DNA of 51,537 nucleotides from contig CAIOGI010000007.1 of the NCBI GenBank assembly GCA_903857825.1, positions 1 to 51,537 of the forward strand, in the 5' to 3' direction. Shown here in pieces: positions 1-51,537 of this stretch. This DNA is from Candidatus Tayloriibacteriota bacterium. GTDB lineage: Bacteria > Patescibacteriota > Minisyncoccia > Phycocordibacterales > PALSA-1337. The notes under the pieces were generated by a model. It made no database searches. It was not told where the DNA came from and worked only from the letters and a program-made list of their open reading frames with translations. A program made the position numbers and the translations under genes. The first letter of the stretch is position 1; the number at the start of each line of letters is the position of its first letter.

Positions 1-25
1 TTATTAATAATAGATATATGTTACA

Positions 26-75
26 AAATAGTTATTAAGAAATTATAAAGAAATTCTAAAGATTTGATAAAGATT
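26..75 (-). promoter_or_regulatory. 50-bp operator-like element of four tandem 11-bp repeats (copy 1), upstream of a -10 box for a gene outside the window
   Basis: Minus strand reads AATCTTTATCA AATCTTTAGAA TTTCTTTATAA TTTCTTAATAA CTATTT, followed by TAACAT. Identical to 4273-4322 (50/50). Confidence 0.7.
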
Positions 76-84
76 TTTAATACA

Positions 85-462
85 TCATTGAATTGATACT
101 ATTTCAAGTTGATCGTCAAAAAGCTTTGCTACTGCACTACGGTATACAATAATATTTTTGTATTTACCATAAACAGAAATGATTCTTGTATCATCCTGAC
201 TAATTACTGATTTAATTACACAATTTAGATCTTTAATTGGAATTTCTATATTTGTAGTAAAAAAATAATCATGTGATAGAGCCAAAAATGCCTGATCAAT
301 GCAGGAATATGCAGAATAATAGCTCATCAATCTATATTCTTTAGTCTGTACAGCGTCAAAATAATGACCATATTCTATCGCTTGCATAAATGAAAAAGCC
401 AACATTAATGATGAAATTGAAACTACCAATATAAATGCTGCAAATCCTTTATTGTTTTTCAT
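85..462 (-). CDS. minor type IV pilin-like protein (PilX-like N-terminus)
   Basis: MKNNKG|FAAFILVVSISSLMLAF: basic leader, G|F cleavage site and hydrophobic helix without E5. Last gene of the pil operon. Confidence 0.7.
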   Translation of the reverse strand: MKNNKGFAAFILVVSISSLMLAFSFMQAIEYGHYFDAVQTKEYRLMSYYSAYSCIDQAFLALSHDYFFTTNIEIPIKDLNCVIKSVISQDDTRIISVYGKYKNIIVYRSAVAKLFDDQLEIVSIQ

Positions 463-622
463 AGTAGCTTTCAATTAGTAATGAATAATCATCCTTCGAA
501 AAAAGTGGTTGATTGATTGCGGAATTTAAATATATAAATAGAGAAGAAAAAACTCCCATCATTATAAATGATAATAATGTCACATAAAGCATGGTTTCAA
601 TAAGTGTAAATCCCTTATTCAT
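449..622 (-). CDS. 57-aa prepilin-type N-terminal cleavage/methylation protein (absent from the ORF track)
   Basis: Translated by hand: MNKG|FTLIETMLYVTLLSFIMMGVFSSLFIYLNSAINQPLFSKDDYSLLIESYYEKQ*. Canonical GFTLIE motif; overlaps both neighbouring genes. Confidence 0.85.
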   Translation of the reverse strand: MNKGFTLIETMLYVTLLSFIMMGVFSSLFIYLNSAINQPLFSKDDYSLLIESYYEKQ

Positions 623-2081
623 CTTGCATTATATTTAATACTGATAATCCCCCATCATCTCCAGTAGCAAAGTACAGTCTAGACCAATCACATGTCATTG
701 CTACAGGCTTGGAGTTTAAAGAAATCTCATATATCTTTTTTGACATTGTCGAATCCCATACTTGAAACTCCGATAGTGGAGCATGAGTGAGCAAATATAT
801 AAAAGGCATACGGATAAGCATGCCATATATACCACCAGGAATATCTTTTGAAAATTGCATTAAGTAATCTGTGCTTGTAGAAAAAATGAATACTTCATGA
901 TTTGTGATCTGATTTACTCCTCCGACTGTTCTTCCGAGACCGAGTATTCCTTCGAAATAGTCAATAACCTTTCCCTGCTGAACTTGCCAACCACCTGATG
1001 AAAAAATGTGTATGGAATGCATATTTTCTTTATCTAAAATATCTAACATACGCATCTGAGTTTCATCAGAAGTAGCCAAGTAAGCTATGTCATTATAAAT
1101 ATGAATATCATTTACCAAAGTATTTGTCTCAAAACTTCCGATTACTTTTGGGTTAAGTGGATCTCTTACATCTATACTATGAAACTCTGCTCCATCCCAT
1201 TTGCTTGTACCTAGATATATATAACCATTCTTATAATAAATAGAGCTTGCCTTTGGTGCTGTTGTGGTAGCTTGTGGAAATGGCAACTTTAATTGAGAAA
1301 TAATGCGCGGAAAACGTCGGTCATGTATATCAATTATTTGTAATTGAGACATTGAACTTGTATTGGCAGCATAGATATATGGACCAGCTACGGCAACTGA
1401 TGATAACCCTGGGCCAGTATTTATTGCAGAAATTATATATGGATTCTCAATAATATTTGTATCAATTATAAAAAGATCAGATTGGGATTGTATTGAAGAA
1501 TCAGCAGTAACATATGCTATTGAATTTCTAACTTCAATATCTGTACTATTATTACCAGCACCCAGAAAAACTGCAGAAGGAAAATACGAAACATTGTTTG
1601 CATCAAAATCAATTCTTTGTAGACATGAAGATTCTCCCCATGAATATATAAAATCTGATTTAATTATTCTCAAGGGCCCCTCTATGACTTCAGATGAATA
1701 ATTACCATACATATTTGCAGTTGTACTAGAGTTTACTATTGCCCTGTTTATTATAATTGAACTGCTTTTTAATATATCTAATTCCTTTAATGACCAAAGT
1801 TTAATTCCCTGCATTGAGGAATTTAATGAAAAGGTGGAAATAGTAAATAGCATGAACAGTGAAATAGCAATCATTATCTCTACCATTAAAATACCCTTAC
1901 TCAACAAAATTGGACTTGCTTGCTTGCGCGACATTGTTTGATTAATCAAACAAGAAGTACCCTTGTGGTGCTCGGAAGCTCTTTTATTTGTTAGCAAGCT
2001 AAAAATAAATGACTTCCTCACCGCGTCAAGTCTCAATTTTGTAAATAATCCCCTATTTTGTAAGATGATTTGTAATTTCAT
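615..2081 (-). CDS. pilin-like N-terminus fused to LVIVD-repeat beta-propeller (candidate pilus tip/adhesin protein)
   Basis: SKG|ILMVEIMIAISLFML prepilin-like motif; repeated units such as YIYAAN..LQIIDI, YIYLGT..FHSIDV, IAYLAT..MRMLDI. Start overlaps the pilC stop; an alternative start near 1934 is possible. Confidence 0.75.
   Translation of the reverse strand: MKLQIILQNRGLFTKLRLDAVRKSFIFSLLTNKRASEHHKGTSCLINQTMSRKQASPILLSKGILMVEIMIAISLFMLFTISTFSLNSSMQGIKLWSLKELDILKSSSIIINRAIVNSSTTANMYGNYSSEVIEGPLRIIKSDFIYSWGESSCLQRIDFDANNVSYFPSAVFLGAGNNSTDIEVRNSIAYVTADSSIQSQSDLFIIDTNIIENPYIISAINTGPGLSSVAVAGPYIYAANTSSMSQLQIIDIHDRRFPRIISQLKLPFPQATTTAPKASSIYYKNGYIYLGTSKWDGAEFHSIDVRDPLNPKVIGSFETNTLVNDIHIYNDIAYLATSDETQMRMLDILDKENMHSIHIFSSGGWQVQQGKVIDYFEGILGLGRTVGGVNQITNHEVFIFSTSTDYLMQFSKDIPGGIYGMLIRMPFIYLLTHAPLSEFQVWDSTMSKKIYEISLNSKPVAMTCDWSRLYFATGDDGGLSVLNIMQDE
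1906..2040 (+). repeat. dispersed palindromic element, copy 1 (135 bp), with nested module at 1923-1965
   Basis: Ends AAAATTGGACTTG...CAAGTCTCAATTTT; homologous to 15279-15412 and to the reverse complement of 47070-47162. Confidence 0.85.
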
Positions 2082-3141
2082 AGACAGGTAAAATTATTGA
2101 TAATGCAATCGATCCAACGACTATACCCATAAAAATCATGAGAATTGGTTCTATGAGTGCAGAAAACCTCTTCAGAAGATTATCCAAATCTTGTTCAAGA
2201 ATCTTTGAGCAATGTCCGAGCATTAATGCTAGATTCCCTGTTTTCTCTCCGATAGAACACATGTCTATCATTATCTGAAAAAATATATCAGGATATTTTG
2301 ACATTGAATTTGAAAAGGAAATACCTTGAACTGATTCTTTGTGAATTTCCTTTATTGAATTTATATAAATAATATTTTTTAACGAGTCTATAGAAAAAGT
2401 ATGAAATTCAGATACTGATCGGCCAGATGATAGTAAAATTTCTCCTATACTGCACAAAGATGAGAGTATGCTTAATTTTAAGTATGTTGAGTATATTGGA
2501 ATTTTTAATAGGATTTTATGTAAGTAATACCTAAAATATGTGTATCTTTTTATTAAAATAAAAAATGTAATACTAATGAAGACAATAAATCCGATTACTT
2601 GTAGTCCGTATAATATTGAATATTCATAAAGTGCTTTTATTAGTAAGGTCAAAAATGGTAGATCGATATTCATACTATTTAACATCGGTAAAATCTTGGG
2701 GAAAATATACATTACAAGGAATAAAGACATGCAAATAGTGGCAAAGAAAATAAATGCTGGATATATAAGTGTGGTTATTATCTTTTTCTTCAATTCATTT
2801 CTCTTTTCCAAATTACTTACAATTTCAGAAAGCGACTCGATCAAGGTACCAGAATGCTCTCCATTTTTTATCAAAGTAATGAGCAATTGATCAAACTTTA
2901 CTTTCGAATCAATCATACTTTTTGACAATGATATGCCACGCTCACAGCTTCTTATTAAATATTCATATATCTTTTTACGTTTTAGTGAATTATCCATGGA
3001 CATCATGACACTCAGTGACTGGGTAAGAGAAATATCTGAAGCCAATAATAAAGACAGTCTTTGTGCAAAAAATATTTGATCTGTGATTGAAAATGAATTT
3101 TTAGTATTATTCATAAAATATCTTAAATTAGTCATGAACAA
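2053..3141 (-). CDS. pilC: type IV pilus/T2SS inner-membrane platform protein (PilC/GspF family)
   Basis: Two T2SSF repeats (GEHSGTL; GEKTGNL...LIEPILMIFMGIVVG); directly downstream of the ATPase. Confidence 0.92.
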   Translation of the reverse strand: MFMTNLRYFMNNTKNSFSITDQIFFAQRLSLLLASDISLTQSLSVMMSMDNSLKRKKIYEYLIRSCERGISLSKSMIDSKVKFDQLLITLIKNGEHSGTLIESLSEIVSNLEKRNELKKKIITTLIYPAFIFFATICMSLFLVMYIFPKILPMLNSMNIDLPFLTLLIKALYEYSILYGLQVIGFIVFISITFFILIKRYTYFRYYLHKILLKIPIYSTYLKLSILSSLCSIGEILLSSGRSVSEFHTFSIDSLKNIIYINSIKEIHKESVQGISFSNSMSKYPDIFFQIMIDMCSIGEKTGNLALMLGHCSKILEQDLDNLLKRFSALIEPILMIFMGIVVGSIALSIILPVYEITNHLTK

Positions 3142-4258
3142 CTCTAAGTACCTCTTCTCTACTGGTTATTCCTTTTTCTACTTTTTCCATTCCATCTTCA
3201 TACATAGTTATCATTCCCTTGCTTTTCACATATCTACCAATTTCTGTCATAGAAATATGCGACATAATATATTTTCTTAATTCATCATCTATAAATAGTG
3301 TTTCTGCGATTACTGTTCTTCCTTTATAACCAATGGTTCCACAAGTCAAACAACCTATTCCTTTGCATTCTTGGCAAATCTTTCTCACTAGCCTTTGAGC
3401 AATAATAATCGAAAGTGTAGAGGCTATAAGATATGGGTCTATCTTCATATCAATCAAACGAGGAATAGCTCCAAGTGCAGAATTTGTATGTAATGTGGAC
3501 AATAGTAAATGTCCTGTCAGAGAGATATTTGTGGCTATCTGTGCTGTTTCCGTATCTCGTATTTCACCAACCATAATAATGTCTGGATCTTGTCGTACTA
3601 TAGAACGTAAACCATTTGCAAAAGTAATACCATGTTTTGACTGTATTTGAATTTGTCTTACGCCATGTATTGCATACTCGATAGGATCTTCGAGTGTGAT
3701 TATGCTCTTATTTAATGAGGATAATGAATTTATGAGTGAATATAAAGTAGAAGTTTTACCAGAGCCAGTGGGACCAGTGACCAGAATCATTCCCTGATGA
3801 TGAGACAATGAAATATTTATCCTATCTATATCATGCTCAGAAAAACCGAGCTTTACTAATGACATCGAGTCATTTTCATTTCTCAATATTCTCAAGACTG
3901 CATTTTCTCCATAATGCGTAGGTATAATAGAGACGCGAATATCACAATCACAGAAACCTTGATCAAATCTGAATCTCCCATCTTGCGGTACAAAGTGTAT
4001 ATCTGTTCTAAGTCCTGAAATAACTTTTATTCTAGCAATCATTTCTTCATGCATTTCACTTCTCAATGTATCGGTATACACAAGCACACCATCAATACGA
4101 AATCTAATAACAACACCTTCTGGATATGGATCGATATGAATATCAGATGCTCCTTTGTGATATGAAAAAGCAATAATAGAATCCACCAACTCTACTACTG
4201 AACCTATATCATGTAGCACTAATTCATTAAAATTTATTTTATAATTTTTATCTGTCAT
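3128..4258 (-). CDS. pilB: type IV pilus assembly ATPase (PilB/GspE family), short form
   Basis: ASDIHIDP, RFRIDG, PQDGRF, Walker A GPTGSGKT, TLEDPIEY, RQDPDIIMVGEIRD, TGHLLLSTLHTN and a CxxC..CxxC zinc motif. Confidence 0.93.
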   Translation of the reverse strand: MTDKNYKINFNELVLHDIGSVVELVDSIIAFSYHKGASDIHIDPYPEGVVIRFRIDGVLVYTDTLRSEMHEEMIARIKVISGLRTDIHFVPQDGRFRFDQGFCDCDIRVSIIPTHYGENAVLRILRNENDSMSLVKLGFSEHDIDRINISLSHHQGMILVTGPTGSGKTSTLYSLINSLSSLNKSIITLEDPIEYAIHGVRQIQIQSKHGITFANGLRSIVRQDPDIIMVGEIRDTETAQIATNISLTGHLLLSTLHTNSALGAIPRLIDMKIDPYLIASTLSIIIAQRLVRKICQECKGIGCLTCGTIGYKGRTVIAETLFIDDELRKYIMSHISMTEIGRYVKSKGMITMYEDGMEKVEKGITSREEVLRVVHD

Positions 4259-4272
4259 CCATACAAGTTAAC

Positions 4273-4322
4273 AAATAGTTATTAAGAAATTATAAAGAAA
4301 TTCTAAAGATTTGATAAAGATT
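4273..4322 (-). promoter_or_regulatory. 50-bp operator-like element (copy 2) with -10 box TAACTT directly upstream of pilB
   Basis: Identical to 26-75; followed by TAACTT and then the pilB ATG 6 nt later. Confidence 0.75.
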
Positions 4323-4481
4323 GGGGATAACTTTGATGAAATATGAGGAAAAGTCGTCAGGGGTTGTGTTATTTGAGTATTGTGGTATGATTTTTAACTA
4401 GATCTGACGCGATTCTTATCTGGGTGCACAGCATGTGCAGTAGAAAGAATAGTGCTCAGCGGCAAATGGAAGACGGATCGT

Positions 4482-4751
4482 ATGGCAAAAACACAACAGC
4501 TGCAGGAAGAGGAGGTTATTCACCTCAAATCATGGAGGAAAATGAAGCAGGATATTGGACGCGAGATCCATTCGCAGAAAGTCTGCGCACGGAAGCTCCG
4601 CCTCCAAGGGGATACGAGCGGCACTGCTGGTCATTTGGAAGACTGCAGCAGAACCACGACCAGTACGGCTGGTAACAACAAGGAAGAAAAACCGCTCCGG
4701 CGAAATTTCGGCCGAAAGTCTGTGCGAGCCTTTCCTCCAGCCTTTCACTGA
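4482..4751 (+). CDS. orphan hypothetical protein (GC-rich cassette 1)
   Basis: 89-aa ORF between an extended -10 (TGGTATGAT, about 4383-4391) and a terminator. A competing overlapping frame exists at 4424-4675. Confidence 0.45.
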   Translation: MAKTQQLQEEEVIHLKSWRKMKQDIGREIHSQKVCARKLRLQGDTSGTAGHLEDCSRTTTSTAGNNKEEKPLRRNFGRKSVRAFPPAFH

Positions 4752-4767
4752 TCAAATCGCATCACTT

Positions 4768-4808
4768 CAGCCACCACCCGGCGTTCGGGTCGGTGGCTGT
4801 TATTTTTT
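4768..4808 (+). terminator. intrinsic terminator
   Basis: CAGCCACC-ACCCG...CGGGT-CGGTGGCTG stem followed by TTATTTTTT. Confidence 0.8.
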
Positions 4809-4844
4809 ACACAGTTCAAGACTTGCAATTTAAATACAACTATT

Positions 4845-4887
4845 GGCCCCCCCGCCCAGCCTCCCAGGCAGGGCGGGGTCTCTTTTT
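4845..4887 (+). terminator. second intrinsic terminator
   Basis: CCCCGCCC...GGGCGGGG stem followed by TCTCTTTTT. Confidence 0.7.
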
Positions 4888-4927
4888 AACTTGAAATTTG
4901 GAAATAAAGTGCTAGTATTCTAAACTG

Positions 4928-5092
4928 ATGAGATCAACCAGCGATAAGAGAGTTCGCAGTAAGAGCAATGGGAGGCAATCAGGTCCTCGAGTAAAACCGA
5001 GAGCCAAGAAAAATCCAACCGTGAACCATAGGGCGAGTGACACTTGCCCAGGTCATCTGGATATGCCTCCTAATTGTACTCCCATGAACTAG
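4928..5092 (+). CDS. 54-aa basic orphan ORF, or a structured RNA (GC-rich cassette 2)
   Basis: MRSTSDKRVRSKSNGRQSGPRVKPRAKKNPTVNHRASDTCPGHLDMPPNCTPMN* follows TTGAAA-16-TAGTAT (4891-4918) and ends at a terminator. Confidence 0.4.
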   Translation: MRSTSDKRVRSKSNGRQSGPRVKPRAKKNPTVNHRASDTCPGHLDMPPNCTPMN

Positions 5093-5135
5093 CCACCTAC
5101 CCGAAAACAGTTCGGCGCCAGGTGGCTTATTTTTT
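5091..5135 (+). terminator. intrinsic terminator
   Basis: AGCCACCT...AGGTGGCT stem followed by TATTTTTT. Confidence 0.8.
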
Positions 5136-5199
5136 ATATTAATACGCAAAAGTTATCAACTTGCCCTATAAAGCAATCGTGTTAATATTAGATTTTAGA

Positions 5200-5403
5200 A
5201 TGAAAAAACCAAATACTCGACACGAGAACCGGCGACCTGCCTCCGCAGATCGTGCAGAAAATCAGCAAAAACTCATCATAGATGGGTATTGGGGAACTTC
5301 GCCAGAGCAACGTGACTTTACCATAGCAAAACCATGCTCTGTATATGTCACCCACAATTGCGATACGGGTACTGCCTCAAGCCAAATGCGATACTGTGCT
5401 TAA
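5200..5403 (+). CDS. 67-aa orphan hypothetical protein (GC-rich cassette 3)
   Basis: ATG follows TTGCCC...TAATAT (5161-5188); terminator CACCAGC...GCTGGTG plus T-tract at 5413-5451. Confidence 0.45.
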   Translation: MKKPNTRHENRRPASADRAENQQKLIIDGYWGTSPEQRDFTIAKPCSVYVTHNCDTGTASSQMRYCA

Positions 5404-5548
5404 CCTAACTCACACCAGCCCCTCCCGGGAGGCGCTGGTGGTAATCTTTTTATAGAGCTTAAACGTGCCAATCTCAAAATTTGACTTTTCTCCCATTTTT
5501 ATGCTTTAATTGAAACTCATTTGCCCCTCAGGGCATATTTTAAATAAA

Positions 5549-7348
5549 ATGGATATAAGAAACATAGCAATCATCGCCCACGTGGACCACGGAAAAACCA
5601 CCCTAACTGATGCCATCATGACACAGTGTGGACACGGAGACGATGGAACAATGGATTCGAACGCCCTAGAACAAGAGCGTGGTATTACTATTTATGCGAA
5701 AAACACATCAATAGAGTACAAAGGAACAAAGATAAACATAGTGGACACTCCAGGACACGCAGACTTCGGCTCAGAAGTAGAGCGAGTATTGCGATCTATC
5801 GACACAGTTCTACTAGTAGTCGATGCGCAGGAAGGACCAATGCCTCAAACACGTTTCGTTTTGAAGAAGTCACTTGAATTAGGATTGAAGCCAATAGTTA
5901 TAATAAATAAAATAGATAAACAGGCTGCAAACCCAAATCATTGCCATGAACAAGTATTGGAGCTATTCATGGAACTTGGTGCAAATGATGCTCAGCTAGA
6001 TTTCCCTACTATATATGCCATCGGACGTGAAGGAGTAGCTATGAGAAAACTAGAGGATGAGAGAAAAGATATTACTCCCCTTTTAGATATGGTTCTAGAG
6101 CATGTTCCACCAGCAAACAAAGATCATAGTGCTACTGCACCTCTTACAGTACAAACATTCAATCTTGGATATGACAATTTCCTAGGTCGACTAGCTATTG
6201 GACGTATTTATGATGGAACAATAAAGATGGGGCAAACAGTTTTTGAAAAAAAGATTGATGGTTCATCAAATTCAGGCAAAGTTACTAAACTTTTTACATT
6301 TGAAGGAAAAAAGAGAGTAGAAATACAAGAAGCAACTGCTGGTGACATTGTAACTATCGCAGGATTTCCTGATATATATATTGGCGAAACGTTAACTGAT
6401 AGTGCTGATACTCCAGCCCTTCCAGCAATAAAGATCGATGAGCCTACTATTTCTCTTAATTTCTATGTAAACAGTTCACCATTCGCAGGACGTGAAGGTA
6501 AATACGTCACTGGTCGTCAAATCCGCGAAAGGCTTGAGAAAGAATTGGAAATAAATGTCGGACTGAAAGTTAATTTCAATGCAAATGAATTTTATACAGT
6601 ATTTGGTCGTGGAGAACTTCATATTGCGATTCTTCTAGAAAATATGAGACGAGAGGGGTATGAACTTCAAGTCTCTCAGCCTCAGGTAATTATAAAAGAT
6701 ATTGATGGAGTAAAAAGTGAGCCTTTCGAGGAGCTAACTATTGATACGCCTGATGAATTTACTGGAGCTATAATAGAAAAGCTTGGAAAGAGGAAAGCAA
6801 TGATGACAGACATGAAAACAAAAGACGGTATTACTCGTATACTTTTCGAAATACCCACTCGTGGACTTCTAGGATATCGTAGTGCATTTGTTATAGATAC
6901 AAAAGGTAATGGAATTCTTGCTTCTAGATTTATTGATTTCAAACCTTATGCTGGAGAAATAGAAAAGCATAGTACAGGATCAATGACATCTATGATGACT
7001 GGAAAGGCACTCGCTTTTGCTATTTGGAATCTACAAGAAAGAGGACGAGTATTTATCGAACCAACTACAGAAGTTTACGAAGGTATGGTTGTTGGAGATA
7101 CATCAAAGGGCGATGATATGGATGTAAACCCATGTAAAGGTAAAGCAATGTCAAACATGCGTTCTTCTGGTAATGATGAACATATAATGCTCACACCCGC
7201 TTGGACTCTTGATGTTGAGAAAGGATTAGAGACAATGCGTGAAGATGAATATCTAGAGATTACTCCGAAAAATGTAAGACTAAGAAAGAGATTTCTAACA
7301 ACGACCGATAGATCAAGAGCAGGCAGAAAAGATCAAAGTGCGAATTAA
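5549..7348 (+). CDS. typA: translational GTPase TypA/BipA
   Basis: [39 protein letters not shown] and C-terminal [11 protein letters not shown]. Confidence 0.97.
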
Positions 7349-7389
7349 TTTGGCTTGCAAAAGATATTAAATATGTAATACTATAAACA

Positions 7390-7457
7390 TCTTTCGGTTA
7401 TCATAACCGTTAGGGTTTCACATCCAAGGGTTACCTTCCGCAAGGAGGGTAACTTTC
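7390..7457 (+). ncRNA. candidate small structured RNA convergent on the NYN gene (3' hairpin may also terminate typA)
   Basis: TTGCAA-18-TACTAT (7355-7384) lies after the typA stop; hairpins CGGTTA-TCA-TAACCG and GTTACCTTCC-GCAA-GGAGGGTAAC. Confidence 0.45.
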
Positions 7458-7459
7458 GT

Positions 7460-8089
7460 CTAGGAAGTAATGCTAGATTCTGGTCTGTGTTTAAGTTCCC
7501 TGCCCCAAATATCATCATCAATTTTTAATACATCAAAATATCCGTTTGTTCCAGTTCTTAATTCTTGAGATACATTATTTTTTGAAGAAAATATATAAAC
7601 ATTTTTATCTCTCTTTTTTAAATATGTAATCAAAGCAAGAAAATCAGAATCTCCTGTGAAAAACACTGCTATACTATATTTACTAATTAAATCTAAAGAA
7701 TCTATCGTTATTTCAACATCCATATTACCTTTTTCTTCGATCAATTCACCATTTTCAGTCAAAATACTTATTCTCTTTAACTTCTTCTTTCTAACCTCAA
7801 AACCCAGACCTAACTTTAAAAAAGTTAAAAACTTATGCTTTCCTTCCAAACTATATGGCCTTGTCCCCTGTGCTGGGTATGCAGAATAGTAATAGACCTT
7901 TATACTAGTTCCTTCAAACTTTTTCTTTATATAATCAGCAAGCTTTTTATAGTCAAAAAATCTACCCTTAGCCTTCTGAGATTCCCAGAGATTTGATGCG
8001 TCAATAAAAACATAAATTGTATTTATTTTAGATTGAGTATTTTTTAATTCTTGATTATTAGTATTTAGCATTATCAATATAATATACAT
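7460..8089 (-). CDS. NYN domain (LabA/DUF88, PIN-like) ribonuclease
   Basis: VFIDASN, EKGNMDVEITID and FTGDSDF acidic catalytic motifs; true start is probably near 8071. Confidence 0.92.
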   Translation of the reverse strand: MYIILIMLNTNNQELKNTQSKINTIYVFIDASNLWESQKAKGRFFDYKKLADYIKKKFEGTSIKVYYYSAYPAQGTRPYSLEGKHKFLTFLKLGLGFEVRKKKLKRISILTENGELIEEKGNMDVEITIDSLDLISKYSIAVFFTGDSDFLALITYLKKRDKNVYIFSSKNNVSQELRTGTNGYFDVLKIDDDIWGRELKHRPESSITS

Positions 8090-8151
8090 TTAAAAACTAA
8101 TTTCAATTGTGAAAATATAATTATTGTGTCGTAACTGAAATAATTAAATAT

Positions 8152-8192
8152 AAAAAGAAACAGCGACACACCACTTGGTGCATCGCTTGTTT
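8152..8192 (-). terminator. intrinsic terminator
   Basis: Minus strand AGCGATGCACCA-AG-TGGTGTGTCGCT followed by GTTTCTTTTT. Confidence 0.75.
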
Positions 8193-8205
8193 ATGAGAAA
8201 ACCTT

Positions 8206-8430
8206 TCATTCACTGGTGACTTCCAGACGCTTCCGTATCGTTGTCGGGAAGCTGGTGATATGTATCGAGGCCGATTTCCACACATCCACAGCAGGATCTC
8301 GCTCCCGTTCATCAAAATCAGCGGACTCAATTACATCCATCATCGAGCTGAATTGATCTCCACTTGTAAGCAAGCGCGTTAGCTCGTTTATTTTATTCAG
8401 CAGTCTTTGACTCATCTTTGGTATCTCCAT
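8206..8430 (-). CDS. 74-aa orphan hypothetical protein (GC-rich cassette)
   Basis: ORF between a minus-strand promoter TTTACA-17-TAGTTT (about 8506-8534) and a terminator. Confidence 0.5.
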   Translation of the reverse strand: MEIPKMSQRLLNKINELTRLLTSGDQFSSMMDVIESADFDERERDPAVDVWKSASIHITSFPTTIRKRLEVTSE

Positions 8431-8589
8431 CTTACGTCCATACTGGACGTGGTTGTTATAGACATGCTCCCTGAATGAATTCCAATCAAAGAGCTATATA
8501 TTTTTAAACTATCACGATGCTACAGTCTTGTAAATAGGGTGGGCACGCATTGGATATTGACTTCAAATATTTAGTGGTATTATACTTTT

Positions 8590-8708
8590 ACTGTCGAATA
8601 TGCTCGACTGGTGGATCGGTAAACGAGAGTTGAATCTCGGTGGCCCCCTGTAAATCGTAGGATTTACAGTTTGGTAACAAAACTCCGCATTTATGCGGTT
8701 TTTTGTTT
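8590..8708 (+). ncRNA. candidate multi-hairpin small RNA with its own promoter and terminator
   Basis: TTGACT-18-TATACT (8557-8586); hairpins GTCGA/TCGAC, CGAGA/TCTCG, CTGTAAATC/GATTTACAG; terminator CCGCA-TTTA-TGCGG plus T-tract; no substantial ORF. Confidence 0.6.
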
Positions 8709-8722
8709 TTATTTTTATTTGT

Positions 8723-9697
8723 TTACCCCCACTTACTCTTTATGTATTCTGTTGCTTCGCTCATAGAATATGGCTGAGTAGAATTACCGACTCTCACATA
8801 GAAGTCCTCTTTATTGTCTCCATTCTTTAGATATGCTGGCTTATGCCCTTCGTTAACTGTGACCAAGCATATTTCTTGATTTTCTATTTCCTCAAAACTG
8901 ACACCTACATATTTTGCAAAAGCCAAACCGATCATAGTCTTTACCAACATGCTCACATGATTTTCGAAACCATCTTTATCTTTTTTAGGCAAAGTCTTGT
9001 AGTCACTCTCTAATCCCATTACCTTTCCACTATCAGAAACACCGATAATTAAAGTTCCTCCATTCGCATTCAAAAAGCCAACAATAGTCTTGACCACCAT
9101 TTTTTCTACATCTTTACTAATTTCTCCTTTTCTAGCATCGTATCTCAAAGTTTCCTTAAACTCGGTAAATAATCCCTCCCCCTCCTTAATTAGAACTTTT
9201 GGATCACGTGTTGGAATACGTCCTGAGGTACTGCGTACCATTTGTTTTATTATGTGAACGTATTCATCAAAATTCGAAACGTTCTTTATCTTGGTAAATC
9301 GTCCGTTATTATGTTCAAGAATAATATTTGCATGATTCATAATTCTACCCAATGGACTTTGATGTATCTCAACCGCAGCTACATCTGAAAGATTCACTGA
9401 TTTTCTTTTTTTAAATAACAAACCAGTCTTTCTAATTATTTCCTTTTCATAAATCTCATAATGAGAGAAGTACCAATTTAAAAATAGTGCACTTATATAA
9501 AATAGTTGAAAAATAGAAAAAATAAGTATTTCAAAAATATCAAAACGAATATAGTCTGCCAAACCTAGATCTCCATATACATGTGAATAATCAGTCGCAA
9601 AGGAAATCGCAAAGAAAAACAATGAAGCAATTATTTCCATATAAAGGACATTTCTAAGGAAAACTAAAGGTCCCTCTTTGATTATTATTCGCCTCAT
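8723..9697 (-). CDS. membrane protein: two TM helices, bacterial PH (bPH_2/DUF304-like) domain and AlbA_2/Schlafen domain
   Basis: YEIYEKEIIRKTGLLFKKRKSVNLSDV..V...QSPLGRI matches bPH_2; EGLFTEFKET, GFLNANGGTLIIGVSD and FYVRVGNST match AlbA_2. Confidence 0.85.
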   Translation of the reverse strand: MRRIIIKEGPLVFLRNVLYMEIIASLFFFAISFATDYSHVYGDLGLADYIRFDIFEILIFSIFQLFYISALFLNWYFSHYEIYEKEIIRKTGLLFKKRKSVNLSDVAAVEIHQSPLGRIMNHANIILEHNNGRFTKIKNVSNFDEYVHIIKQMVRSTSGRIPTRDPKVLIKEGEGLFTEFKETLRYDARKGEISKDVEKMVVKTIVGFLNANGGTLIIGVSDSGKVMGLESDYKTLPKKDKDGFENHVSMLVKTMIGLAFAKYVGVSFEEIENQEICLVTVNEGHKPAYLKNGDNKEDFYVRVGNSTQPYSMSEATEYIKSKWG

Positions 9698-9737
9698 AGA
9701 ACCTATTTTACCACAATTATTGAACTTTATCTTTTTA

Positions 9738-10322
9738 TTAATCCGCGTTGTAAATACTCATCGCTTTATCTTTTCCCTCCTTTATCAACACTTCAATAGC
9801 CTCTCCAACTCTCTTTGAAACTTTTTTTATTACTTTAACTTCTTCATCCTTCAGTTTTCCCAAAATAAATTTCTCGATTTTATCATCGCCATGCGGAACT
9901 TTAGCAACACCCTTAGCATTCTCTGGGGCCACACCAATACGAATTCTTAAAAATGCCTCAGTTTTGACCGCCTTTATTATCGATTGTAAACCATTATGCC
10001 CTCCTGAGCTTCTATTATATGAAATTCTAATCTTCCCTAAAGGTAAATTAAAATCATCATAAATAACGATGAGCTTTTCTGCTGCTTTTATACTTTTTAC
10101 GAGATGTGCAACTGCCTTACCAGAATTATTCATAAAAGTTTCTGGGGAAACGAGCTTCGTCTTATCTTTTCCAATTTTTACTTCTGAAACTAAGCCATTA
10201 ATTTTTTTATCAAAAGAAAAATCCGTATCAAAAATAGACATAAGAACAATTCGTCCAATATTGTGACGAGTGTTCTCGTATTCTTGACCAGGATTTCCTA
10301 AACCAGCGATTATATATGACAT
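9738..10322 (-). CDS. pth: peptidyl-tRNA hydrolase
   Basis: IAGLGNPGQEYENTRHNIG, TFMNNSG, GGHNGLQSI, RIRIGV. Confidence 0.96.
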   Translation of the reverse strand: MSYIIAGLGNPGQEYENTRHNIGRIVLMSIFDTDFSFDKKINGLVSEVKIGKDKTKLVSPETFMNNSGKAVAHLVKSIKAAEKLIVIYDDFNLPLGKIRISYNRSSGGHNGLQSIIKAVKTEAFLRIRIGVAPENAKGVAKVPHGDDKIEKFILGKLKDEEVKVIKKVSKRVGEAIEVLIKEGKDKAMSIYNAD

Positions 10323-10385
10323 AACACTAGTGTGACATAAACATAAATCTTGTGTCAAATGACTATTCATAATACAATTACCAGT

Positions 10386-10943
10386 ATGAATCCTGAATCT
10401 CCACAAAAGAAAGAAAGTTTTATAAAAGAAACAGTCAAATTTGCTATTATCGCCTTAATCATTGTAATACCCATTCGTAAATATGTAGCTCAACCATTTA
10501 TTGTAAGTGGCGCCTCGATGGATCCCTCTTTCGCATCAGGACAATATTTAATCGTTGATCAATTAACATATCATATAAGCGATCCGAAAAGAGACGATGT
10601 GATCATTTTTCGATATCCGAATAATCCAAGTACATTTTTCATAAAAAGAATAATAGGATTACCAGGAGAAACATTAACAATGGATAGCGGAAAGGTAACT
10701 ATAATAAATAAGGAAAATCCTGAAGGTTTTTTACTCCAAGAAAACTATATTACAAAGGAACATCGCACATCTGATTCATTTACAATCGCACTAGGAGAAA
10801 CAGAATATTTCGTTATGGGCGACAATAGACCTCAAAGTTCTGATTCCAGATCATGGGGTCCATTAGAATCAAAGTACATCATTGGTCGTCCATTTTTACG
10901 ACTAATGCCAGTCTCTCAGATATCAATATTTCCAGGAAGATAG
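10386..10943 (+). CDS. lepB: signal peptidase I
   Basis: SGASMDP catalytic Ser, IKRIIGLPGE catalytic Lys, GDNRPQSSDSRSWG. Confidence 0.95.
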   Translation: MNPESPQKKESFIKETVKFAIIALIIVIPIRKYVAQPFIVSGASMDPSFASGQYLIVDQLTYHISDPKRDDVIIFRYPNNPSTFFIKRIIGLPGETLTMDSGKVTIINKENPEGFLLQENYITKEHRTSDSFTIALGETEYFVMGDNRPQSSDSRSWGPLESKYIIGRPFLRLMPVSQISIFPGR

Positions 10944-10951
10944 AAAATTTC

Positions 10952-12184
10952 ATGAAAAAACAAAAACCAGATCCAAAAGACAACAAGTACATATCGTATG
11001 ATAATCTCGATAAAATTGGTGAGACAGCTTTGTACTATGGTTTCAACCCTCACAAAAGTCCTGATATAAAGAAAGTTGACTTAGATAATGCAAAATCTCT
11101 ATTAGATGGAGATCATATTGATGATACAGATAAGAAGAAATCAATATTGCCACTTCACGTAGAAGAAAAAATCGCCCTACTCAGAAATTATATTGAAGAA
11201 AATATGCAAAGTATGAGTCAGCCCGTAATGCTATATTTCAAGGAACCTTTTAAGGGTTCTCTAAAAAAAGGCTCAGAGACTATATATCGATATTGTGATT
11301 TAGAAATACTTGGCAATTCTAGAAGCATTGCTGAAGCAACTCTAATACAAACAGCAAAGACAATGCTTCTTGAAAATGGTTATGAAAATATTTGTGTAGA
11401 GATAAATAGTATTGGAGATAAAGAATCTATAAATAAATTTAATAGAGATCTCACAAACTACTATAAAAGAAACGTAAATGAAATGCATGCAGAATGTCGT
11501 CAGCTATTAAAGAAAGATCCTTTTGAACTTCTGAGTTGTCAAAATGAAAAATGTTTAAAAATAAATAATGAAGCTCCAAAGTCTATAGAATTCTTATCAG
11601 AATCGAGTCGAATACATTTTCAAGAGGTATTAGAATACTTGGAAGCGCTAAATATTCCTTACAAAATAAATAATAGTCTTATTGGCAATCGTAAATATTG
11701 TACAGAAACAATTTTTACAATAAACAATTTGAATACTGAAAATAAAAAAAATAATCAAAAAATACTTGCCATAGGTGTTAGATATGATGGTCTTTCAAAG
11801 AAAATGGGTATTAAAAAAGAAATACAAGGTGTCGGAATATCAATTCTAATCAAAGACTATAATGCTGATCTTAGAAAAGATATAAAAAAGGCAAAGAAAC
11901 CTTTTGCGTCATTTGTACAGCTTGGATTTGAATCAAAACTGCTTAGTCTAAGTGTAATAGAATCATTAAGAAGGGTTAAAATACCATTATATCTTTCATT
12001 GTCAAAAGATCGCCTAGGAGCACAGGTGTCTATTTTAGAAAAGCAGAATATTCCATATTCAGTAATAATGGGCAAAAAAGAAGCCATGGAAAAAAGTGTT
12101 ATTGTGAGAAATATGGATACTCACGCCCAAGAAACGGTGTTTTTGCATGAATTACCGAAATACATGAAAAAACTTGAGAAATAA
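10952..12184 (+). CDS. HisRS/HisZ-like protein with HGTP anticodon-binding domain, degenerate catalytic motifs
   Basis: EINSIGDKE..., YKINNSLIGNRKYCTETIF, GVRYDGL and C-terminal PYSVIMGKKE..VIVRNM resemble HisRS; motif 2 (FRYERPQ) is not recognisable. Confidence 0.75.
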   Translation: MKKQKPDPKDNKYISYDNLDKIGETALYYGFNPHKSPDIKKVDLDNAKSLLDGDHIDDTDKKKSILPLHVEEKIALLRNYIEENMQSMSQPVMLYFKEPFKGSLKKGSETIYRYCDLEILGNSRSIAEATLIQTAKTMLLENGYENICVEINSIGDKESINKFNRDLTNYYKRNVNEMHAECRQLLKKDPFELLSCQNEKCLKINNEAPKSIEFLSESSRIHFQEVLEYLEALNIPYKINNSLIGNRKYCTETIFTINNLNTENKKNNQKILAIGVRYDGLSKKMGIKKEIQGVGISILIKDYNADLRKDIKKAKKPFASFVQLGFESKLLSLSVIESLRRVKIPLYLSLSKDRLGAQVSILEKQNIPYSVIMGKKEAMEKSVIVRNMDTHAQETVFLHELPKYMKKLEK

Positions 12185-12211
12185 TTATAGGTGTGATATT
12201 ATATTTTACCT

Positions 12212-12457
12212 ATGATAAATATAGAAATAAAACGAAACGGCACAGAAAATAGCATGGGGGTTCTTCGCCGTTTTACAAAGAAAGTACAGGGTTCTGGAAT
12301 ACTACCTAGAGTAAGGAGCCTTAGATACAATCAACGTGACCTATCTCATTACAAGACAAAGATGAAGACTTTAAAATCTATAAGAAGAAAGCTTGAAATA
12401 CTCGAACTTATCAAGCTAGGCAAGATGCAAGAAAAAACATCCAGATTTTCAAAGTAA
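12212..12457 (+). CDS. rpsU: divergent 30S ribosomal protein bS21-like
   Basis: Small basic protein with E....LRRFTKKVQGSGIL...R..RY pattern; adjacent to ybeY. Confidence 0.7.
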   Translation: MINIEIKRNGTENSMGVLRRFTKKVQGSGILPRVRSLRYNQRDLSHYKTKMKTLKSIRRKLEILELIKLGKMQEKTSRFSK

Positions 12458-12458
12458 G

Positions 12459-12845
12459 ATGAGCGATACTTCATTCAACCTAACAAACAACACAAAAGCC
12501 AAGCTTCCTCGCTTGGCTTTTGCTGATATGAAAAATGCTATTCTTGGTAAAAAATATGAACTCTCACTAATTATAGTAAGTAAAAAAGAAATTCAGAAAC
12601 TTAACAATCGTTATAGAGATATAAATAAGCCAACCGATATACTCAGCTTCCCTCTTTCAGAAAGTTTTGGGGAAATTTATATAAATCCAGATATGACAAA
12701 AATAGAAGCAAAGAAATTTGATAGAAATTATGAAAACTTTTTTGCCTTTTTACTTATCCACGGTTTAGTGCATTTGAAAGGATTCGATCATGGTAGTACA
12801 ATGGAGAGTATAGAAACTCGTTTCAGAAAAAAATTTGGAATTTGA
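12459..12845 (+). CDS. ybeY: rRNA maturation endoribonuclease YbeY
   Basis: LNNRYRDINKPTDILSF, GEIYI, HGLVHLKGFDH. Confidence 0.95.
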   Translation: MSDTSFNLTNNTKAKLPRLAFADMKNAILGKKYELSLIIVSKKEIQKLNNRYRDINKPTDILSFPLSESFGEIYINPDMTKIEAKKFDRNYENFFAFLLIHGLVHLKGFDHGSTMESIETRFRKKFGI

Positions 12846-12857
12846 GCTTCTGACTAA

Positions 12858-14042
12858 ATGTCACGAAATATAATTACCGGAATAGATATTGGAACACACC
12901 ACGTTAAAGTGGTTATTTGTGATTCTCAAGAAAAAAACGAAAAAGGATTCCCGAAGATAATAGGAATTGGTAATTCTGAGTCGAGAGGCTTGAGGCACGG
13001 TTATATAGTTAATGTTCAAGATGTAACAAATAGTATTAAAGAAGCAGTGATGAAAGCAGAAAATCAGGCTGATGTAAAAGTTAAAAAAGCCTTTGTTTCA
13101 ATAAACGGTATTGGGCTCGGGAGTATTACCTGTACTAGTTCTATTATTATTTCTAGAGCAGATTTAGAAATAACTGCTTTAGATGTGAAAAGGGTTCAAG
13201 ATCAATGTGAAAAGGATATCCCTGCAAATTCTGCACTAAATAAGAAAATAATTCATTCTATCCCTCTTTACTTTAAAGTTGATGGAAAGATTACACTTGG
13301 TAAACCAGAAGGAATGAAGGGTAGTAAACTAGAAGTCAAAACACTATATATAACATGTCTTGAACAGCATTTAAATGACATTATACAAGCCGTAGAAGAA
13401 GTTGGCATAAGTGTTCAAGATGTAATGGCATCTCCAATAGCTACAAGTCTAGTTACGCTTTCAAAATCTCAGAAAATTGCTGGGTGTGTTCTCGTAAACA
13501 TCGGAGCTGAAACTGTCTCCATTGCTGTATTTGAAAATAATATACCAGTATCATTGGAAGTCTTCCCCATTGGATCTACTGATATTACAAATGATATTGC
13601 ATTAGGATTAAAGGTTCCACTAGAAGAGGCGGAACAGATAAAGATCGGAGCTATTACCGGTAGCTCATATCCTAGAAAAAAACTTGAGGAAATAATACAA
13701 GCAAGATTATTTGATATTTTTGAATTGATAGAAAATCATTTAAAGAAGATTGGTAGGAATGAACTATTACCAGCTGGAATTATAATTATTGGTGGTGGAT
13801 CTGGACTTACAGATATAGAAGAAATAGCCAAAACATCGTTAAAGCTTCCATCAAGGAGAGGTACTGTATATCTTGGAATACAAGAAAAACAAAGTTATAG
13901 AGATTCTACATGGGCGGTTGCGTATGGATTGTGCATTTTGGGAACTCATGCCAACGAGGACACTCCTATAAATACCAGTGCAAAGTTTTTTGAAAGACTA
14001 TTTAAAGCCACAAAAGGCTGGCTAAAGCAATTTTTGCCTTAA
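12858..14042 (+). CDS. ftsA: cell division protein FtsA
   Basis: GIDIGT, SRGLRHGYIVN, IGSTDITNDIA, GGGS; directly upstream of ftsZ. Confidence 0.95.
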   Translation: MSRNIITGIDIGTHHVKVVICDSQEKNEKGFPKIIGIGNSESRGLRHGYIVNVQDVTNSIKEAVMKAENQADVKVKKAFVSINGIGLGSITCTSSIIISRADLEITALDVKRVQDQCEKDIPANSALNKKIIHSIPLYFKVDGKITLGKPEGMKGSKLEVKTLYITCLEQHLNDIIQAVEEVGISVQDVMASPIATSLVTLSKSQKIAGCVLVNIGAETVSIAVFENNIPVSLEVFPIGSTDITNDIALGLKVPLEEAEQIKIGAITGSSYPRKKLEEIIQARLFDIFELIENHLKKIGRNELLPAGIIIIGGGSGLTDIEEIAKTSLKLPSRRGTVYLGIQEKQSYRDSTWAVAYGLCILGTHANEDTPINTSAKFFERLFKATKGWLKQFLP

Positions 14043-14068
14043 TTTTAGTTATCTGGTAAGATTTGAGC

Positions 14069-15280
14069 ATGCCTAACATTACCCCAGATATTGAAGCATT
14101 CGCAAGAATAAAAGTGATCGGTGTCGGAGGATCAGGAAAAAATGCCGTAAACCACATGATTAACTCAAAAGTTAAGGGGGTTGATTTTATTTCTATTAAT
14201 ACTGATGCTCAAGATTTACATCACTCTTTAGCAAAGAAAAGAATTCACATTGGAAAAAGTCTTACTCGAGGACTAGGCACTGGTATGAACCCTGAGATGG
14301 GGAAAAAAGCCATAGAAGAAACTAAAGAGGAAGTTCAAGAAGCCCTAAAGGGAGCAGATATGGTTTTTGTAGCGTGTGGACTAGGTGGAGGAACAGGTAG
14401 TGGTGCTAGCCCCGTCGTTGCTCGAACAGCAAAAGAACTTGGCGCACTAACTGTTGCTGTTGTTACCAAACCATTCTTTTTTGAAGGTCAACAAAGATCC
14501 AAGATTTCAGAAACAGCTCTAGAAGAATTAAGAAAAGAAGTTGATGCTATTATTGTTATACCAAATGACAGACTACTTACAACAATAGACAAAAATACTA
14601 CCGTAAGGAATGCCTTCTCTATATGTGATGAAATACTTCGCCAAGCTGTCGAAGGTATTTCTGATCTCATAACAACACCAGGACTTATCAATATCGACTT
14701 TGCGGATATAAGAACTGTTATGGAAAACGCTGGTTCAGCACTTATGGGTATTGGATCTGCATCAGGAGAAAATCGTGCTATAGAAGCAGCAAAATTAGCT
14801 ATCAATTCCCCACTTCTTGATGTTTCAATAACTGGTGCAAAGGGTGTATTGTTCTCTATTGCTGGAGGTGAAGATCTAACAATGTTTGAAATACAAGACG
14901 CAGCAAAGGTCATCACAGAATCAGTAGATCCAAATGCAAAAGTAATATTTGGTACAGTTAAAGATGACAAATTAAAGAAAAATGAAGTCAAAGTTACAGT
15001 CATAGCAGCTGGTTTTCCTGAATTGATTCCAGGTACAGAGAACAAAGACAATGTTCAAAACAAAGTTTTTACAAATACAAGTACAGGTACAAATACACAG
15101 AATAACGACGCAAAACAGAAAGACGATACGAAAGGTAAAATCTTCAATTCAATCCCTGCTCAACCTACAGTAAATAAAGACCGAATGGAAAGCAAAATTG
15201 AAGAAAAGAAAAACGAAGTTCAAGATGATGATGATTGGGGTGCAGTTCCCGCTTTCTTGAGGAGATCGAAGTTGAAATAA
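14069..15280 (+). CDS. ftsZ: cell division protein FtsZ
   Basis: IKVIGVGGSG, GLGGGTGSG tubulin signature, INIDFAD and C-terminal VPAFLRR. Confidence 0.98.
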   Translation: MPNITPDIEAFARIKVIGVGGSGKNAVNHMINSKVKGVDFISINTDAQDLHHSLAKKRIHIGKSLTRGLGTGMNPEMGKKAIEETKEEVQEALKGADMVFVACGLGGGTGSGASPVVARTAKELGALTVAVVTKPFFFEGQQRSKISETALEELRKEVDAIIVIPNDRLLTTIDKNTTVRNAFSICDEILRQAVEGISDLITTPGLINIDFADIRTVMENAGSALMGIGSASGENRAIEAAKLAINSPLLDVSITGAKGVLFSIAGGEDLTMFEIQDAAKVITESVDPNAKVIFGTVKDDKLKKNEVKVTVIAAGFPELIPGTENKDNVQNKVFTNTSTGTNTQNNDAKQKDDTKGKIFNSIPAQPTVNKDRMESKIEEKKNEVQDDDDWGAVPAFLRRSKLK

Positions 15281-15412
15281 AATTGGACTCGCCTGCTTGC
15301 GCTCGGGAGCACTTTATTTTTATAGCCAAGGCACTTGTTGTTTGATAAATCAAACAATGTCGCGCAAGCTAGTAAAAATAAAGTCTCCCTCACCGCGTCG
15401 AGTCTCAATTTT
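15279..15412 (+). repeat. dispersed palindromic element, copy 2 (134 bp), with inverted nested module at 15327-15368
   Basis: AAAATTGGACTCG...CGAGTCTCAATTTT abutting the ftsZ stop codon. Confidence 0.85.
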
Positions 15413-15433
15413 ATAAGTAATCTTTAACAAAAC

Positions 15434-16357
15434 ATGATTTACGACTTAACAATTATAGGTGGAGGGCCAGCGGGAGTAGCTGCGGGTGTTTATGCTGCAA
15501 GAAAAAAATTAAAAACACTTTTTATAACTAAAGATTGGAATAGTCAGAGTACTGTATCAGAAGGTATTGAAAACTGGATAGGAACAGTGAGGATTTCTGG
15601 TGCAGATTTTGCAAAAAGTCTTGAAAAACATTTAAAGGCATATTCGAAAGACGTGGTAGATATTCATGAAGGCGAGTCGTGTGAAAAAATTGAAAAAACA
15701 GATGCAGGTTTCAAGATAATCACATCAAAAGGTTCATATGAGTCAAAAACCGTACTTATTGCCACTGGAAGCTTCAGAAGAAAATTGGATATTCCTGGTG
15801 CTGATATTTTTGAACACAAGGGCCTCACCTATTGTGCCTCTTGTGATGGACCAATGTTCTCTGGACAGGACGTGGTAGTTGTTGGTGGTGGAAACGCTGC
15901 ATTTGAGAGTGCATCTCAATTGTTGGCTTATTGTAAAAGTGTAACTTTGGTAAATAGAAGCGATAAGTTCCGAGCTGATCCAGTGACGATAGATGCTGTG
16001 TCAAAGAATGCGCATTTCAAAATAATTAAAAATGCTGTGCCAAAGGAGGTTAAAGGAGATAAATTTGTTTCATCTTTTATTTACAAAGATTCAACAACAA
16101 ATACTGATAATGAATTAGCGGCTACAGGTATTTTCGTAGAAATTGGTTCAATCCCAACTACATACTTTGCGAAAGATTTAGTGAAGTTGACAGAGATCGG
16201 CCACGTTGTAACAGATTCAAAGAATCAGCAAACCTCGGTTAAAGGTATCTGGGCTGCAGGAGATTGTACAGATGGTCTATATCATCAAAACAATATAGCT
16301 GCGGGAGATGCTGTGAAGGCACTTGAGGATATTTATCTATTTCTAAAAGCTAAGTAG
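15434..16357 (+). CDS. trxB: thioredoxin reductase / AhpF-like FAD-dependent disulfide oxidoreductase
   Basis: GGGPAG, YCASCDG redox motif, VGGGNAA, AAGDCT. Confidence 0.85.
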   Translation: MIYDLTIIGGGPAGVAAGVYAARKKLKTLFITKDWNSQSTVSEGIENWIGTVRISGADFAKSLEKHLKAYSKDVVDIHEGESCEKIEKTDAGFKIITSKGSYESKTVLIATGSFRRKLDIPGADIFEHKGLTYCASCDGPMFSGQDVVVVGGGNAAFESASQLLAYCKSVTLVNRSDKFRADPVTIDAVSKNAHFKIIKNAVPKEVKGDKFVSSFIYKDSTTNTDNELAATGIFVEIGSIPTTYFAKDLVKLTEIGHVVTDSKNQQTSVKGIWAAGDCTDGLYHQNNIAAGDAVKALEDIYLFLKAK

Positions 16358-16904
16358 TTATACCGTTACAAGGTTCACCCCATAGTCCCCTCTTATTTTT
16401 ACTTGCCTCTTTTTCTAACTTTTTGAATTCTTTTTTCATTTGATATGATTTCCCATAAGTGTATTCATGGGCGTATCCTTCTTTCAAAAGAAACTCATTT
16501 AAGTGTCGTCCGTCTTCAAGATATACATAAGCTAGCACCCTACCATATTTATCTAGGATTGACTGAGTTTTATCTGTTTTAAGCCTCACAGACTGCTCTG
16601 AGAGCATTTCCTTTGTCTTATCTGAAGCTTCCATACCAAAGCACTGAATCGGCTTCCTGGGGTCAATAGTCTCTGGCGTGTCTATGCCCAACATTCGTAT
16701 TGTGACCAGTTTTTGGCCAACTTTTACTTCAAAGGTATCACCGTCAATTACCTTTGCAACATGATACGGAAGAGTGGAGTCAATTTTTGGAATGTCCTTA
16801 TAAGAAAACTTTTTAGGCGTAGATAAATAGGCGGCAATGCTACAAAATGTGACAATAAAAGCAATTAGTGCAATTTTTATTATATTTTCTTTAGATAATT
16901 TCAT
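16350..16904 (-). CDS. membrane-anchored thermonuclease (SNase family)
   Basis: KVIDGDT, IRMLGIDTPE, DKYGRVLAYV, RGLWG; N-terminal TM helix. Confidence 0.93.
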   Translation of the reverse strand: MKLSKENIIKIALIAFIVTFCSIAAYLSTPKKFSYKDIPKIDSTLPYHVAKVIDGDTFEVKVGQKLVTIRMLGIDTPETIDPRKPIQCFGMEASDKTKEMLSEQSVRLKTDKTQSILDKYGRVLAYVYLEDGRHLNEFLLKEGYAHEYTYGKSYQMKKEFKKLEKEASKNKRGLWGEPCNGITT

Positions 16905-16942
16905 TTTGATTTGACTTTAAGTTTGAGTTTGATAATATATGG

Positions 16943-17015
16943 TTACAAGAAGTCAGACTCTCTCGTGTTGGGGTACCGGATGGTGCCCTGCTAAAGCGGA
17001 GGGGCATTTTTGTTT
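16943..17015 (+). ncRNA. candidate DUF3800-associated small structured RNA
   Basis: TTGACT-16-TAATAT (16911-16938); hairpins GGGGTACC-GGAT-GGTGCCCT and CTGC-TAAA-GCGG, a possible closing CTCTC/GAGGG stem and a U-tract; convergent with the DUF3800 remnant. Confidence 0.55.
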
Positions 17016-17092
17016 ATGGTGAATATAAACCATCGACTTGATGCCTTTTTAAATCCCAAATCACCACTTTCATCTATAAAAACGTATTTCAT
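16991..17092 (-). pseudogene. 33-aa N-terminal remnant of a DUF3800-family protein
   Basis: Hand translation MKYVFIDESGDLGFKKASSRWFIFTINKNAPPL*; the (F/Y)IDESG motif is typical of the DUF3800 N-terminus. Confidence 0.75.
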
Positions 17093-17106
17093 CCCCACAC
17101 CATATC

Positions 17107-17156
17107 AAAAAGTTATTAAGAAGTTATAAAGAAATTCTTAAGAAATGATAAAGATT
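17107..17156 (-). promoter_or_regulatory. 50-bp operator-like element (copy 3) with -10 box TATGGT upstream of the DUF3800 remnant
   Basis: 45/50 identical to copies 1 and 2, with the same 11-bp spacing to the -10 box. Confidence 0.7.
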
Positions 17157-17207
17157 TTGATTGGGAAATGGAAATAAGGCTGGTGAAATACCAGTGGGTT
17201 GATCAAA

Positions 17208-17990
17208 CTATCTTATTACACCAATCTTAAAAATCGTCTGACCCATTTTAGAAAATTCATCTATTCTATAGAAAAAATGGGTATCATCAATCCAACTTAC
17301 GAATTTAATCGAATTACCATTGGTCGCACTTATAATATTTTTTGTGGTTTTTTTATCCAAATCATATGCGGTTACGCCAGAAGTATTGGTCGACGGGAGA
17401 TATCTAGGGTTATCTCCATCCACAATCAATATTGTCGTCCCAAGCGGAGATATTTGTATATCTTGTACTACGATATCATTTATATCAACCCTTCCTTCAT
17501 CATTTACTGATTTCGTCCTTGGATCATAAGAAACCATCTTTAGTGTATTGTCCTGTACCCACTTATCACTTGGTTTCCATATTCTATATAAAAAATATAC
17601 TTTCTGCTTATAATTACTAATTACATATTTCCCTATGTAGCTGTAATTAGGGAAAGACTGTTCCTTACTATCTATAGTGGTAGTCGAAAATACATAATCA
17701 GATAAATTTGACACATCAGCCACAAAACATTTACTACCCATTTCTTCAGATATACATAATTTTGGTGAAACTATTCCACTGTAACCCGCATCAGATGAAG
17801 ATTCAACATCAGAACCTGTATAAATATTTTTTACAGAAATTTCATAGTTACAGTATTCCTTACAATGATTGGTAGTAATCCCTTTAATGGAGAAATCACC
17901 ATAATTATTGGTAGGAACAAATTTTACAAACACAAATATAGCTACTAGCAAGAGAGATCCATATAATATATTTATTTGTGATTGTTTCAT
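17208..17990 (-). CDS. hypothetical membrane-anchored/secreted protein, possible partial beta-propeller
   Basis: N-terminal TM helix; QISPLGTTILI and FVSWIDDTHFFY resemble WD/PD40-type blades. Confidence 0.7.
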   Translation of the reverse strand: MKQSQINILYGSLLLVAIFVFVKFVPTNNYGDFSIKGITTNHCKEYCNYEISVKNIYTGSDVESSSDAGYSGIVSPKLCISEEMGSKCFVADVSNLSDYVFSTTTIDSKEQSFPNYSYIGKYVISNYKQKVYFLYRIWKPSDKWVQDNTLKMVSYDPRTKSVNDEGRVDINDIVVQDIQISPLGTTILIVDGDNPRYLPSTNTSGVTAYDLDKKTTKNIISATNGNSIKFVSWIDDTHFFYRIDEFSKMGQTIFKIGVIR

Positions 17991-18011
17991 ATCGTGACTA
18001 CATTCAACTTG

Positions 18012-18083
18012 TGACCCTACAGAGAGTCGAACTCTGGTTAACGGATTGAAAACCCGTTGTCCTAACCGTTAGACGATAGGGCC
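18012..18083 (-). tRNA. tRNA-Glu(TTC)
   Basis: GGCCCTATCGTCTAACGGTTAGGAC...TT TTC AA...GTTCGACTC...TAGGGTCA cloverleaf; CCA not encoded. Confidence 0.95.
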
Positions 18084-18157
18084 ATATAAATACCATATGG
18101 ACAGTCAAATACTAACATATTTTCTAAAAATGGCAAAAAATGGTATGGTATTTGCAC

Positions 18158-18247
18158 GGAGAGGTGACAGAGTGGTCGAATGTAGCACTTTCGAAAAGTG
18201 CCAGAGGCGAAAGCTTCTCGGGAGTTCGAATCTCCCCCTCTCCGCCA
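18158..18247 (+). tRNA. tRNA-Ser(CGA)
   Basis: GGAGAGG acceptor stem, GCACT-TTCGAAA-AGTGC anticodon arm, long variable arm, GTTCGAATC, GCCA end. Confidence 0.95.
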
Positions 18248-18304
18248 GAAAATGGTTTTAAACCAAAGATTTAAATCGTAGATTGTATGATATAATATTT
18301 TGCA

Positions 18305-18946
18305 ATGTTTGAATATATTACAAGTATATTTTGGGGTATAGTTATAGGTTTTGCAGTAGCAATACCTATTGGACCAGTTGGAATTATATGTATTCAGAAA
18401 ACCATAACCAGAAGTCGTTTGTCTGGTCTTTTACCAGGTCTTGGTGCTGCGATTGCTGATGCATTACTCGCATCGGTCGCTGCATTTAGCATAACTGTTA
18501 TTTTCTCTTTTATTACAGATCAACAATTTCTATTAAGAATAGTCGGCAGTCTTTTCCTTCTTATATTAGGAATCTTTGGCTTAATCAGAAAAAATAATAA
18601 AGAAGAAGTTAAAAAAGAGACTGCTATTAGCTTGATTGATGAATTTATTTCTGGATTTTTCTTAACAATTACCAATCCACTGACAGCCTTTTTCTTTTTC
18701 ATGACATTCGCTGAGGTAAGTGCGAAAATTGGTAATGGCGTACAAATTGCCACAACATTTGTAATTGGAATATTCATTGGCTCATGTTTATGGTGGCTAT
18801 TATTAACTTTTGTCGCAGATCGAATAGCACACAAGATAAGTCATGAGCATATCAAAAAGATGAATAAATGGTTTGCGATTATATTGGTTATTGTTGGATC
18901 ATTTATGTTATTGAGTGTACTTTTTAAGTATTTTGATATATTGTAG
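18305..18946 (+). CDS. LysE family translocator
   Basis: AIPIGPVGIICI, GLGAAIAD, GFFLTITNP; six hydrophobic helices. Confidence 0.9.
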   Translation: MFEYITSIFWGIVIGFAVAIPIGPVGIICIQKTITRSRLSGLLPGLGAAIADALLASVAAFSITVIFSFITDQQFLLRIVGSLFLLILGIFGLIRKNNKEEVKKETAISLIDEFISGFFLTITNPLTAFFFFMTFAEVSAKIGNGVQIATTFVIGIFIGSCLWWLLLTFVADRIAHKISHEHIKKMNKWFAIILVIVGSFMLLSVLFKYFDIL

Positions 18947-18964
18947 TAAAATTATTGATAAGAT

Positions 18965-19040
18965 GCGCGATTAGCTCATTTGGTAGAGCATGGGATTGAC
19001 GTTCTCAGGGTGGCAGGTTCGAATCCTGCATCGCGCACCA
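18965..19040 (+). tRNA. tRNA-Val(GAC)
   Basis: GCGCGAT...TT GAC GT...GGTTCGAATCC...ATCGCGCACCA. Confidence 0.95.
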
Positions 19041-19045
19041 AAATT

Positions 19046-20098
19046 ATGATAACACTAGGAATTGAAACAAGCTGCGATGAAACAGCTTTATGTTTACTTG
19101 AAACCCAAGAAAAGGATGGGGTTTTTGAATATCGCGTATTGGGAAATATTGTTCACTCTCAAATTGATATTCACAAAGAATATGGCGGTGTATTCCCCAT
19201 GCTAGCAAAGCGCGAGCATATAAAAAATCTGCCAATACTTTATGAGAAAATTCTGCAAGAAGCACGTACTTCTGAAAAGCAAATAGGTAAAATTGCTGTA
19301 ACCAGAGGCCCTGGACTTGAGCCTGCACTTTGGACAGGTATACTTTTTGCACAGGAACTAGGAAAAAAGCTAGGTATTCCAGTTATACCTATAAACCACA
19401 TGGAGGGGCATATACTAGGATCATTACTATCAAAATCAGAATCGCATATTGAATTTCATAAACTTTTACCAGTTGAATTCCCCGCTCTTGCAGTACTTAT
19501 CAGTGGTGGTCATACAGAGATTGTAAAAATGGAGAAAATTGGAGAATACAAAGTTCTTGGAGCAACAGTCGACGATGCTATCGGAGAAGCATTTGATAAA
19601 GTAGCTAGAATGCTTGGACTTACCTATCCAGGAGGTCCCGAAATATCAAAACTAGCTGAAAAAGCAAGAAAAAGTAATATTGAAAAGAAAATAAAACTAC
19701 CAAGACCAATGTTGCACTCTAAGGATTTGAAATTTTCATTTTCGGGATTAAAGACAGCTGTGCTTTATACACTTAGAGAATTAGGTGATATTTCAGATGA
19801 GCAAAAGCTAGATTTGGCACGAGAATTTGAAGATGCAGTAACTGAGGTATTAATCTCAAAAACAAAAAGTGCAATAGAAGAAGAGGGCCCCAAAACGCTA
19901 ATAATAGGTGGTGGAGTTATTGCGAATAAACATATAAGGTTAGCCTTTGAAAAGTTGGCCAATGAGCATTCTATAACTCTCTATATGCCTGTTAATGGGC
20001 TCTCTGGCGATAATGCCTTAATGATTACTATAGTTGGCGCAATAAAGCCCAGAGAAGGTTCTCTAGGCTTTAAGGCTGAAGGAAATTTGAGTCTCTAG
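19046..20098 (+). CDS. tsaD: tRNA N6-adenosine threonylcarbamoyltransferase TsaD
   Basis: LGIETSCDET, GPGL, NHMEGH, SGGHT, DDAIGEAFDKVAR, FSFSGLKT, DNALMI. Start corrected to lie after the tRNA. Confidence 0.96.
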   Translation: MITLGIETSCDETALCLLETQEKDGVFEYRVLGNIVHSQIDIHKEYGGVFPMLAKREHIKNLPILYEKILQEARTSEKQIGKIAVTRGPGLEPALWTGILFAQELGKKLGIPVIPINHMEGHILGSLLSKSESHIEFHKLLPVEFPALAVLISGGHTEIVKMEKIGEYKVLGATVDDAIGEAFDKVARMLGLTYPGGPEISKLAEKARKSNIEKKIKLPRPMLHSKDLKFSFSGLKTAVLYTLRELGDISDEQKLDLAREFEDAVTEVLISKTKSAIEEEGPKTLIIGGGVIANKHIRLAFEKLANEHSITLYMPVNGLSGDNALMITIVGAIKPREGSLGFKAEGNLSL

Positions 20099-20109
20099 TA
20101 AGCTAAAAA

Positions 20110-21093
20110 TTAGTATCCAAATAACCACTTAATAAAGTTCCAGATTTTATTTGCAAAACCAGTATTTATTGTAGCTGCAGCTTGTGAATCTTTACCTGAT
20201 AGACCTATTTCTGATGAGGATTCTTGTGTTGTTGTTGAACCTGTTGGACTTATATCGGTTGTAGTTCCTATTTCTTGATTTTCTTCTCTCTCTAGTTTTG
20301 CATTCTTAAATGCTGTTATGTCAGCTAGCTGAGCTGGAGTTAAATTGAATGTTGTCTTGCAATATATTTCGTTTATTTTATCCTTTGTTGTGTAATACAC
20401 ATAACCACTTGGCAATACCATTCCCCATGGAAAAAGAACTTCATTGGCATACTTTTCCTGAAAAACTTTCACTGCATTCAGTGTTTTTATATCGAATACT
20501 CCTGAAACATCAAGATCTAATTTTTCAATATTTTTAAGAAAACTTTGAAGCTTAGTTACTTGAGCTGAATTGTTTTGATCACCAAACCTTAAGTATGAAG
20601 ATATATAATTACATGAAGTTGCTGTAAATATAGGTGTTGAGGTTGCAATTACTGGGATAGGAAATATTGAACGACCACCAGACGAACCAGATGAACCGCC
20701 AGAAGAAGGAGTGATTACTGGAATTATGATTGGAGTAGTTGTAGCGACGACATCATCATCACCATTTAAACCAATTACTATTGGTATAAGATCCTCACCT
20801 TCTTCTCCATTAGAGCCGATTCCTGTTGGTATTAAATCCTCACCTTCGATTGCGTTTGAGCTTGATGCATTTGGAATAATATTTTTACCTTCTTCTCCAT
20901 TTGAGCCTTCGCCGACTACAATAACCTCTTCATCATTAAATCCAGATCCTGTAGGAATTAGGATTATTGATTCAACGAAATCACTTGGGAGAGCAGTACC
21001 AGCTTTTGCATTGGTTATTTTTGTATATGCAAAAAGTACAAGTAAAATCACTGCTAAAATAATTGATATCTTTATATTTATTTGACTTTTCAT
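20110..21093 (-). CDS. secreted/anchored protein with acidic repeats and a peptidoglycan-binding-like domain
   Basis: Signal/TM helix; (G)EDLIPxxxGxNGEE repeats; LRFGDQN..QVTKLQSFL...GVFDIKTLNAVKVFQ matches PG_binding_1. Confidence 0.8.
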   Translation of the reverse strand: MKSQINIKISIILAVILLVLFAYTKITNAKAGTALPSDFVESIILIPTGSGFNDEEVIVVGEGSNGEEGKNIIPNASSSNAIEGEDLIPTGIGSNGEEGEDLIPIVIGLNGDDDVVATTTPIIIPVITPSSGGSSGSSGGRSIFPIPVIATSTPIFTATSCNYISSYLRFGDQNNSAQVTKLQSFLKNIEKLDLDVSGVFDIKTLNAVKVFQEKYANEVLFPWGMVLPSGYVYYTTKDKINEIYCKTTFNLTPAQLADITAFKNAKLEREENQEIGTTTDISPTGSTTTQESSSEIGLSGKDSQAAATINTGFANKIWNFIKWLFGY

Positions 21094-21233
21094 TGTAATT
21101 ATTTATTAATATTCATATTAAACCTTGTTCCTCCTCAATCTTTTGATATTTGCACACTATCATGTTCATCACTGAATGTCAATCAAAATTGTACATCAAA
21201 ATAGGTTATTTAAAGAATAGTGTGATTGATAAT

Positions 21234-21271
21234 AAAAAAACTCAGTTCTGCAACCTGCAGAGACTGAGTTT
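21234..21271 (-). terminator. intrinsic terminator of the 21293-22315 gene
   Basis: AAACTCAGT-TCTGCA...TGCAGA-GACTGAGTTT with a T7 tract on the minus strand. Confidence 0.8.
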
Positions 21272-21292
21272 GAATTTCTCATGGTTGGCCTT

Positions 21293-22315
21293 TTATTCAG
21301 GCCCATTTTCAACCATGAGAATTGGGGGGTTGTTGCCCCCAACTTGGCCAGCATATAGAGGCGGTGTAGGAGCTGTCTCCCTTACCTTGTAGTATGCTTG
21401 AAATCCGACTTCTGTGGGATCTATAAGCACACCTTCAGGTCCCTCAGAGACACTGACCCACGGAACACCAAGTGTCCCCAGGATGGGTTTGCGCAACAAC
21501 TCGTAGGTAAGTCCGAGGTGGCGCTGACCTTCTACCGTGACAACCATATTGGTCCCATTCCTTATCGGGGAATGCACGAAGGGTCTGCAGGTCATTTGAT
21601 TTGTGACCCCTGCGACAACACTTCCATCCGCACCCTTCATGTAGAAGACCGCGACTGAAGCAAATGAACCACCATTCATCACCGTCTTGAAGTAGTTCAA
21701 ATCCAGATTAATGGTTTCCCACGAATCTGCAAACCAACCTATCCTGATGGTACCAATAAGTCGATTGATCGGATGTGTGGCGACACTTTCACCATTGTGG
21801 TAGCTCGCGACTATATTGCCGCTACTATCCCAGAGTTCGCCGCGGAGGGTGGTACTGAACTTGAGTGCTGCGCCACCGCTAGTATTGGTGGCCATGTTCC
21901 CCGAATATCCGAGGGTGTTTGCCGGATCAGTCGATCTCAGGGCAAAATAGACCGATGACGCCAAAAATGGCGAAGCCTGTTTCCAGTCAATTGCCCACGC
22001 AATACGGGACCCGTGCTCACCAGCAGACGCACCAGTCGCTGGAACAGCATCCCGGTATCTATTCGTGCTTCCGAATATAATTTGAGAGGCCCTCAATACA
22101 TTCGGCAGATTGAGAGCCGCAGGATTGTGGGCAACATCAGTGTTGATGTAGCCCACCCACCACCCCCCGCCGACATACCCATAAAGGTTCTGCAACGAGG
22201 TTGAGATGTTTGTCGAGTTTGCTGCCGGTACAATGAAGTACCCAGACCGTATTTCTGCGCCAATAACTGAGATCGCCATGGCCAGAAAAGCCAAGCAACC
22301 ATTAATTTTCTTCAT
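21293..22315 (-). CDS. GC-rich secreted hypothetical protein
   Basis: Signal peptide MKKINGCLAFLAMAISVIGA; visibly higher GC than the flanks; own promoter and terminator. Confidence 0.8.
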   Translation of the reverse strand: MKKINGCLAFLAMAISVIGAEIRSGYFIVPAANSTNISTSLQNLYGYVGGGWWVGYINTDVAHNPAALNLPNVLRASQIIFGSTNRYRDAVPATGASAGEHGSRIAWAIDWKQASPFLASSVYFALRSTDPANTLGYSGNMATNTSGGAALKFSTTLRGELWDSSGNIVASYHNGESVATHPINRLIGTIRIGWFADSWETINLDLNYFKTVMNGGSFASVAVFYMKGADGSVVAGVTNQMTCRPFVHSPIRNGTNMVVTVEGQRHLGLTYELLRKPILGTLGVPWVSVSEGPEGVLIDPTEVGFQAYYKVRETAPTPPLYAGQVGGNNPPILMVENGPE

Positions 22316-22520
22316 GTGTTTGTCTTTCTTCTGCTCTCCAACATAAAACATAATCAGGAATATAATCACAACAATAGGTCGGATTCATTCAGCCAGTCGA
22401 GGCTGTTTCCCTTAACGTCAAAGAGCAATTTACTCAAAAACCCTATCATAGAATAGGGGTACTTGTCAACATGTCAATAATAGCAATGATGAAAGTTTAA
22501 ATATAAGGTATAATCATTCT

Positions 22521-23216
22521 ATGAATTTAGAGATAGTGATTTATGCATTATTATCAGGCATATTGCCTGCCCTTTTATGGTTATGGTTTTGGCTTAAAGA
22601 GGATAATTTAGATCCTGAACCTAGAAAAATTATTGCTTTAACATTTATCGCTGGCATGCTTTCAGTAATAGTTGCATTGTTATTAGAAAAGTTTATATCA
22701 GATATATTTTCTGATGAATCAACTAGATATATTTTCTGGGCCGCAGCAGAGGAAATAGTAAAGCTAATAGCTGTTACAATATTTGCCTTTAATACAAAAT
22801 ACTTTGACGAACCAATTGATGCATTAATATATTGTATTACAGTTGCTATCGGATTTGCTGCATTAGAAAATGCATTATTCATATTTTCACATATTGATTC
22901 AGGAAATATTACAAAAGGTATTATTTCTGGAAATATGAGGTTCATTGGGGCAACACTAGTTCATGTTGTGTCTACGGCTTCAATTGGTTTTATGATCGGA
23001 CTTTCTTACTATAAAGGCATAATTATTAAATCAATATCAATAACTATTGGAGTTATCCTCGCAATAACATTGCATAGTGCTTTTAATTTGTCTATAATTA
23101 GAGTAACGGAAGCTTCAGATACTCTAAAAATATTTAGCTGGGTATGGGGTGCGATAATTATTTTGTTGATTCTCTTTGAAGAAATAAAGATAATCAAACC
23201 AAAAGTAATAAAATAG
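22521..23216 (+). CDS. prsW: PrsW family intramembrane metalloprotease
   Basis: AAAEEIVK, GFAALEN, HVV and LHSAFN motifs. Confidence 0.92.
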   Translation: MNLEIVIYALLSGILPALLWLWFWLKEDNLDPEPRKIIALTFIAGMLSVIVALLLEKFISDIFSDESTRYIFWAAAEEIVKLIAVTIFAFNTKYFDEPIDALIYCITVAIGFAALENALFIFSHIDSGNITKGIISGNMRFIGATLVHVVSTASIGFMIGLSYYKGIIIKSISITIGVILAITLHSAFNLSIIRVTEASDTLKIFSWVWGAIIILLILFEEIKIIKPKVIK

Positions 23217-23253
23217 TTTTAATAATTATAAATAATAAACATCTTTGAAAAAC

Positions 23254-23718
23254 ATGGCAAAAGAAAAAAAATCATTTTTTGAAAAATTAACTGGATCTGT
23301 AAGAATGGATAATTCCAAGCTTATTGCTGACGAAGAGGAAGAGCTTGCAAAAAATGAAACTGCCTGGACAGAAGATGAAGAAGACAAGGAGGGAGAATTG
23401 ACCGTGGATGTATATCAAACAAATGATACTATTGTTATAAAAGCAATGATAGCAGGAGTAAGACCAGAAGATCTAGATATTTCTATAACCAGAGATTTGG
23501 TCACAATAAAGGGAAAAAGAGAGGATGAAAGAATCTCCAGAGAAGATGATTATTTTATGAGAGAATTATATTGGGGGTCTTTTTCAAGAACAATCACCCT
23601 ACCAGAAGAAATTGATGTAGACGATGCAGAAGCTGTAGAGAAACATGGGTTACTTATTCTTAAACTTCCAAAATTAGACAAGAAGAGGCAGTCAAAGTTA
23701 AAGGTTAGGACGATTTAG
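23254..23718 (+). CDS. Hsp20/alpha-crystallin small heat-shock protein
   Basis: VDVYQT..., AGVRPEDLDI, ELYWGSFSRTITLP, GLLILKLPK. Confidence 0.93.
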   Translation: MAKEKKSFFEKLTGSVRMDNSKLIADEEEELAKNETAWTEDEEDKEGELTVDVYQTNDTIVIKAMIAGVRPEDLDISITRDLVTIKGKREDERISREDDYFMRELYWGSFSRTITLPEEIDVDDAEAVEKHGLLILKLPKLDKKRQSKLKVRTI

Positions 23719-23754
23719 TCATAAAAAATCCCCAATTAGGGATTTTTGTTTTTT

Positions 23755-23831
23755 TGGTGCCGAGACCCGGGTTCGAACCGGGGACCTTTCCCTCTTCAGG
23801 GGAACGCTGCTACCAACTGAGCTATCTCGGC
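23755..23831 (-). tRNA. tRNA-Phe(GAA)
   Basis: GCCGAGATAGCTCAGTTGGTAG...CT GAA GA...GGTTCGAACCC...CTCGGCACCA. Confidence 0.95.
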
Positions 23832-23836
23832 AATCT

Positions 23837-24545
23837 CTATTTAAGTATCTTCATTTTAACTTTTAAACCCTCAATCAAGCCCAACAATTTATGGAAGAGC
23901 TTGGTATCAGAAACTATAACCCGAACCGTGCCATAAGGCAAGCGATTTTTTGGTCTTTTCCCGCTACTTGCAGTGCTAGACGGATACATCGGTTTTTTTA
24001 AACTGTGTTTCAGATAATCCAGTAATATCCATCCAATACAATAGAGTATCTCTTGCGTCTAAGTGGCTGAACAATCTCATTTCTACAAAAATCTTCTCTT
24101 GTGGAACTTCCAATATTTTTTTCAAAAAAATGATAAAGGCTAAAACCATATCTGGATCAGAATTTGTAAATCCAATAATATGGGAAGTAATTTCCTTGCC
24201 ATTTCTAATCTTTAGTCTCTTATATCCTTCGGCCCAATATAGTGACACACCAATTAACAACAAATTATCATTCGATATTTCTTTGATTGTCTTCATAGCT
24301 AGCTCCCTAATATTTTTAGCATTGTTTTGAGCAGATACGGTTTGTTGCTTATTTCTTTTTATTAGTCCATCAAGAGAGGTCTTGTGGGCTTTCTTATTAA
24401 TTCTTTCTTGAGATTCCTTTGATAAAACAACACCATTCAACCAACTAGAAAGTGTTGATTTTGGTATATTAGTTATTTTGCTTATCTCTCCGTAGCTTTT
24501 ACCTTCTTGTCTTAATATAAGAGCTTTTTTATGAAGTCTATTCAT
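23837..24545 (-). pseudogene. HTH plus LAGLIDADG-like protein, frameshifted in an A7 run
   Basis: N-terminal HTH (GKSYGEISKITNIPKSTLSSWL), LYWAEG and FTNSDPDMV. After the A7 run (23993-23999) the +1 frame continues PMYPSS...LPYGTVRVIVSDTKLFHKLLGLIEGL...* to 23837. Confidence 0.75.
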
Positions 24546-24639
24546 ATTAAGAAATACTATCACTTCTACATAGCTGAAAAAAGTTCCCAGAGAAACTTTT
24601 TTATTGTTAAATATTAATATTTAATTTTATATCCTAAAG

Positions 24640-24906
24640 TTATTTTAACAAATCACTTAATGTACTTGATATATTTTGAATGCCTCCTGCTTCTCCCTGA
24701 AGCTGTCCATAGGCCCCAAATAGGGTTTCCATGTAAGGCTTTAAAGAGTAATATGCACCAAATGAAAGTCCAAGAATTATAACCCAATATAGGATTTTAT
24801 AAGCAATAATCCAACGATTAGAGTTACGAATTGACTTGAGAATAGCGTTATTCTCTTCAGTCATCTTATATGTTCTCTCAAGAAGCGATTTCTCTTCTGG
24901 ACTCAT
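24640..24906 (-). CDS. hypothetical single-pass membrane protein
   Basis: MSPEEKSLLERTYKMTEENNAILKSIR followed by a TM helix; start corrected to avoid tRNA-Arg. Confidence 0.8.
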   Translation of the reverse strand: MSPEEKSLLERTYKMTEENNAILKSIRNSNRWIIAYKILYWVIILGLSFGAYYSLKPYMETLFGAYGQLQGEAGGIQNISSTLSDLLK

Positions 24907-24954
24907 GAATATGAGTATAGCAGAATTATAAAAAAAATAAAGCGTCGCAGATAG

Positions 24955-25026
24955 TGCCCCCACCAGGAATCGAACCTGGATCAGCTCGTTAGGAGTGAGC
25001 TATTCTATCCATTGAACTACGAGGGC
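24955..25026 (-). tRNA. tRNA-Arg(CCT)
   Basis: GCCCTCGTAGTTCAATGGATAGAAT...CT CCT AA...GGTTCGATTCC...GGGGGCA. Confidence 0.93.
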
Positions 25027-25054
25027 GTTTAGGTGTTATAGAAACACCCAAACA

Positions 25055-25291
25055 TTACTTTATACCAAGTTCCTCTGCAAGTCGACTTTCTTCAAAACCA
25101 ACCATTATTTTCCCATCAATATCAATAACTGGGACCCCCATTTGTCCAGTTTTATCAATCATTTCTTTTCTTTTTTCTAAATCTGTTGCAACATCATAAT
25201 CAGTAAACTTTATTCCATGCGCATTAAAATAATCTTTTGCCATGTGACAATAATGACATGTGGGTGTTGAATATATTGTTATATTTTTCAT
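25055..25291 (-). CDS. glutaredoxin-like protein (NrdH/YruB family)
   Basis: YSTPTCHYC, GQMGVPVIDIDG..VGF. Confidence 0.93.
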   Translation of the reverse strand: MKNITIYSTPTCHYCHMAKDYFNAHGIKFTDYDVATDLEKRKEMIDKTGQMGVPVIDIDGKIMVGFEESRLAEELGIK

Positions 25292-25339
25292 ATTTATTAA
25301 TTAACTTATAGTTAAAACATTATAGCATATCACTGTGTG

Positions 25340-25410
25340 TGCGAGTACGGGGAATCGAACCCCGATCTCAACCTTGGGAAGGTCGCATTCTACCACTAAA
25401 CCATACTCGC
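25340..25410 (-). tRNA. tRNA-Gly(CCC)
   Basis: GCGAGTATGGTTTAGTGGTAGAAT...TT CCC AA...GGTTCGATTCC...TACTCGCA. Confidence 0.95.
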
Positions 25411-25422
25411 ATTATTTTATTA

Positions 25423-25794
25423 TCACCAGTTAAATATTTTATACCAAAAACTCTTTTTTGTCGTCGTTGATGATGTGGCCTCTGGTTTCTCGTCATCTAT
25501 AATTACAGAGATCTTTTCACCCTGCTTTACAGCTCTAAACTTACTTCTTATTTCGCTCTCAACCCCCCTGTCTGTACTTAAATATGCTAATGCTGTTTCT
25601 AGACTTTCTTGTCTTTTCATAATCTTGTCGAGCTCTTTCTTCTCCTGATCTAGATTGTAGTGACTTAATTTGTCTTTTTTATATACACCCCAAGCACCGC
25701 GAAACAAAATTACAAATAGAATAGCCAAAATCAATACAATAATCGGTGAATAAAGTACTTTTCTTATTTGATTTTTCTTTCTAAATTCAAGCAT
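25423..25794 (-). CDS. septum formation initiator (FtsB/DivIC-like)
   Basis: TM helix, coiled coil, then GVESEIRSKFRAVKQGEK. Confidence 0.8.
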   Translation of the reverse strand: MLEFRKKNQIRKVLYSPIIVLILAILFVILFRGAWGVYKKDKLSHYNLDQEKKELDKIMKRQESLETALAYLSTDRGVESEIRSKFRAVKQGEKISVIIDDEKPEATSSTTTKKSFWYKIFNW

Positions 25795-25831
25795 TGAAAT
25801 ATTATGTAATTATAGTATACTACATTTTACT

Positions 25832-25942
25832 ATGTTATTATTTCACAAAAATACAAAGAAGGCATTGAATGTAAGCATGATTATCGTGGGAGTATTGATT
25901 ATCGTAAGTATGATATTGCTATACTTTCCAACAGGCTTATAA
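25832..25942 (+). CDS. 36-aa single-TM microprotein (absent from the ORF track)
   Basis: MLLFHKNTKKALNVSMIIVGVLIIVSMILLYFPTGL*; -10-like TATACT about 10 nt upstream; fills the gap exactly up to the lepA stop. Confidence 0.65.
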   Translation: MLLFHKNTKKALNVSMIIVGVLIIVSMILLYFPTGL

Positions 25943-27763
25943 TTAGTCTGATCTCATCATTTTAACGAAAACCTCCTGTGGAATGTTTACATTTCCACGG
26001 CCCAATTCTTTCATCTTTTTCTTTCCTTCTTTCTGCTTTTCCCATAGTTTCATTTTTCTTGTTCTATCACCTCCATACATGTGTTGAGTAACGTTTTTTT
26101 GCATACCTGTCAGAGTTTCTGAAGCAATAATACGTCCCAAGGCCTTACCTTGTATTTTTAATGTGAACATCTGTTTTGGAAGTACTTTATGAAGCTTTTC
26201 AACAGATGCCTTTGCTTCTTCCTCGAGTCTGCGACGTGCGACAACACGAGTAAAAGCAATTACCGGTTCATCCGCAACCAAAATATCTAGACGAGCAACG
26301 TCAGCCTCTCTCATTTCTGATATTTCATATGAGATTGAAGCAAAACCAGAACTGATACTTTTAATTTCATCAAAAAAGTTTCTCATAAGCTCACGCAAAG
26401 GCATTATCAAAGCAAGAGATGTTCTGTTCTCACCAAAATTATCAGTCGATGTAACTTCCCCCTCATGATTAAAGATAGACTGCATAATAACACCAAGATA
26501 ATCAGGTGGTGAAATTATCTTCATCTTTACTAGTGGTTCTAAGACCTTTTTTACATCATGATCATCTGGAAATAACGCTGGTGAATATATTGTAACAGTC
26601 TTCCCCGGCTGATTGCCGGACGAGCCATTCTTCAATTCTACATCATAAGTAATACTTGGTATGGTAACCACTAGGTTTAAGTTGAACTCGCGTCTTAAAC
26701 GTTCTGTAATAATTTCGAGGTGTAGCATTCCCAAGAAACCACATCGGAATCCTCTTCCGAGAGTTCCTGATGCTTCTTCTTCGTAGGTGAACGACGAGTC
26801 TGAAAGACGCAAACGACCAAATGCCATTCTCAATGTATTAAAGTCATCCTGACTCTCAGGATATACAGAAGCCCAGACAACAGGTCGTGGTGTCATATAA
26901 CCCTGAAGTGGCGGTAAGGTATCTTTCAAAGAGGCCACAGTATCTCCGACAGAAGCAATACCTGGCTGTTTAATACCTGTAACTATATAACCTATTTCAC
27001 CAGCACTCAAAGAATCCGTTGGTGTATTGTCAGGATGAAAAATACCCACTTCTATTACTTGAAATTTCTCATCAGATATCTTAAACAGGAGCTTATCATT
27101 TTTCTTCACAGAACCATTCATGACTCTGATATAGACGATGACACCAGTATGGTTTGAATATTGAAAGTCAAATACAAGCGATCGAAATTCATCAGTATTA
27201 TCTGGTGAACTTGGTGCGGGAACTCGCTCTATAACTTTATTTAACAAATCCGCCACACCCTCTCCTGTCTTTCCTGAAACCGTAAGAACGTCATCCTCAA
27301 CACAATCCAGCAATTCGCACACTTCATGCATAACATCAGATACACGGGCTAAAGGCGAGTCGATTTTTGATATTACAGGAATTATTTTTATACCCGACTC
27401 ACGAGCCATGTTCAGAGTTGTCAAAGTCTGAGCCTGAACTCCCTGTGTAGCATCTACAAGGAGAATAGAACCCTCTACGGCTTTTAGGGCTCTAGATACT
27501 TCATATGAAAAGTCGATATGTCCAGGCGTATCTATGAGATTAAGAATGTATTCTTGATTATCCTTTTTCCATTTCATTCTCACGGGCTGCATCTTTATCG
27601 TTATACCTCTTTCACGTTCAAGCTCCATGCTGTCGAGAACCTGTTCTTGCATCTTTCTTTTTTCGATAGTATTAGTCAGCTCGAGCATGCGGTCTGCCAA
27701 GGTTGACTTACCGTGGTCCACATGGGCCATTATTGAAAAGTTTCGTATATGTTTCGTATCCAT
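25943..27763 (-). CDS. lepA: elongation factor 4 (LepA)
   Basis: IRNFSIMAHVDHGKSTLADR, GFRCGFLGMLH, YGGDRTRKMKLWEKQKEGKKKMK. Confidence 0.97.
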   Translation of the reverse strand: MDTKHIRNFSIMAHVDHGKSTLADRMLELTNTIEKRKMQEQVLDSMELERERGITIKMQPVRMKWKKDNQEYILNLIDTPGHIDFSYEVSRALKAVEGSILLVDATQGVQAQTLTTLNMARESGIKIIPVISKIDSPLARVSDVMHEVCELLDCVEDDVLTVSGKTGEGVADLLNKVIERVPAPSSPDNTDEFRSLVFDFQYSNHTGVIVYIRVMNGSVKKNDKLLFKISDEKFQVIEVGIFHPDNTPTDSLSAGEIGYIVTGIKQPGIASVGDTVASLKDTLPPLQGYMTPRPVVWASVYPESQDDFNTLRMAFGRLRLSDSSFTYEEEASGTLGRGFRCGFLGMLHLEIITERLRREFNLNLVVTIPSITYDVELKNGSSGNQPGKTVTIYSPALFPDDHDVKKVLEPLVKMKIISPPDYLGVIMQSIFNHEGEVTSTDNFGENRTSLALIMPLRELMRNFFDEIKSISSGFASISYEISEMREADVARLDILVADEPVIAFTRVVARRRLEEEAKASVEKLHKVLPKQMFTLKIQGKALGRIIASETLTGMQKNVTQHMYGGDRTRKMKLWEKQKEGKKKMKELGRGNVNIPQEVFVKMMRSD

Positions 27764-27836
27764 AGTGTAATATGAATACTATCAGAAATACGCTATAAGG
27801 CAAAATTAAGTATTTTTGTGTATATACAGATATAAT

Positions 27837-29516
27837 TTAGAGACTTTCTTGATCAGGAACAATAACGTTAGATTTCCAGAATTTATTGTGTAGTGTTGAC
27901 CAAACTTCTTTAATTTCATTATTCTTTAACAATATTAGTACGATTGTACCTATAATAATTCCAACAATTCCAGCGAAAAAGCCTTGTAAGAAAACGTTCC
28001 ATGCTTTTGTGAGAGGAAAAAATATATTGAAAAAACGTAAAAAGATGAAAGCAGTGTAACCCATTATTATAGATGCAGAGAAACTTTGGAATAGAGTCGC
28101 CACTACAGGCTTCGTAAAGCCTGGGTAATCTTTTTCAAACATATGCCAATGTAAATATGTATTAATTAAAACTCCAATAGAATATGCAAGGGGTAACACA
28201 AGTACACTTGTACCCAATTGTCCAGAAACCTTCAATAATTCTTGTAGGAAATACGCAAATACTGGATATGCAAAAAATGCCTTAGTAAAAACATAACCCA
28301 AAGCCACAATAATCAAACCAGATATTATATTTATAAATAAAGGCTTCTTTGTCTTCCCTTCAGCATAATATGCACGCACAAAAAGAAGTATTAGGCTTTG
28401 TCCAACTACCGACACTACAAAAATAGCAAGAACAGCAGCAGTGAGTCTAGTATCAGCCCAATCAAAGTTTCCAGCTCCATATATTGTTCTAACTATTTGT
28501 GCTCTAAGAACTATAAATAATACAGTTATCGGAATAGACCAGAAAACAATATGTCTTGCGGAATCAATCATTTGTCCCAGAAATTCTTTTTTATTATTCT
28601 CTACGAAAAACTTTGAAAGTGTGGGAAAAATAGCAGAAGAATAGCTAACGCCGATAATAGAAAGTGGTACTGATTGTAAGTTAAATGCAAGACTAAATAC
28701 AGAGATAGAACCTGCTTTCATAAATGAAGCAAGTGCAATCAAGAAAAAAGAAGCCAGTTGATTTGCAGACAAAGTCAGTGTCCTTGGCAAAGAAATAAAT
28801 ATAACTTTAAAAAGTAAATTCCATTCTATTTTAAATTTTAAATGTGGAAAAATACCACTTTTAATAATAAAAGGGACTTGTATTGTCATATGTAAGAATG
28901 AACCAAATACGACTCCCCAAAATAGACCATATAAACCAAATATCGGATAGAGAAATATAATTCCTGTGATAATACCTAGGTTATATAATATAGGGCTTAA
29001 GGCATACACAAGGAACCTTTTATGCATTTGAGTGATGCTAGAAAAGAAATTTGAAATACCGAGAAATATCGGAGAAAGTAATAATATTCTTGTAGCAATA
29101 ATCAATTCTAATAACTCAGGACTATTCGCAAAACCAGGAAGTAATATCTTTATGAGCCATGGGGCCATAAAGAATACGATAATACTTATGATTATAATTG
29201 AGAAGAAGAATGCAGAAAAGATATTATCAATAAACTTTTGTCCTTTATCTTCATCTTTATTAAATCTTTCAATGAAAAATGGAAGCAATACCGAGGCAGA
29301 AACTATTGATGCAACAGAAACAAATATCAAATCTGGAATACGAAATGCAGCATAATAAATGTCCAATATACCACCAGCGCCAAAACTATATGCCAACAGC
29401 TTGTCTCTAACTAGTCCAAGTATTTGAGATAATAGTGCAAAAAAGGCAAGAAGATACGCAGCCTCATGTAGGCCGCGAATCTCTTGTCCCATAATCCTTA
29501 AGAATCTCTTAACCAT
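27837..29516 (-). CDS. murJ: lipid II flippase MurJ (MviN)
   Basis: SQILGLVRD, AAFRIPD and about 14 TM helices. Confidence 0.92.
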   Translation of the reverse strand: MVKRFLRIMGQEIRGLHEAAYLLAFFALLSQILGLVRDKLLAYSFGAGGILDIYYAAFRIPDLIFVSVASIVSASVLLPFFIERFNKDEDKGQKFIDNIFSAFFFSIIIISIIVFFMAPWLIKILLPGFANSPELLELIIATRILLLSPIFLGISNFFSSITQMHKRFLVYALSPILYNLGIITGIIFLYPIFGLYGLFWGVVFGSFLHMTIQVPFIIKSGIFPHLKFKIEWNLLFKVIFISLPRTLTLSANQLASFFLIALASFMKAGSISVFSLAFNLQSVPLSIIGVSYSSAIFPTLSKFFVENNKKEFLGQMIDSARHIVFWSIPITVLFIVLRAQIVRTIYGAGNFDWADTRLTAAVLAIFVVSVVGQSLILLFVRAYYAEGKTKKPLFINIISGLIIVALGYVFTKAFFAYPVFAYFLQELLKVSGQLGTSVLVLPLAYSIGVLINTYLHWHMFEKDYPGFTKPVVATLFQSFSASIIMGYTAFIFLRFFNIFFPLTKAWNVFLQGFFAGIVGIIIGTIVLILLKNNEIKEVWSTLHNKFWKSNVIVPDQESL

Positions 29517-29541
29517 GGATTACCTTATTATACCTTAAATG

Positions 29542-31938
29542 TTAGTTTATCTTCTTTGTATTTGTAGTAGTCTTATCTTTTACAGGTAGTGTTTTGCTCT
29601 TATCAGTTTTTTCATCTGTAAATGGTGATTTTCCTGCTTTTAGAGAAGCTATAATAGATACAATTTCTTGATTCTCAGGATTTGTCTTTAATATTTCTTC
29701 AAACTGAATTACTGCTTCATTGTACTTTTTTAATCTAGCCAAAGAAAGTCCGAGGAAATATCTGGCGTTTGCATATTGACCATTTAGTTCTACAGCCTTT
29801 CCAAGTGCTTCTGTAGCCTTAACATAATCCTTATCGCTAAAGTATAGATATCCTAACTGGAAGAATATCATTGAGTTATTTGGATTTATCTGAGCCATAA
29901 CTTGTGCAGATATTATGGCGTCCTTTATCTTTCCCTGCGCAACTTGAATCTGTGATAGCAAGTAGATTGCCTCAGTATAATTTTGCTTTAATTGAAGTGC
30001 CGCACCAATATATTTTTGTGCTTCATCAGCCTTCTCCATTGAAGCTTCTAGCTGCGCAACATTCAGATATAGTAATGGACTATAAGGATTATACTGTAAT
30101 GCTTTTGAGTACGCAGTCTTTGCATTTTCATAAGCTCCATCTATTTTTAGTGAGTTGGCTAATTCATTTACTCTTGCATTTGCAACATAATTATAATAAT
30201 TTGTTGGATCAACAGATATGGCACTCAATGTAGAGGAGGCAGCATCCTGTATTAAATTATTAACTTGCTTTAATAATTCCTGATCAATCGTTTTTGGATC
30301 TTTCTCAGATTGAGCTTGAAGTGTCTGCAATATTGGACTAATTTTCATCATATCTATCTCAGAAATAGCTCTATAATACATGTCTGATTTATCCCAAGCT
30401 AATGCACTACGAATACCCACCTCGGCTTTTTCTATCTCTTTATTTGCAGATTTATTTAGTGTACTGACCGCCCCTTGGAAAGACTTCAATGCGATCACTT
30501 TCTTTATATATACCAAGAGCCATAGTGCAATAGCAATGATTAATATAATTGATACTAGTGTAACTACAGTTTTTGTTTTTGACCCAGCATCTATTTTATA
30601 CTCTTTATTTTCAATTACATTTTCAAGACATAGTGCTCCCAAGAATATACCAGTCATAATAAATGTAAGCAGAATGATCACATGAGATGGACTATAGAGC
30701 AAAGAGATTAGCCACAAGAAAGAAGAAGTGAAGAATGTAGAGGCTACAATAAATCTAGATAGTGGTTCTTGTACCTTTCTAAGACCTTTTACACCTAGAA
30801 TAAAGAAAAAGATTAAAAACAAAATCCATAAAACAATACCCACAACACCGTTTGTTACAGCAAAAGATGGAATAAACCCAAAACCAGTATTAAATTCTGC
30901 GCTCCAAAATATGCTTGGATTTAATGCTGCTGGTTTATATTTTAAGAATTCACTAGCAAAGCGATTTGGTCCAGCACCAAATAAAGGTCTTTCTTTTATC
31001 GTATCTGCGGTCACATCAAGAGCAAGTTGCCAAGGTAGGGATATTTCTGTTTGCTCAAAATTAAAAGGCTTTAATACTGAGGCTACTTTACTTCCATTTA
31101 ATGCCAATACACCAGAAATGATAAAGAATATTAGCGCGAATACAGAAACCTTGTTTATCATCCTAGAAAATCCCATTGAGCTGCTTGAATTTTTTATATA
31201 TAAATAAATATAGTAAGACAAAAAAACCAAAGACAAAACCATCCAGATCAAGGCAGAATTTACTATAAACACTAACATGCCCGATACTATAAACATCATA
31301 TAAGTCAATATTTTTATACTTTTCTTAACAGAAAGAATGTTTAACACAAAGAATGATAGTAAAAATAGTACAGCAGATAAGATTCCTAGATCAGACCACC
31401 TTCCCAATAATGTTGCTGTTGAATAATTGAATATTCCAAAACTCATAAATGAAGGTGAGAGTAGCAATCTTGAAATCTGGAACAAGGCAAGCAAAGAAAA
31501 AGATAATGCGAAAGAACCGTAAAGAGAAAATATCCTATCTTTATTATTAATAATAAGTCTAACAACTAGCAGCATTGCAATAAACATTACAATCAAGAAA
31601 CTTGCACCTCCAAGTTCAAATCCTTGACCAATAAGAGACTTCTGTACACTCGTACTGAGAAAGGCGGAAATTAGTGTTGTCAGAGAAATCAAAACTCCAA
31701 CAACTACCAATGGATTCTTCGATAAAGTTATCTCCTTTTTCTGCAATAATGATATGACATAAAAAATAGTTGAGATTAGAACACCAAATACAATTACAAA
31801 TGACTTTAAAGCATCAAAAGGAAAATTTGTAGTTACAAACACCAAAGGAGAAAGAAAAATTGTAATAAGCAAAACAATAAAAGAAATATTCTCTAATTTG
31901 TTAGAACCTTTTGCAGACTGTACATTTTGTATATCCAT
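29542..31938 (-). CDS. polytopic membrane protein (O-antigen ligase/Wzy_C-like) with C-terminal TPR repeats
   Basis: About 12 TM helices, PLFGAGPNRF motif and multiple TPRs (YANARYFLGL). Confidence 0.8.
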   Translation of the reverse strand: MDIQNVQSAKGSNKLENISFIVLLITIFLSPLVFVTTNFPFDALKSFVIVFGVLISTIFYVISLLQKKEITLSKNPLVVVGVLISLTTLISAFLSTSVQKSLIGQGFELGGASFLIVMFIAMLLVVRLIINNKDRIFSLYGSFALSFSLLALFQISRLLLSPSFMSFGIFNYSTATLLGRWSDLGILSAVLFLLSFFVLNILSVKKSIKILTYMMFIVSGMLVFIVNSALIWMVLSLVFLSYYIYLYIKNSSSSMGFSRMINKVSVFALIFFIISGVLALNGSKVASVLKPFNFEQTEISLPWQLALDVTADTIKERPLFGAGPNRFASEFLKYKPAALNPSIFWSAEFNTGFGFIPSFAVTNGVVGIVLWILFLIFFFILGVKGLRKVQEPLSRFIVASTFFTSSFLWLISLLYSPSHVIILLTFIMTGIFLGALCLENVIENKEYKIDAGSKTKTVVTLVSIILIIAIALWLLVYIKKVIALKSFQGAVSTLNKSANKEIEKAEVGIRSALAWDKSDMYYRAISEIDMMKISPILQTLQAQSEKDPKTIDQELLKQVNNLIQDAASSTLSAISVDPTNYYNYVANARVNELANSLKIDGAYENAKTAYSKALQYNPYSPLLYLNVAQLEASMEKADEAQKYIGAALQLKQNYTEAIYLLSQIQVAQGKIKDAIISAQVMAQINPNNSMIFFQLGYLYFSDKDYVKATEALGKAVELNGQYANARYFLGLSLARLKKYNEAVIQFEEILKTNPENQEIVSIIASLKAGKSPFTDEKTDKSKTLPVKDKTTTNTKKIN

Positions 31939-31985
31939 AGTATAAAACTTAAATAAATAATTAATAATTGTTATGTAATTATAGC

Positions 31986-32021
31986 AAACAAAAAACCTCC
32001 TGTTAAGAAGGTTTTTTGTTT
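31986..32021 (-). terminator. terminator of rnpB
   Basis: AAACAAAAAACCT-CCTGTTAAGA-AGGTTTTTTGTTT inverted repeat. Confidence 0.8.
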
Positions 32022-32022
32022 A

Positions 32023-32445
32023 ACATGTTTATAAGCCGAGTTCTGTATCTAAAATTTATCTTTCGATAATCTTAGACGACAATCATTTATCTGGGATCAA
32101 TCTTACGATTAACCTCAAGCGGCACTCCCGTCGGCGAGAAATCCATTGGTATATTTTATGTTTTGGATTCCTTGTCGACGGGCACGGCCTTGCACTGAAG
32201 TAAGGATTTTGCCGTTGCAATCACAAAGTTACCTTTATGACTTATCCACAGTTTGCACTTTGGATACCCTGTCTTTTCAGACTATTTCTAAAAATTGCTT
32301 TCTAGAAAAGGGCGTCTCTGTTCGCACCTCGCAACTCACGATGGACGGGTGTTACCCGCTACTATTCTGTCTAAATTTACATTTAGCCAGTGCTCGGACT
32401 TTCCTCTATTGGAACTATTGCTCCAACAGCGATTGTCTAACATGT
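32023..32445 (-). ncRNA. rnpB: RNase P RNA
   Basis: Minus strand has GAGGAAAGTCC near the 5' end and ACAGAACTCGGCTTA at the 3' end; P1 ACATGTT/AACATGT; extended -10 TGGTATAAT just upstream. Confidence 0.95.
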
Positions 32446-32464
32446 ATAAGTATTATACCACAAA

Positions 32465-34795
32465 CTACATAACCTCGCAAACACCACCAACGCAGGCCAA
32501 TTCCTTCTTCAAATCTAGCTCGTTTTGCTTTTCGTAAGTTATGATCTTTGAATAATCGATGTGTTCAAATCTCTTTGCAAGTTCCTTGTACCTCTTCTCA
32601 TCTATCTTTTCATAAGGAGCAAGCTGATAGACATGATCTTCTCTTGGAAGAAACGATAATCCTCCAACAATATCCCAATTTTTATAGACCCAGTTTGCTA
32701 CTTCTATCCATTCATCATTTCCTACTGAGATAGTGATCGATGGGTTGTGTTCTGTATAATTCTCCTTTACCATTTTCCAATATTCTAACTGTTGAATAGC
32801 AGTTTGATCGTCTTTGAAGACTGCGCCACCAGGAGCCTTAACTGGAAATTCTAGAACATAAGTAGTAGCATTTTCTGCCGTCTGACCTACTTCTGGGAAA
32901 TGAGGGATTCCCTGATCTTTTAACATTTTAAATAAATTGTCTGTGGTCGAAATACGAACCCTTCTAATATAATATTTAGCATATCTTGGATGCATACCTG
33001 AAGAACAATCAACAGTTTGAGAAAGATTTCCTGAAGGCTTAACGGCTGTTATACATGTTGATTCATTAATACCAAAACGTTTTGAAAATTCTTTGTTTAC
33101 CTTTATAGTTTCAGCTAAAAGTCTTCTCATGACCTCTGGTTTTCTTACGGCTGGAGAATCCCATTGCCCAGTTATAGAGACTCCAAGAAGTCTTTCTTTC
33201 TCGCAATGCTCCTTCCATTCTTTTGAAAGATAGGTAAAGTTTGTAAGCGAGGATTGATATGTCCCTATAATCGTTGCTATTTTAATCTTCTTCATCAAGG
33301 TCGCCTCTGTATCCTCTGCCCTTGCAACTATTTCTGAGAGATTACAAAACTGTTTTGATTGTAGAATGATTTCTCCACAAGGATTAGTTCCCATAGTTCC
33401 AACTATAGTGTTACCAGATACATCAAAATACCCCTTGTATTCCTTTAGAACCTTCAAGCGACGTTCTGGTAATGTCTTGGCGAGCGAACCTCGGTTAAAT
33501 ATTCCTCTTTCGCCAGATTTACTCTCTATAAGCGCCATCCATTCCTTCAAAAACTCTTCATTCGTAGGTTTTGTGAGATAAATAGCGGAGTTATTTGCTA
33601 AAGCTCGATGAGGATGTGTCATATAGAATGCGCCCTTTTTTGCATCTCGAACATCAGAATCATCAAGATCAGATAGAGAAATTAGGGCGCTTCTTCTAAC
33701 GCCTCCTGAGACCACGCATTCACCTATCATGCAAGCAATATCGTGTATATCAATATTTCTAAGTCGTCTACCCTGTCGTGCAAGCATTATTTCTTTTGTA
33801 AAAGAAAGTAATTTACGAAGTGGCTCCGGACCAGAAGACTTGCCGCCCATAGTCTTTAGCCTAGCTCCTGCAGGTCTTAATTGTGAAAAATCAAAATCAA
33901 TATCCTTACCTGACGCCCAAGTCTTCATACCTAAAGTTAGCGAGTCCGCCCAACCCTCTCTACTATCTGGAACAATAAAAGTCGATGCTTTTTCTCCAGA
34001 CTGAATCATTATTTGTGGAAATTTCTGCACAGCTACACTTTCTACAGAAAATCCTACCCCAGAACCACACATAGAAATGTACATTATCTCAGAAAGATCC
34101 TGAAAGGATTCTGGTGCAATGAAAGAACAATTGTATGCACAAACATTTGTTTTCCTAGCGGCTGGACCCGCAAACTGTAACAATCGCATAGATGGCATTG
34201 CTTCTTGTTTCAAGATAGACTCCCTGACCTCTTCATATTCTTTGTCTGTTAGCTTGTTACCGAGATTTTCTTTCATAAAACTGATATAGCGACCGACTGT
34301 TTCTATCCAGGTCTCTCTTCTGCTCTCGTCATCGATCCATTTTGAATAGGTTCGGTAGTATACGAATTCACCTAGTGAATTTCTGAAATATTTTTTACTA
34401 TCATTTGCAAGTTTCTTTACATTATCTGGCACATCAAGACCTTTTGCTCTGATCTGAGATCTCTCATCACGATACAAAACATAATGTTTCGCGGTCTTAA
34501 TATAATCAGAACGCATAAGCTCAGCCTCAACAACATCCTGAACACCCTCAACTGTGGGAATAAAGTTCTTAAATTTCTTAGCAATACGAACAAGCTCTCC
34601 GTAGACCTTGTTTGCAACCAGGGCCGACTCTTCTTGAGATCCTTCATTTGAAGAAATCATGCCTTTGTAAATAGCATTTGCAATCTTTTCTATATCAAAA
34701 GGTACAACCCTACCATCTCTCTTAATAATTGATTTTACAAACTCTTCTTTCTTTCCTCCCTTTCCTGATACCTTTTTGACTTTTGCCATCATCAT
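32465..34795 (-). CDS. nrdJ: class II (adenosylcobalamin-dependent) ribonucleotide reductase with N-terminal ATP cone
   Basis: ATP cone IIKRDGRVVPFD; YYRTYS, YNCSF, GGVRRSALISL, GTNPCGEI, TAVKPSG, EHNPSITI; C-terminal ACVGGVCE. Confidence 0.92.
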   Translation of the reverse strand: MMMAKVKKVSGKGGKKEEFVKSIIKRDGRVVPFDIEKIANAIYKGMISSNEGSQEESALVANKVYGELVRIAKKFKNFIPTVEGVQDVVEAELMRSDYIKTAKHYVLYRDERSQIRAKGLDVPDNVKKLANDSKKYFRNSLGEFVYYRTYSKWIDDESRRETWIETVGRYISFMKENLGNKLTDKEYEEVRESILKQEAMPSMRLLQFAGPAARKTNVCAYNCSFIAPESFQDLSEIMYISMCGSGVGFSVESVAVQKFPQIMIQSGEKASTFIVPDSREGWADSLTLGMKTWASGKDIDFDFSQLRPAGARLKTMGGKSSGPEPLRKLLSFTKEIMLARQGRRLRNIDIHDIACMIGECVVSGGVRRSALISLSDLDDSDVRDAKKGAFYMTHPHRALANNSAIYLTKPTNEEFLKEWMALIESKSGERGIFNRGSLAKTLPERRLKVLKEYKGYFDVSGNTIVGTMGTNPCGEIILQSKQFCNLSEIVARAEDTEATLMKKIKIATIIGTYQSSLTNFTYLSKEWKEHCEKERLLGVSITGQWDSPAVRKPEVMRRLLAETIKVNKEFSKRFGINESTCITAVKPSGNLSQTVDCSSGMHPRYAKYYIRRVRISTTDNLFKMLKDQGIPHFPEVGQTAENATTYVLEFPVKAPGGAVFKDDQTAIQQLEYWKMVKENYTEHNPSITISVGNDEWIEVANWVYKNWDIVGGLSFLPREDHVYQLAPYEKIDEKRYKELAKRFEHIDYSKIITYEKQNELDLKKELACVGGVCEVM

Positions 34796-34949
34796 AAATA
34801 TTTAATAAATTATGCTAAAAAATTTAGTAATAAACTAATTGTACAATAAAAAGACTGTCTAAAAAAATATTTTCAAGTAAATTTAATGGTTAAGAGATAA
34901 ATTTCCCACTGTGTAAACCTCTCCACCAAAATACATTGAAAAATAGAGA

Positions 34950-35405
34950 CTATTTTGTATCAAAATTTAAAACTTTTCCCACCATGAGGTTATTGTTTTT
35001 AGCAAAACCAGCATTTGCTTCTAATACGTATACACTTTTTTCATTTGGATAAAAGATTTTCGGAAAAGTATCAGGTGAAATATCCTGCTCCAAGTGAATT
35101 ATTTCTTTTTCTTCATTTAGCCAAAAAATATCAATAGGGAAAATAACATCTTTCATCCATATTCCATATTCTCCAGGCTCATTAAAAATAAAAAGCATTG
35201 CTTTGTCCTCTGGAAGAGAATTCATTCCGCCAAGCCCTCTCATTCTCGATTCATTACTATTAGAAACTATTAATGAAATATCATTTTGTGGAAGATGTAG
35301 AGTATATGTCTTATCGTATATATCTGCGTCTACCTTTGAATACATATATACACCCAAAAGAAGCAAGGCACACGATATGGTTAACATTAATATTCTCATG
35401 GGCAT
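34950..35405 (-). CDS. DUF192 family protein
   Basis: RMRGLGG, AMLFIF, IWMKDVIFPIDI, YVLEANAG. Confidence 0.9.
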   Translation of the reverse strand: MPMRILMLTISCALLLLGVYMYSKVDADIYDKTYTLHLPQNDISLIVSNSNESRMRGLGGMNSLPEDKAMLFIFNEPGEYGIWMKDVIFPIDIFWLNEEKEIIHLEQDISPDTFPKIFYPNEKSVYVLEANAGFAKNNNLMVGKVLNFDTK

Positions 35406-35445
35406 ATGTAGTTTATTATAGCATGAGCAAAATTGAATTCGAGTA

Positions 35446-36069
35446 TTATTTCCTAGCTATAACATGGAAAACATGCCAGTGTTTCATTTTACCCGTGGCA
35501 GTTTCCTTATCTATTTCTTCTTCCTCAAATGAAATAATAGAAAAATCTTCGAACATAACTTTCAACTGGTCTTTTGTATGAAATGTCATTTTTTGATTCG
35601 TCGACCATTCATCGTGAACACCAAAAAACTGACCACAAAATATTCCACCTTTTTTAAGAGAACTTTTTATTTTTGCCAAAACATAATTAAAATGTATTGG
35701 ATCAATGAATGGAAGTGAATACATGGCAGATGCAAGGTCGTATTCATTTTCTGGGAAATTGAAGTCCTCAAATTTTGTCATGAAAGTATGAAGTTTCTCA
35801 TTTTGTTTATCCACGGCCTCCTGTTCCATCGTTGGATTTTTGTCAATAGAAACAACGTCAAATCCTTGTCCTAGAAGATATCTTGTATCATTGAGAGCAC
35901 CGCTACCAATATCAATCGCCCTGTTTTTATTAGTAACGTGCTTAAGAGCACTTACCAAGAGAGGGCGTGGTGGTCCTTGTTTTGTCGCCTCGTAATAGTC
36001 TGACCAGTCTTTCTGACTTTCAGATTGGCCTGCATCATCATTTGCATACTTACTTTCCGTATATTTCAT
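35446..36069 (-). CDS. class I SAM-dependent methyltransferase (TehB-like)
   Basis: AIDIGSGALND, LKKGGIFCGQFF, KHWHVFHVIARK. Confidence 0.88.
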   Translation of the reverse strand: MKYTESKYANDDAGQSESQKDWSDYYEATKQGPPRPLLVSALKHVTNKNRAIDIGSGALNDTRYLLGQGFDVVSIDKNPTMEQEAVDKQNEKLHTFMTKFEDFNFPENEYDLASAMYSLPFIDPIHFNYVLAKIKSSLKKGGIFCGQFFGVHDEWSTNQKMTFHTKDQLKVMFEDFSIISFEEEEIDKETATGKMKHWHVFHVIARK

Positions 36070-36092
36070 TTATTTGTTTATTATTTAAAAAA

Positions 36093-36590
36093 CTATTTTA
36101 TTGGCACAAATCTCCAATTTTGATTCTTATTAGACTGCTCTCCGTCTTTATTCACAAAATTAAGAATATCATTCAAATCACTCATTGCAAATGGATACTT
36201 GAATCCTGGCTTATCGAAACAAATGTAGTTATTTTCAGACTCTCTTGTAACCATGAAAGAATGAGCCATTTCTCCAGTCTGTATATCGAGAATTTGACCA
36301 ACATAGACTTTGCTGATCTCACAGTCCTTTTGTGCAAGCTTTGTAAGGCTTTCTTCACTTTCAACCAAAGCATAAGGAATATCTGATATTGATCGGATTT
36401 TTTCTCCAAATGTGAAATCGACCCCTTTTACTTGTTGTTCAGATGGATCTGAAATCATTTCTTCCCAAGAAATTTTTCCGATCGTATACAAAACGAACTT
36501 GTGACAATTTACATTCTTCACTTTTTCGACGGATACCGGAGGAATGGTGTTCCAATTGCCGTCTGAATCTATTTGTAAAAATGTGTTCAT
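36093..36590 (-). CDS. hypothetical protein, possible papain-like Cys-His fold
   Basis: NCHKFVLY...AHSFMV...CFDKPG motif order; first gene after tRNA-Ser. Confidence 0.65.
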   Translation of the reverse strand: MNTFLQIDSDGNWNTIPPVSVEKVKNVNCHKFVLYTIGKISWEEMISDPSEQQVKGVDFTFGEKIRSISDIPYALVESEESLTKLAQKDCEISKVYVGQILDIQTGEMAHSFMVTRESENNYICFDKPGFKYPFAMSDLNDILNFVNKDGEQSNKNQNWRFVPIK

Positions 36591-36655
36591 TTTGTTGATT
36601 AAGTATTAGGGTCGTCCCACAATCATAAGTCTATGGGTTGCTCGATACTAAATTG

Positions 36656-36742
36656 CGGAGGGTAAGAGATTCGAACTCTTGATGCCCTTTCGGACATACA
36701 TCCTTTCCAGGGATGCGCACTAGACCGCTATGCGAACCCTCC
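36656..36742 (-). tRNA. tRNA-Ser(GGA)
   Basis: GGAGGGTTCGCATAGCGGTCTAGTGCG...CT GGA AA...long variable arm...GTTCGAATC...ACCCTCCG. Confidence 0.95.
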
Positions 36743-36778
36743 AATGTGCTTTTTATATTGATATTCCTATAACCATCT

Positions 36779-37675
36779 TTACCATCTACCACTTGCGCCA
36801 CCACCTCCAGAGCTACCACCTCCAAATCCGCCGAACCCACCGCCACCGAAACCTCCCCCACCCGTTCCTCCAAATCCTCCCCAGAAACTACCCCCAGGAC
36901 CACCCTTACCAGCATTTTTTGAGACGATGAAATCAAGTAACAATCCTAGTACTGTCAAACCAACTATGGCAAGCAAACCAGTAATAATAGAACCATAAAT
37001 AATACCAATGATAATACCAATAATTCCACCAGCAACACCTCCGAGCCACCAAGACTTTGTACTTCCAAGAACACTTGCCACAAATATAAAGACAAAGAAA
37101 CCATATTTAAATATAAAATCCCATTTACCATTTTCTGCTTTTGTATTTACCTGATTTACAACTGTACCTGGAGAATAATTTGTACCACCATCTATAACAG
37201 AGATTATTGCTTTTGTACCAGAAAGAATTCCAGAACTATAGTCTCCTTTTTTGAATTCAGGTAAAATAATATTTTGAATTATTCTATTTGATTGTGAGTC
37301 TGTTAAGACTCCTTCGAGACCATAACCCACCTCTATCTTTATTTCCTTATCTGCAATTGAAATCAATAGTAATACACCATTATTTTTACCCCCTACACCA
37401 ATTTTCCATTCTTCAAAGAGTTTAACAGCATAACTTTCAACTGTTTCATTGCCTAGAGAATTTATTGTTACTACAGCTATTTGAACTGTTGTTGATGAAT
37501 TATAGTTTGATAAAATGCTTTTTAATTCTGATAATACTGGAGTACTAATTACTTTTGCATAGTCATTTACAAACCCCTGAGGCTTGCCTGGACTTGTGTA
37601 TGCATGTGAAATATACGCAAACGAAAGTAGCGTTAGAGTGAAAAATAATTGTGCGAGAAAAATAGCTCGCCGCAT
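36779..37675 (-). CDS. TPM domain protein (YgcG-like)
   Basis: FVNDYA, QIAVVTI, GVLLLI, IEVGYGLEG and a Gly-rich tail GGGSSGGGGASGRW. Confidence 0.93.
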   Translation of the reverse strand: MRRAIFLAQLFFTLTLLSFAYISHAYTSPGKPQGFVNDYAKVISTPVLSELKSILSNYNSSTTVQIAVVTINSLGNETVESYAVKLFEEWKIGVGGKNNGVLLLISIADKEIKIEVGYGLEGVLTDSQSNRIIQNIILPEFKKGDYSSGILSGTKAIISVIDGGTNYSPGTVVNQVNTKAENGKWDFIFKYGFFVFIFVASVLGSTKSWWLGGVAGGIIGIIIGIIYGSIITGLLAIVGLTVLGLLLDFIVSKNAGKGGPGGSFWGGFGGTGGGGFGGGGFGGFGGGSSGGGGASGRW

Positions 37676-37678
37676 ATA

Positions 37679-38236
37679 TTAGAACTTAACCTGTGGAGCA
37701 TTTTCAGCACCAGCTGTTGCCTCGAAATACGATCTTTCATTAAAACCAGTTAATGAAGCTATTATAGAACTTGGAAATCTCATTACTTTTAGATTGTATA
37801 TTTTAACCGCATCATTAAACCTCATTCTTTCTGTACTTATACGATTTTCAGTTCCTTCTTGCTGAGACATGAAACTCTGCATAGCCTCTGAAGATTTCAA
37901 TTGTGGATAGTTTTCTGTAATTACGAGCAATCTGCCTAGAGCGCTTTCTACCTCACCAGCCGCTTTTGCCTTAGCATCTGGAGTTGTTGCACCTGAATAT
38001 TTTGTTCTTGCATCAGCGATAGCGGTAAATACTGCTTGCTCTTGTTTCATCACTCCCTTTACTGACTCTACTAGATTTGGTATTAGATCATAACGTCTTT
38101 GGTATACAGTCTCGACTTGTTTCCACTGTGTATCAGCACTTATACTATTTGTTACCAAACCATTATAAGTAGAAACACCATATATAACGAGTATGACGAC
38201 TAGAACCAGGACACCTATTAATATTTTTTTCATCAT
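37679..38236 (-). CDS. lemA: LemA family protein
   Basis: YNGLV, QRRYDLIPNLV, ENYPQLKS, TENRIS..RMRFN. Confidence 0.95.
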   Translation of the reverse strand: MMKKILIGVLVLVVILVIYGVSTYNGLVTNSISADTQWKQVETVYQRRYDLIPNLVESVKGVMKQEQAVFTAIADARTKYSGATTPDAKAKAAGEVESALGRLLVITENYPQLKSSEAMQSFMSQQEGTENRISTERMRFNDAVKIYNLKVMRFPSSIIASLTGFNERSYFEATAGAENAPQVKF

Positions 38237-38263
38237 TTTGTATTTATTTTTAATTAAATAAAA

Positions 38264-38941
38264 CTACTTTGTGGGTGAAGCCTTTGTTTCATCTTGTCCC
38301 ACCGGTCCAATTATAAAGGTAAATGATTTAACCATGTCTTTGAACTGTGAATCTGCTGTATCTACTAATAATACATTTCTAGCACCAATTTTCTGAGCCT
38401 CTGCACCGGTGTATCCTTTATTTGATGGGCTAAGAGTGATTGATGTGAGTGTAAAGTAATAACAAATAGAATTCTTCTGTAGGGTATACATTCTATTGAA
38501 GTAATTTCTTCCTTGAATAGTATTTAACATTGAAATCATGCTAAATGTTAAATCCTTTACCTTCACACTACTTCTCTCTTTTACCGTAGTAACAGGTGGG
38601 AAACTACATGTGCCAGAGATGACGTCAATCTTTGATTCCAATCTACCAATAGTGTTCTTTTCTGTAGAATCAACAATAGGTACTGTAAATGATACATTTG
38701 AAGGTGATTCTAATCTTTCCCAAGCAGTTGGATATTTTACAGAAAATCCTAATTCATCATTTTTATATTCTGAAAGCTTGTCAGACACCTTTACTGTTTG
38801 ACTTGTGGGTACTGAGACAGTCGTGCTTGAGGCGTTCTTATTATCAGGATTAGGTACTGGTAAAATAGGTGAGTTACTCATTTTCCATATCACCAAACCA
38901 ACAATAACCAATACAATTACAACAATTAATGTTTTTTTCAT
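38264..38941 (-). CDS. membrane-anchored PsbP-like hypothetical protein
   Basis: N-terminal TM helix; YKNDELGFSVKYPTAW and FKDMVKSFTF. Confidence 0.7.
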   Translation of the reverse strand: MKKTLIVVIVLVIVGLVIWKMSNSPILPVPNPDNKNASSTTVSVPTSQTVKVSDKLSEYKNDELGFSVKYPTAWERLESPSNVSFTVPIVDSTEKNTIGRLESKIDVISGTCSFPPVTTVKERSSVKVKDLTFSMISMLNTIQGRNYFNRMYTLQKNSICYYFTLTSITLSPSNKGYTGAEAQKIGARNVLLVDTADSQFKDMVKSFTFIIGPVGQDETKASPTK

Positions 38942-38963
38942 GATTGGAATATTATAGCAAAAA

Positions 38964-40616
<1,653 letters not shown>

Positions 40617-40637
40617 TTAATAAAAGAGGGTCCAATT

Positions 40638-40952
40638 TTACTTTAATATAGCTAATAACTCTGATTCCCTAACTATATAATATTCTTCACCATCTATTTG
40701 AATCTTATCTCCCCACTGGAAAAGAACCTCATCTCCAATCTTTACAGAAATCGGTATAAGTTTTCCATCTTCATAATGACCCTCTCCAATAGCCACTATT
40801 TCTCCTTTTTTTCCACCTTTATCTTCATTTACTGTAATCGGAATAATGATACCGGAAGCTGTTTTCTTCTCCTTGCTATTTATGTCTTCCTTTATAAGCA
40901 CTCTGTCACCTAATGGCTTTACCTTTTTCGAAATATCTATATTTTTAGACAT
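40638..40952 (-). CDS. groS: co-chaperonin GroES
   Basis: KPLGDRVLI, TASGIIIP, VKIGDEVLF. Confidence 0.97.
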   Translation of the reverse strand: MSKNIDISKKVKPLGDRVLIKEDINSKEKKTASGIIIPITVNEDKGGKKGEIVAIGEGHYEDGKLIPISVKIGDEVLFQWGDKIQIDGEEYYIVRESELLAILK

Positions 40953-41050
40953 ATTTTTGTTATTAAAAGTTAATAATGAGTGAGGATATTATATCTGAGT
41001 GTGGATATCTCACAACTTGACAATGTGGTATGTGGGTGATATAAAGGTGA

Positions 41051-41629
41051 ATGGAAAGGATGCTGGTAGTAAACAAAACCAGCAAAAACTTAGCGACCAT
41101 GAACAATCGGGAAATGTGCCATCTCCTTCGAAAGTTTGGAAAACCCGTCCTCAATCACAGTGGACCCATGTTGGGACTATATCAGCAACTGAGTCTGATG
41201 CGCGTGTACCAGTTTATTACCTTACCACTGGTACTACTGCTAGGATACGTCTCTATCTATGAGAGGTTTGAGTACGGAGCACCGACAAGACTAAGTCTAG
41301 CTTGCATCGCCATCGGATTTGTGGCGATCCTGTTCAATCTGATCTTTGAGTGCAAAACCATAAAGGTTATCGGAGCTATGGAGATAATCAAGGAGTTGAT
41401 TAGTCCAGAAGATGATTGGTCCGACTTTCTAATCTGGTTTAATAACGAAGAGAACTTTCGTCTGGAGGTATCAAGACAAATAGGATCAATTCGTAGATCG
41501 GGTCAAGACGAAAGAGGACGACTTACCTCTCAGGTACAAAAAGCCATGGTACTTCTTACTGGACAGCGAGTGCAGCTAGGGGTAGAAACGGTTGAGAGAA
41601 ATACGGATCCAGTACCTGCTACCGGTTAA
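41051..41629 (+). CDS. orphan two-TM membrane protein (GC-richer cassette)
   Basis: 192-aa ORF with two hydrophobic segments; promoter-like TTGACA at about 41017; strong terminator downstream. Confidence 0.65.
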   Translation: MERMLVVNKTSKNLATMNNREMCHLLRKFGKPVLNHSGPMLGLYQQLSLMRVYQFITLPLVLLLGYVSIYERFEYGAPTRLSLACIAIGFVAILFNLIFECKTIKVIGAMEIIKELISPEDDWSDFLIWFNNEENFRLEVSRQIGSIRRSGQDERGRLTSQVQKAMVLLTGQRVQLGVETVERNTDPVPATG

Positions 41630-41640
41630 AATGTTACTAC

Positions 41641-41684
41641 CACCCCTCCTCCGCGAACAGTTCGCGCGGGAGGGTGATTTTTTT
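41641..41684 (+). terminator. intrinsic terminator
   Basis: CACCCCTCCTCCGCGAAC-A-GTTCGCGCGGGAGGGTG followed by ATTTTTT. Confidence 0.8.
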
Positions 41685-41724
41685 ATATTTTTTACTAAAA
41701 TACAATTACCTATTATAAATAATA

Positions 41725-42249
41725 TTACCAAGTATTACATGCGACAGGATTTTCACTGCATATCATCCACGCCCAATTTGGGCGAGCAGGATCATAAAAT
41801 CTTTGACCCACACCAGGATAACTTTCAGCACTACCATGTACTAAAAATTTATAATTAGTGCCATCAGAAGTATAAAGATATCCATTGCAACTTCCTGGTG
41901 CAGCTGGATCAGTAGGTAAAATTGAAATATAAGTTGGAGCTAATCCTGCTATGTAAGCATTGGGACCACTCAATATCGTATTATTAATTCCACAGGGTGC
42001 AGTACTTACTCCACCCCATGTTTGTGGGTACGGTAGTGGATATGTTCCTTTATCATTATAGTATAATGCAAGAGCTGTTCTGATTTGGACCAAATCTTGC
42101 GTACGTTTCGCATCCCTCGCCTTTGCCCTTGCACTACTCAAACTCGCCAAGACTACAGAAGAAAGTAAACCAATAATAGCTATGACGACAAGAAGTTCGA
42201 TCAGTGTGAACCCTCCTCTGCTATTTAAAAAGATTCCTTTATTTTTCAT
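41725..42249 (-). CDS. type IV pilin (GspG-like)
   Basis: GG|FTLIELLVVIAIIGLLSSVVLASLSSARAKARDAKR...YYNDKGTYP...LPTDP. Confidence 0.93.
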   Translation of the reverse strand: MKNKGIFLNSRGGFTLIELLVVIAIIGLLSSVVLASLSSARAKARDAKRTQDLVQIRTALALYYNDKGTYPLPYPQTWGGVSTAPCGINNTILSGPNAYIAGLAPTYISILPTDPAAPGSCNGYLYTSDGTNYKFLVHGSAESYPGVGQRFYDPARPNWAWMICSENPVACNTW

Positions 42250-42289
42250 AATATATAAGATAAAATCATCAAATCACTAACGTTAAGTT

Positions 42290-42871
42290 TTAGTTACTAA
42301 TAGTTGGCGGACTGTAATAACAGCTTGAGTTAACACGCTTTAGATCGTAAGTTCCACTAGAAACACCATTACTACCAACACAGATTAAATTTCCACTACT
42401 CATTAACATTGTAATACCATATCCTGCAGGATATGGTATTTGCCATGGACTATTGGTAAATTGCTGTTGAATACTTATAAGTAATGGCTGGTTGGGTGGG
42501 TTAAAGGAAGTAAAACCACCGATTTTAAATAGAGCATGACAAATAGAGATTATATTATTTTTTTCTTCTACAGATAAAAAAGATGGTGGTGAATCACAAT
42601 TACTATCTCCAAAATATCCAGCCCAATTATTAAGCCATAACTGATAATCATTTTGATTATATGTTATTAATGATGATTGTATAATTTTAAACATTTGAAC
42701 AGCTTGTTGCGTTATTGCTGATTCCCTCGCCTTCGCCCTAGCACTACTCAAACTCGCCAAGACTACAGAAGAAAGTAAACCAATAATAGCTATAACAACA
42801 AGAAGTTCGATCAGTGTGAACCCTCCTCTGCTATTTAAAAAGATTCTTTTATTCTTAAAAGATTGATTCAT
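42290..42871 (-). CDS. type IV pilin
   Basis: Same GG|FTLIELLVV...ARAKAR N-terminus, with an unrelated Cys-containing C-terminal domain. Confidence 0.92.
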   Translation of the reverse strand: MNQSFKNKRIFLNSRGGFTLIELLVVIAIIGLLSSVVLASLSSARAKARESAITQQAVQMFKIIQSSLITYNQNDYQLWLNNWAGYFGDSNCDSPPSFLSVEEKNNIISICHALFKIGGFTSFNPPNQPLLISIQQQFTNSPWQIPYPAGYGITMLMSSGNLICVGSNGVSSGTYDLKRVNSSCYYSPPTISN

Positions 42872-42873
42872 GT

Positions 42874-43152
42874 CTACCTATTATTAGGAACTGCCCGCAT
42901 ATTTGGAATCATCATTGCACCAGGTGGTATAACAACTTTCTTTTTTCCAATACTAGTAAAATTCATAACTATAACAATAGAAGTAAGTATAACGGCAAGA
43001 ATGGCAATACAGACAAGAACAAGCTGGGCTTGCGCAAAACTTTTTGCACCCATTTTCATAGCAATCCTAATAAGAAAAGTATCTTTTTCTTTTTGAAAAT
43101 TAGTATTTAAATTTCTTACATATTTATCACCTTCAAATTGAACATCGCTCAT
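42874..43152 (-). CDS. hypothetical single-pass membrane protein
   Basis: 92-aa ORF with one TM helix, coupled to the pilin genes. Confidence 0.75.
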   Translation of the reverse strand: MSDVQFEGDKYVRNLNTNFQKEKDTFLIRIAMKMGAKSFAQAQLVLVCIAILAVILTSIVIVMNFTSIGKKKVVIPPGAMMIPNMRAVPNNR

Positions 43153-43185
43153 ATATTAAGATTATACTATAATACTTTTTATTGT

Positions 43186-45660
43186 CTACATACCATGACA
43201 CTTTTTAAATTTCTTCCCCGACCCACATGGACATGGATCATTTCTACCTACTTCAGGTTTTTTAGAAACTTCTGCATTGGAGTTTTTACTTCCATCTCCT
43301 TGCCCTATCATTTGAGCTTGTTCATGAACTTCTTTTAATTCAACTGCTTCTGGCGTAGCTATAACACCGGCTATATGAGGAATTAATTTTATTATTTGTG
43401 CATTTATTACTTCCTGCATTTCTCTAAATAATCTCAAACCCTCTTTTTTGTATTCAACAAGTGGATCTCGCTGACCATATGCACGAAGATTCACACTAGA
43501 TCTTGTGTAATCCATTATTTCCAAATGTTCAACCCAAAACATATCAATAGTCTGAAGCATTAACTGTCGTGCTACAGTTAGGAATCTATCCTTTCCAACC
43601 TGAGCTATCTTATCCTCTACTGCCTTCTTGGCATCAACATTTTCACCGACAACTTCCATTACTCTGGCTTCTACTTCTTCTGTAGTACCAACGAGAATAC
43701 TTCTACGTCTTTCATATACAGTCTTTCTCTGATGATTCAGGACATCGTCATATTCGAGAATATGCTTTCTTGAATCAAAATTAAAACCTTCTATCTTTGT
43801 CTGTGCACTTTCTAGAGATCTACTTACTATACTATTAACTATTGGTTCATCTTCCGCAACACCGAGTTTGCCCATAAGTTTCTTTATAGTATCTGATGCA
43901 AAAATACGCATCAATGAATCCTCAAGTGAAACGAAAAATTGAGTCGCTCCGGGATCTCCTTGTCGTCCAGATCTACCTCTTAGTTGATTGTCGATTCTTC
44001 TTGCTTCATGCCTTTCTGTACCTAGCACGAACAAACCACCGAGGGATTTTACCTCTTCATATAATTCTTTATTTCCAGGATTTCCGCCAAGTCTGATATC
44101 CACACCACGACCCGCCATGTTTGTGGCTATTGTTACTCCAGCTTTCTTTCCTGCTTGTGCGATTATTTCTCCCTCTCTTTCATGATTCTTTGCATTCAAA
44201 ATCTCATGAGGCACACCTTCTGCCCTTAGAAAATCTGATAGGACTTCGTTTTTTTCGATAGATACGGTTCCAATCAAAACTGGTTGACCTAACTTATTTA
44301 ATTCTTTTACTTTCCTTGCTATAGCCTTGTACTTCCCAATCTCTGTTTGAAAAATAAAATCATTAAGGTCTTTTCTCTGTGTTGATTTGTTTGTAGGTAT
44401 CACTAGAGTTTCAAGGCCATATACCTTATAGAACTCCTCGCTAGAAGTAGACGCTGTTCCAGTCATACCTGAAAGCTTTTTGTAAAGTCTAAAATAATTT
44501 TGGAAAGTAATAGATGCGAAAGTCCTAGACTCTTTCTGAACTGAAACATTTTCCTTTGCCTCAATAGCCTGATGAAGTCCATCTGACCATCTTCGCCCAG
44601 GCTGAAGTCTACCAGTGAAAGTATCGACAATGACTATTTGATTGTCTTTTACTACGTACTCAGTATTTAAATTAAATAAAGCCTTTGCCTTTACCGCAGT
44701 TTCCATATGATGAACATACTTTATACCTTTTTCTGTATAAATATTTTCAACACCTAGATTCTTTTCAGCTTTCTCAATCCCACTTGGCAACATAGAAATA
44801 GATCTTTGTTTCTCATCAACAGTATAATCTTCATCTTTAACAAAACTTTTAACCATATTTGCGAAGGTATGATAAAGATTCTCTGAATCAGTTGTGGGAG
44901 AAGAAATAATAAGAGGAGTTCTTGCTTCATCAATCAAAATAGAGTCAATCTCATCAACTATTGCATAGTTAAATGGTCTTTGACGAAGCTTGCTTGATTC
45001 ATACTCTAGATTATCTCGTAAATAATCAAAACCAAATTCATTATTTGTACCATAGGTAATATCAGCATGATACGCTTCACGTCGAGTAACTGGTCTTAAA
45101 AATTCATGTACAACTTTGAAAGAACCTAGATCATCTCTTTGTTTATCCATTTCAGTGTGAGTCGGATCATAAACAAAAGATGATTCATGATTTATAACTC
45201 CAGTTGATAATCCAAGAAAATTATATATTTGCCCCATCCATACAGCATCACGTCGTGAAAGATAATCATTTACAGTAACAACATGAACTCCTTCACCAGA
45301 TATAGCATTGAGATATGCAGGTAAAGTAGCAACGAGAGTCTTTCCCTCTCCAGTTCTCATTTCAGCTATACTTCCACTGTGTAGTATTGATCCTCCAATG
45401 AGCTGCACATCGAAATGTCTTTGTTTAAGTACCCTATTCGAAGCTTCACGAACAACAGCAAATGCTTCTGCGGATATTTCATCCAGTGTTTCTCCTTTAT
45501 TTAATCTATCTTTAAACTCAGTCGTTTTTGCTTTCAGTGCATCATCTGATAAAGCAGAAATAGTCGGCTCAAAATCATTGACCTTCTTCACAATTGGTTC
45601 ATGTTTCTTCAATGCTTTCTTATTCGGATCACCAAAAATATTTTTTAATTGAAATGCCAT
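43186..45660 (-). CDS. secA: protein translocase subunit SecA
   Basis: MRTGEGKT, IVDEIDSILIDEARTPLIIS, NQLRGRSGRQGDPG and SEC-C motif GRNDPCPCGSGKKFKKCHG. Confidence 0.98.
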   Translation of the reverse strand: MAFQLKNIFGDPNKKALKKHEPIVKKVNDFEPTISALSDDALKAKTTEFKDRLNKGETLDEISAEAFAVVREASNRVLKQRHFDVQLIGGSILHSGSIAEMRTGEGKTLVATLPAYLNAISGEGVHVVTVNDYLSRRDAVWMGQIYNFLGLSTGVINHESSFVYDPTHTEMDKQRDDLGSFKVVHEFLRPVTRREAYHADITYGTNNEFGFDYLRDNLEYESSKLRQRPFNYAIVDEIDSILIDEARTPLIISSPTTDSENLYHTFANMVKSFVKDEDYTVDEKQRSISMLPSGIEKAEKNLGVENIYTEKGIKYVHHMETAVKAKALFNLNTEYVVKDNQIVIVDTFTGRLQPGRRWSDGLHQAIEAKENVSVQKESRTFASITFQNYFRLYKKLSGMTGTASTSSEEFYKVYGLETLVIPTNKSTQRKDLNDFIFQTEIGKYKAIARKVKELNKLGQPVLIGTVSIEKNEVLSDFLRAEGVPHEILNAKNHEREGEIIAQAGKKAGVTIATNMAGRGVDIRLGGNPGNKELYEEVKSLGGLFVLGTERHEARRIDNQLRGRSGRQGDPGATQFFVSLEDSLMRIFASDTIKKLMGKLGVAEDEPIVNSIVSRSLESAQTKIEGFNFDSRKHILEYDDVLNHQRKTVYERRRSILVGTTEEVEARVMEVVGENVDAKKAVEDKIAQVGKDRFLTVARQLMLQTIDMFWVEHLEIMDYTRSSVNLRAYGQRDPLVEYKKEGLRLFREMQEVINAQIIKLIPHIAGVIATPEAVELKEVHEQAQMIGQGDGSKNSNAEVSKKPEVGRNDPCPCGSGKKFKKCHGM

Positions 45661-45706
45661 AGTATGAGCTACTATATCACAATTTTAACCATAAAAAAAG
45701 CAACAA

Positions 45707-45741
45707 AAAAACAACCCGACTTTATGTCGAGCTGTTTTTAT
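45707..45741 (-). terminator. intrinsic terminator after the Lys-rich microprotein
   Basis: Minus strand AAAAACAGCTCGAC-ATAAA-GTCGGGTTGTTTTTT. Confidence 0.8.
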
Positions 45742-45746
45742 TTAGA

Positions 45747-45821
45747 TTATTTTCGTGACTTCTTTGACTTCTTTGCTTTCTTTGTCGTCTTCTTCGTTGT
45801 CTTTCGTGTTTTCTTTTTCAT
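45747..45821 (-). CDS. 24-aa Lys-rich microprotein (absent from the ORF track)
   Basis: MKKKTRKTTKKTTKKAKKSKKSRK*; own promoter (TTGTAA...CATAAT/TAATGT, 45933-45962) and terminator. Confidence 0.6.
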   Translation of the reverse strand: MKKKTRKTTKKTTKKAKKSKKSRK

Positions 45822-46039
45822 AGGAGTTATTAGAAAATTATTTTTATTACTTAAAATTAATTTTCTTTTATTTATTTTAGAGTTCTAACGAAGCAAACAA
45901 TTTTCGACTTAATATAAATTGTGTACTTAGTTACATTATGGGGCATGCAGAATTATTTACAATAGATATTTTAAAAAAACTGTGGACAACTTAAAAAAAA
46001 TTAAAAAATATTTATTAAAAAATATTTCTACTTTACTAT

Positions 46040-47059
46040 TTAGTTTAAATATTCAACTTCTGTTTCGATTTCAATTCCGGTTTCTTCGAAAACTTTATCA
46101 ACCATTTTTTGTGCAAGATCAATTATTTCTTTTGCTGTAGCATTTCCAAAATTTACAAGTACGAGAGCTTGATTCTGATACGTTCCAACATTTCCCTTTT
46201 TTACTCCACGAAAACCACAAACATGATCAAGTATCCAAGCTAATGGTATTTTTACTTTCTTATTATTAACAGCGTGCACAATCATATCTGGGTATTTAGC
46301 AAGTAATTCCTGAGCCTTTGCACTAGATACAATTACATTTTTGAAAAACGATCCAGCAGTACCATATTTCCTCAAATCAGGAAGTTTTCTACTTCGTATA
46401 TCTAAAACTATTTCTCTCATTTGTTTGAGTGTGGGCACTTTAATTCTCTTTACGGCAAAAGCTTCTTGTATATCTTTATATCCAAAATTTAATCTGCCTT
46501 TTTTATTTAATTTAAAAGTCACTGACAAGACCACATATCTCCCCTCCTCTTCTTTAAAAATTGAATTTCTATAATCAAATTTACATTCATTATTTGTAAA
46601 AGTTTTGTATTCATCCTTTTGCATGTCTAAAACATAAACTAATTCTATAGTATCTTTCGCTTCCACTCCGTATGCTCCAATATTCTGTACTGGTGATGCG
46701 CCTACGGTTCCGGGAATTCCAGAAAGATTTTCTAAACCATAAAATCCCATGCCGACCATCTTTTCAACAAACTTATCCCAGTCTTCACCTGCCATAGCAG
46801 TCACGTGTACTACATCACCATCTTCGGCATGCACTATTCCAGTCATTTCCATCTTTATCACAAGTCCTTGATAGCCTTCATCTGCAACAAGAATATTAGA
46901 ACCACCACCGAGTACAAAAACAGGAACTTTATTTTTCTTTGAAAAGTTAAAGGCTTCGATTAAATCATTTTCATTTTTGACAACACAAAAAAATTTAGCA
47001 GGCCCGCCAATTTTAAAAGTTGTATATTCCTTCAATGAGACGTTTTCTTGGATTTTCAT
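46040..47059 (-). CDS. murB: UDP-N-acetylenolpyruvoylglucosamine reductase
   Basis: TTFKIGGPA, LGGGSNIL, GIPGTVGASPVQNIGAYG, YRNSIFK, AGSFFKN. Confidence 0.96.
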   Translation of the reverse strand: MKIQENVSLKEYTTFKIGGPAKFFCVVKNENDLIEAFNFSKKNKVPVFVLGGGSNILVADEGYQGLVIKMEMTGIVHAEDGDVVHVTAMAGEDWDKFVEKMVGMGFYGLENLSGIPGTVGASPVQNIGAYGVEAKDTIELVYVLDMQKDEYKTFTNNECKFDYRNSIFKEEEGRYVVLSVTFKLNKKGRLNFGYKDIQEAFAVKRIKVPTLKQMREIVLDIRSRKLPDLRKYGTAGSFFKNVIVSSAKAQELLAKYPDMIVHAVNNKKVKIPLAWILDHVCGFRGVKKGNVGTYQNQALVLVNFGNATAKEIIDLAQKMVDKVFEETGIEIETEVEYLN

Positions 47060-47069
47060 GGCAATTTGA

Positions 47070-47162
47070 AAAATTGAGACTCGGCACGGTGAGGAGGTCC
47101 TACTTTTTTGAGTTTACGAAAAAAAGAGGAGCCTCCGAGCGCAAGTCGACGAGTCCAATTTT
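47070..47162 (-). repeat. dispersed palindromic element, copy 3 (93 bp), without the nested module
   Basis: Reverse complement reads AAAATTGGACTCGTCGACTTGCGCTCGGAGG...CCTCCTCACCGTGCCGAGTCTCAATTTT; ends 10 nt before the murB ATG. Confidence 0.85.
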
Positions 47163-47214
47163 TCTAAAACTTCCGTGTCTGCGATGCAATACAATCTATT
47201 TCTACATACTCCAA

Positions 47215-47314
47215 ATAAATTGCGCCAAATGTTGGTGAACGGGTGTTAGCTCCAAATATAATGTCTAAATTAAAATGTGAGTACAGCCGTCCACCATCAC
47301 TTGGAACAACCTAT
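47215..47314 (-). ncRNA. candidate 100-nt rod-shaped structured RNA
   Basis: Extended -10 TGcTATACT at 47319-47327; AUAGGUUGUUCCAAGUGAUGGUGGACGG pairs with CCGUUCACCAACAUUUGGCGCAAUUUAU using several G-U pairs on the minus strand. Confidence 0.55.
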
Positions 47315-47374
47315 CATAAGTATAGCAAATGTACTAGAAAAATAAATGTCTAGTTTTGTTGAAAAGTATTATGG

Positions 47375-48121
47375 CTATCTCTTCTTACCCTGATTTGTTA
47401 CTGCCTCAATCGCCTTCTTTATATCCTCCTCATTACCTAAAAAATATTTCTTTGTGGGTTTTAGATTTTCATTTAACTCATATACAAGCGGAATTCCAGT
47501 CGGCAAGTTCAATTCTACTATATCTGCGTCAGAAACATCTTCAAGATTTTTTATCAGTGCTCTCAAACTATTACCGTGAGCTACTATCATTATTTTCTTT
47601 CCAGATTTTATCGCCGGAACAATCTCCTCATTCCAATATGGCAAAAAACGTGCAATCACCTCTTTTAGCGACTCTGTTAAAGGCAACTCCTCTTTCGGCA
47701 CATCGGTGTATATGGGGTCGTTTCCTGGATACATTGGACTTTCGATCGTTAGAGCGGGAGGTGGAATATCAAAACTTCTCCTCCATATTTTTACCTGTTC
47801 TTCTCCATACTTTTCTGCAGTTTCTGATTTATTCAATCCCTGCAAGGCGCCATAATGTCTCTCGTTTAATCTCCAAGATCTTTTTATTTCTATATTTTCT
47901 TGACCAATCTCCTCAAGAACTATTGAGAGAGTTCTTTTTGCTCTTTTCAGTAAAGAATTGAAAGCGACATCAAAAACATATCCGTCTTTTTTTAGAGCCT
48001 GACCACCTCTATGTGCTTCTTCAATTCCTTTTTCAGACAAATCTACATCAACCCATCCACAGAAGCGATTCTCCTTATTCCACTCACTTTCTCCATGTCT
48101 AATTAATACAATTTTATACAT
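47375..48121 (-). CDS. gpmA: 2,3-bisphosphoglycerate-dependent phosphoglycerate mutase
   Basis: [29 protein letters not shown]. Confidence 0.97.
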
Positions 48122-48163
48122 AATGAGTGATTATACAAAACAAAATGACTTTTTCAAAACTTC

Positions 48164-49444
48164 TTATAATCCCTTTCTACCTCTAATACTACTTATTATA
48201 ATCTCTACATACCTCACAAATAGTATCATTAATGTTGTCCAAAACAATCCAAATGAAACTCCAGCAAATACGTCTGATAGCCAATGAACTCCTAGATATA
48301 ATCTACTAAACGCAGTCAACAATACCAAAACGACGGACACTGCGATGAAAGTCTCTCTCCATACTATATTTTTAATATTTCTGGCAAAGAAATAGATAAT
48401 TAATGTAAAAAATATTGTAGCAGCCATAGCATGACCACTTGGGAAACTAAAATCAGTTTCGAGTATTAATGCATGTTCAGGTCTAGGACGAGCTACAATT
48501 TCTTTTATAAAGTATCCTATACCTAGCCCTCCAATAGATAGAAAAGAAATTATTGCATATTGAAACTTTTTATTATATATAAAATAAGTAATTAACAATA
48601 ATGTTGCGAGTATTAAAAAGGTCGGACTGAAAATATCTGTAAGTATCTTCATAAATGAAATTCCAAATGATGAGAGATTGGAGAAAAGAAATTCATTTAT
48701 CCACACATCAAGTTCTGCCATAAAAGCATGATCTTGTAATGTGTCTTGAATAGTTTTGAAAAAACCATATAAACCGAGTAAGTTGAAGAATAGTACAAAT
48801 AATTCATATTTTGCAAAAACATGAAATTTTTTATTCACAAAATTATAGCCCCAAACAATCAAGACCGCCACAATAATAGCAATTAGTATAAATTTTCCGA
48901 ATATACCCGCCACAGCATGATAACTAGCACCAAAAATATAACCAATACCAATAGATGTTACCGACCAAATAAATACTCCGATGAAATCATAAAACCAAAA
49001 TTTCTTAGCATGAACATGACTTGCTCCTATAATGAATGGAACTAAAGGTCTAGTAATAGGATTAAACCTACCAAATATAATAGACTTACCCGTGTGATTT
49101 CCTATAACAGTTCTCGCCTTCTCAATATATTCATCTTTAATAAAAAGTAGTTTTCCAAACTTCTTTAAAAAATCATAGCCATATTTTCTCCCCAAAAAAT
49201 ACCCTGTGTAGTCCCCAATCATTGCCATGATAATAACAAGAGGAATAACAATACCAATATTCAATATATGAAGTCTAGAAAGAAAACCTGACAGTATAAC
49301 CGCTGTATGGCCAGGTACAAGAGAGCCAATTGCTGGCACCCCTTCTAGAACGGTTATGAGTGAAAGTGCAAGATATCCACCGTGTTCAACAATGGTCTGC
49401 AGATTTGAGACTAGAGGAGCAAAAAAATGTGACATGAGTATCAT
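48164..49444 (-). CDS. bifunctional DedA/PAP2 family membrane protein
   Basis: DedA motifs LEG..GSLVPG and FGRF; PAP2 motifs KEIVARPRP, FPSGHA, SRLYLGVHWLSDV. Confidence 0.93.
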   Translation of the reverse strand: MILMSHFFAPLVSNLQTIVEHGGYLALSLITVLEGVPAIGSLVPGHTAVILSGFLSRLHILNIGIVIPLVIIMAMIGDYTGYFLGRKYGYDFLKKFGKLLFIKDEYIEKARTVIGNHTGKSIIFGRFNPITRPLVPFIIGASHVHAKKFWFYDFIGVFIWSVTSIGIGYIFGASYHAVAGIFGKFILIAIIVAVLIVWGYNFVNKKFHVFAKYELFVLFFNLLGLYGFFKTIQDTLQDHAFMAELDVWINEFLFSNLSSFGISFMKILTDIFSPTFLILATLLLITYFIYNKKFQYAIISFLSIGGLGIGYFIKEIVARPRPEHALILETDFSFPSGHAMAATIFFTLIIYFFARNIKNIVWRETFIAVSVVLVLLTAFSRLYLGVHWLSDVFAGVSFGLFWTTLMILFVRYVEIIISSIRGRKGL

Positions 49445-49494
49445 AGTATCACTTGTCTTGCATAAATTAAAGGCTTATGATAGATTAGACTCCA

Positions 49495-49725
49495 ATGAAC
49501 ACGATAACCTCCATACTTCCGTACATACAGATTGTACTAGCAGTGGTTTTAGTTACTGCTATATTACTACAAAAAACCGGCTCACAAGTTGGTGGAGCAT
49601 TTGGAGGTGGTGACAATTTCAGCTCAGCTTTTCACACAAGACGAGGATTTGAGAAAACACTTTTCACCATAACAATAACCATAGCTGTATTATTTGTTAT
49701 ATCTTCACTCATTACACTTATATAA
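49495..49725 (+). CDS. secG: preprotein translocase subunit SecG
   Basis: Two TM helices with ILLQ..G..VGGAFGG...TRRGFEK. Confidence 0.9.
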   Translation: MNTITSILPYIQIVLAVVLVTAILLQKTGSQVGGAFGGGDNFSSAFHTRRGFEKTLFTITITIAVLFVISSLITLI

Positions 49726-49764
49726 TTATATCTAATTTCGTAGCGTAAAGAATTTAAATAATTC

Positions 49765-51528
49765 TTGCGCCCCACTATTGTGAACGACATTCAATTACCC
49801 AAAAGAAAAAAGGAACTTCGTATTAAAGGAAGTGAAAAAATACTTTCAATAATAAACAAGTTTTCAGCAACAGAAAAAAGTATTTTTGCTTTTTTCACTA
49901 TATTACTAATAGTCAGTTCATTGATAATGGCAAACAGGACAAACAAATATTTTTTAATATCAGTACCCACACATGGAGGAATATTGAATGAGGGTATTGT
50001 AGGGCTTCCTAGATCAATCAATCCCGTACTAGCATTTACAGATGTAGATAGAGATATTTCTGAACTAGTATATTCTGGCCTTATGAAATACAAAAATGGT
50101 GAGCTGCTAACAGATATTGCAGAAAAATATTCAATATCTGATGATGGTCTTACATATACTTTTATACTCAAAAACAATGTGTATTTTCATGATGGAACAA
50201 AGCTAACATCCGATGACATAGAATTCACCGTACAGAAAATTCAAGATGGTATACTAAAGAGTCCAAGACGTGCAGATTGGGCAAATGTTACAATAAAAAA
50301 GATAAGTGCTACAGAAATACAGTTTATACTAAAACAACCATATTCCCCTTTCTTATCAAATACGACTATTGGTATTATCCCGAAACATATTTGGAAAAAT
50401 GTAGATGTAGATCAGTTTATATTTAGCCAATACAATATAGAGCCAATAGGGTCTGGACCATATAAAATTAACAGTATATCTAGGGACAAAGGAGGTATAC
50501 CTCAAAAGTACAATTTAGTTTCATTCAAAAGTTATTATGCGCATGAAGCATATTTGGACTCTTTAAATATATATTTCTTTTCAAATGAAAAATTGGCTAT
50601 AGAAGCCTACAATGGTGGCACAGTAGAAAGTCTGGCAGGAATTTCTCCAGAGGAAGCTAGAAAAATAGCTTCGAGCACAGATTCAACTAAAATTTTAACC
50701 TCCCCACTGCCTCGCATATTTGGAGTATTTTTTAATCAAAACAATGCTCCTGTTTTAGCAAACAAAGAAGTTAGACAAGCGCTAGAATTAACGCTAGATA
50801 AAAATAGATTTATAAATGAATTATTGTATGGATATGGAATTAGTATAAACAGTCCCATACCTTTTGGTGTAATAAATTCAAGTTCAACTGAAACTCATAG
50901 TAAGAATAAAGACAAAGCTCTTGAGATTTTAGCGAAAAGTGGTTGGTTACTAAATGCAGATGGTGTAATGGAAAAAAAGGAGAAGAAATCAACACAAATA
51001 CTTGAATTTTCAGTAACTACTGCTGATATGCCAGAACTGAAAAAGGCTGCTGAAATTGTGAAAAGTGAATGGGAAAGTATTGGAGCAAAAGTTACAATTA
51101 AAATATTTGAGTACGGAGATCTTTCACAAAACGTGATCAAAACAAGAAAGTATGATGCGCTATTATTTGGTGAATTTATCGGAAAAGATCTTGATTTGTA
51201 TGCTTTCTGGCATTCTTCTCAAAGAAATTCACCGGGATTAAATATATCAATGTACGTAAACAGCAAAACAGATAAAATATTGGAAGATGCGAGAGAGACA
51301 TCTGATGACAGAAAGAGAGAGGCTGCATATGTAAGTTTTGAGAAGATTATTAAAGATGATATACCAGCAATATTTCTGTATTCCCCACAATATATATATC
51401 TGATTCCAGATAGAATAAAAGGAATGAACTTTGGTCGCATTACTACACCCTCAGATAGATGGCATGATATAGAAGATTGGTATACAGAAACAGATAACGT
51501 ATGGAATATTTTTGAGAAAAATAAATAA
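49765..51528 (+). CDS. ABC transporter substrate-binding protein, family 5 (OppA/DppA-like)
   Basis: VYSGL, SDDGLTYTFILK..YFHDG..LTSDDI.FT, PIGSGPY; start codon uncertain. Confidence 0.92.
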   Translation: MRPTIVNDIQLPKRKKELRIKGSEKILSIINKFSATEKSIFAFFTILLIVSSLIMANRTNKYFLISVPTHGGILNEGIVGLPRSINPVLAFTDVDRDISELVYSGLMKYKNGELLTDIAEKYSISDDGLTYTFILKNNVYFHDGTKLTSDDIEFTVQKIQDGILKSPRRADWANVTIKKISATEIQFILKQPYSPFLSNTTIGIIPKHIWKNVDVDQFIFSQYNIEPIGSGPYKINSISRDKGGIPQKYNLVSFKSYYAHEAYLDSLNIYFFSNEKLAIEAYNGGTVESLAGISPEEARKIASSTDSTKILTSPLPRIFGVFFNQNNAPVLANKEVRQALELTLDKNRFINELLYGYGISINSPIPFGVINSSSTETHSKNKDKALEILAKSGWLLNADGVMEKKEKKSTQILEFSVTTADMPELKKAAEIVKSEWESIGAKVTIKIFEYGDLSQNVIKTRKYDALLFGEFIGKDLDLYAFWHSSQRNSPGLNISMYVNSKTDKILEDARETSDDRKREAAYVSFEKIIKDDIPAIFLYSPQYIYLIPDRIKGMNFGRITTPSDRWHDIEDWYTETDNVWNIFEKNK

Positions 51529-51537
51529 TTATATAAA

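Follow-up and report, generated by a model that had tools for sequence, protein, structure and literature searches.

The closest described systems are non-autonomous palindromic repeats. The REP/REPIN and BIME elements of proteobacteria are non-coding imperfect palindromes, present in dozens of copies, which are extragenic and lie behind genes. REP/REPIN occur in both orientations and without target duplication, and their structure is conserved with covarying stems. All of these features are found again in the repeat described here. The Correia elements of Neisseria and the ERIC elements of Enterobacteria are MITEs which, like the present family, measure 90-140 nt, have terminal inverted repeats and form size variants by internal insertion. 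According to a review, they are transcribed with neighboring genes, are occasionally intragenic, and vary in copy number by species (PMC10969869). The same review describes the SPRITE element of Streptococcus pneumoniae as resembling a rho-independent terminator, SPRITE, BOX, and RUP as clustering and inserting into one another, and Rickettsia palindromic elements (RPEs) as frequently inserted in frame (PMC10969869).

The window analyzed here is the 51,537-nt contig CAIOGI010000007.1, which belongs to a 779-kb genome of 13 contigs (G000). Its repeat differs from REP in that the unit is 93 nt long instead of 20-40 nt, and the conserved 5' GTAG-type tetranucleotide of the REP consensus is not present by direct reading. 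Composite doublets with fixed spacers, a REP/BIME-like feature, are seen in a related genome (G019), where four of them carry an extra orphan arm, and the G000 copies are single. Rfam has no match to the copies at the gathering score. At E<=1, a search with four copies returned only L20_leader (23.1 bits, the gathering score being 58.7; E 0.27), which we take as a chance hit. Nor is such a family described in the available parts of the literature on repeats of Patescibacteria, Parcubacteria, or Saccharibacteria, so that it stays as unrecognized as it was in an earlier note made from the sequence. The family is new, the kind of selfish repeat is familiar, and the placement in the target is unusual. 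We think it probable that these are genus-restricted, non-autonomous palindromic DNA repeats of the REP/MITE/SPRITE type, which are mobile and have their niche just behind stop codons.

Structure, pairing, and nesting of the copies

The earlier note had placed three copies in the window, and their positions are confirmed (Table 1). The termini that it quoted and the linkers CTTGCGC..CTCGG and CTCACCG are found in these copies, as are the variants of the outer stem (GACTTG/CAAGTC versus GACTCG/CGAGTC) and of the inner stem (GGAAG, GGGAG, and GGAGG, each with its matching partner). All three copies are real, with one correction: the greater length of copies 1 and 2 comes from a nested hairpin insert in each, at different positions of a core of ~93 nt. 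The 24-nt right-end motif occurs three times in the window against 0.00 expected (100 shuffles), and both strands of each copy fold better than shuffled sequences (z -3.8 to -8.2; none of 200 shuffles equals them).

Table 1. Repeat copies, nested units, and flanking bases in the window
Feature	Position	Strand	Description
Copy 1	1906..2040	+	93-nt core + nested insert, 135 nt in total
Copy 2	15279..15412	+	core + 37-38-nt related hairpin in the apical loop, 134 nt
Copy 3	47070..47162	-	plain 93-nt core, no insert
Nested 42-nt hairpin unit in copy 1	1928..1969	+	GCGACA - TTGTTTGAT.AATCAAACAA - GAAGTACCCTTGTGGT
Nested hairpin, apical loop of copy 2	15325..15362 (approximate)	+	GCCAAGGCACTTG - TTGTTTGATAAATCAAACAA - TGTCG
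Flanking dinucleotide AC	1904..1905		reverse complement of GT at 2041-2042
Flanking dinucleotide AT	15277..15278		reverse complement of AT at 15413-15414
Flanking dinucleotide GA	47068..47069		reverse complement of TC at 47163-47164

The core is bounded by A4 and T4 and folds into an extended, imperfect hairpin (P1-P4); its asymmetric loops, CTTGCG..TCGG in one arm and CCTCACCG in the other, are conserved. Family members are 89-167 nt long, have the terminal inverted repeats AAAATTGGACTCG / CGAGTC-T-CAATTTT, and, as in MITEs, contain no ORF. Those of 134-139 nt consist of the core and a second, nested hairpin of ~42 nt. The covariation of the stems that the earlier note had reported holds well beyond the window: compensatory changes affect 13 of 31 pairs among 18 copies of G000, and 27 of 31 pairs carry double changes among 63 copies from ~20 genomes. 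In these 63 copies, 94.7% of the cells are paired; the figure is 79.6% for shuffles and 46-65% for slid controls. The 3'-arm bulge has gone in C1:76789 and C3:17956, and the copy inside the tgt gene carries three compensated changes in P1. There is direct evidence of arm-to-arm correction between the arms of the element.

Copies nest inside one another. The 42-nt unit of copy 1 interrupts the core's CTTGCGCTCGG at GC^GC, and four other G000 copies have this unit at the identical point in the opposite orientation. The copy C1:33803 interrupts an older palindrome exactly at its centre.

Could the covariation reflect selection on an RNA fold, the copies being a strand-specific structured RNA such as a small RNA or a protein-binding cis element? 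The asymmetric loops and the 3'-arm bulge are conserved genus-wide, P2 pairs well on one strand only (G-U occurs in 31, 26, and 14 of 63 copies at three of its four pairs), and C(GCAA)G is a frequent type of apical loop, all of which would suit an RNA. However, G-T pairs and stable GNA-type loops are also found in DNA hairpins, there is no Rfam match, and one copy is predicted to be translated within tgt. With respect to the nearest incoming gene, 19 copies are antisense and 8 sense. With respect to the local gene majority and GC skew, 16 have the same and 17 the opposite orientation, hence no replication or gene-strand bias. Since both orientations are used, and since compensation in a DNA palindrome can arise by arm-to-arm correction, the RNA reading is unsupported and appears very improbable. 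We therefore retain only one half of the earlier note's "structure-conserved mobile repeat or RNA module": the mobile repeat, for which the number of copies, the covariation, the filled and empty sites, and an insertion in tgt specific to G000 all speak.

Distribution and position behind stop codons

A covariance-model scan of the genome and its relatives, as the note had proposed, finds 33 full copies and mini-derivatives in G000, or ~0.4% of the 0.78-Mb genome. Matches occur in 21 of the 44 other genomes of the genus (1-17 per genome) and 23 have none, so copy number across the genus runs from 0 to about 33. None of 96 genomes of 13 sister genera within the host's family has a match, nor does any of 24 genomes that represent the order's other families. 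Scans with the pattern CTTGCGCTCGG-N33-60-CCTCACCG over the genome and viral contigs are uninformative on range because the pattern is too loose: the genome contigs of G+C-rich organisms match it by chance, and, among the matches listed, none of the 152 genomic and viral loci has the A-run/T-run signature and none of the 33 viral loci fits the covariance model.

Copies of either orientation accumulate in the ~16 nt that follow a stop codon. Of 28 copies that have an incoming gene, 21 lie <=16 nt behind its stop. In the window, copy 1 is 12 nt past the stop of a T2SSF (pilC-like) gene (2053-3141, -) and adjoins a pilin-like ORF (-) at its TTG start (1904/1907), antisense to both. The first two bases of copy 2 overlap the ftsZ stop codon TAA (15278-15280), with the start of a thioredoxin-reductase-like gene 21 nt downstream of the copy. 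Copy 3 precedes the murB start (47059, -) by 10 nt and follows the stop of a His_Phos_1 gene (47375-48121, -) at a distance of 212 nt, sense to both. By crude ORF calls, 93 convergent spacers contain 6 elements, 547 tandem spacers 23, and 91 divergent spacers 1, against per-base expectations of 4.2, 21.1, and 4.6, divergent spacers being weakly depleted.

At such places, a transcribed copy would form a 3' hairpin, and it is conceivable, as a tentative prediction, that it serves as a two-way terminator or attenuator, or as a stabilizer of the mRNA. The A4/hairpin/T4 layout is present on both strands. SPRITE, BOX, and RUP are unrelated to the family in host and sequence, and the copies here fail the simple terminator consensus; the scan does not flag them because the T-run is just 4-5 long and is paired with the A-run. 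The positions of copy 3, only 10 nt before a start codon, and of copy 1, next to one, also argue against a terminator. If the hairpins do end or stabilize transcripts, they would shape expression in genomes with almost no intergenic space.

Flanking bases and filled and empty sites

The inserted unit is the A4...T4 core, which sits between mutually reverse-complementary dinucleotides in the form RN^N'Y. In G000, the flanks are complementary at +-1 in all 33 copies (partner-shuffle mean 11.4) and at +-2 in 29 of the 33 (partner-shuffle mean 14.9); at +-3, the count is that expected by chance (12/33). Relatives give 44/45, 41/45, and 6/45 for the three positions. We reject counting the 2+2 bases as part of the element: near-identical cores carry different pairs (e.g., gt/ac at C10:59068 and ac/gt at C10:45670), and a 139-nt unit would disrupt the tgt frame. 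The family differs here from MITEs, which have a direct target duplication: direct repeats of 3 nt and of 4 nt flank none of the 33 copies, those of 2 nt flank 5 of 33, and there is no parent IS. The new aspect is that two reverse-complementary bases on each side take the place of a direct target duplication. To our knowledge, such flanks have not been described for REPs. Their exactness gives a concrete, testable handle on the movement of orphan palindromic repeats.

One copy (C5:7718-7852; 135 nt, 45 codons without a stop) lies in frame inside tgt, where it interrupts the TGT domain of an otherwise intact 439-aa gene product, and its insertion is apparently tolerated. The insertion is found in G000 only and in none of the 37 relatives that have the gene, and the exact 23-nt tgt flank has no match in metagenome contigs. 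A palindromic repeat in frame within a housekeeping gene of a reduced genome recalls the RPEs as they are described; it differs in that in-frame insertion concerns just 1 of the 33 copies, the others lying behind stop codons. Ultra-small symbiotic bacteria are thought to be poor in mobile elements, and here a hairpin repeat has recently moved in such a bacterium, even into an essential-type gene and without a recognizable transposase.

According to the earlier note, a lack of further copies and of empty orthologous sites would have spoken against mobility; instead, there are 33 copies, and relatives have the orthologous spacers either empty or filled independently. The site of C1:76789, between convergent genes, lacks the element in 20 of 22 relatives, the stops being 0-20 nt apart in most of them; G021 has a family element there at another junction, and G009 an unrelated palindrome. 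The spacer between ftsZ and trxB is empty in G013 (19 nt, no hairpin). In G062 it contains a simple hairpin, in G016 a member of another subfamily, and in G019 a doublet. In contigs that are ~80% identical, the same spacers are filled, but in another orientation, by another subfamily, or at another junction. For intergenic copies, the relatives compared gave no exact empty site. The sequencing runs listed as containing the window are four DNA runs of one study, possibly its source, and no RNA run. When the window's positions 1-20000 were compared with the contigs of these four runs, copy 1 was found bridged in its filled form, and run contigs ended inside copy 2; the joints seen within the repeat derive from other family copies, and these contigs showed no empty allele, none of them joining across a whole copy.

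Old elements evolving in concert would also explain why several species have many of the orthologous spacers occupied. Under this alternative, the copies would be ancient and non-mobile hairpins with a function as two-way terminators or 3'-UTR structures, fixed at gene ends and homogenized by gene conversion. The ftsZ-trxB spacer is indeed occupied in G000, G016, and G019, and of 5 contigs from one metagenome, 3 correspond to spacers that G000 also has filled. A plain A-tract/hairpin/T-tract replaces another species' element at two orthologous sites, a mini hairpin of the family type follows the 5S rRNA gene, and outer and inner modules are reshuffled among copies. Gene-end hairpins of this sort are spoken against by a de novo insertion in tgt, by shared spacers that differ in junction, orientation, and subfamily, by the 23 congeneric genomes without a match, and by the closely spaced stops at the convergent site and the short G013 spacer, and we regard the alternative as unlikely. 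The data show that the family has multiplied within genomes and that its insertion leaves no direct target duplication.

Search for mobilizing enzymes and a possible route of insertion

REP/REPIN are mobilized by RAYT Y1 transposases. The search for RAYT/Y1 suggested by the earlier note gives no such gene in G000 or in the other high-copy genomes, and the presence of the enzyme does not track the repeat: Y1_Tnp (PF01797) occurs in 6 of 45 genomes, of which 4 are without the repeat, and is absent from the carriers G000, G019, G021, G061, and G016. The window itself has no transposase, as the note had stated, none of seven families searched having a match on its contig. Y1/RAYT, TnpB, rve, DDE_1, and resolvase are absent, with 0 hits for PF07282, PF00239, PF00665, and PF01609. 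The 13-contig assembly has no autonomous IS with matching ends, although one at a contig break may be missed; every left or right end has its partner within <=167 nt, so there is no parent IS with the same ends.

The genome does have two Phage_integrase-family genes (tyrosine recombinases), and the copies might then be folded recombination sites, attC-like or of the Xer type, for one of them. Imperfect palindromes directly behind ORFs, with conserved ends, unpaired bases, and a variable centre, look the part. Yet they are single copies of mixed orientation between core genes, with no array beside an integrase and no cassette structure seen. The consensus boxes of integron attC sites are RYYYAAC/GTTRRRY, and the ends here, by direct reading, are AAAATTG/CAATTTT. 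We consider such a role extremely unlikely.

If the copies are mobile repeats, they would move by way of a folded intermediate, single-stranded or cruciform, with the two flanking bases of each side paired, and an enzyme acting in trans would drive the movement. Arm-to-arm templated correction and recombination between copies would keep the stems paired and shuffle inner and outer modules. The flank statistics, the one in-frame case, and the nested copies suggest insertion at the centre of a palindrome. The dyad sites would have the form RN^N'Y, with GC^GC within other copies and the midpoints of older hairpins among them, and insertion at them would build concentric nested palindromes. It may even be, although we find this doubtful, that the family and its nested 42-nt unit use a transposition route not yet described, free of target duplication, in which a folded hairpin is put exactly at the dyad of a short palindrome by an enzyme outside the searched Y1 HUH, IS110, and TnpB-linked families.

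IS110 was rejected as the mobilizer. It is above the cut-off only in G000 (1 of 45 genomes), where its single gene, on C9, adjoins tRNA-Glu and is not bounded by element ends. As a separate observation, the region upstream of this IS110 gene has a 15-of-16-nt likeness to the element's GCTTGCTTGCGCTCG.

Copies, anatomy and range

The three copies in the window lie where the earlier note placed them, and every terminus, linker and stem variant it listed is found in the sequence. The window has three occurrences of the 24-nt right-end motif (0.00 expected), and each window copy folds far better than shuffled sequences on both strands (z -3.8 to -8.2). Further copies are spread through the genome (G000; 779 kb, 13 contigs, G+C 0.36) of which the window forms contig C7. 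A motif scan gives 29 complete copies, with 3 further right ends left as orphans, and a covariance model based on 18 short copies from G000 gives 43 matches, comprising 33 distinct full copies, one 36-nt mini hairpin and 9 reverse-strand re-hits. A diverged subfamily, AAAATnGGCTCGCCAA...TTGGCTCACACnATTTT, accounts for four of the copies. Neither scan nor model found a copy on contig C9 (92.6 kb, G+C 0.388), on C8 or on three shorter contigs.

The A4...T4 core is 89-99 nt long. Its outermost stem, P1, has 13 bp with one bulged T in the 3' arm. Inward of P1 come a 7-nt 5' loop ending in CTT, the 4-bp P2, an internal loop (TC versus TCACC), the 5-bp P3 followed by a bulged C, and innermost the long, A+T-rich P4. 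Two outer-stem and three inner-stem types are found, in mixed combinations among the copies of the genome. Copies of 134-139 nt hold an extra small hairpin unit. A 42-nt unit splits the GCGC of CTTGCGCTCGG into its halves; three copies, copy 1 among them, have it one way round and four the other way round. Five copies, among them copy 2, have a 37-38-nt relative in their apical loop. In two copies the nested hairpin is a variant whose stem changes are compensated, and one copy has a different, 74-nt insert.

The layout of the 42-nt unit is shared by a second repeat, likewise dispersed and about 57-60 nt long (CGAC, a hairpin, then GAAGTRCCCTTGTGGTA), often present as two or three tandem copies upstream of genes. 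Its last unit closes with ...GTGGTATAAT shortly ahead of the ATG, by a few bases, and therefore looks like an extended -10 promoter.

Model matches were obtained in 15 of 36 same-genus genomes of a first sample and in none of 24 genomes drawn from as many other families of the order. At E<=1e-4 they occur in 21 of 44 same-genus genomes (1-17 per genome) and in none of 96 genomes from 13 other genera of the family; all these figures describe samples under strict filters, in which absence means not found in the genomes searched. Copies in the relative G061 are up to 92.5% identical to those of G000, and the flanking genes 66-71%.

Two further features of the window were observed. The longest ORF across copy 1 matches no Pfam family; its true start is likely a TTG at 1904 or 1907, from which a short MSKG-type leader would precede a hydrophobic pilin-like segment. 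The RNase P RNA exceeds its model in length, and thus carries extra sequence.

Coordinates of the repeat copies and other features (contigs of G000 unless another genome is named)
Feature	Position	Remarks
Copy 1	window 1906-2040 (+)	12 nt behind T2SSF gene; abuts TTG start of pilin-like ORF
Copy 2	window 15279-15412 (+)	overlaps ftsZ stop
Copy 3	window 47070-47162 (-)	murB start 10 nt on; previous stop 212 nt behind
ORF across copy 1	window 615-2081 (-)	
RNase P RNA (class A)	window 32016-32448 (-)	433 nt; model of 367 positions
Copy in tgt	C5:7718-7852	135 nt
Second repeat	C1:109172-109302, C2:30780-30853, C3:2114-2308, C6:26505, C8:29211-29307, C10:28643, C10:65782	outside the window
IS110-family transposase gene	C9:82817-83251 (locus L069 1486-2556)	beside tRNA-Glu(ctc)
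Split Phage_integrase match	C1:42720-44510 (-)	one 733-aa open frame
Composite unit, relative G019	C8:109760-110060, 177640-177930, 63745-64025, 111020-111310	about 260 nt
Unrelated palindromic element, relative G009	C63, site orthologous to G000 C1:75900-77700	117 nt; GAAGACATAAATT...AATTTATGTCTTC

Movement and flanking bases

There are four lines of evidence that the element moves. The earlier note had proposed a comparison of filled and empty sites, and element-free sites were indeed found in relatives. The tRNA-guanine transglycosylase gene (tgt, 439 aa) holds a copy in frame, as 45 codons without a stop; the product matches Pfam TGT in two stretches (E 3.3e-142), and no other long open frame of the genome holds a copy. 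The insert is missing from all 37 relatives with the gene region (44 searched), and the linker region measures 168-222 nt in 12 translated relatives versus 300 nt in G000. The convergent gene pair at C1:76789 is element-free in 20 of 22 relatives, with stops 0-20 nt apart wherever both gene ends could be aligned; in G021 a family element is present with another junction, and in G009 the spacer between the convergent genes is taken up by the unrelated 117-nt palindrome. The ftsZ-trxB spacer, the site of window copy 2, varies among relatives: G013 has 19 nt there with no hairpin, G062 a plain hairpin set between an A-tract and a T-tract, G016 another subfamily, and G019 an inverted doublet. Metagenome contigs about 80% identical to G000 have elements in spacers that are occupied in G000 too, but their orientation, subfamily or junction differs. 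At one site the metagenome contig has the element and G000 a plain hairpin, and at another a full copy of G000 is accompanied by an orphan arm.

The composite unit of G019 recurs at no fewer than four sites. It is made up of an orphan left arm and two subfamily copies, the second of them inverted and set off from the first by a 16-22-nt spacer; AG/CT flanks each part.

The bases bordering the element follow a rule that is a new finding of the present analysis. No direct duplication is seen at the ends (a 2-nt repeat in 5 of 33 copies, a 3-nt one in none). The first flanking bases are complementary across the ends in 33/33 copies (partner shuffles: mean 11.4, maximum 20), the second in 29/33 (mean 14.9, maximum 25) and the third at chance level (12/33 versus 10.5). 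Among 45 copies of other genomes the corresponding counts are 44, 41 and 6. The pairs found are GT/AC, AC/GT, GC/GC, AG/CT, GA/TC, GG/CC and AT/AT, the left outermost base being a purine. Near-identical cores have unlike flanks (C10:59068 gt/ac, C10:45670 ac/gt; three type-B copies ac/gt, ga/tc and gt/ac), which means that every insertion sets the pair anew and that the core does not carry it along. In our reading, the element goes in at the dyad of a 4-nt palindrome. The flank rule also holds for the 42-nt nested unit, at GC^GC, and the copy at C1:33803 is centred exactly on an older palindrome. Alternatively, immediate arm-to-arm correction of two bases would explain the complementary flanks, and the data fit both readings. 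As for the inserted unit, the tgt frame is kept only by a length that is a multiple of three, as with the 135-nt A4...T4 core; a core plus 2 or plus 4 nt is rejected as the mobile unit, as the frame would then be lost.

Covariation and possible function

Double changes affect 13 of 31 pairs among the 18 short copies and 27 of 31 among 63 copies from G000 and about 20 relatives. In the latter alignment, which was fitted to the model and so favours the structure, 94.7% of cells pair, versus 79.6 +/- 0.5% in shuffles (0/500 reach the observed value) and 46-65% with slid partners. P2 has G-U at two pairs in about half of the sequences, and thus pairs well on one strand only. Arms also appear to be copied onto each other: in C1:76789 and in the mini hairpin at C3:17956 the bulge is gone and the 3' arm complements the 5' arm perfectly, the hairpin trailing the 5S rRNA has the 3'-arm type on either side, and P1 of the tgt copy has three compensated changes. 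Covariation here is therefore not by itself proof of selection on RNA. The earlier note did not recognise the family, and at gathering score Rfam gives no match at the copies; at E<=1, four copies yield L20_leader alone (23.1 bits versus a gathering score of 58.7), at chance level. A literature search found no description of the hairpin repeat family in these bacteria.

An incoming gene's stop lies within 60 nt of 28 of the 33 copies, with a gap of <=16 nt in 21 of these. Set against the nearest of these genes, 19 copies have the model strand antisense and 8 sense, with 1 tie (two-sided binomial about 0.05), and with respect to the majority strand of the local genes the copies divide 16 to 17; divergent spacers are weakly depleted of copies. 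The A4/hairpin/T4 arrangement on both strands and the site behind stops suggest a two-way terminator or protective 3' hairpin, as do the family-type hairpin trailing the 5S rRNA and the plain hairpins at orthologous sites. However, the copies miss the simple terminator consensus and some lie a few bases ahead of start codons, and this predicted role is tentative, its probability somewhat below even.

Known systems and candidate mobilisers

REP/REPIN, ERIC or Correia and SPRITE elements behave like this family, and RPEs like one of its copies (PMC10969869). Unlike MITEs, the family shows neither direct duplication nor, in the 13-contig assembly, a parent IS, and unlike REPINs it was found with no RAYT. 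The search for RAYT/TnpA or an IS with matching ends, as the earlier note advised, gave no Y1_Tnp match in G000, nor in G019 or G021, and the longest stretch between paired element ends is 167 nt (motif scan, G000). Y1_Tnp matches 6 of 45 genomes, and the element is absent from four of these; G000 has no match to the TnpB-type, resolvase, rve or DDE_1 families. IS110 is rejected as mobiliser, being above cut-off in 1 of 45 genomes.

The IS110-family gene is the single one in the genus sample, and a 19-nt copy of the 3' part of the adjacent tRNA-Glu(ctc) lies about 1.5 kb off. Its contig, C9, has raised G+C and lacks the hairpin repeat. Two tyrosine recombinase genes are present in G000. In one open frame a Phage_integrase match falls into two pieces about 1.25 kb apart, which may mean that a Xer-like recombinase has taken up a large insertion, perhaps an intein.
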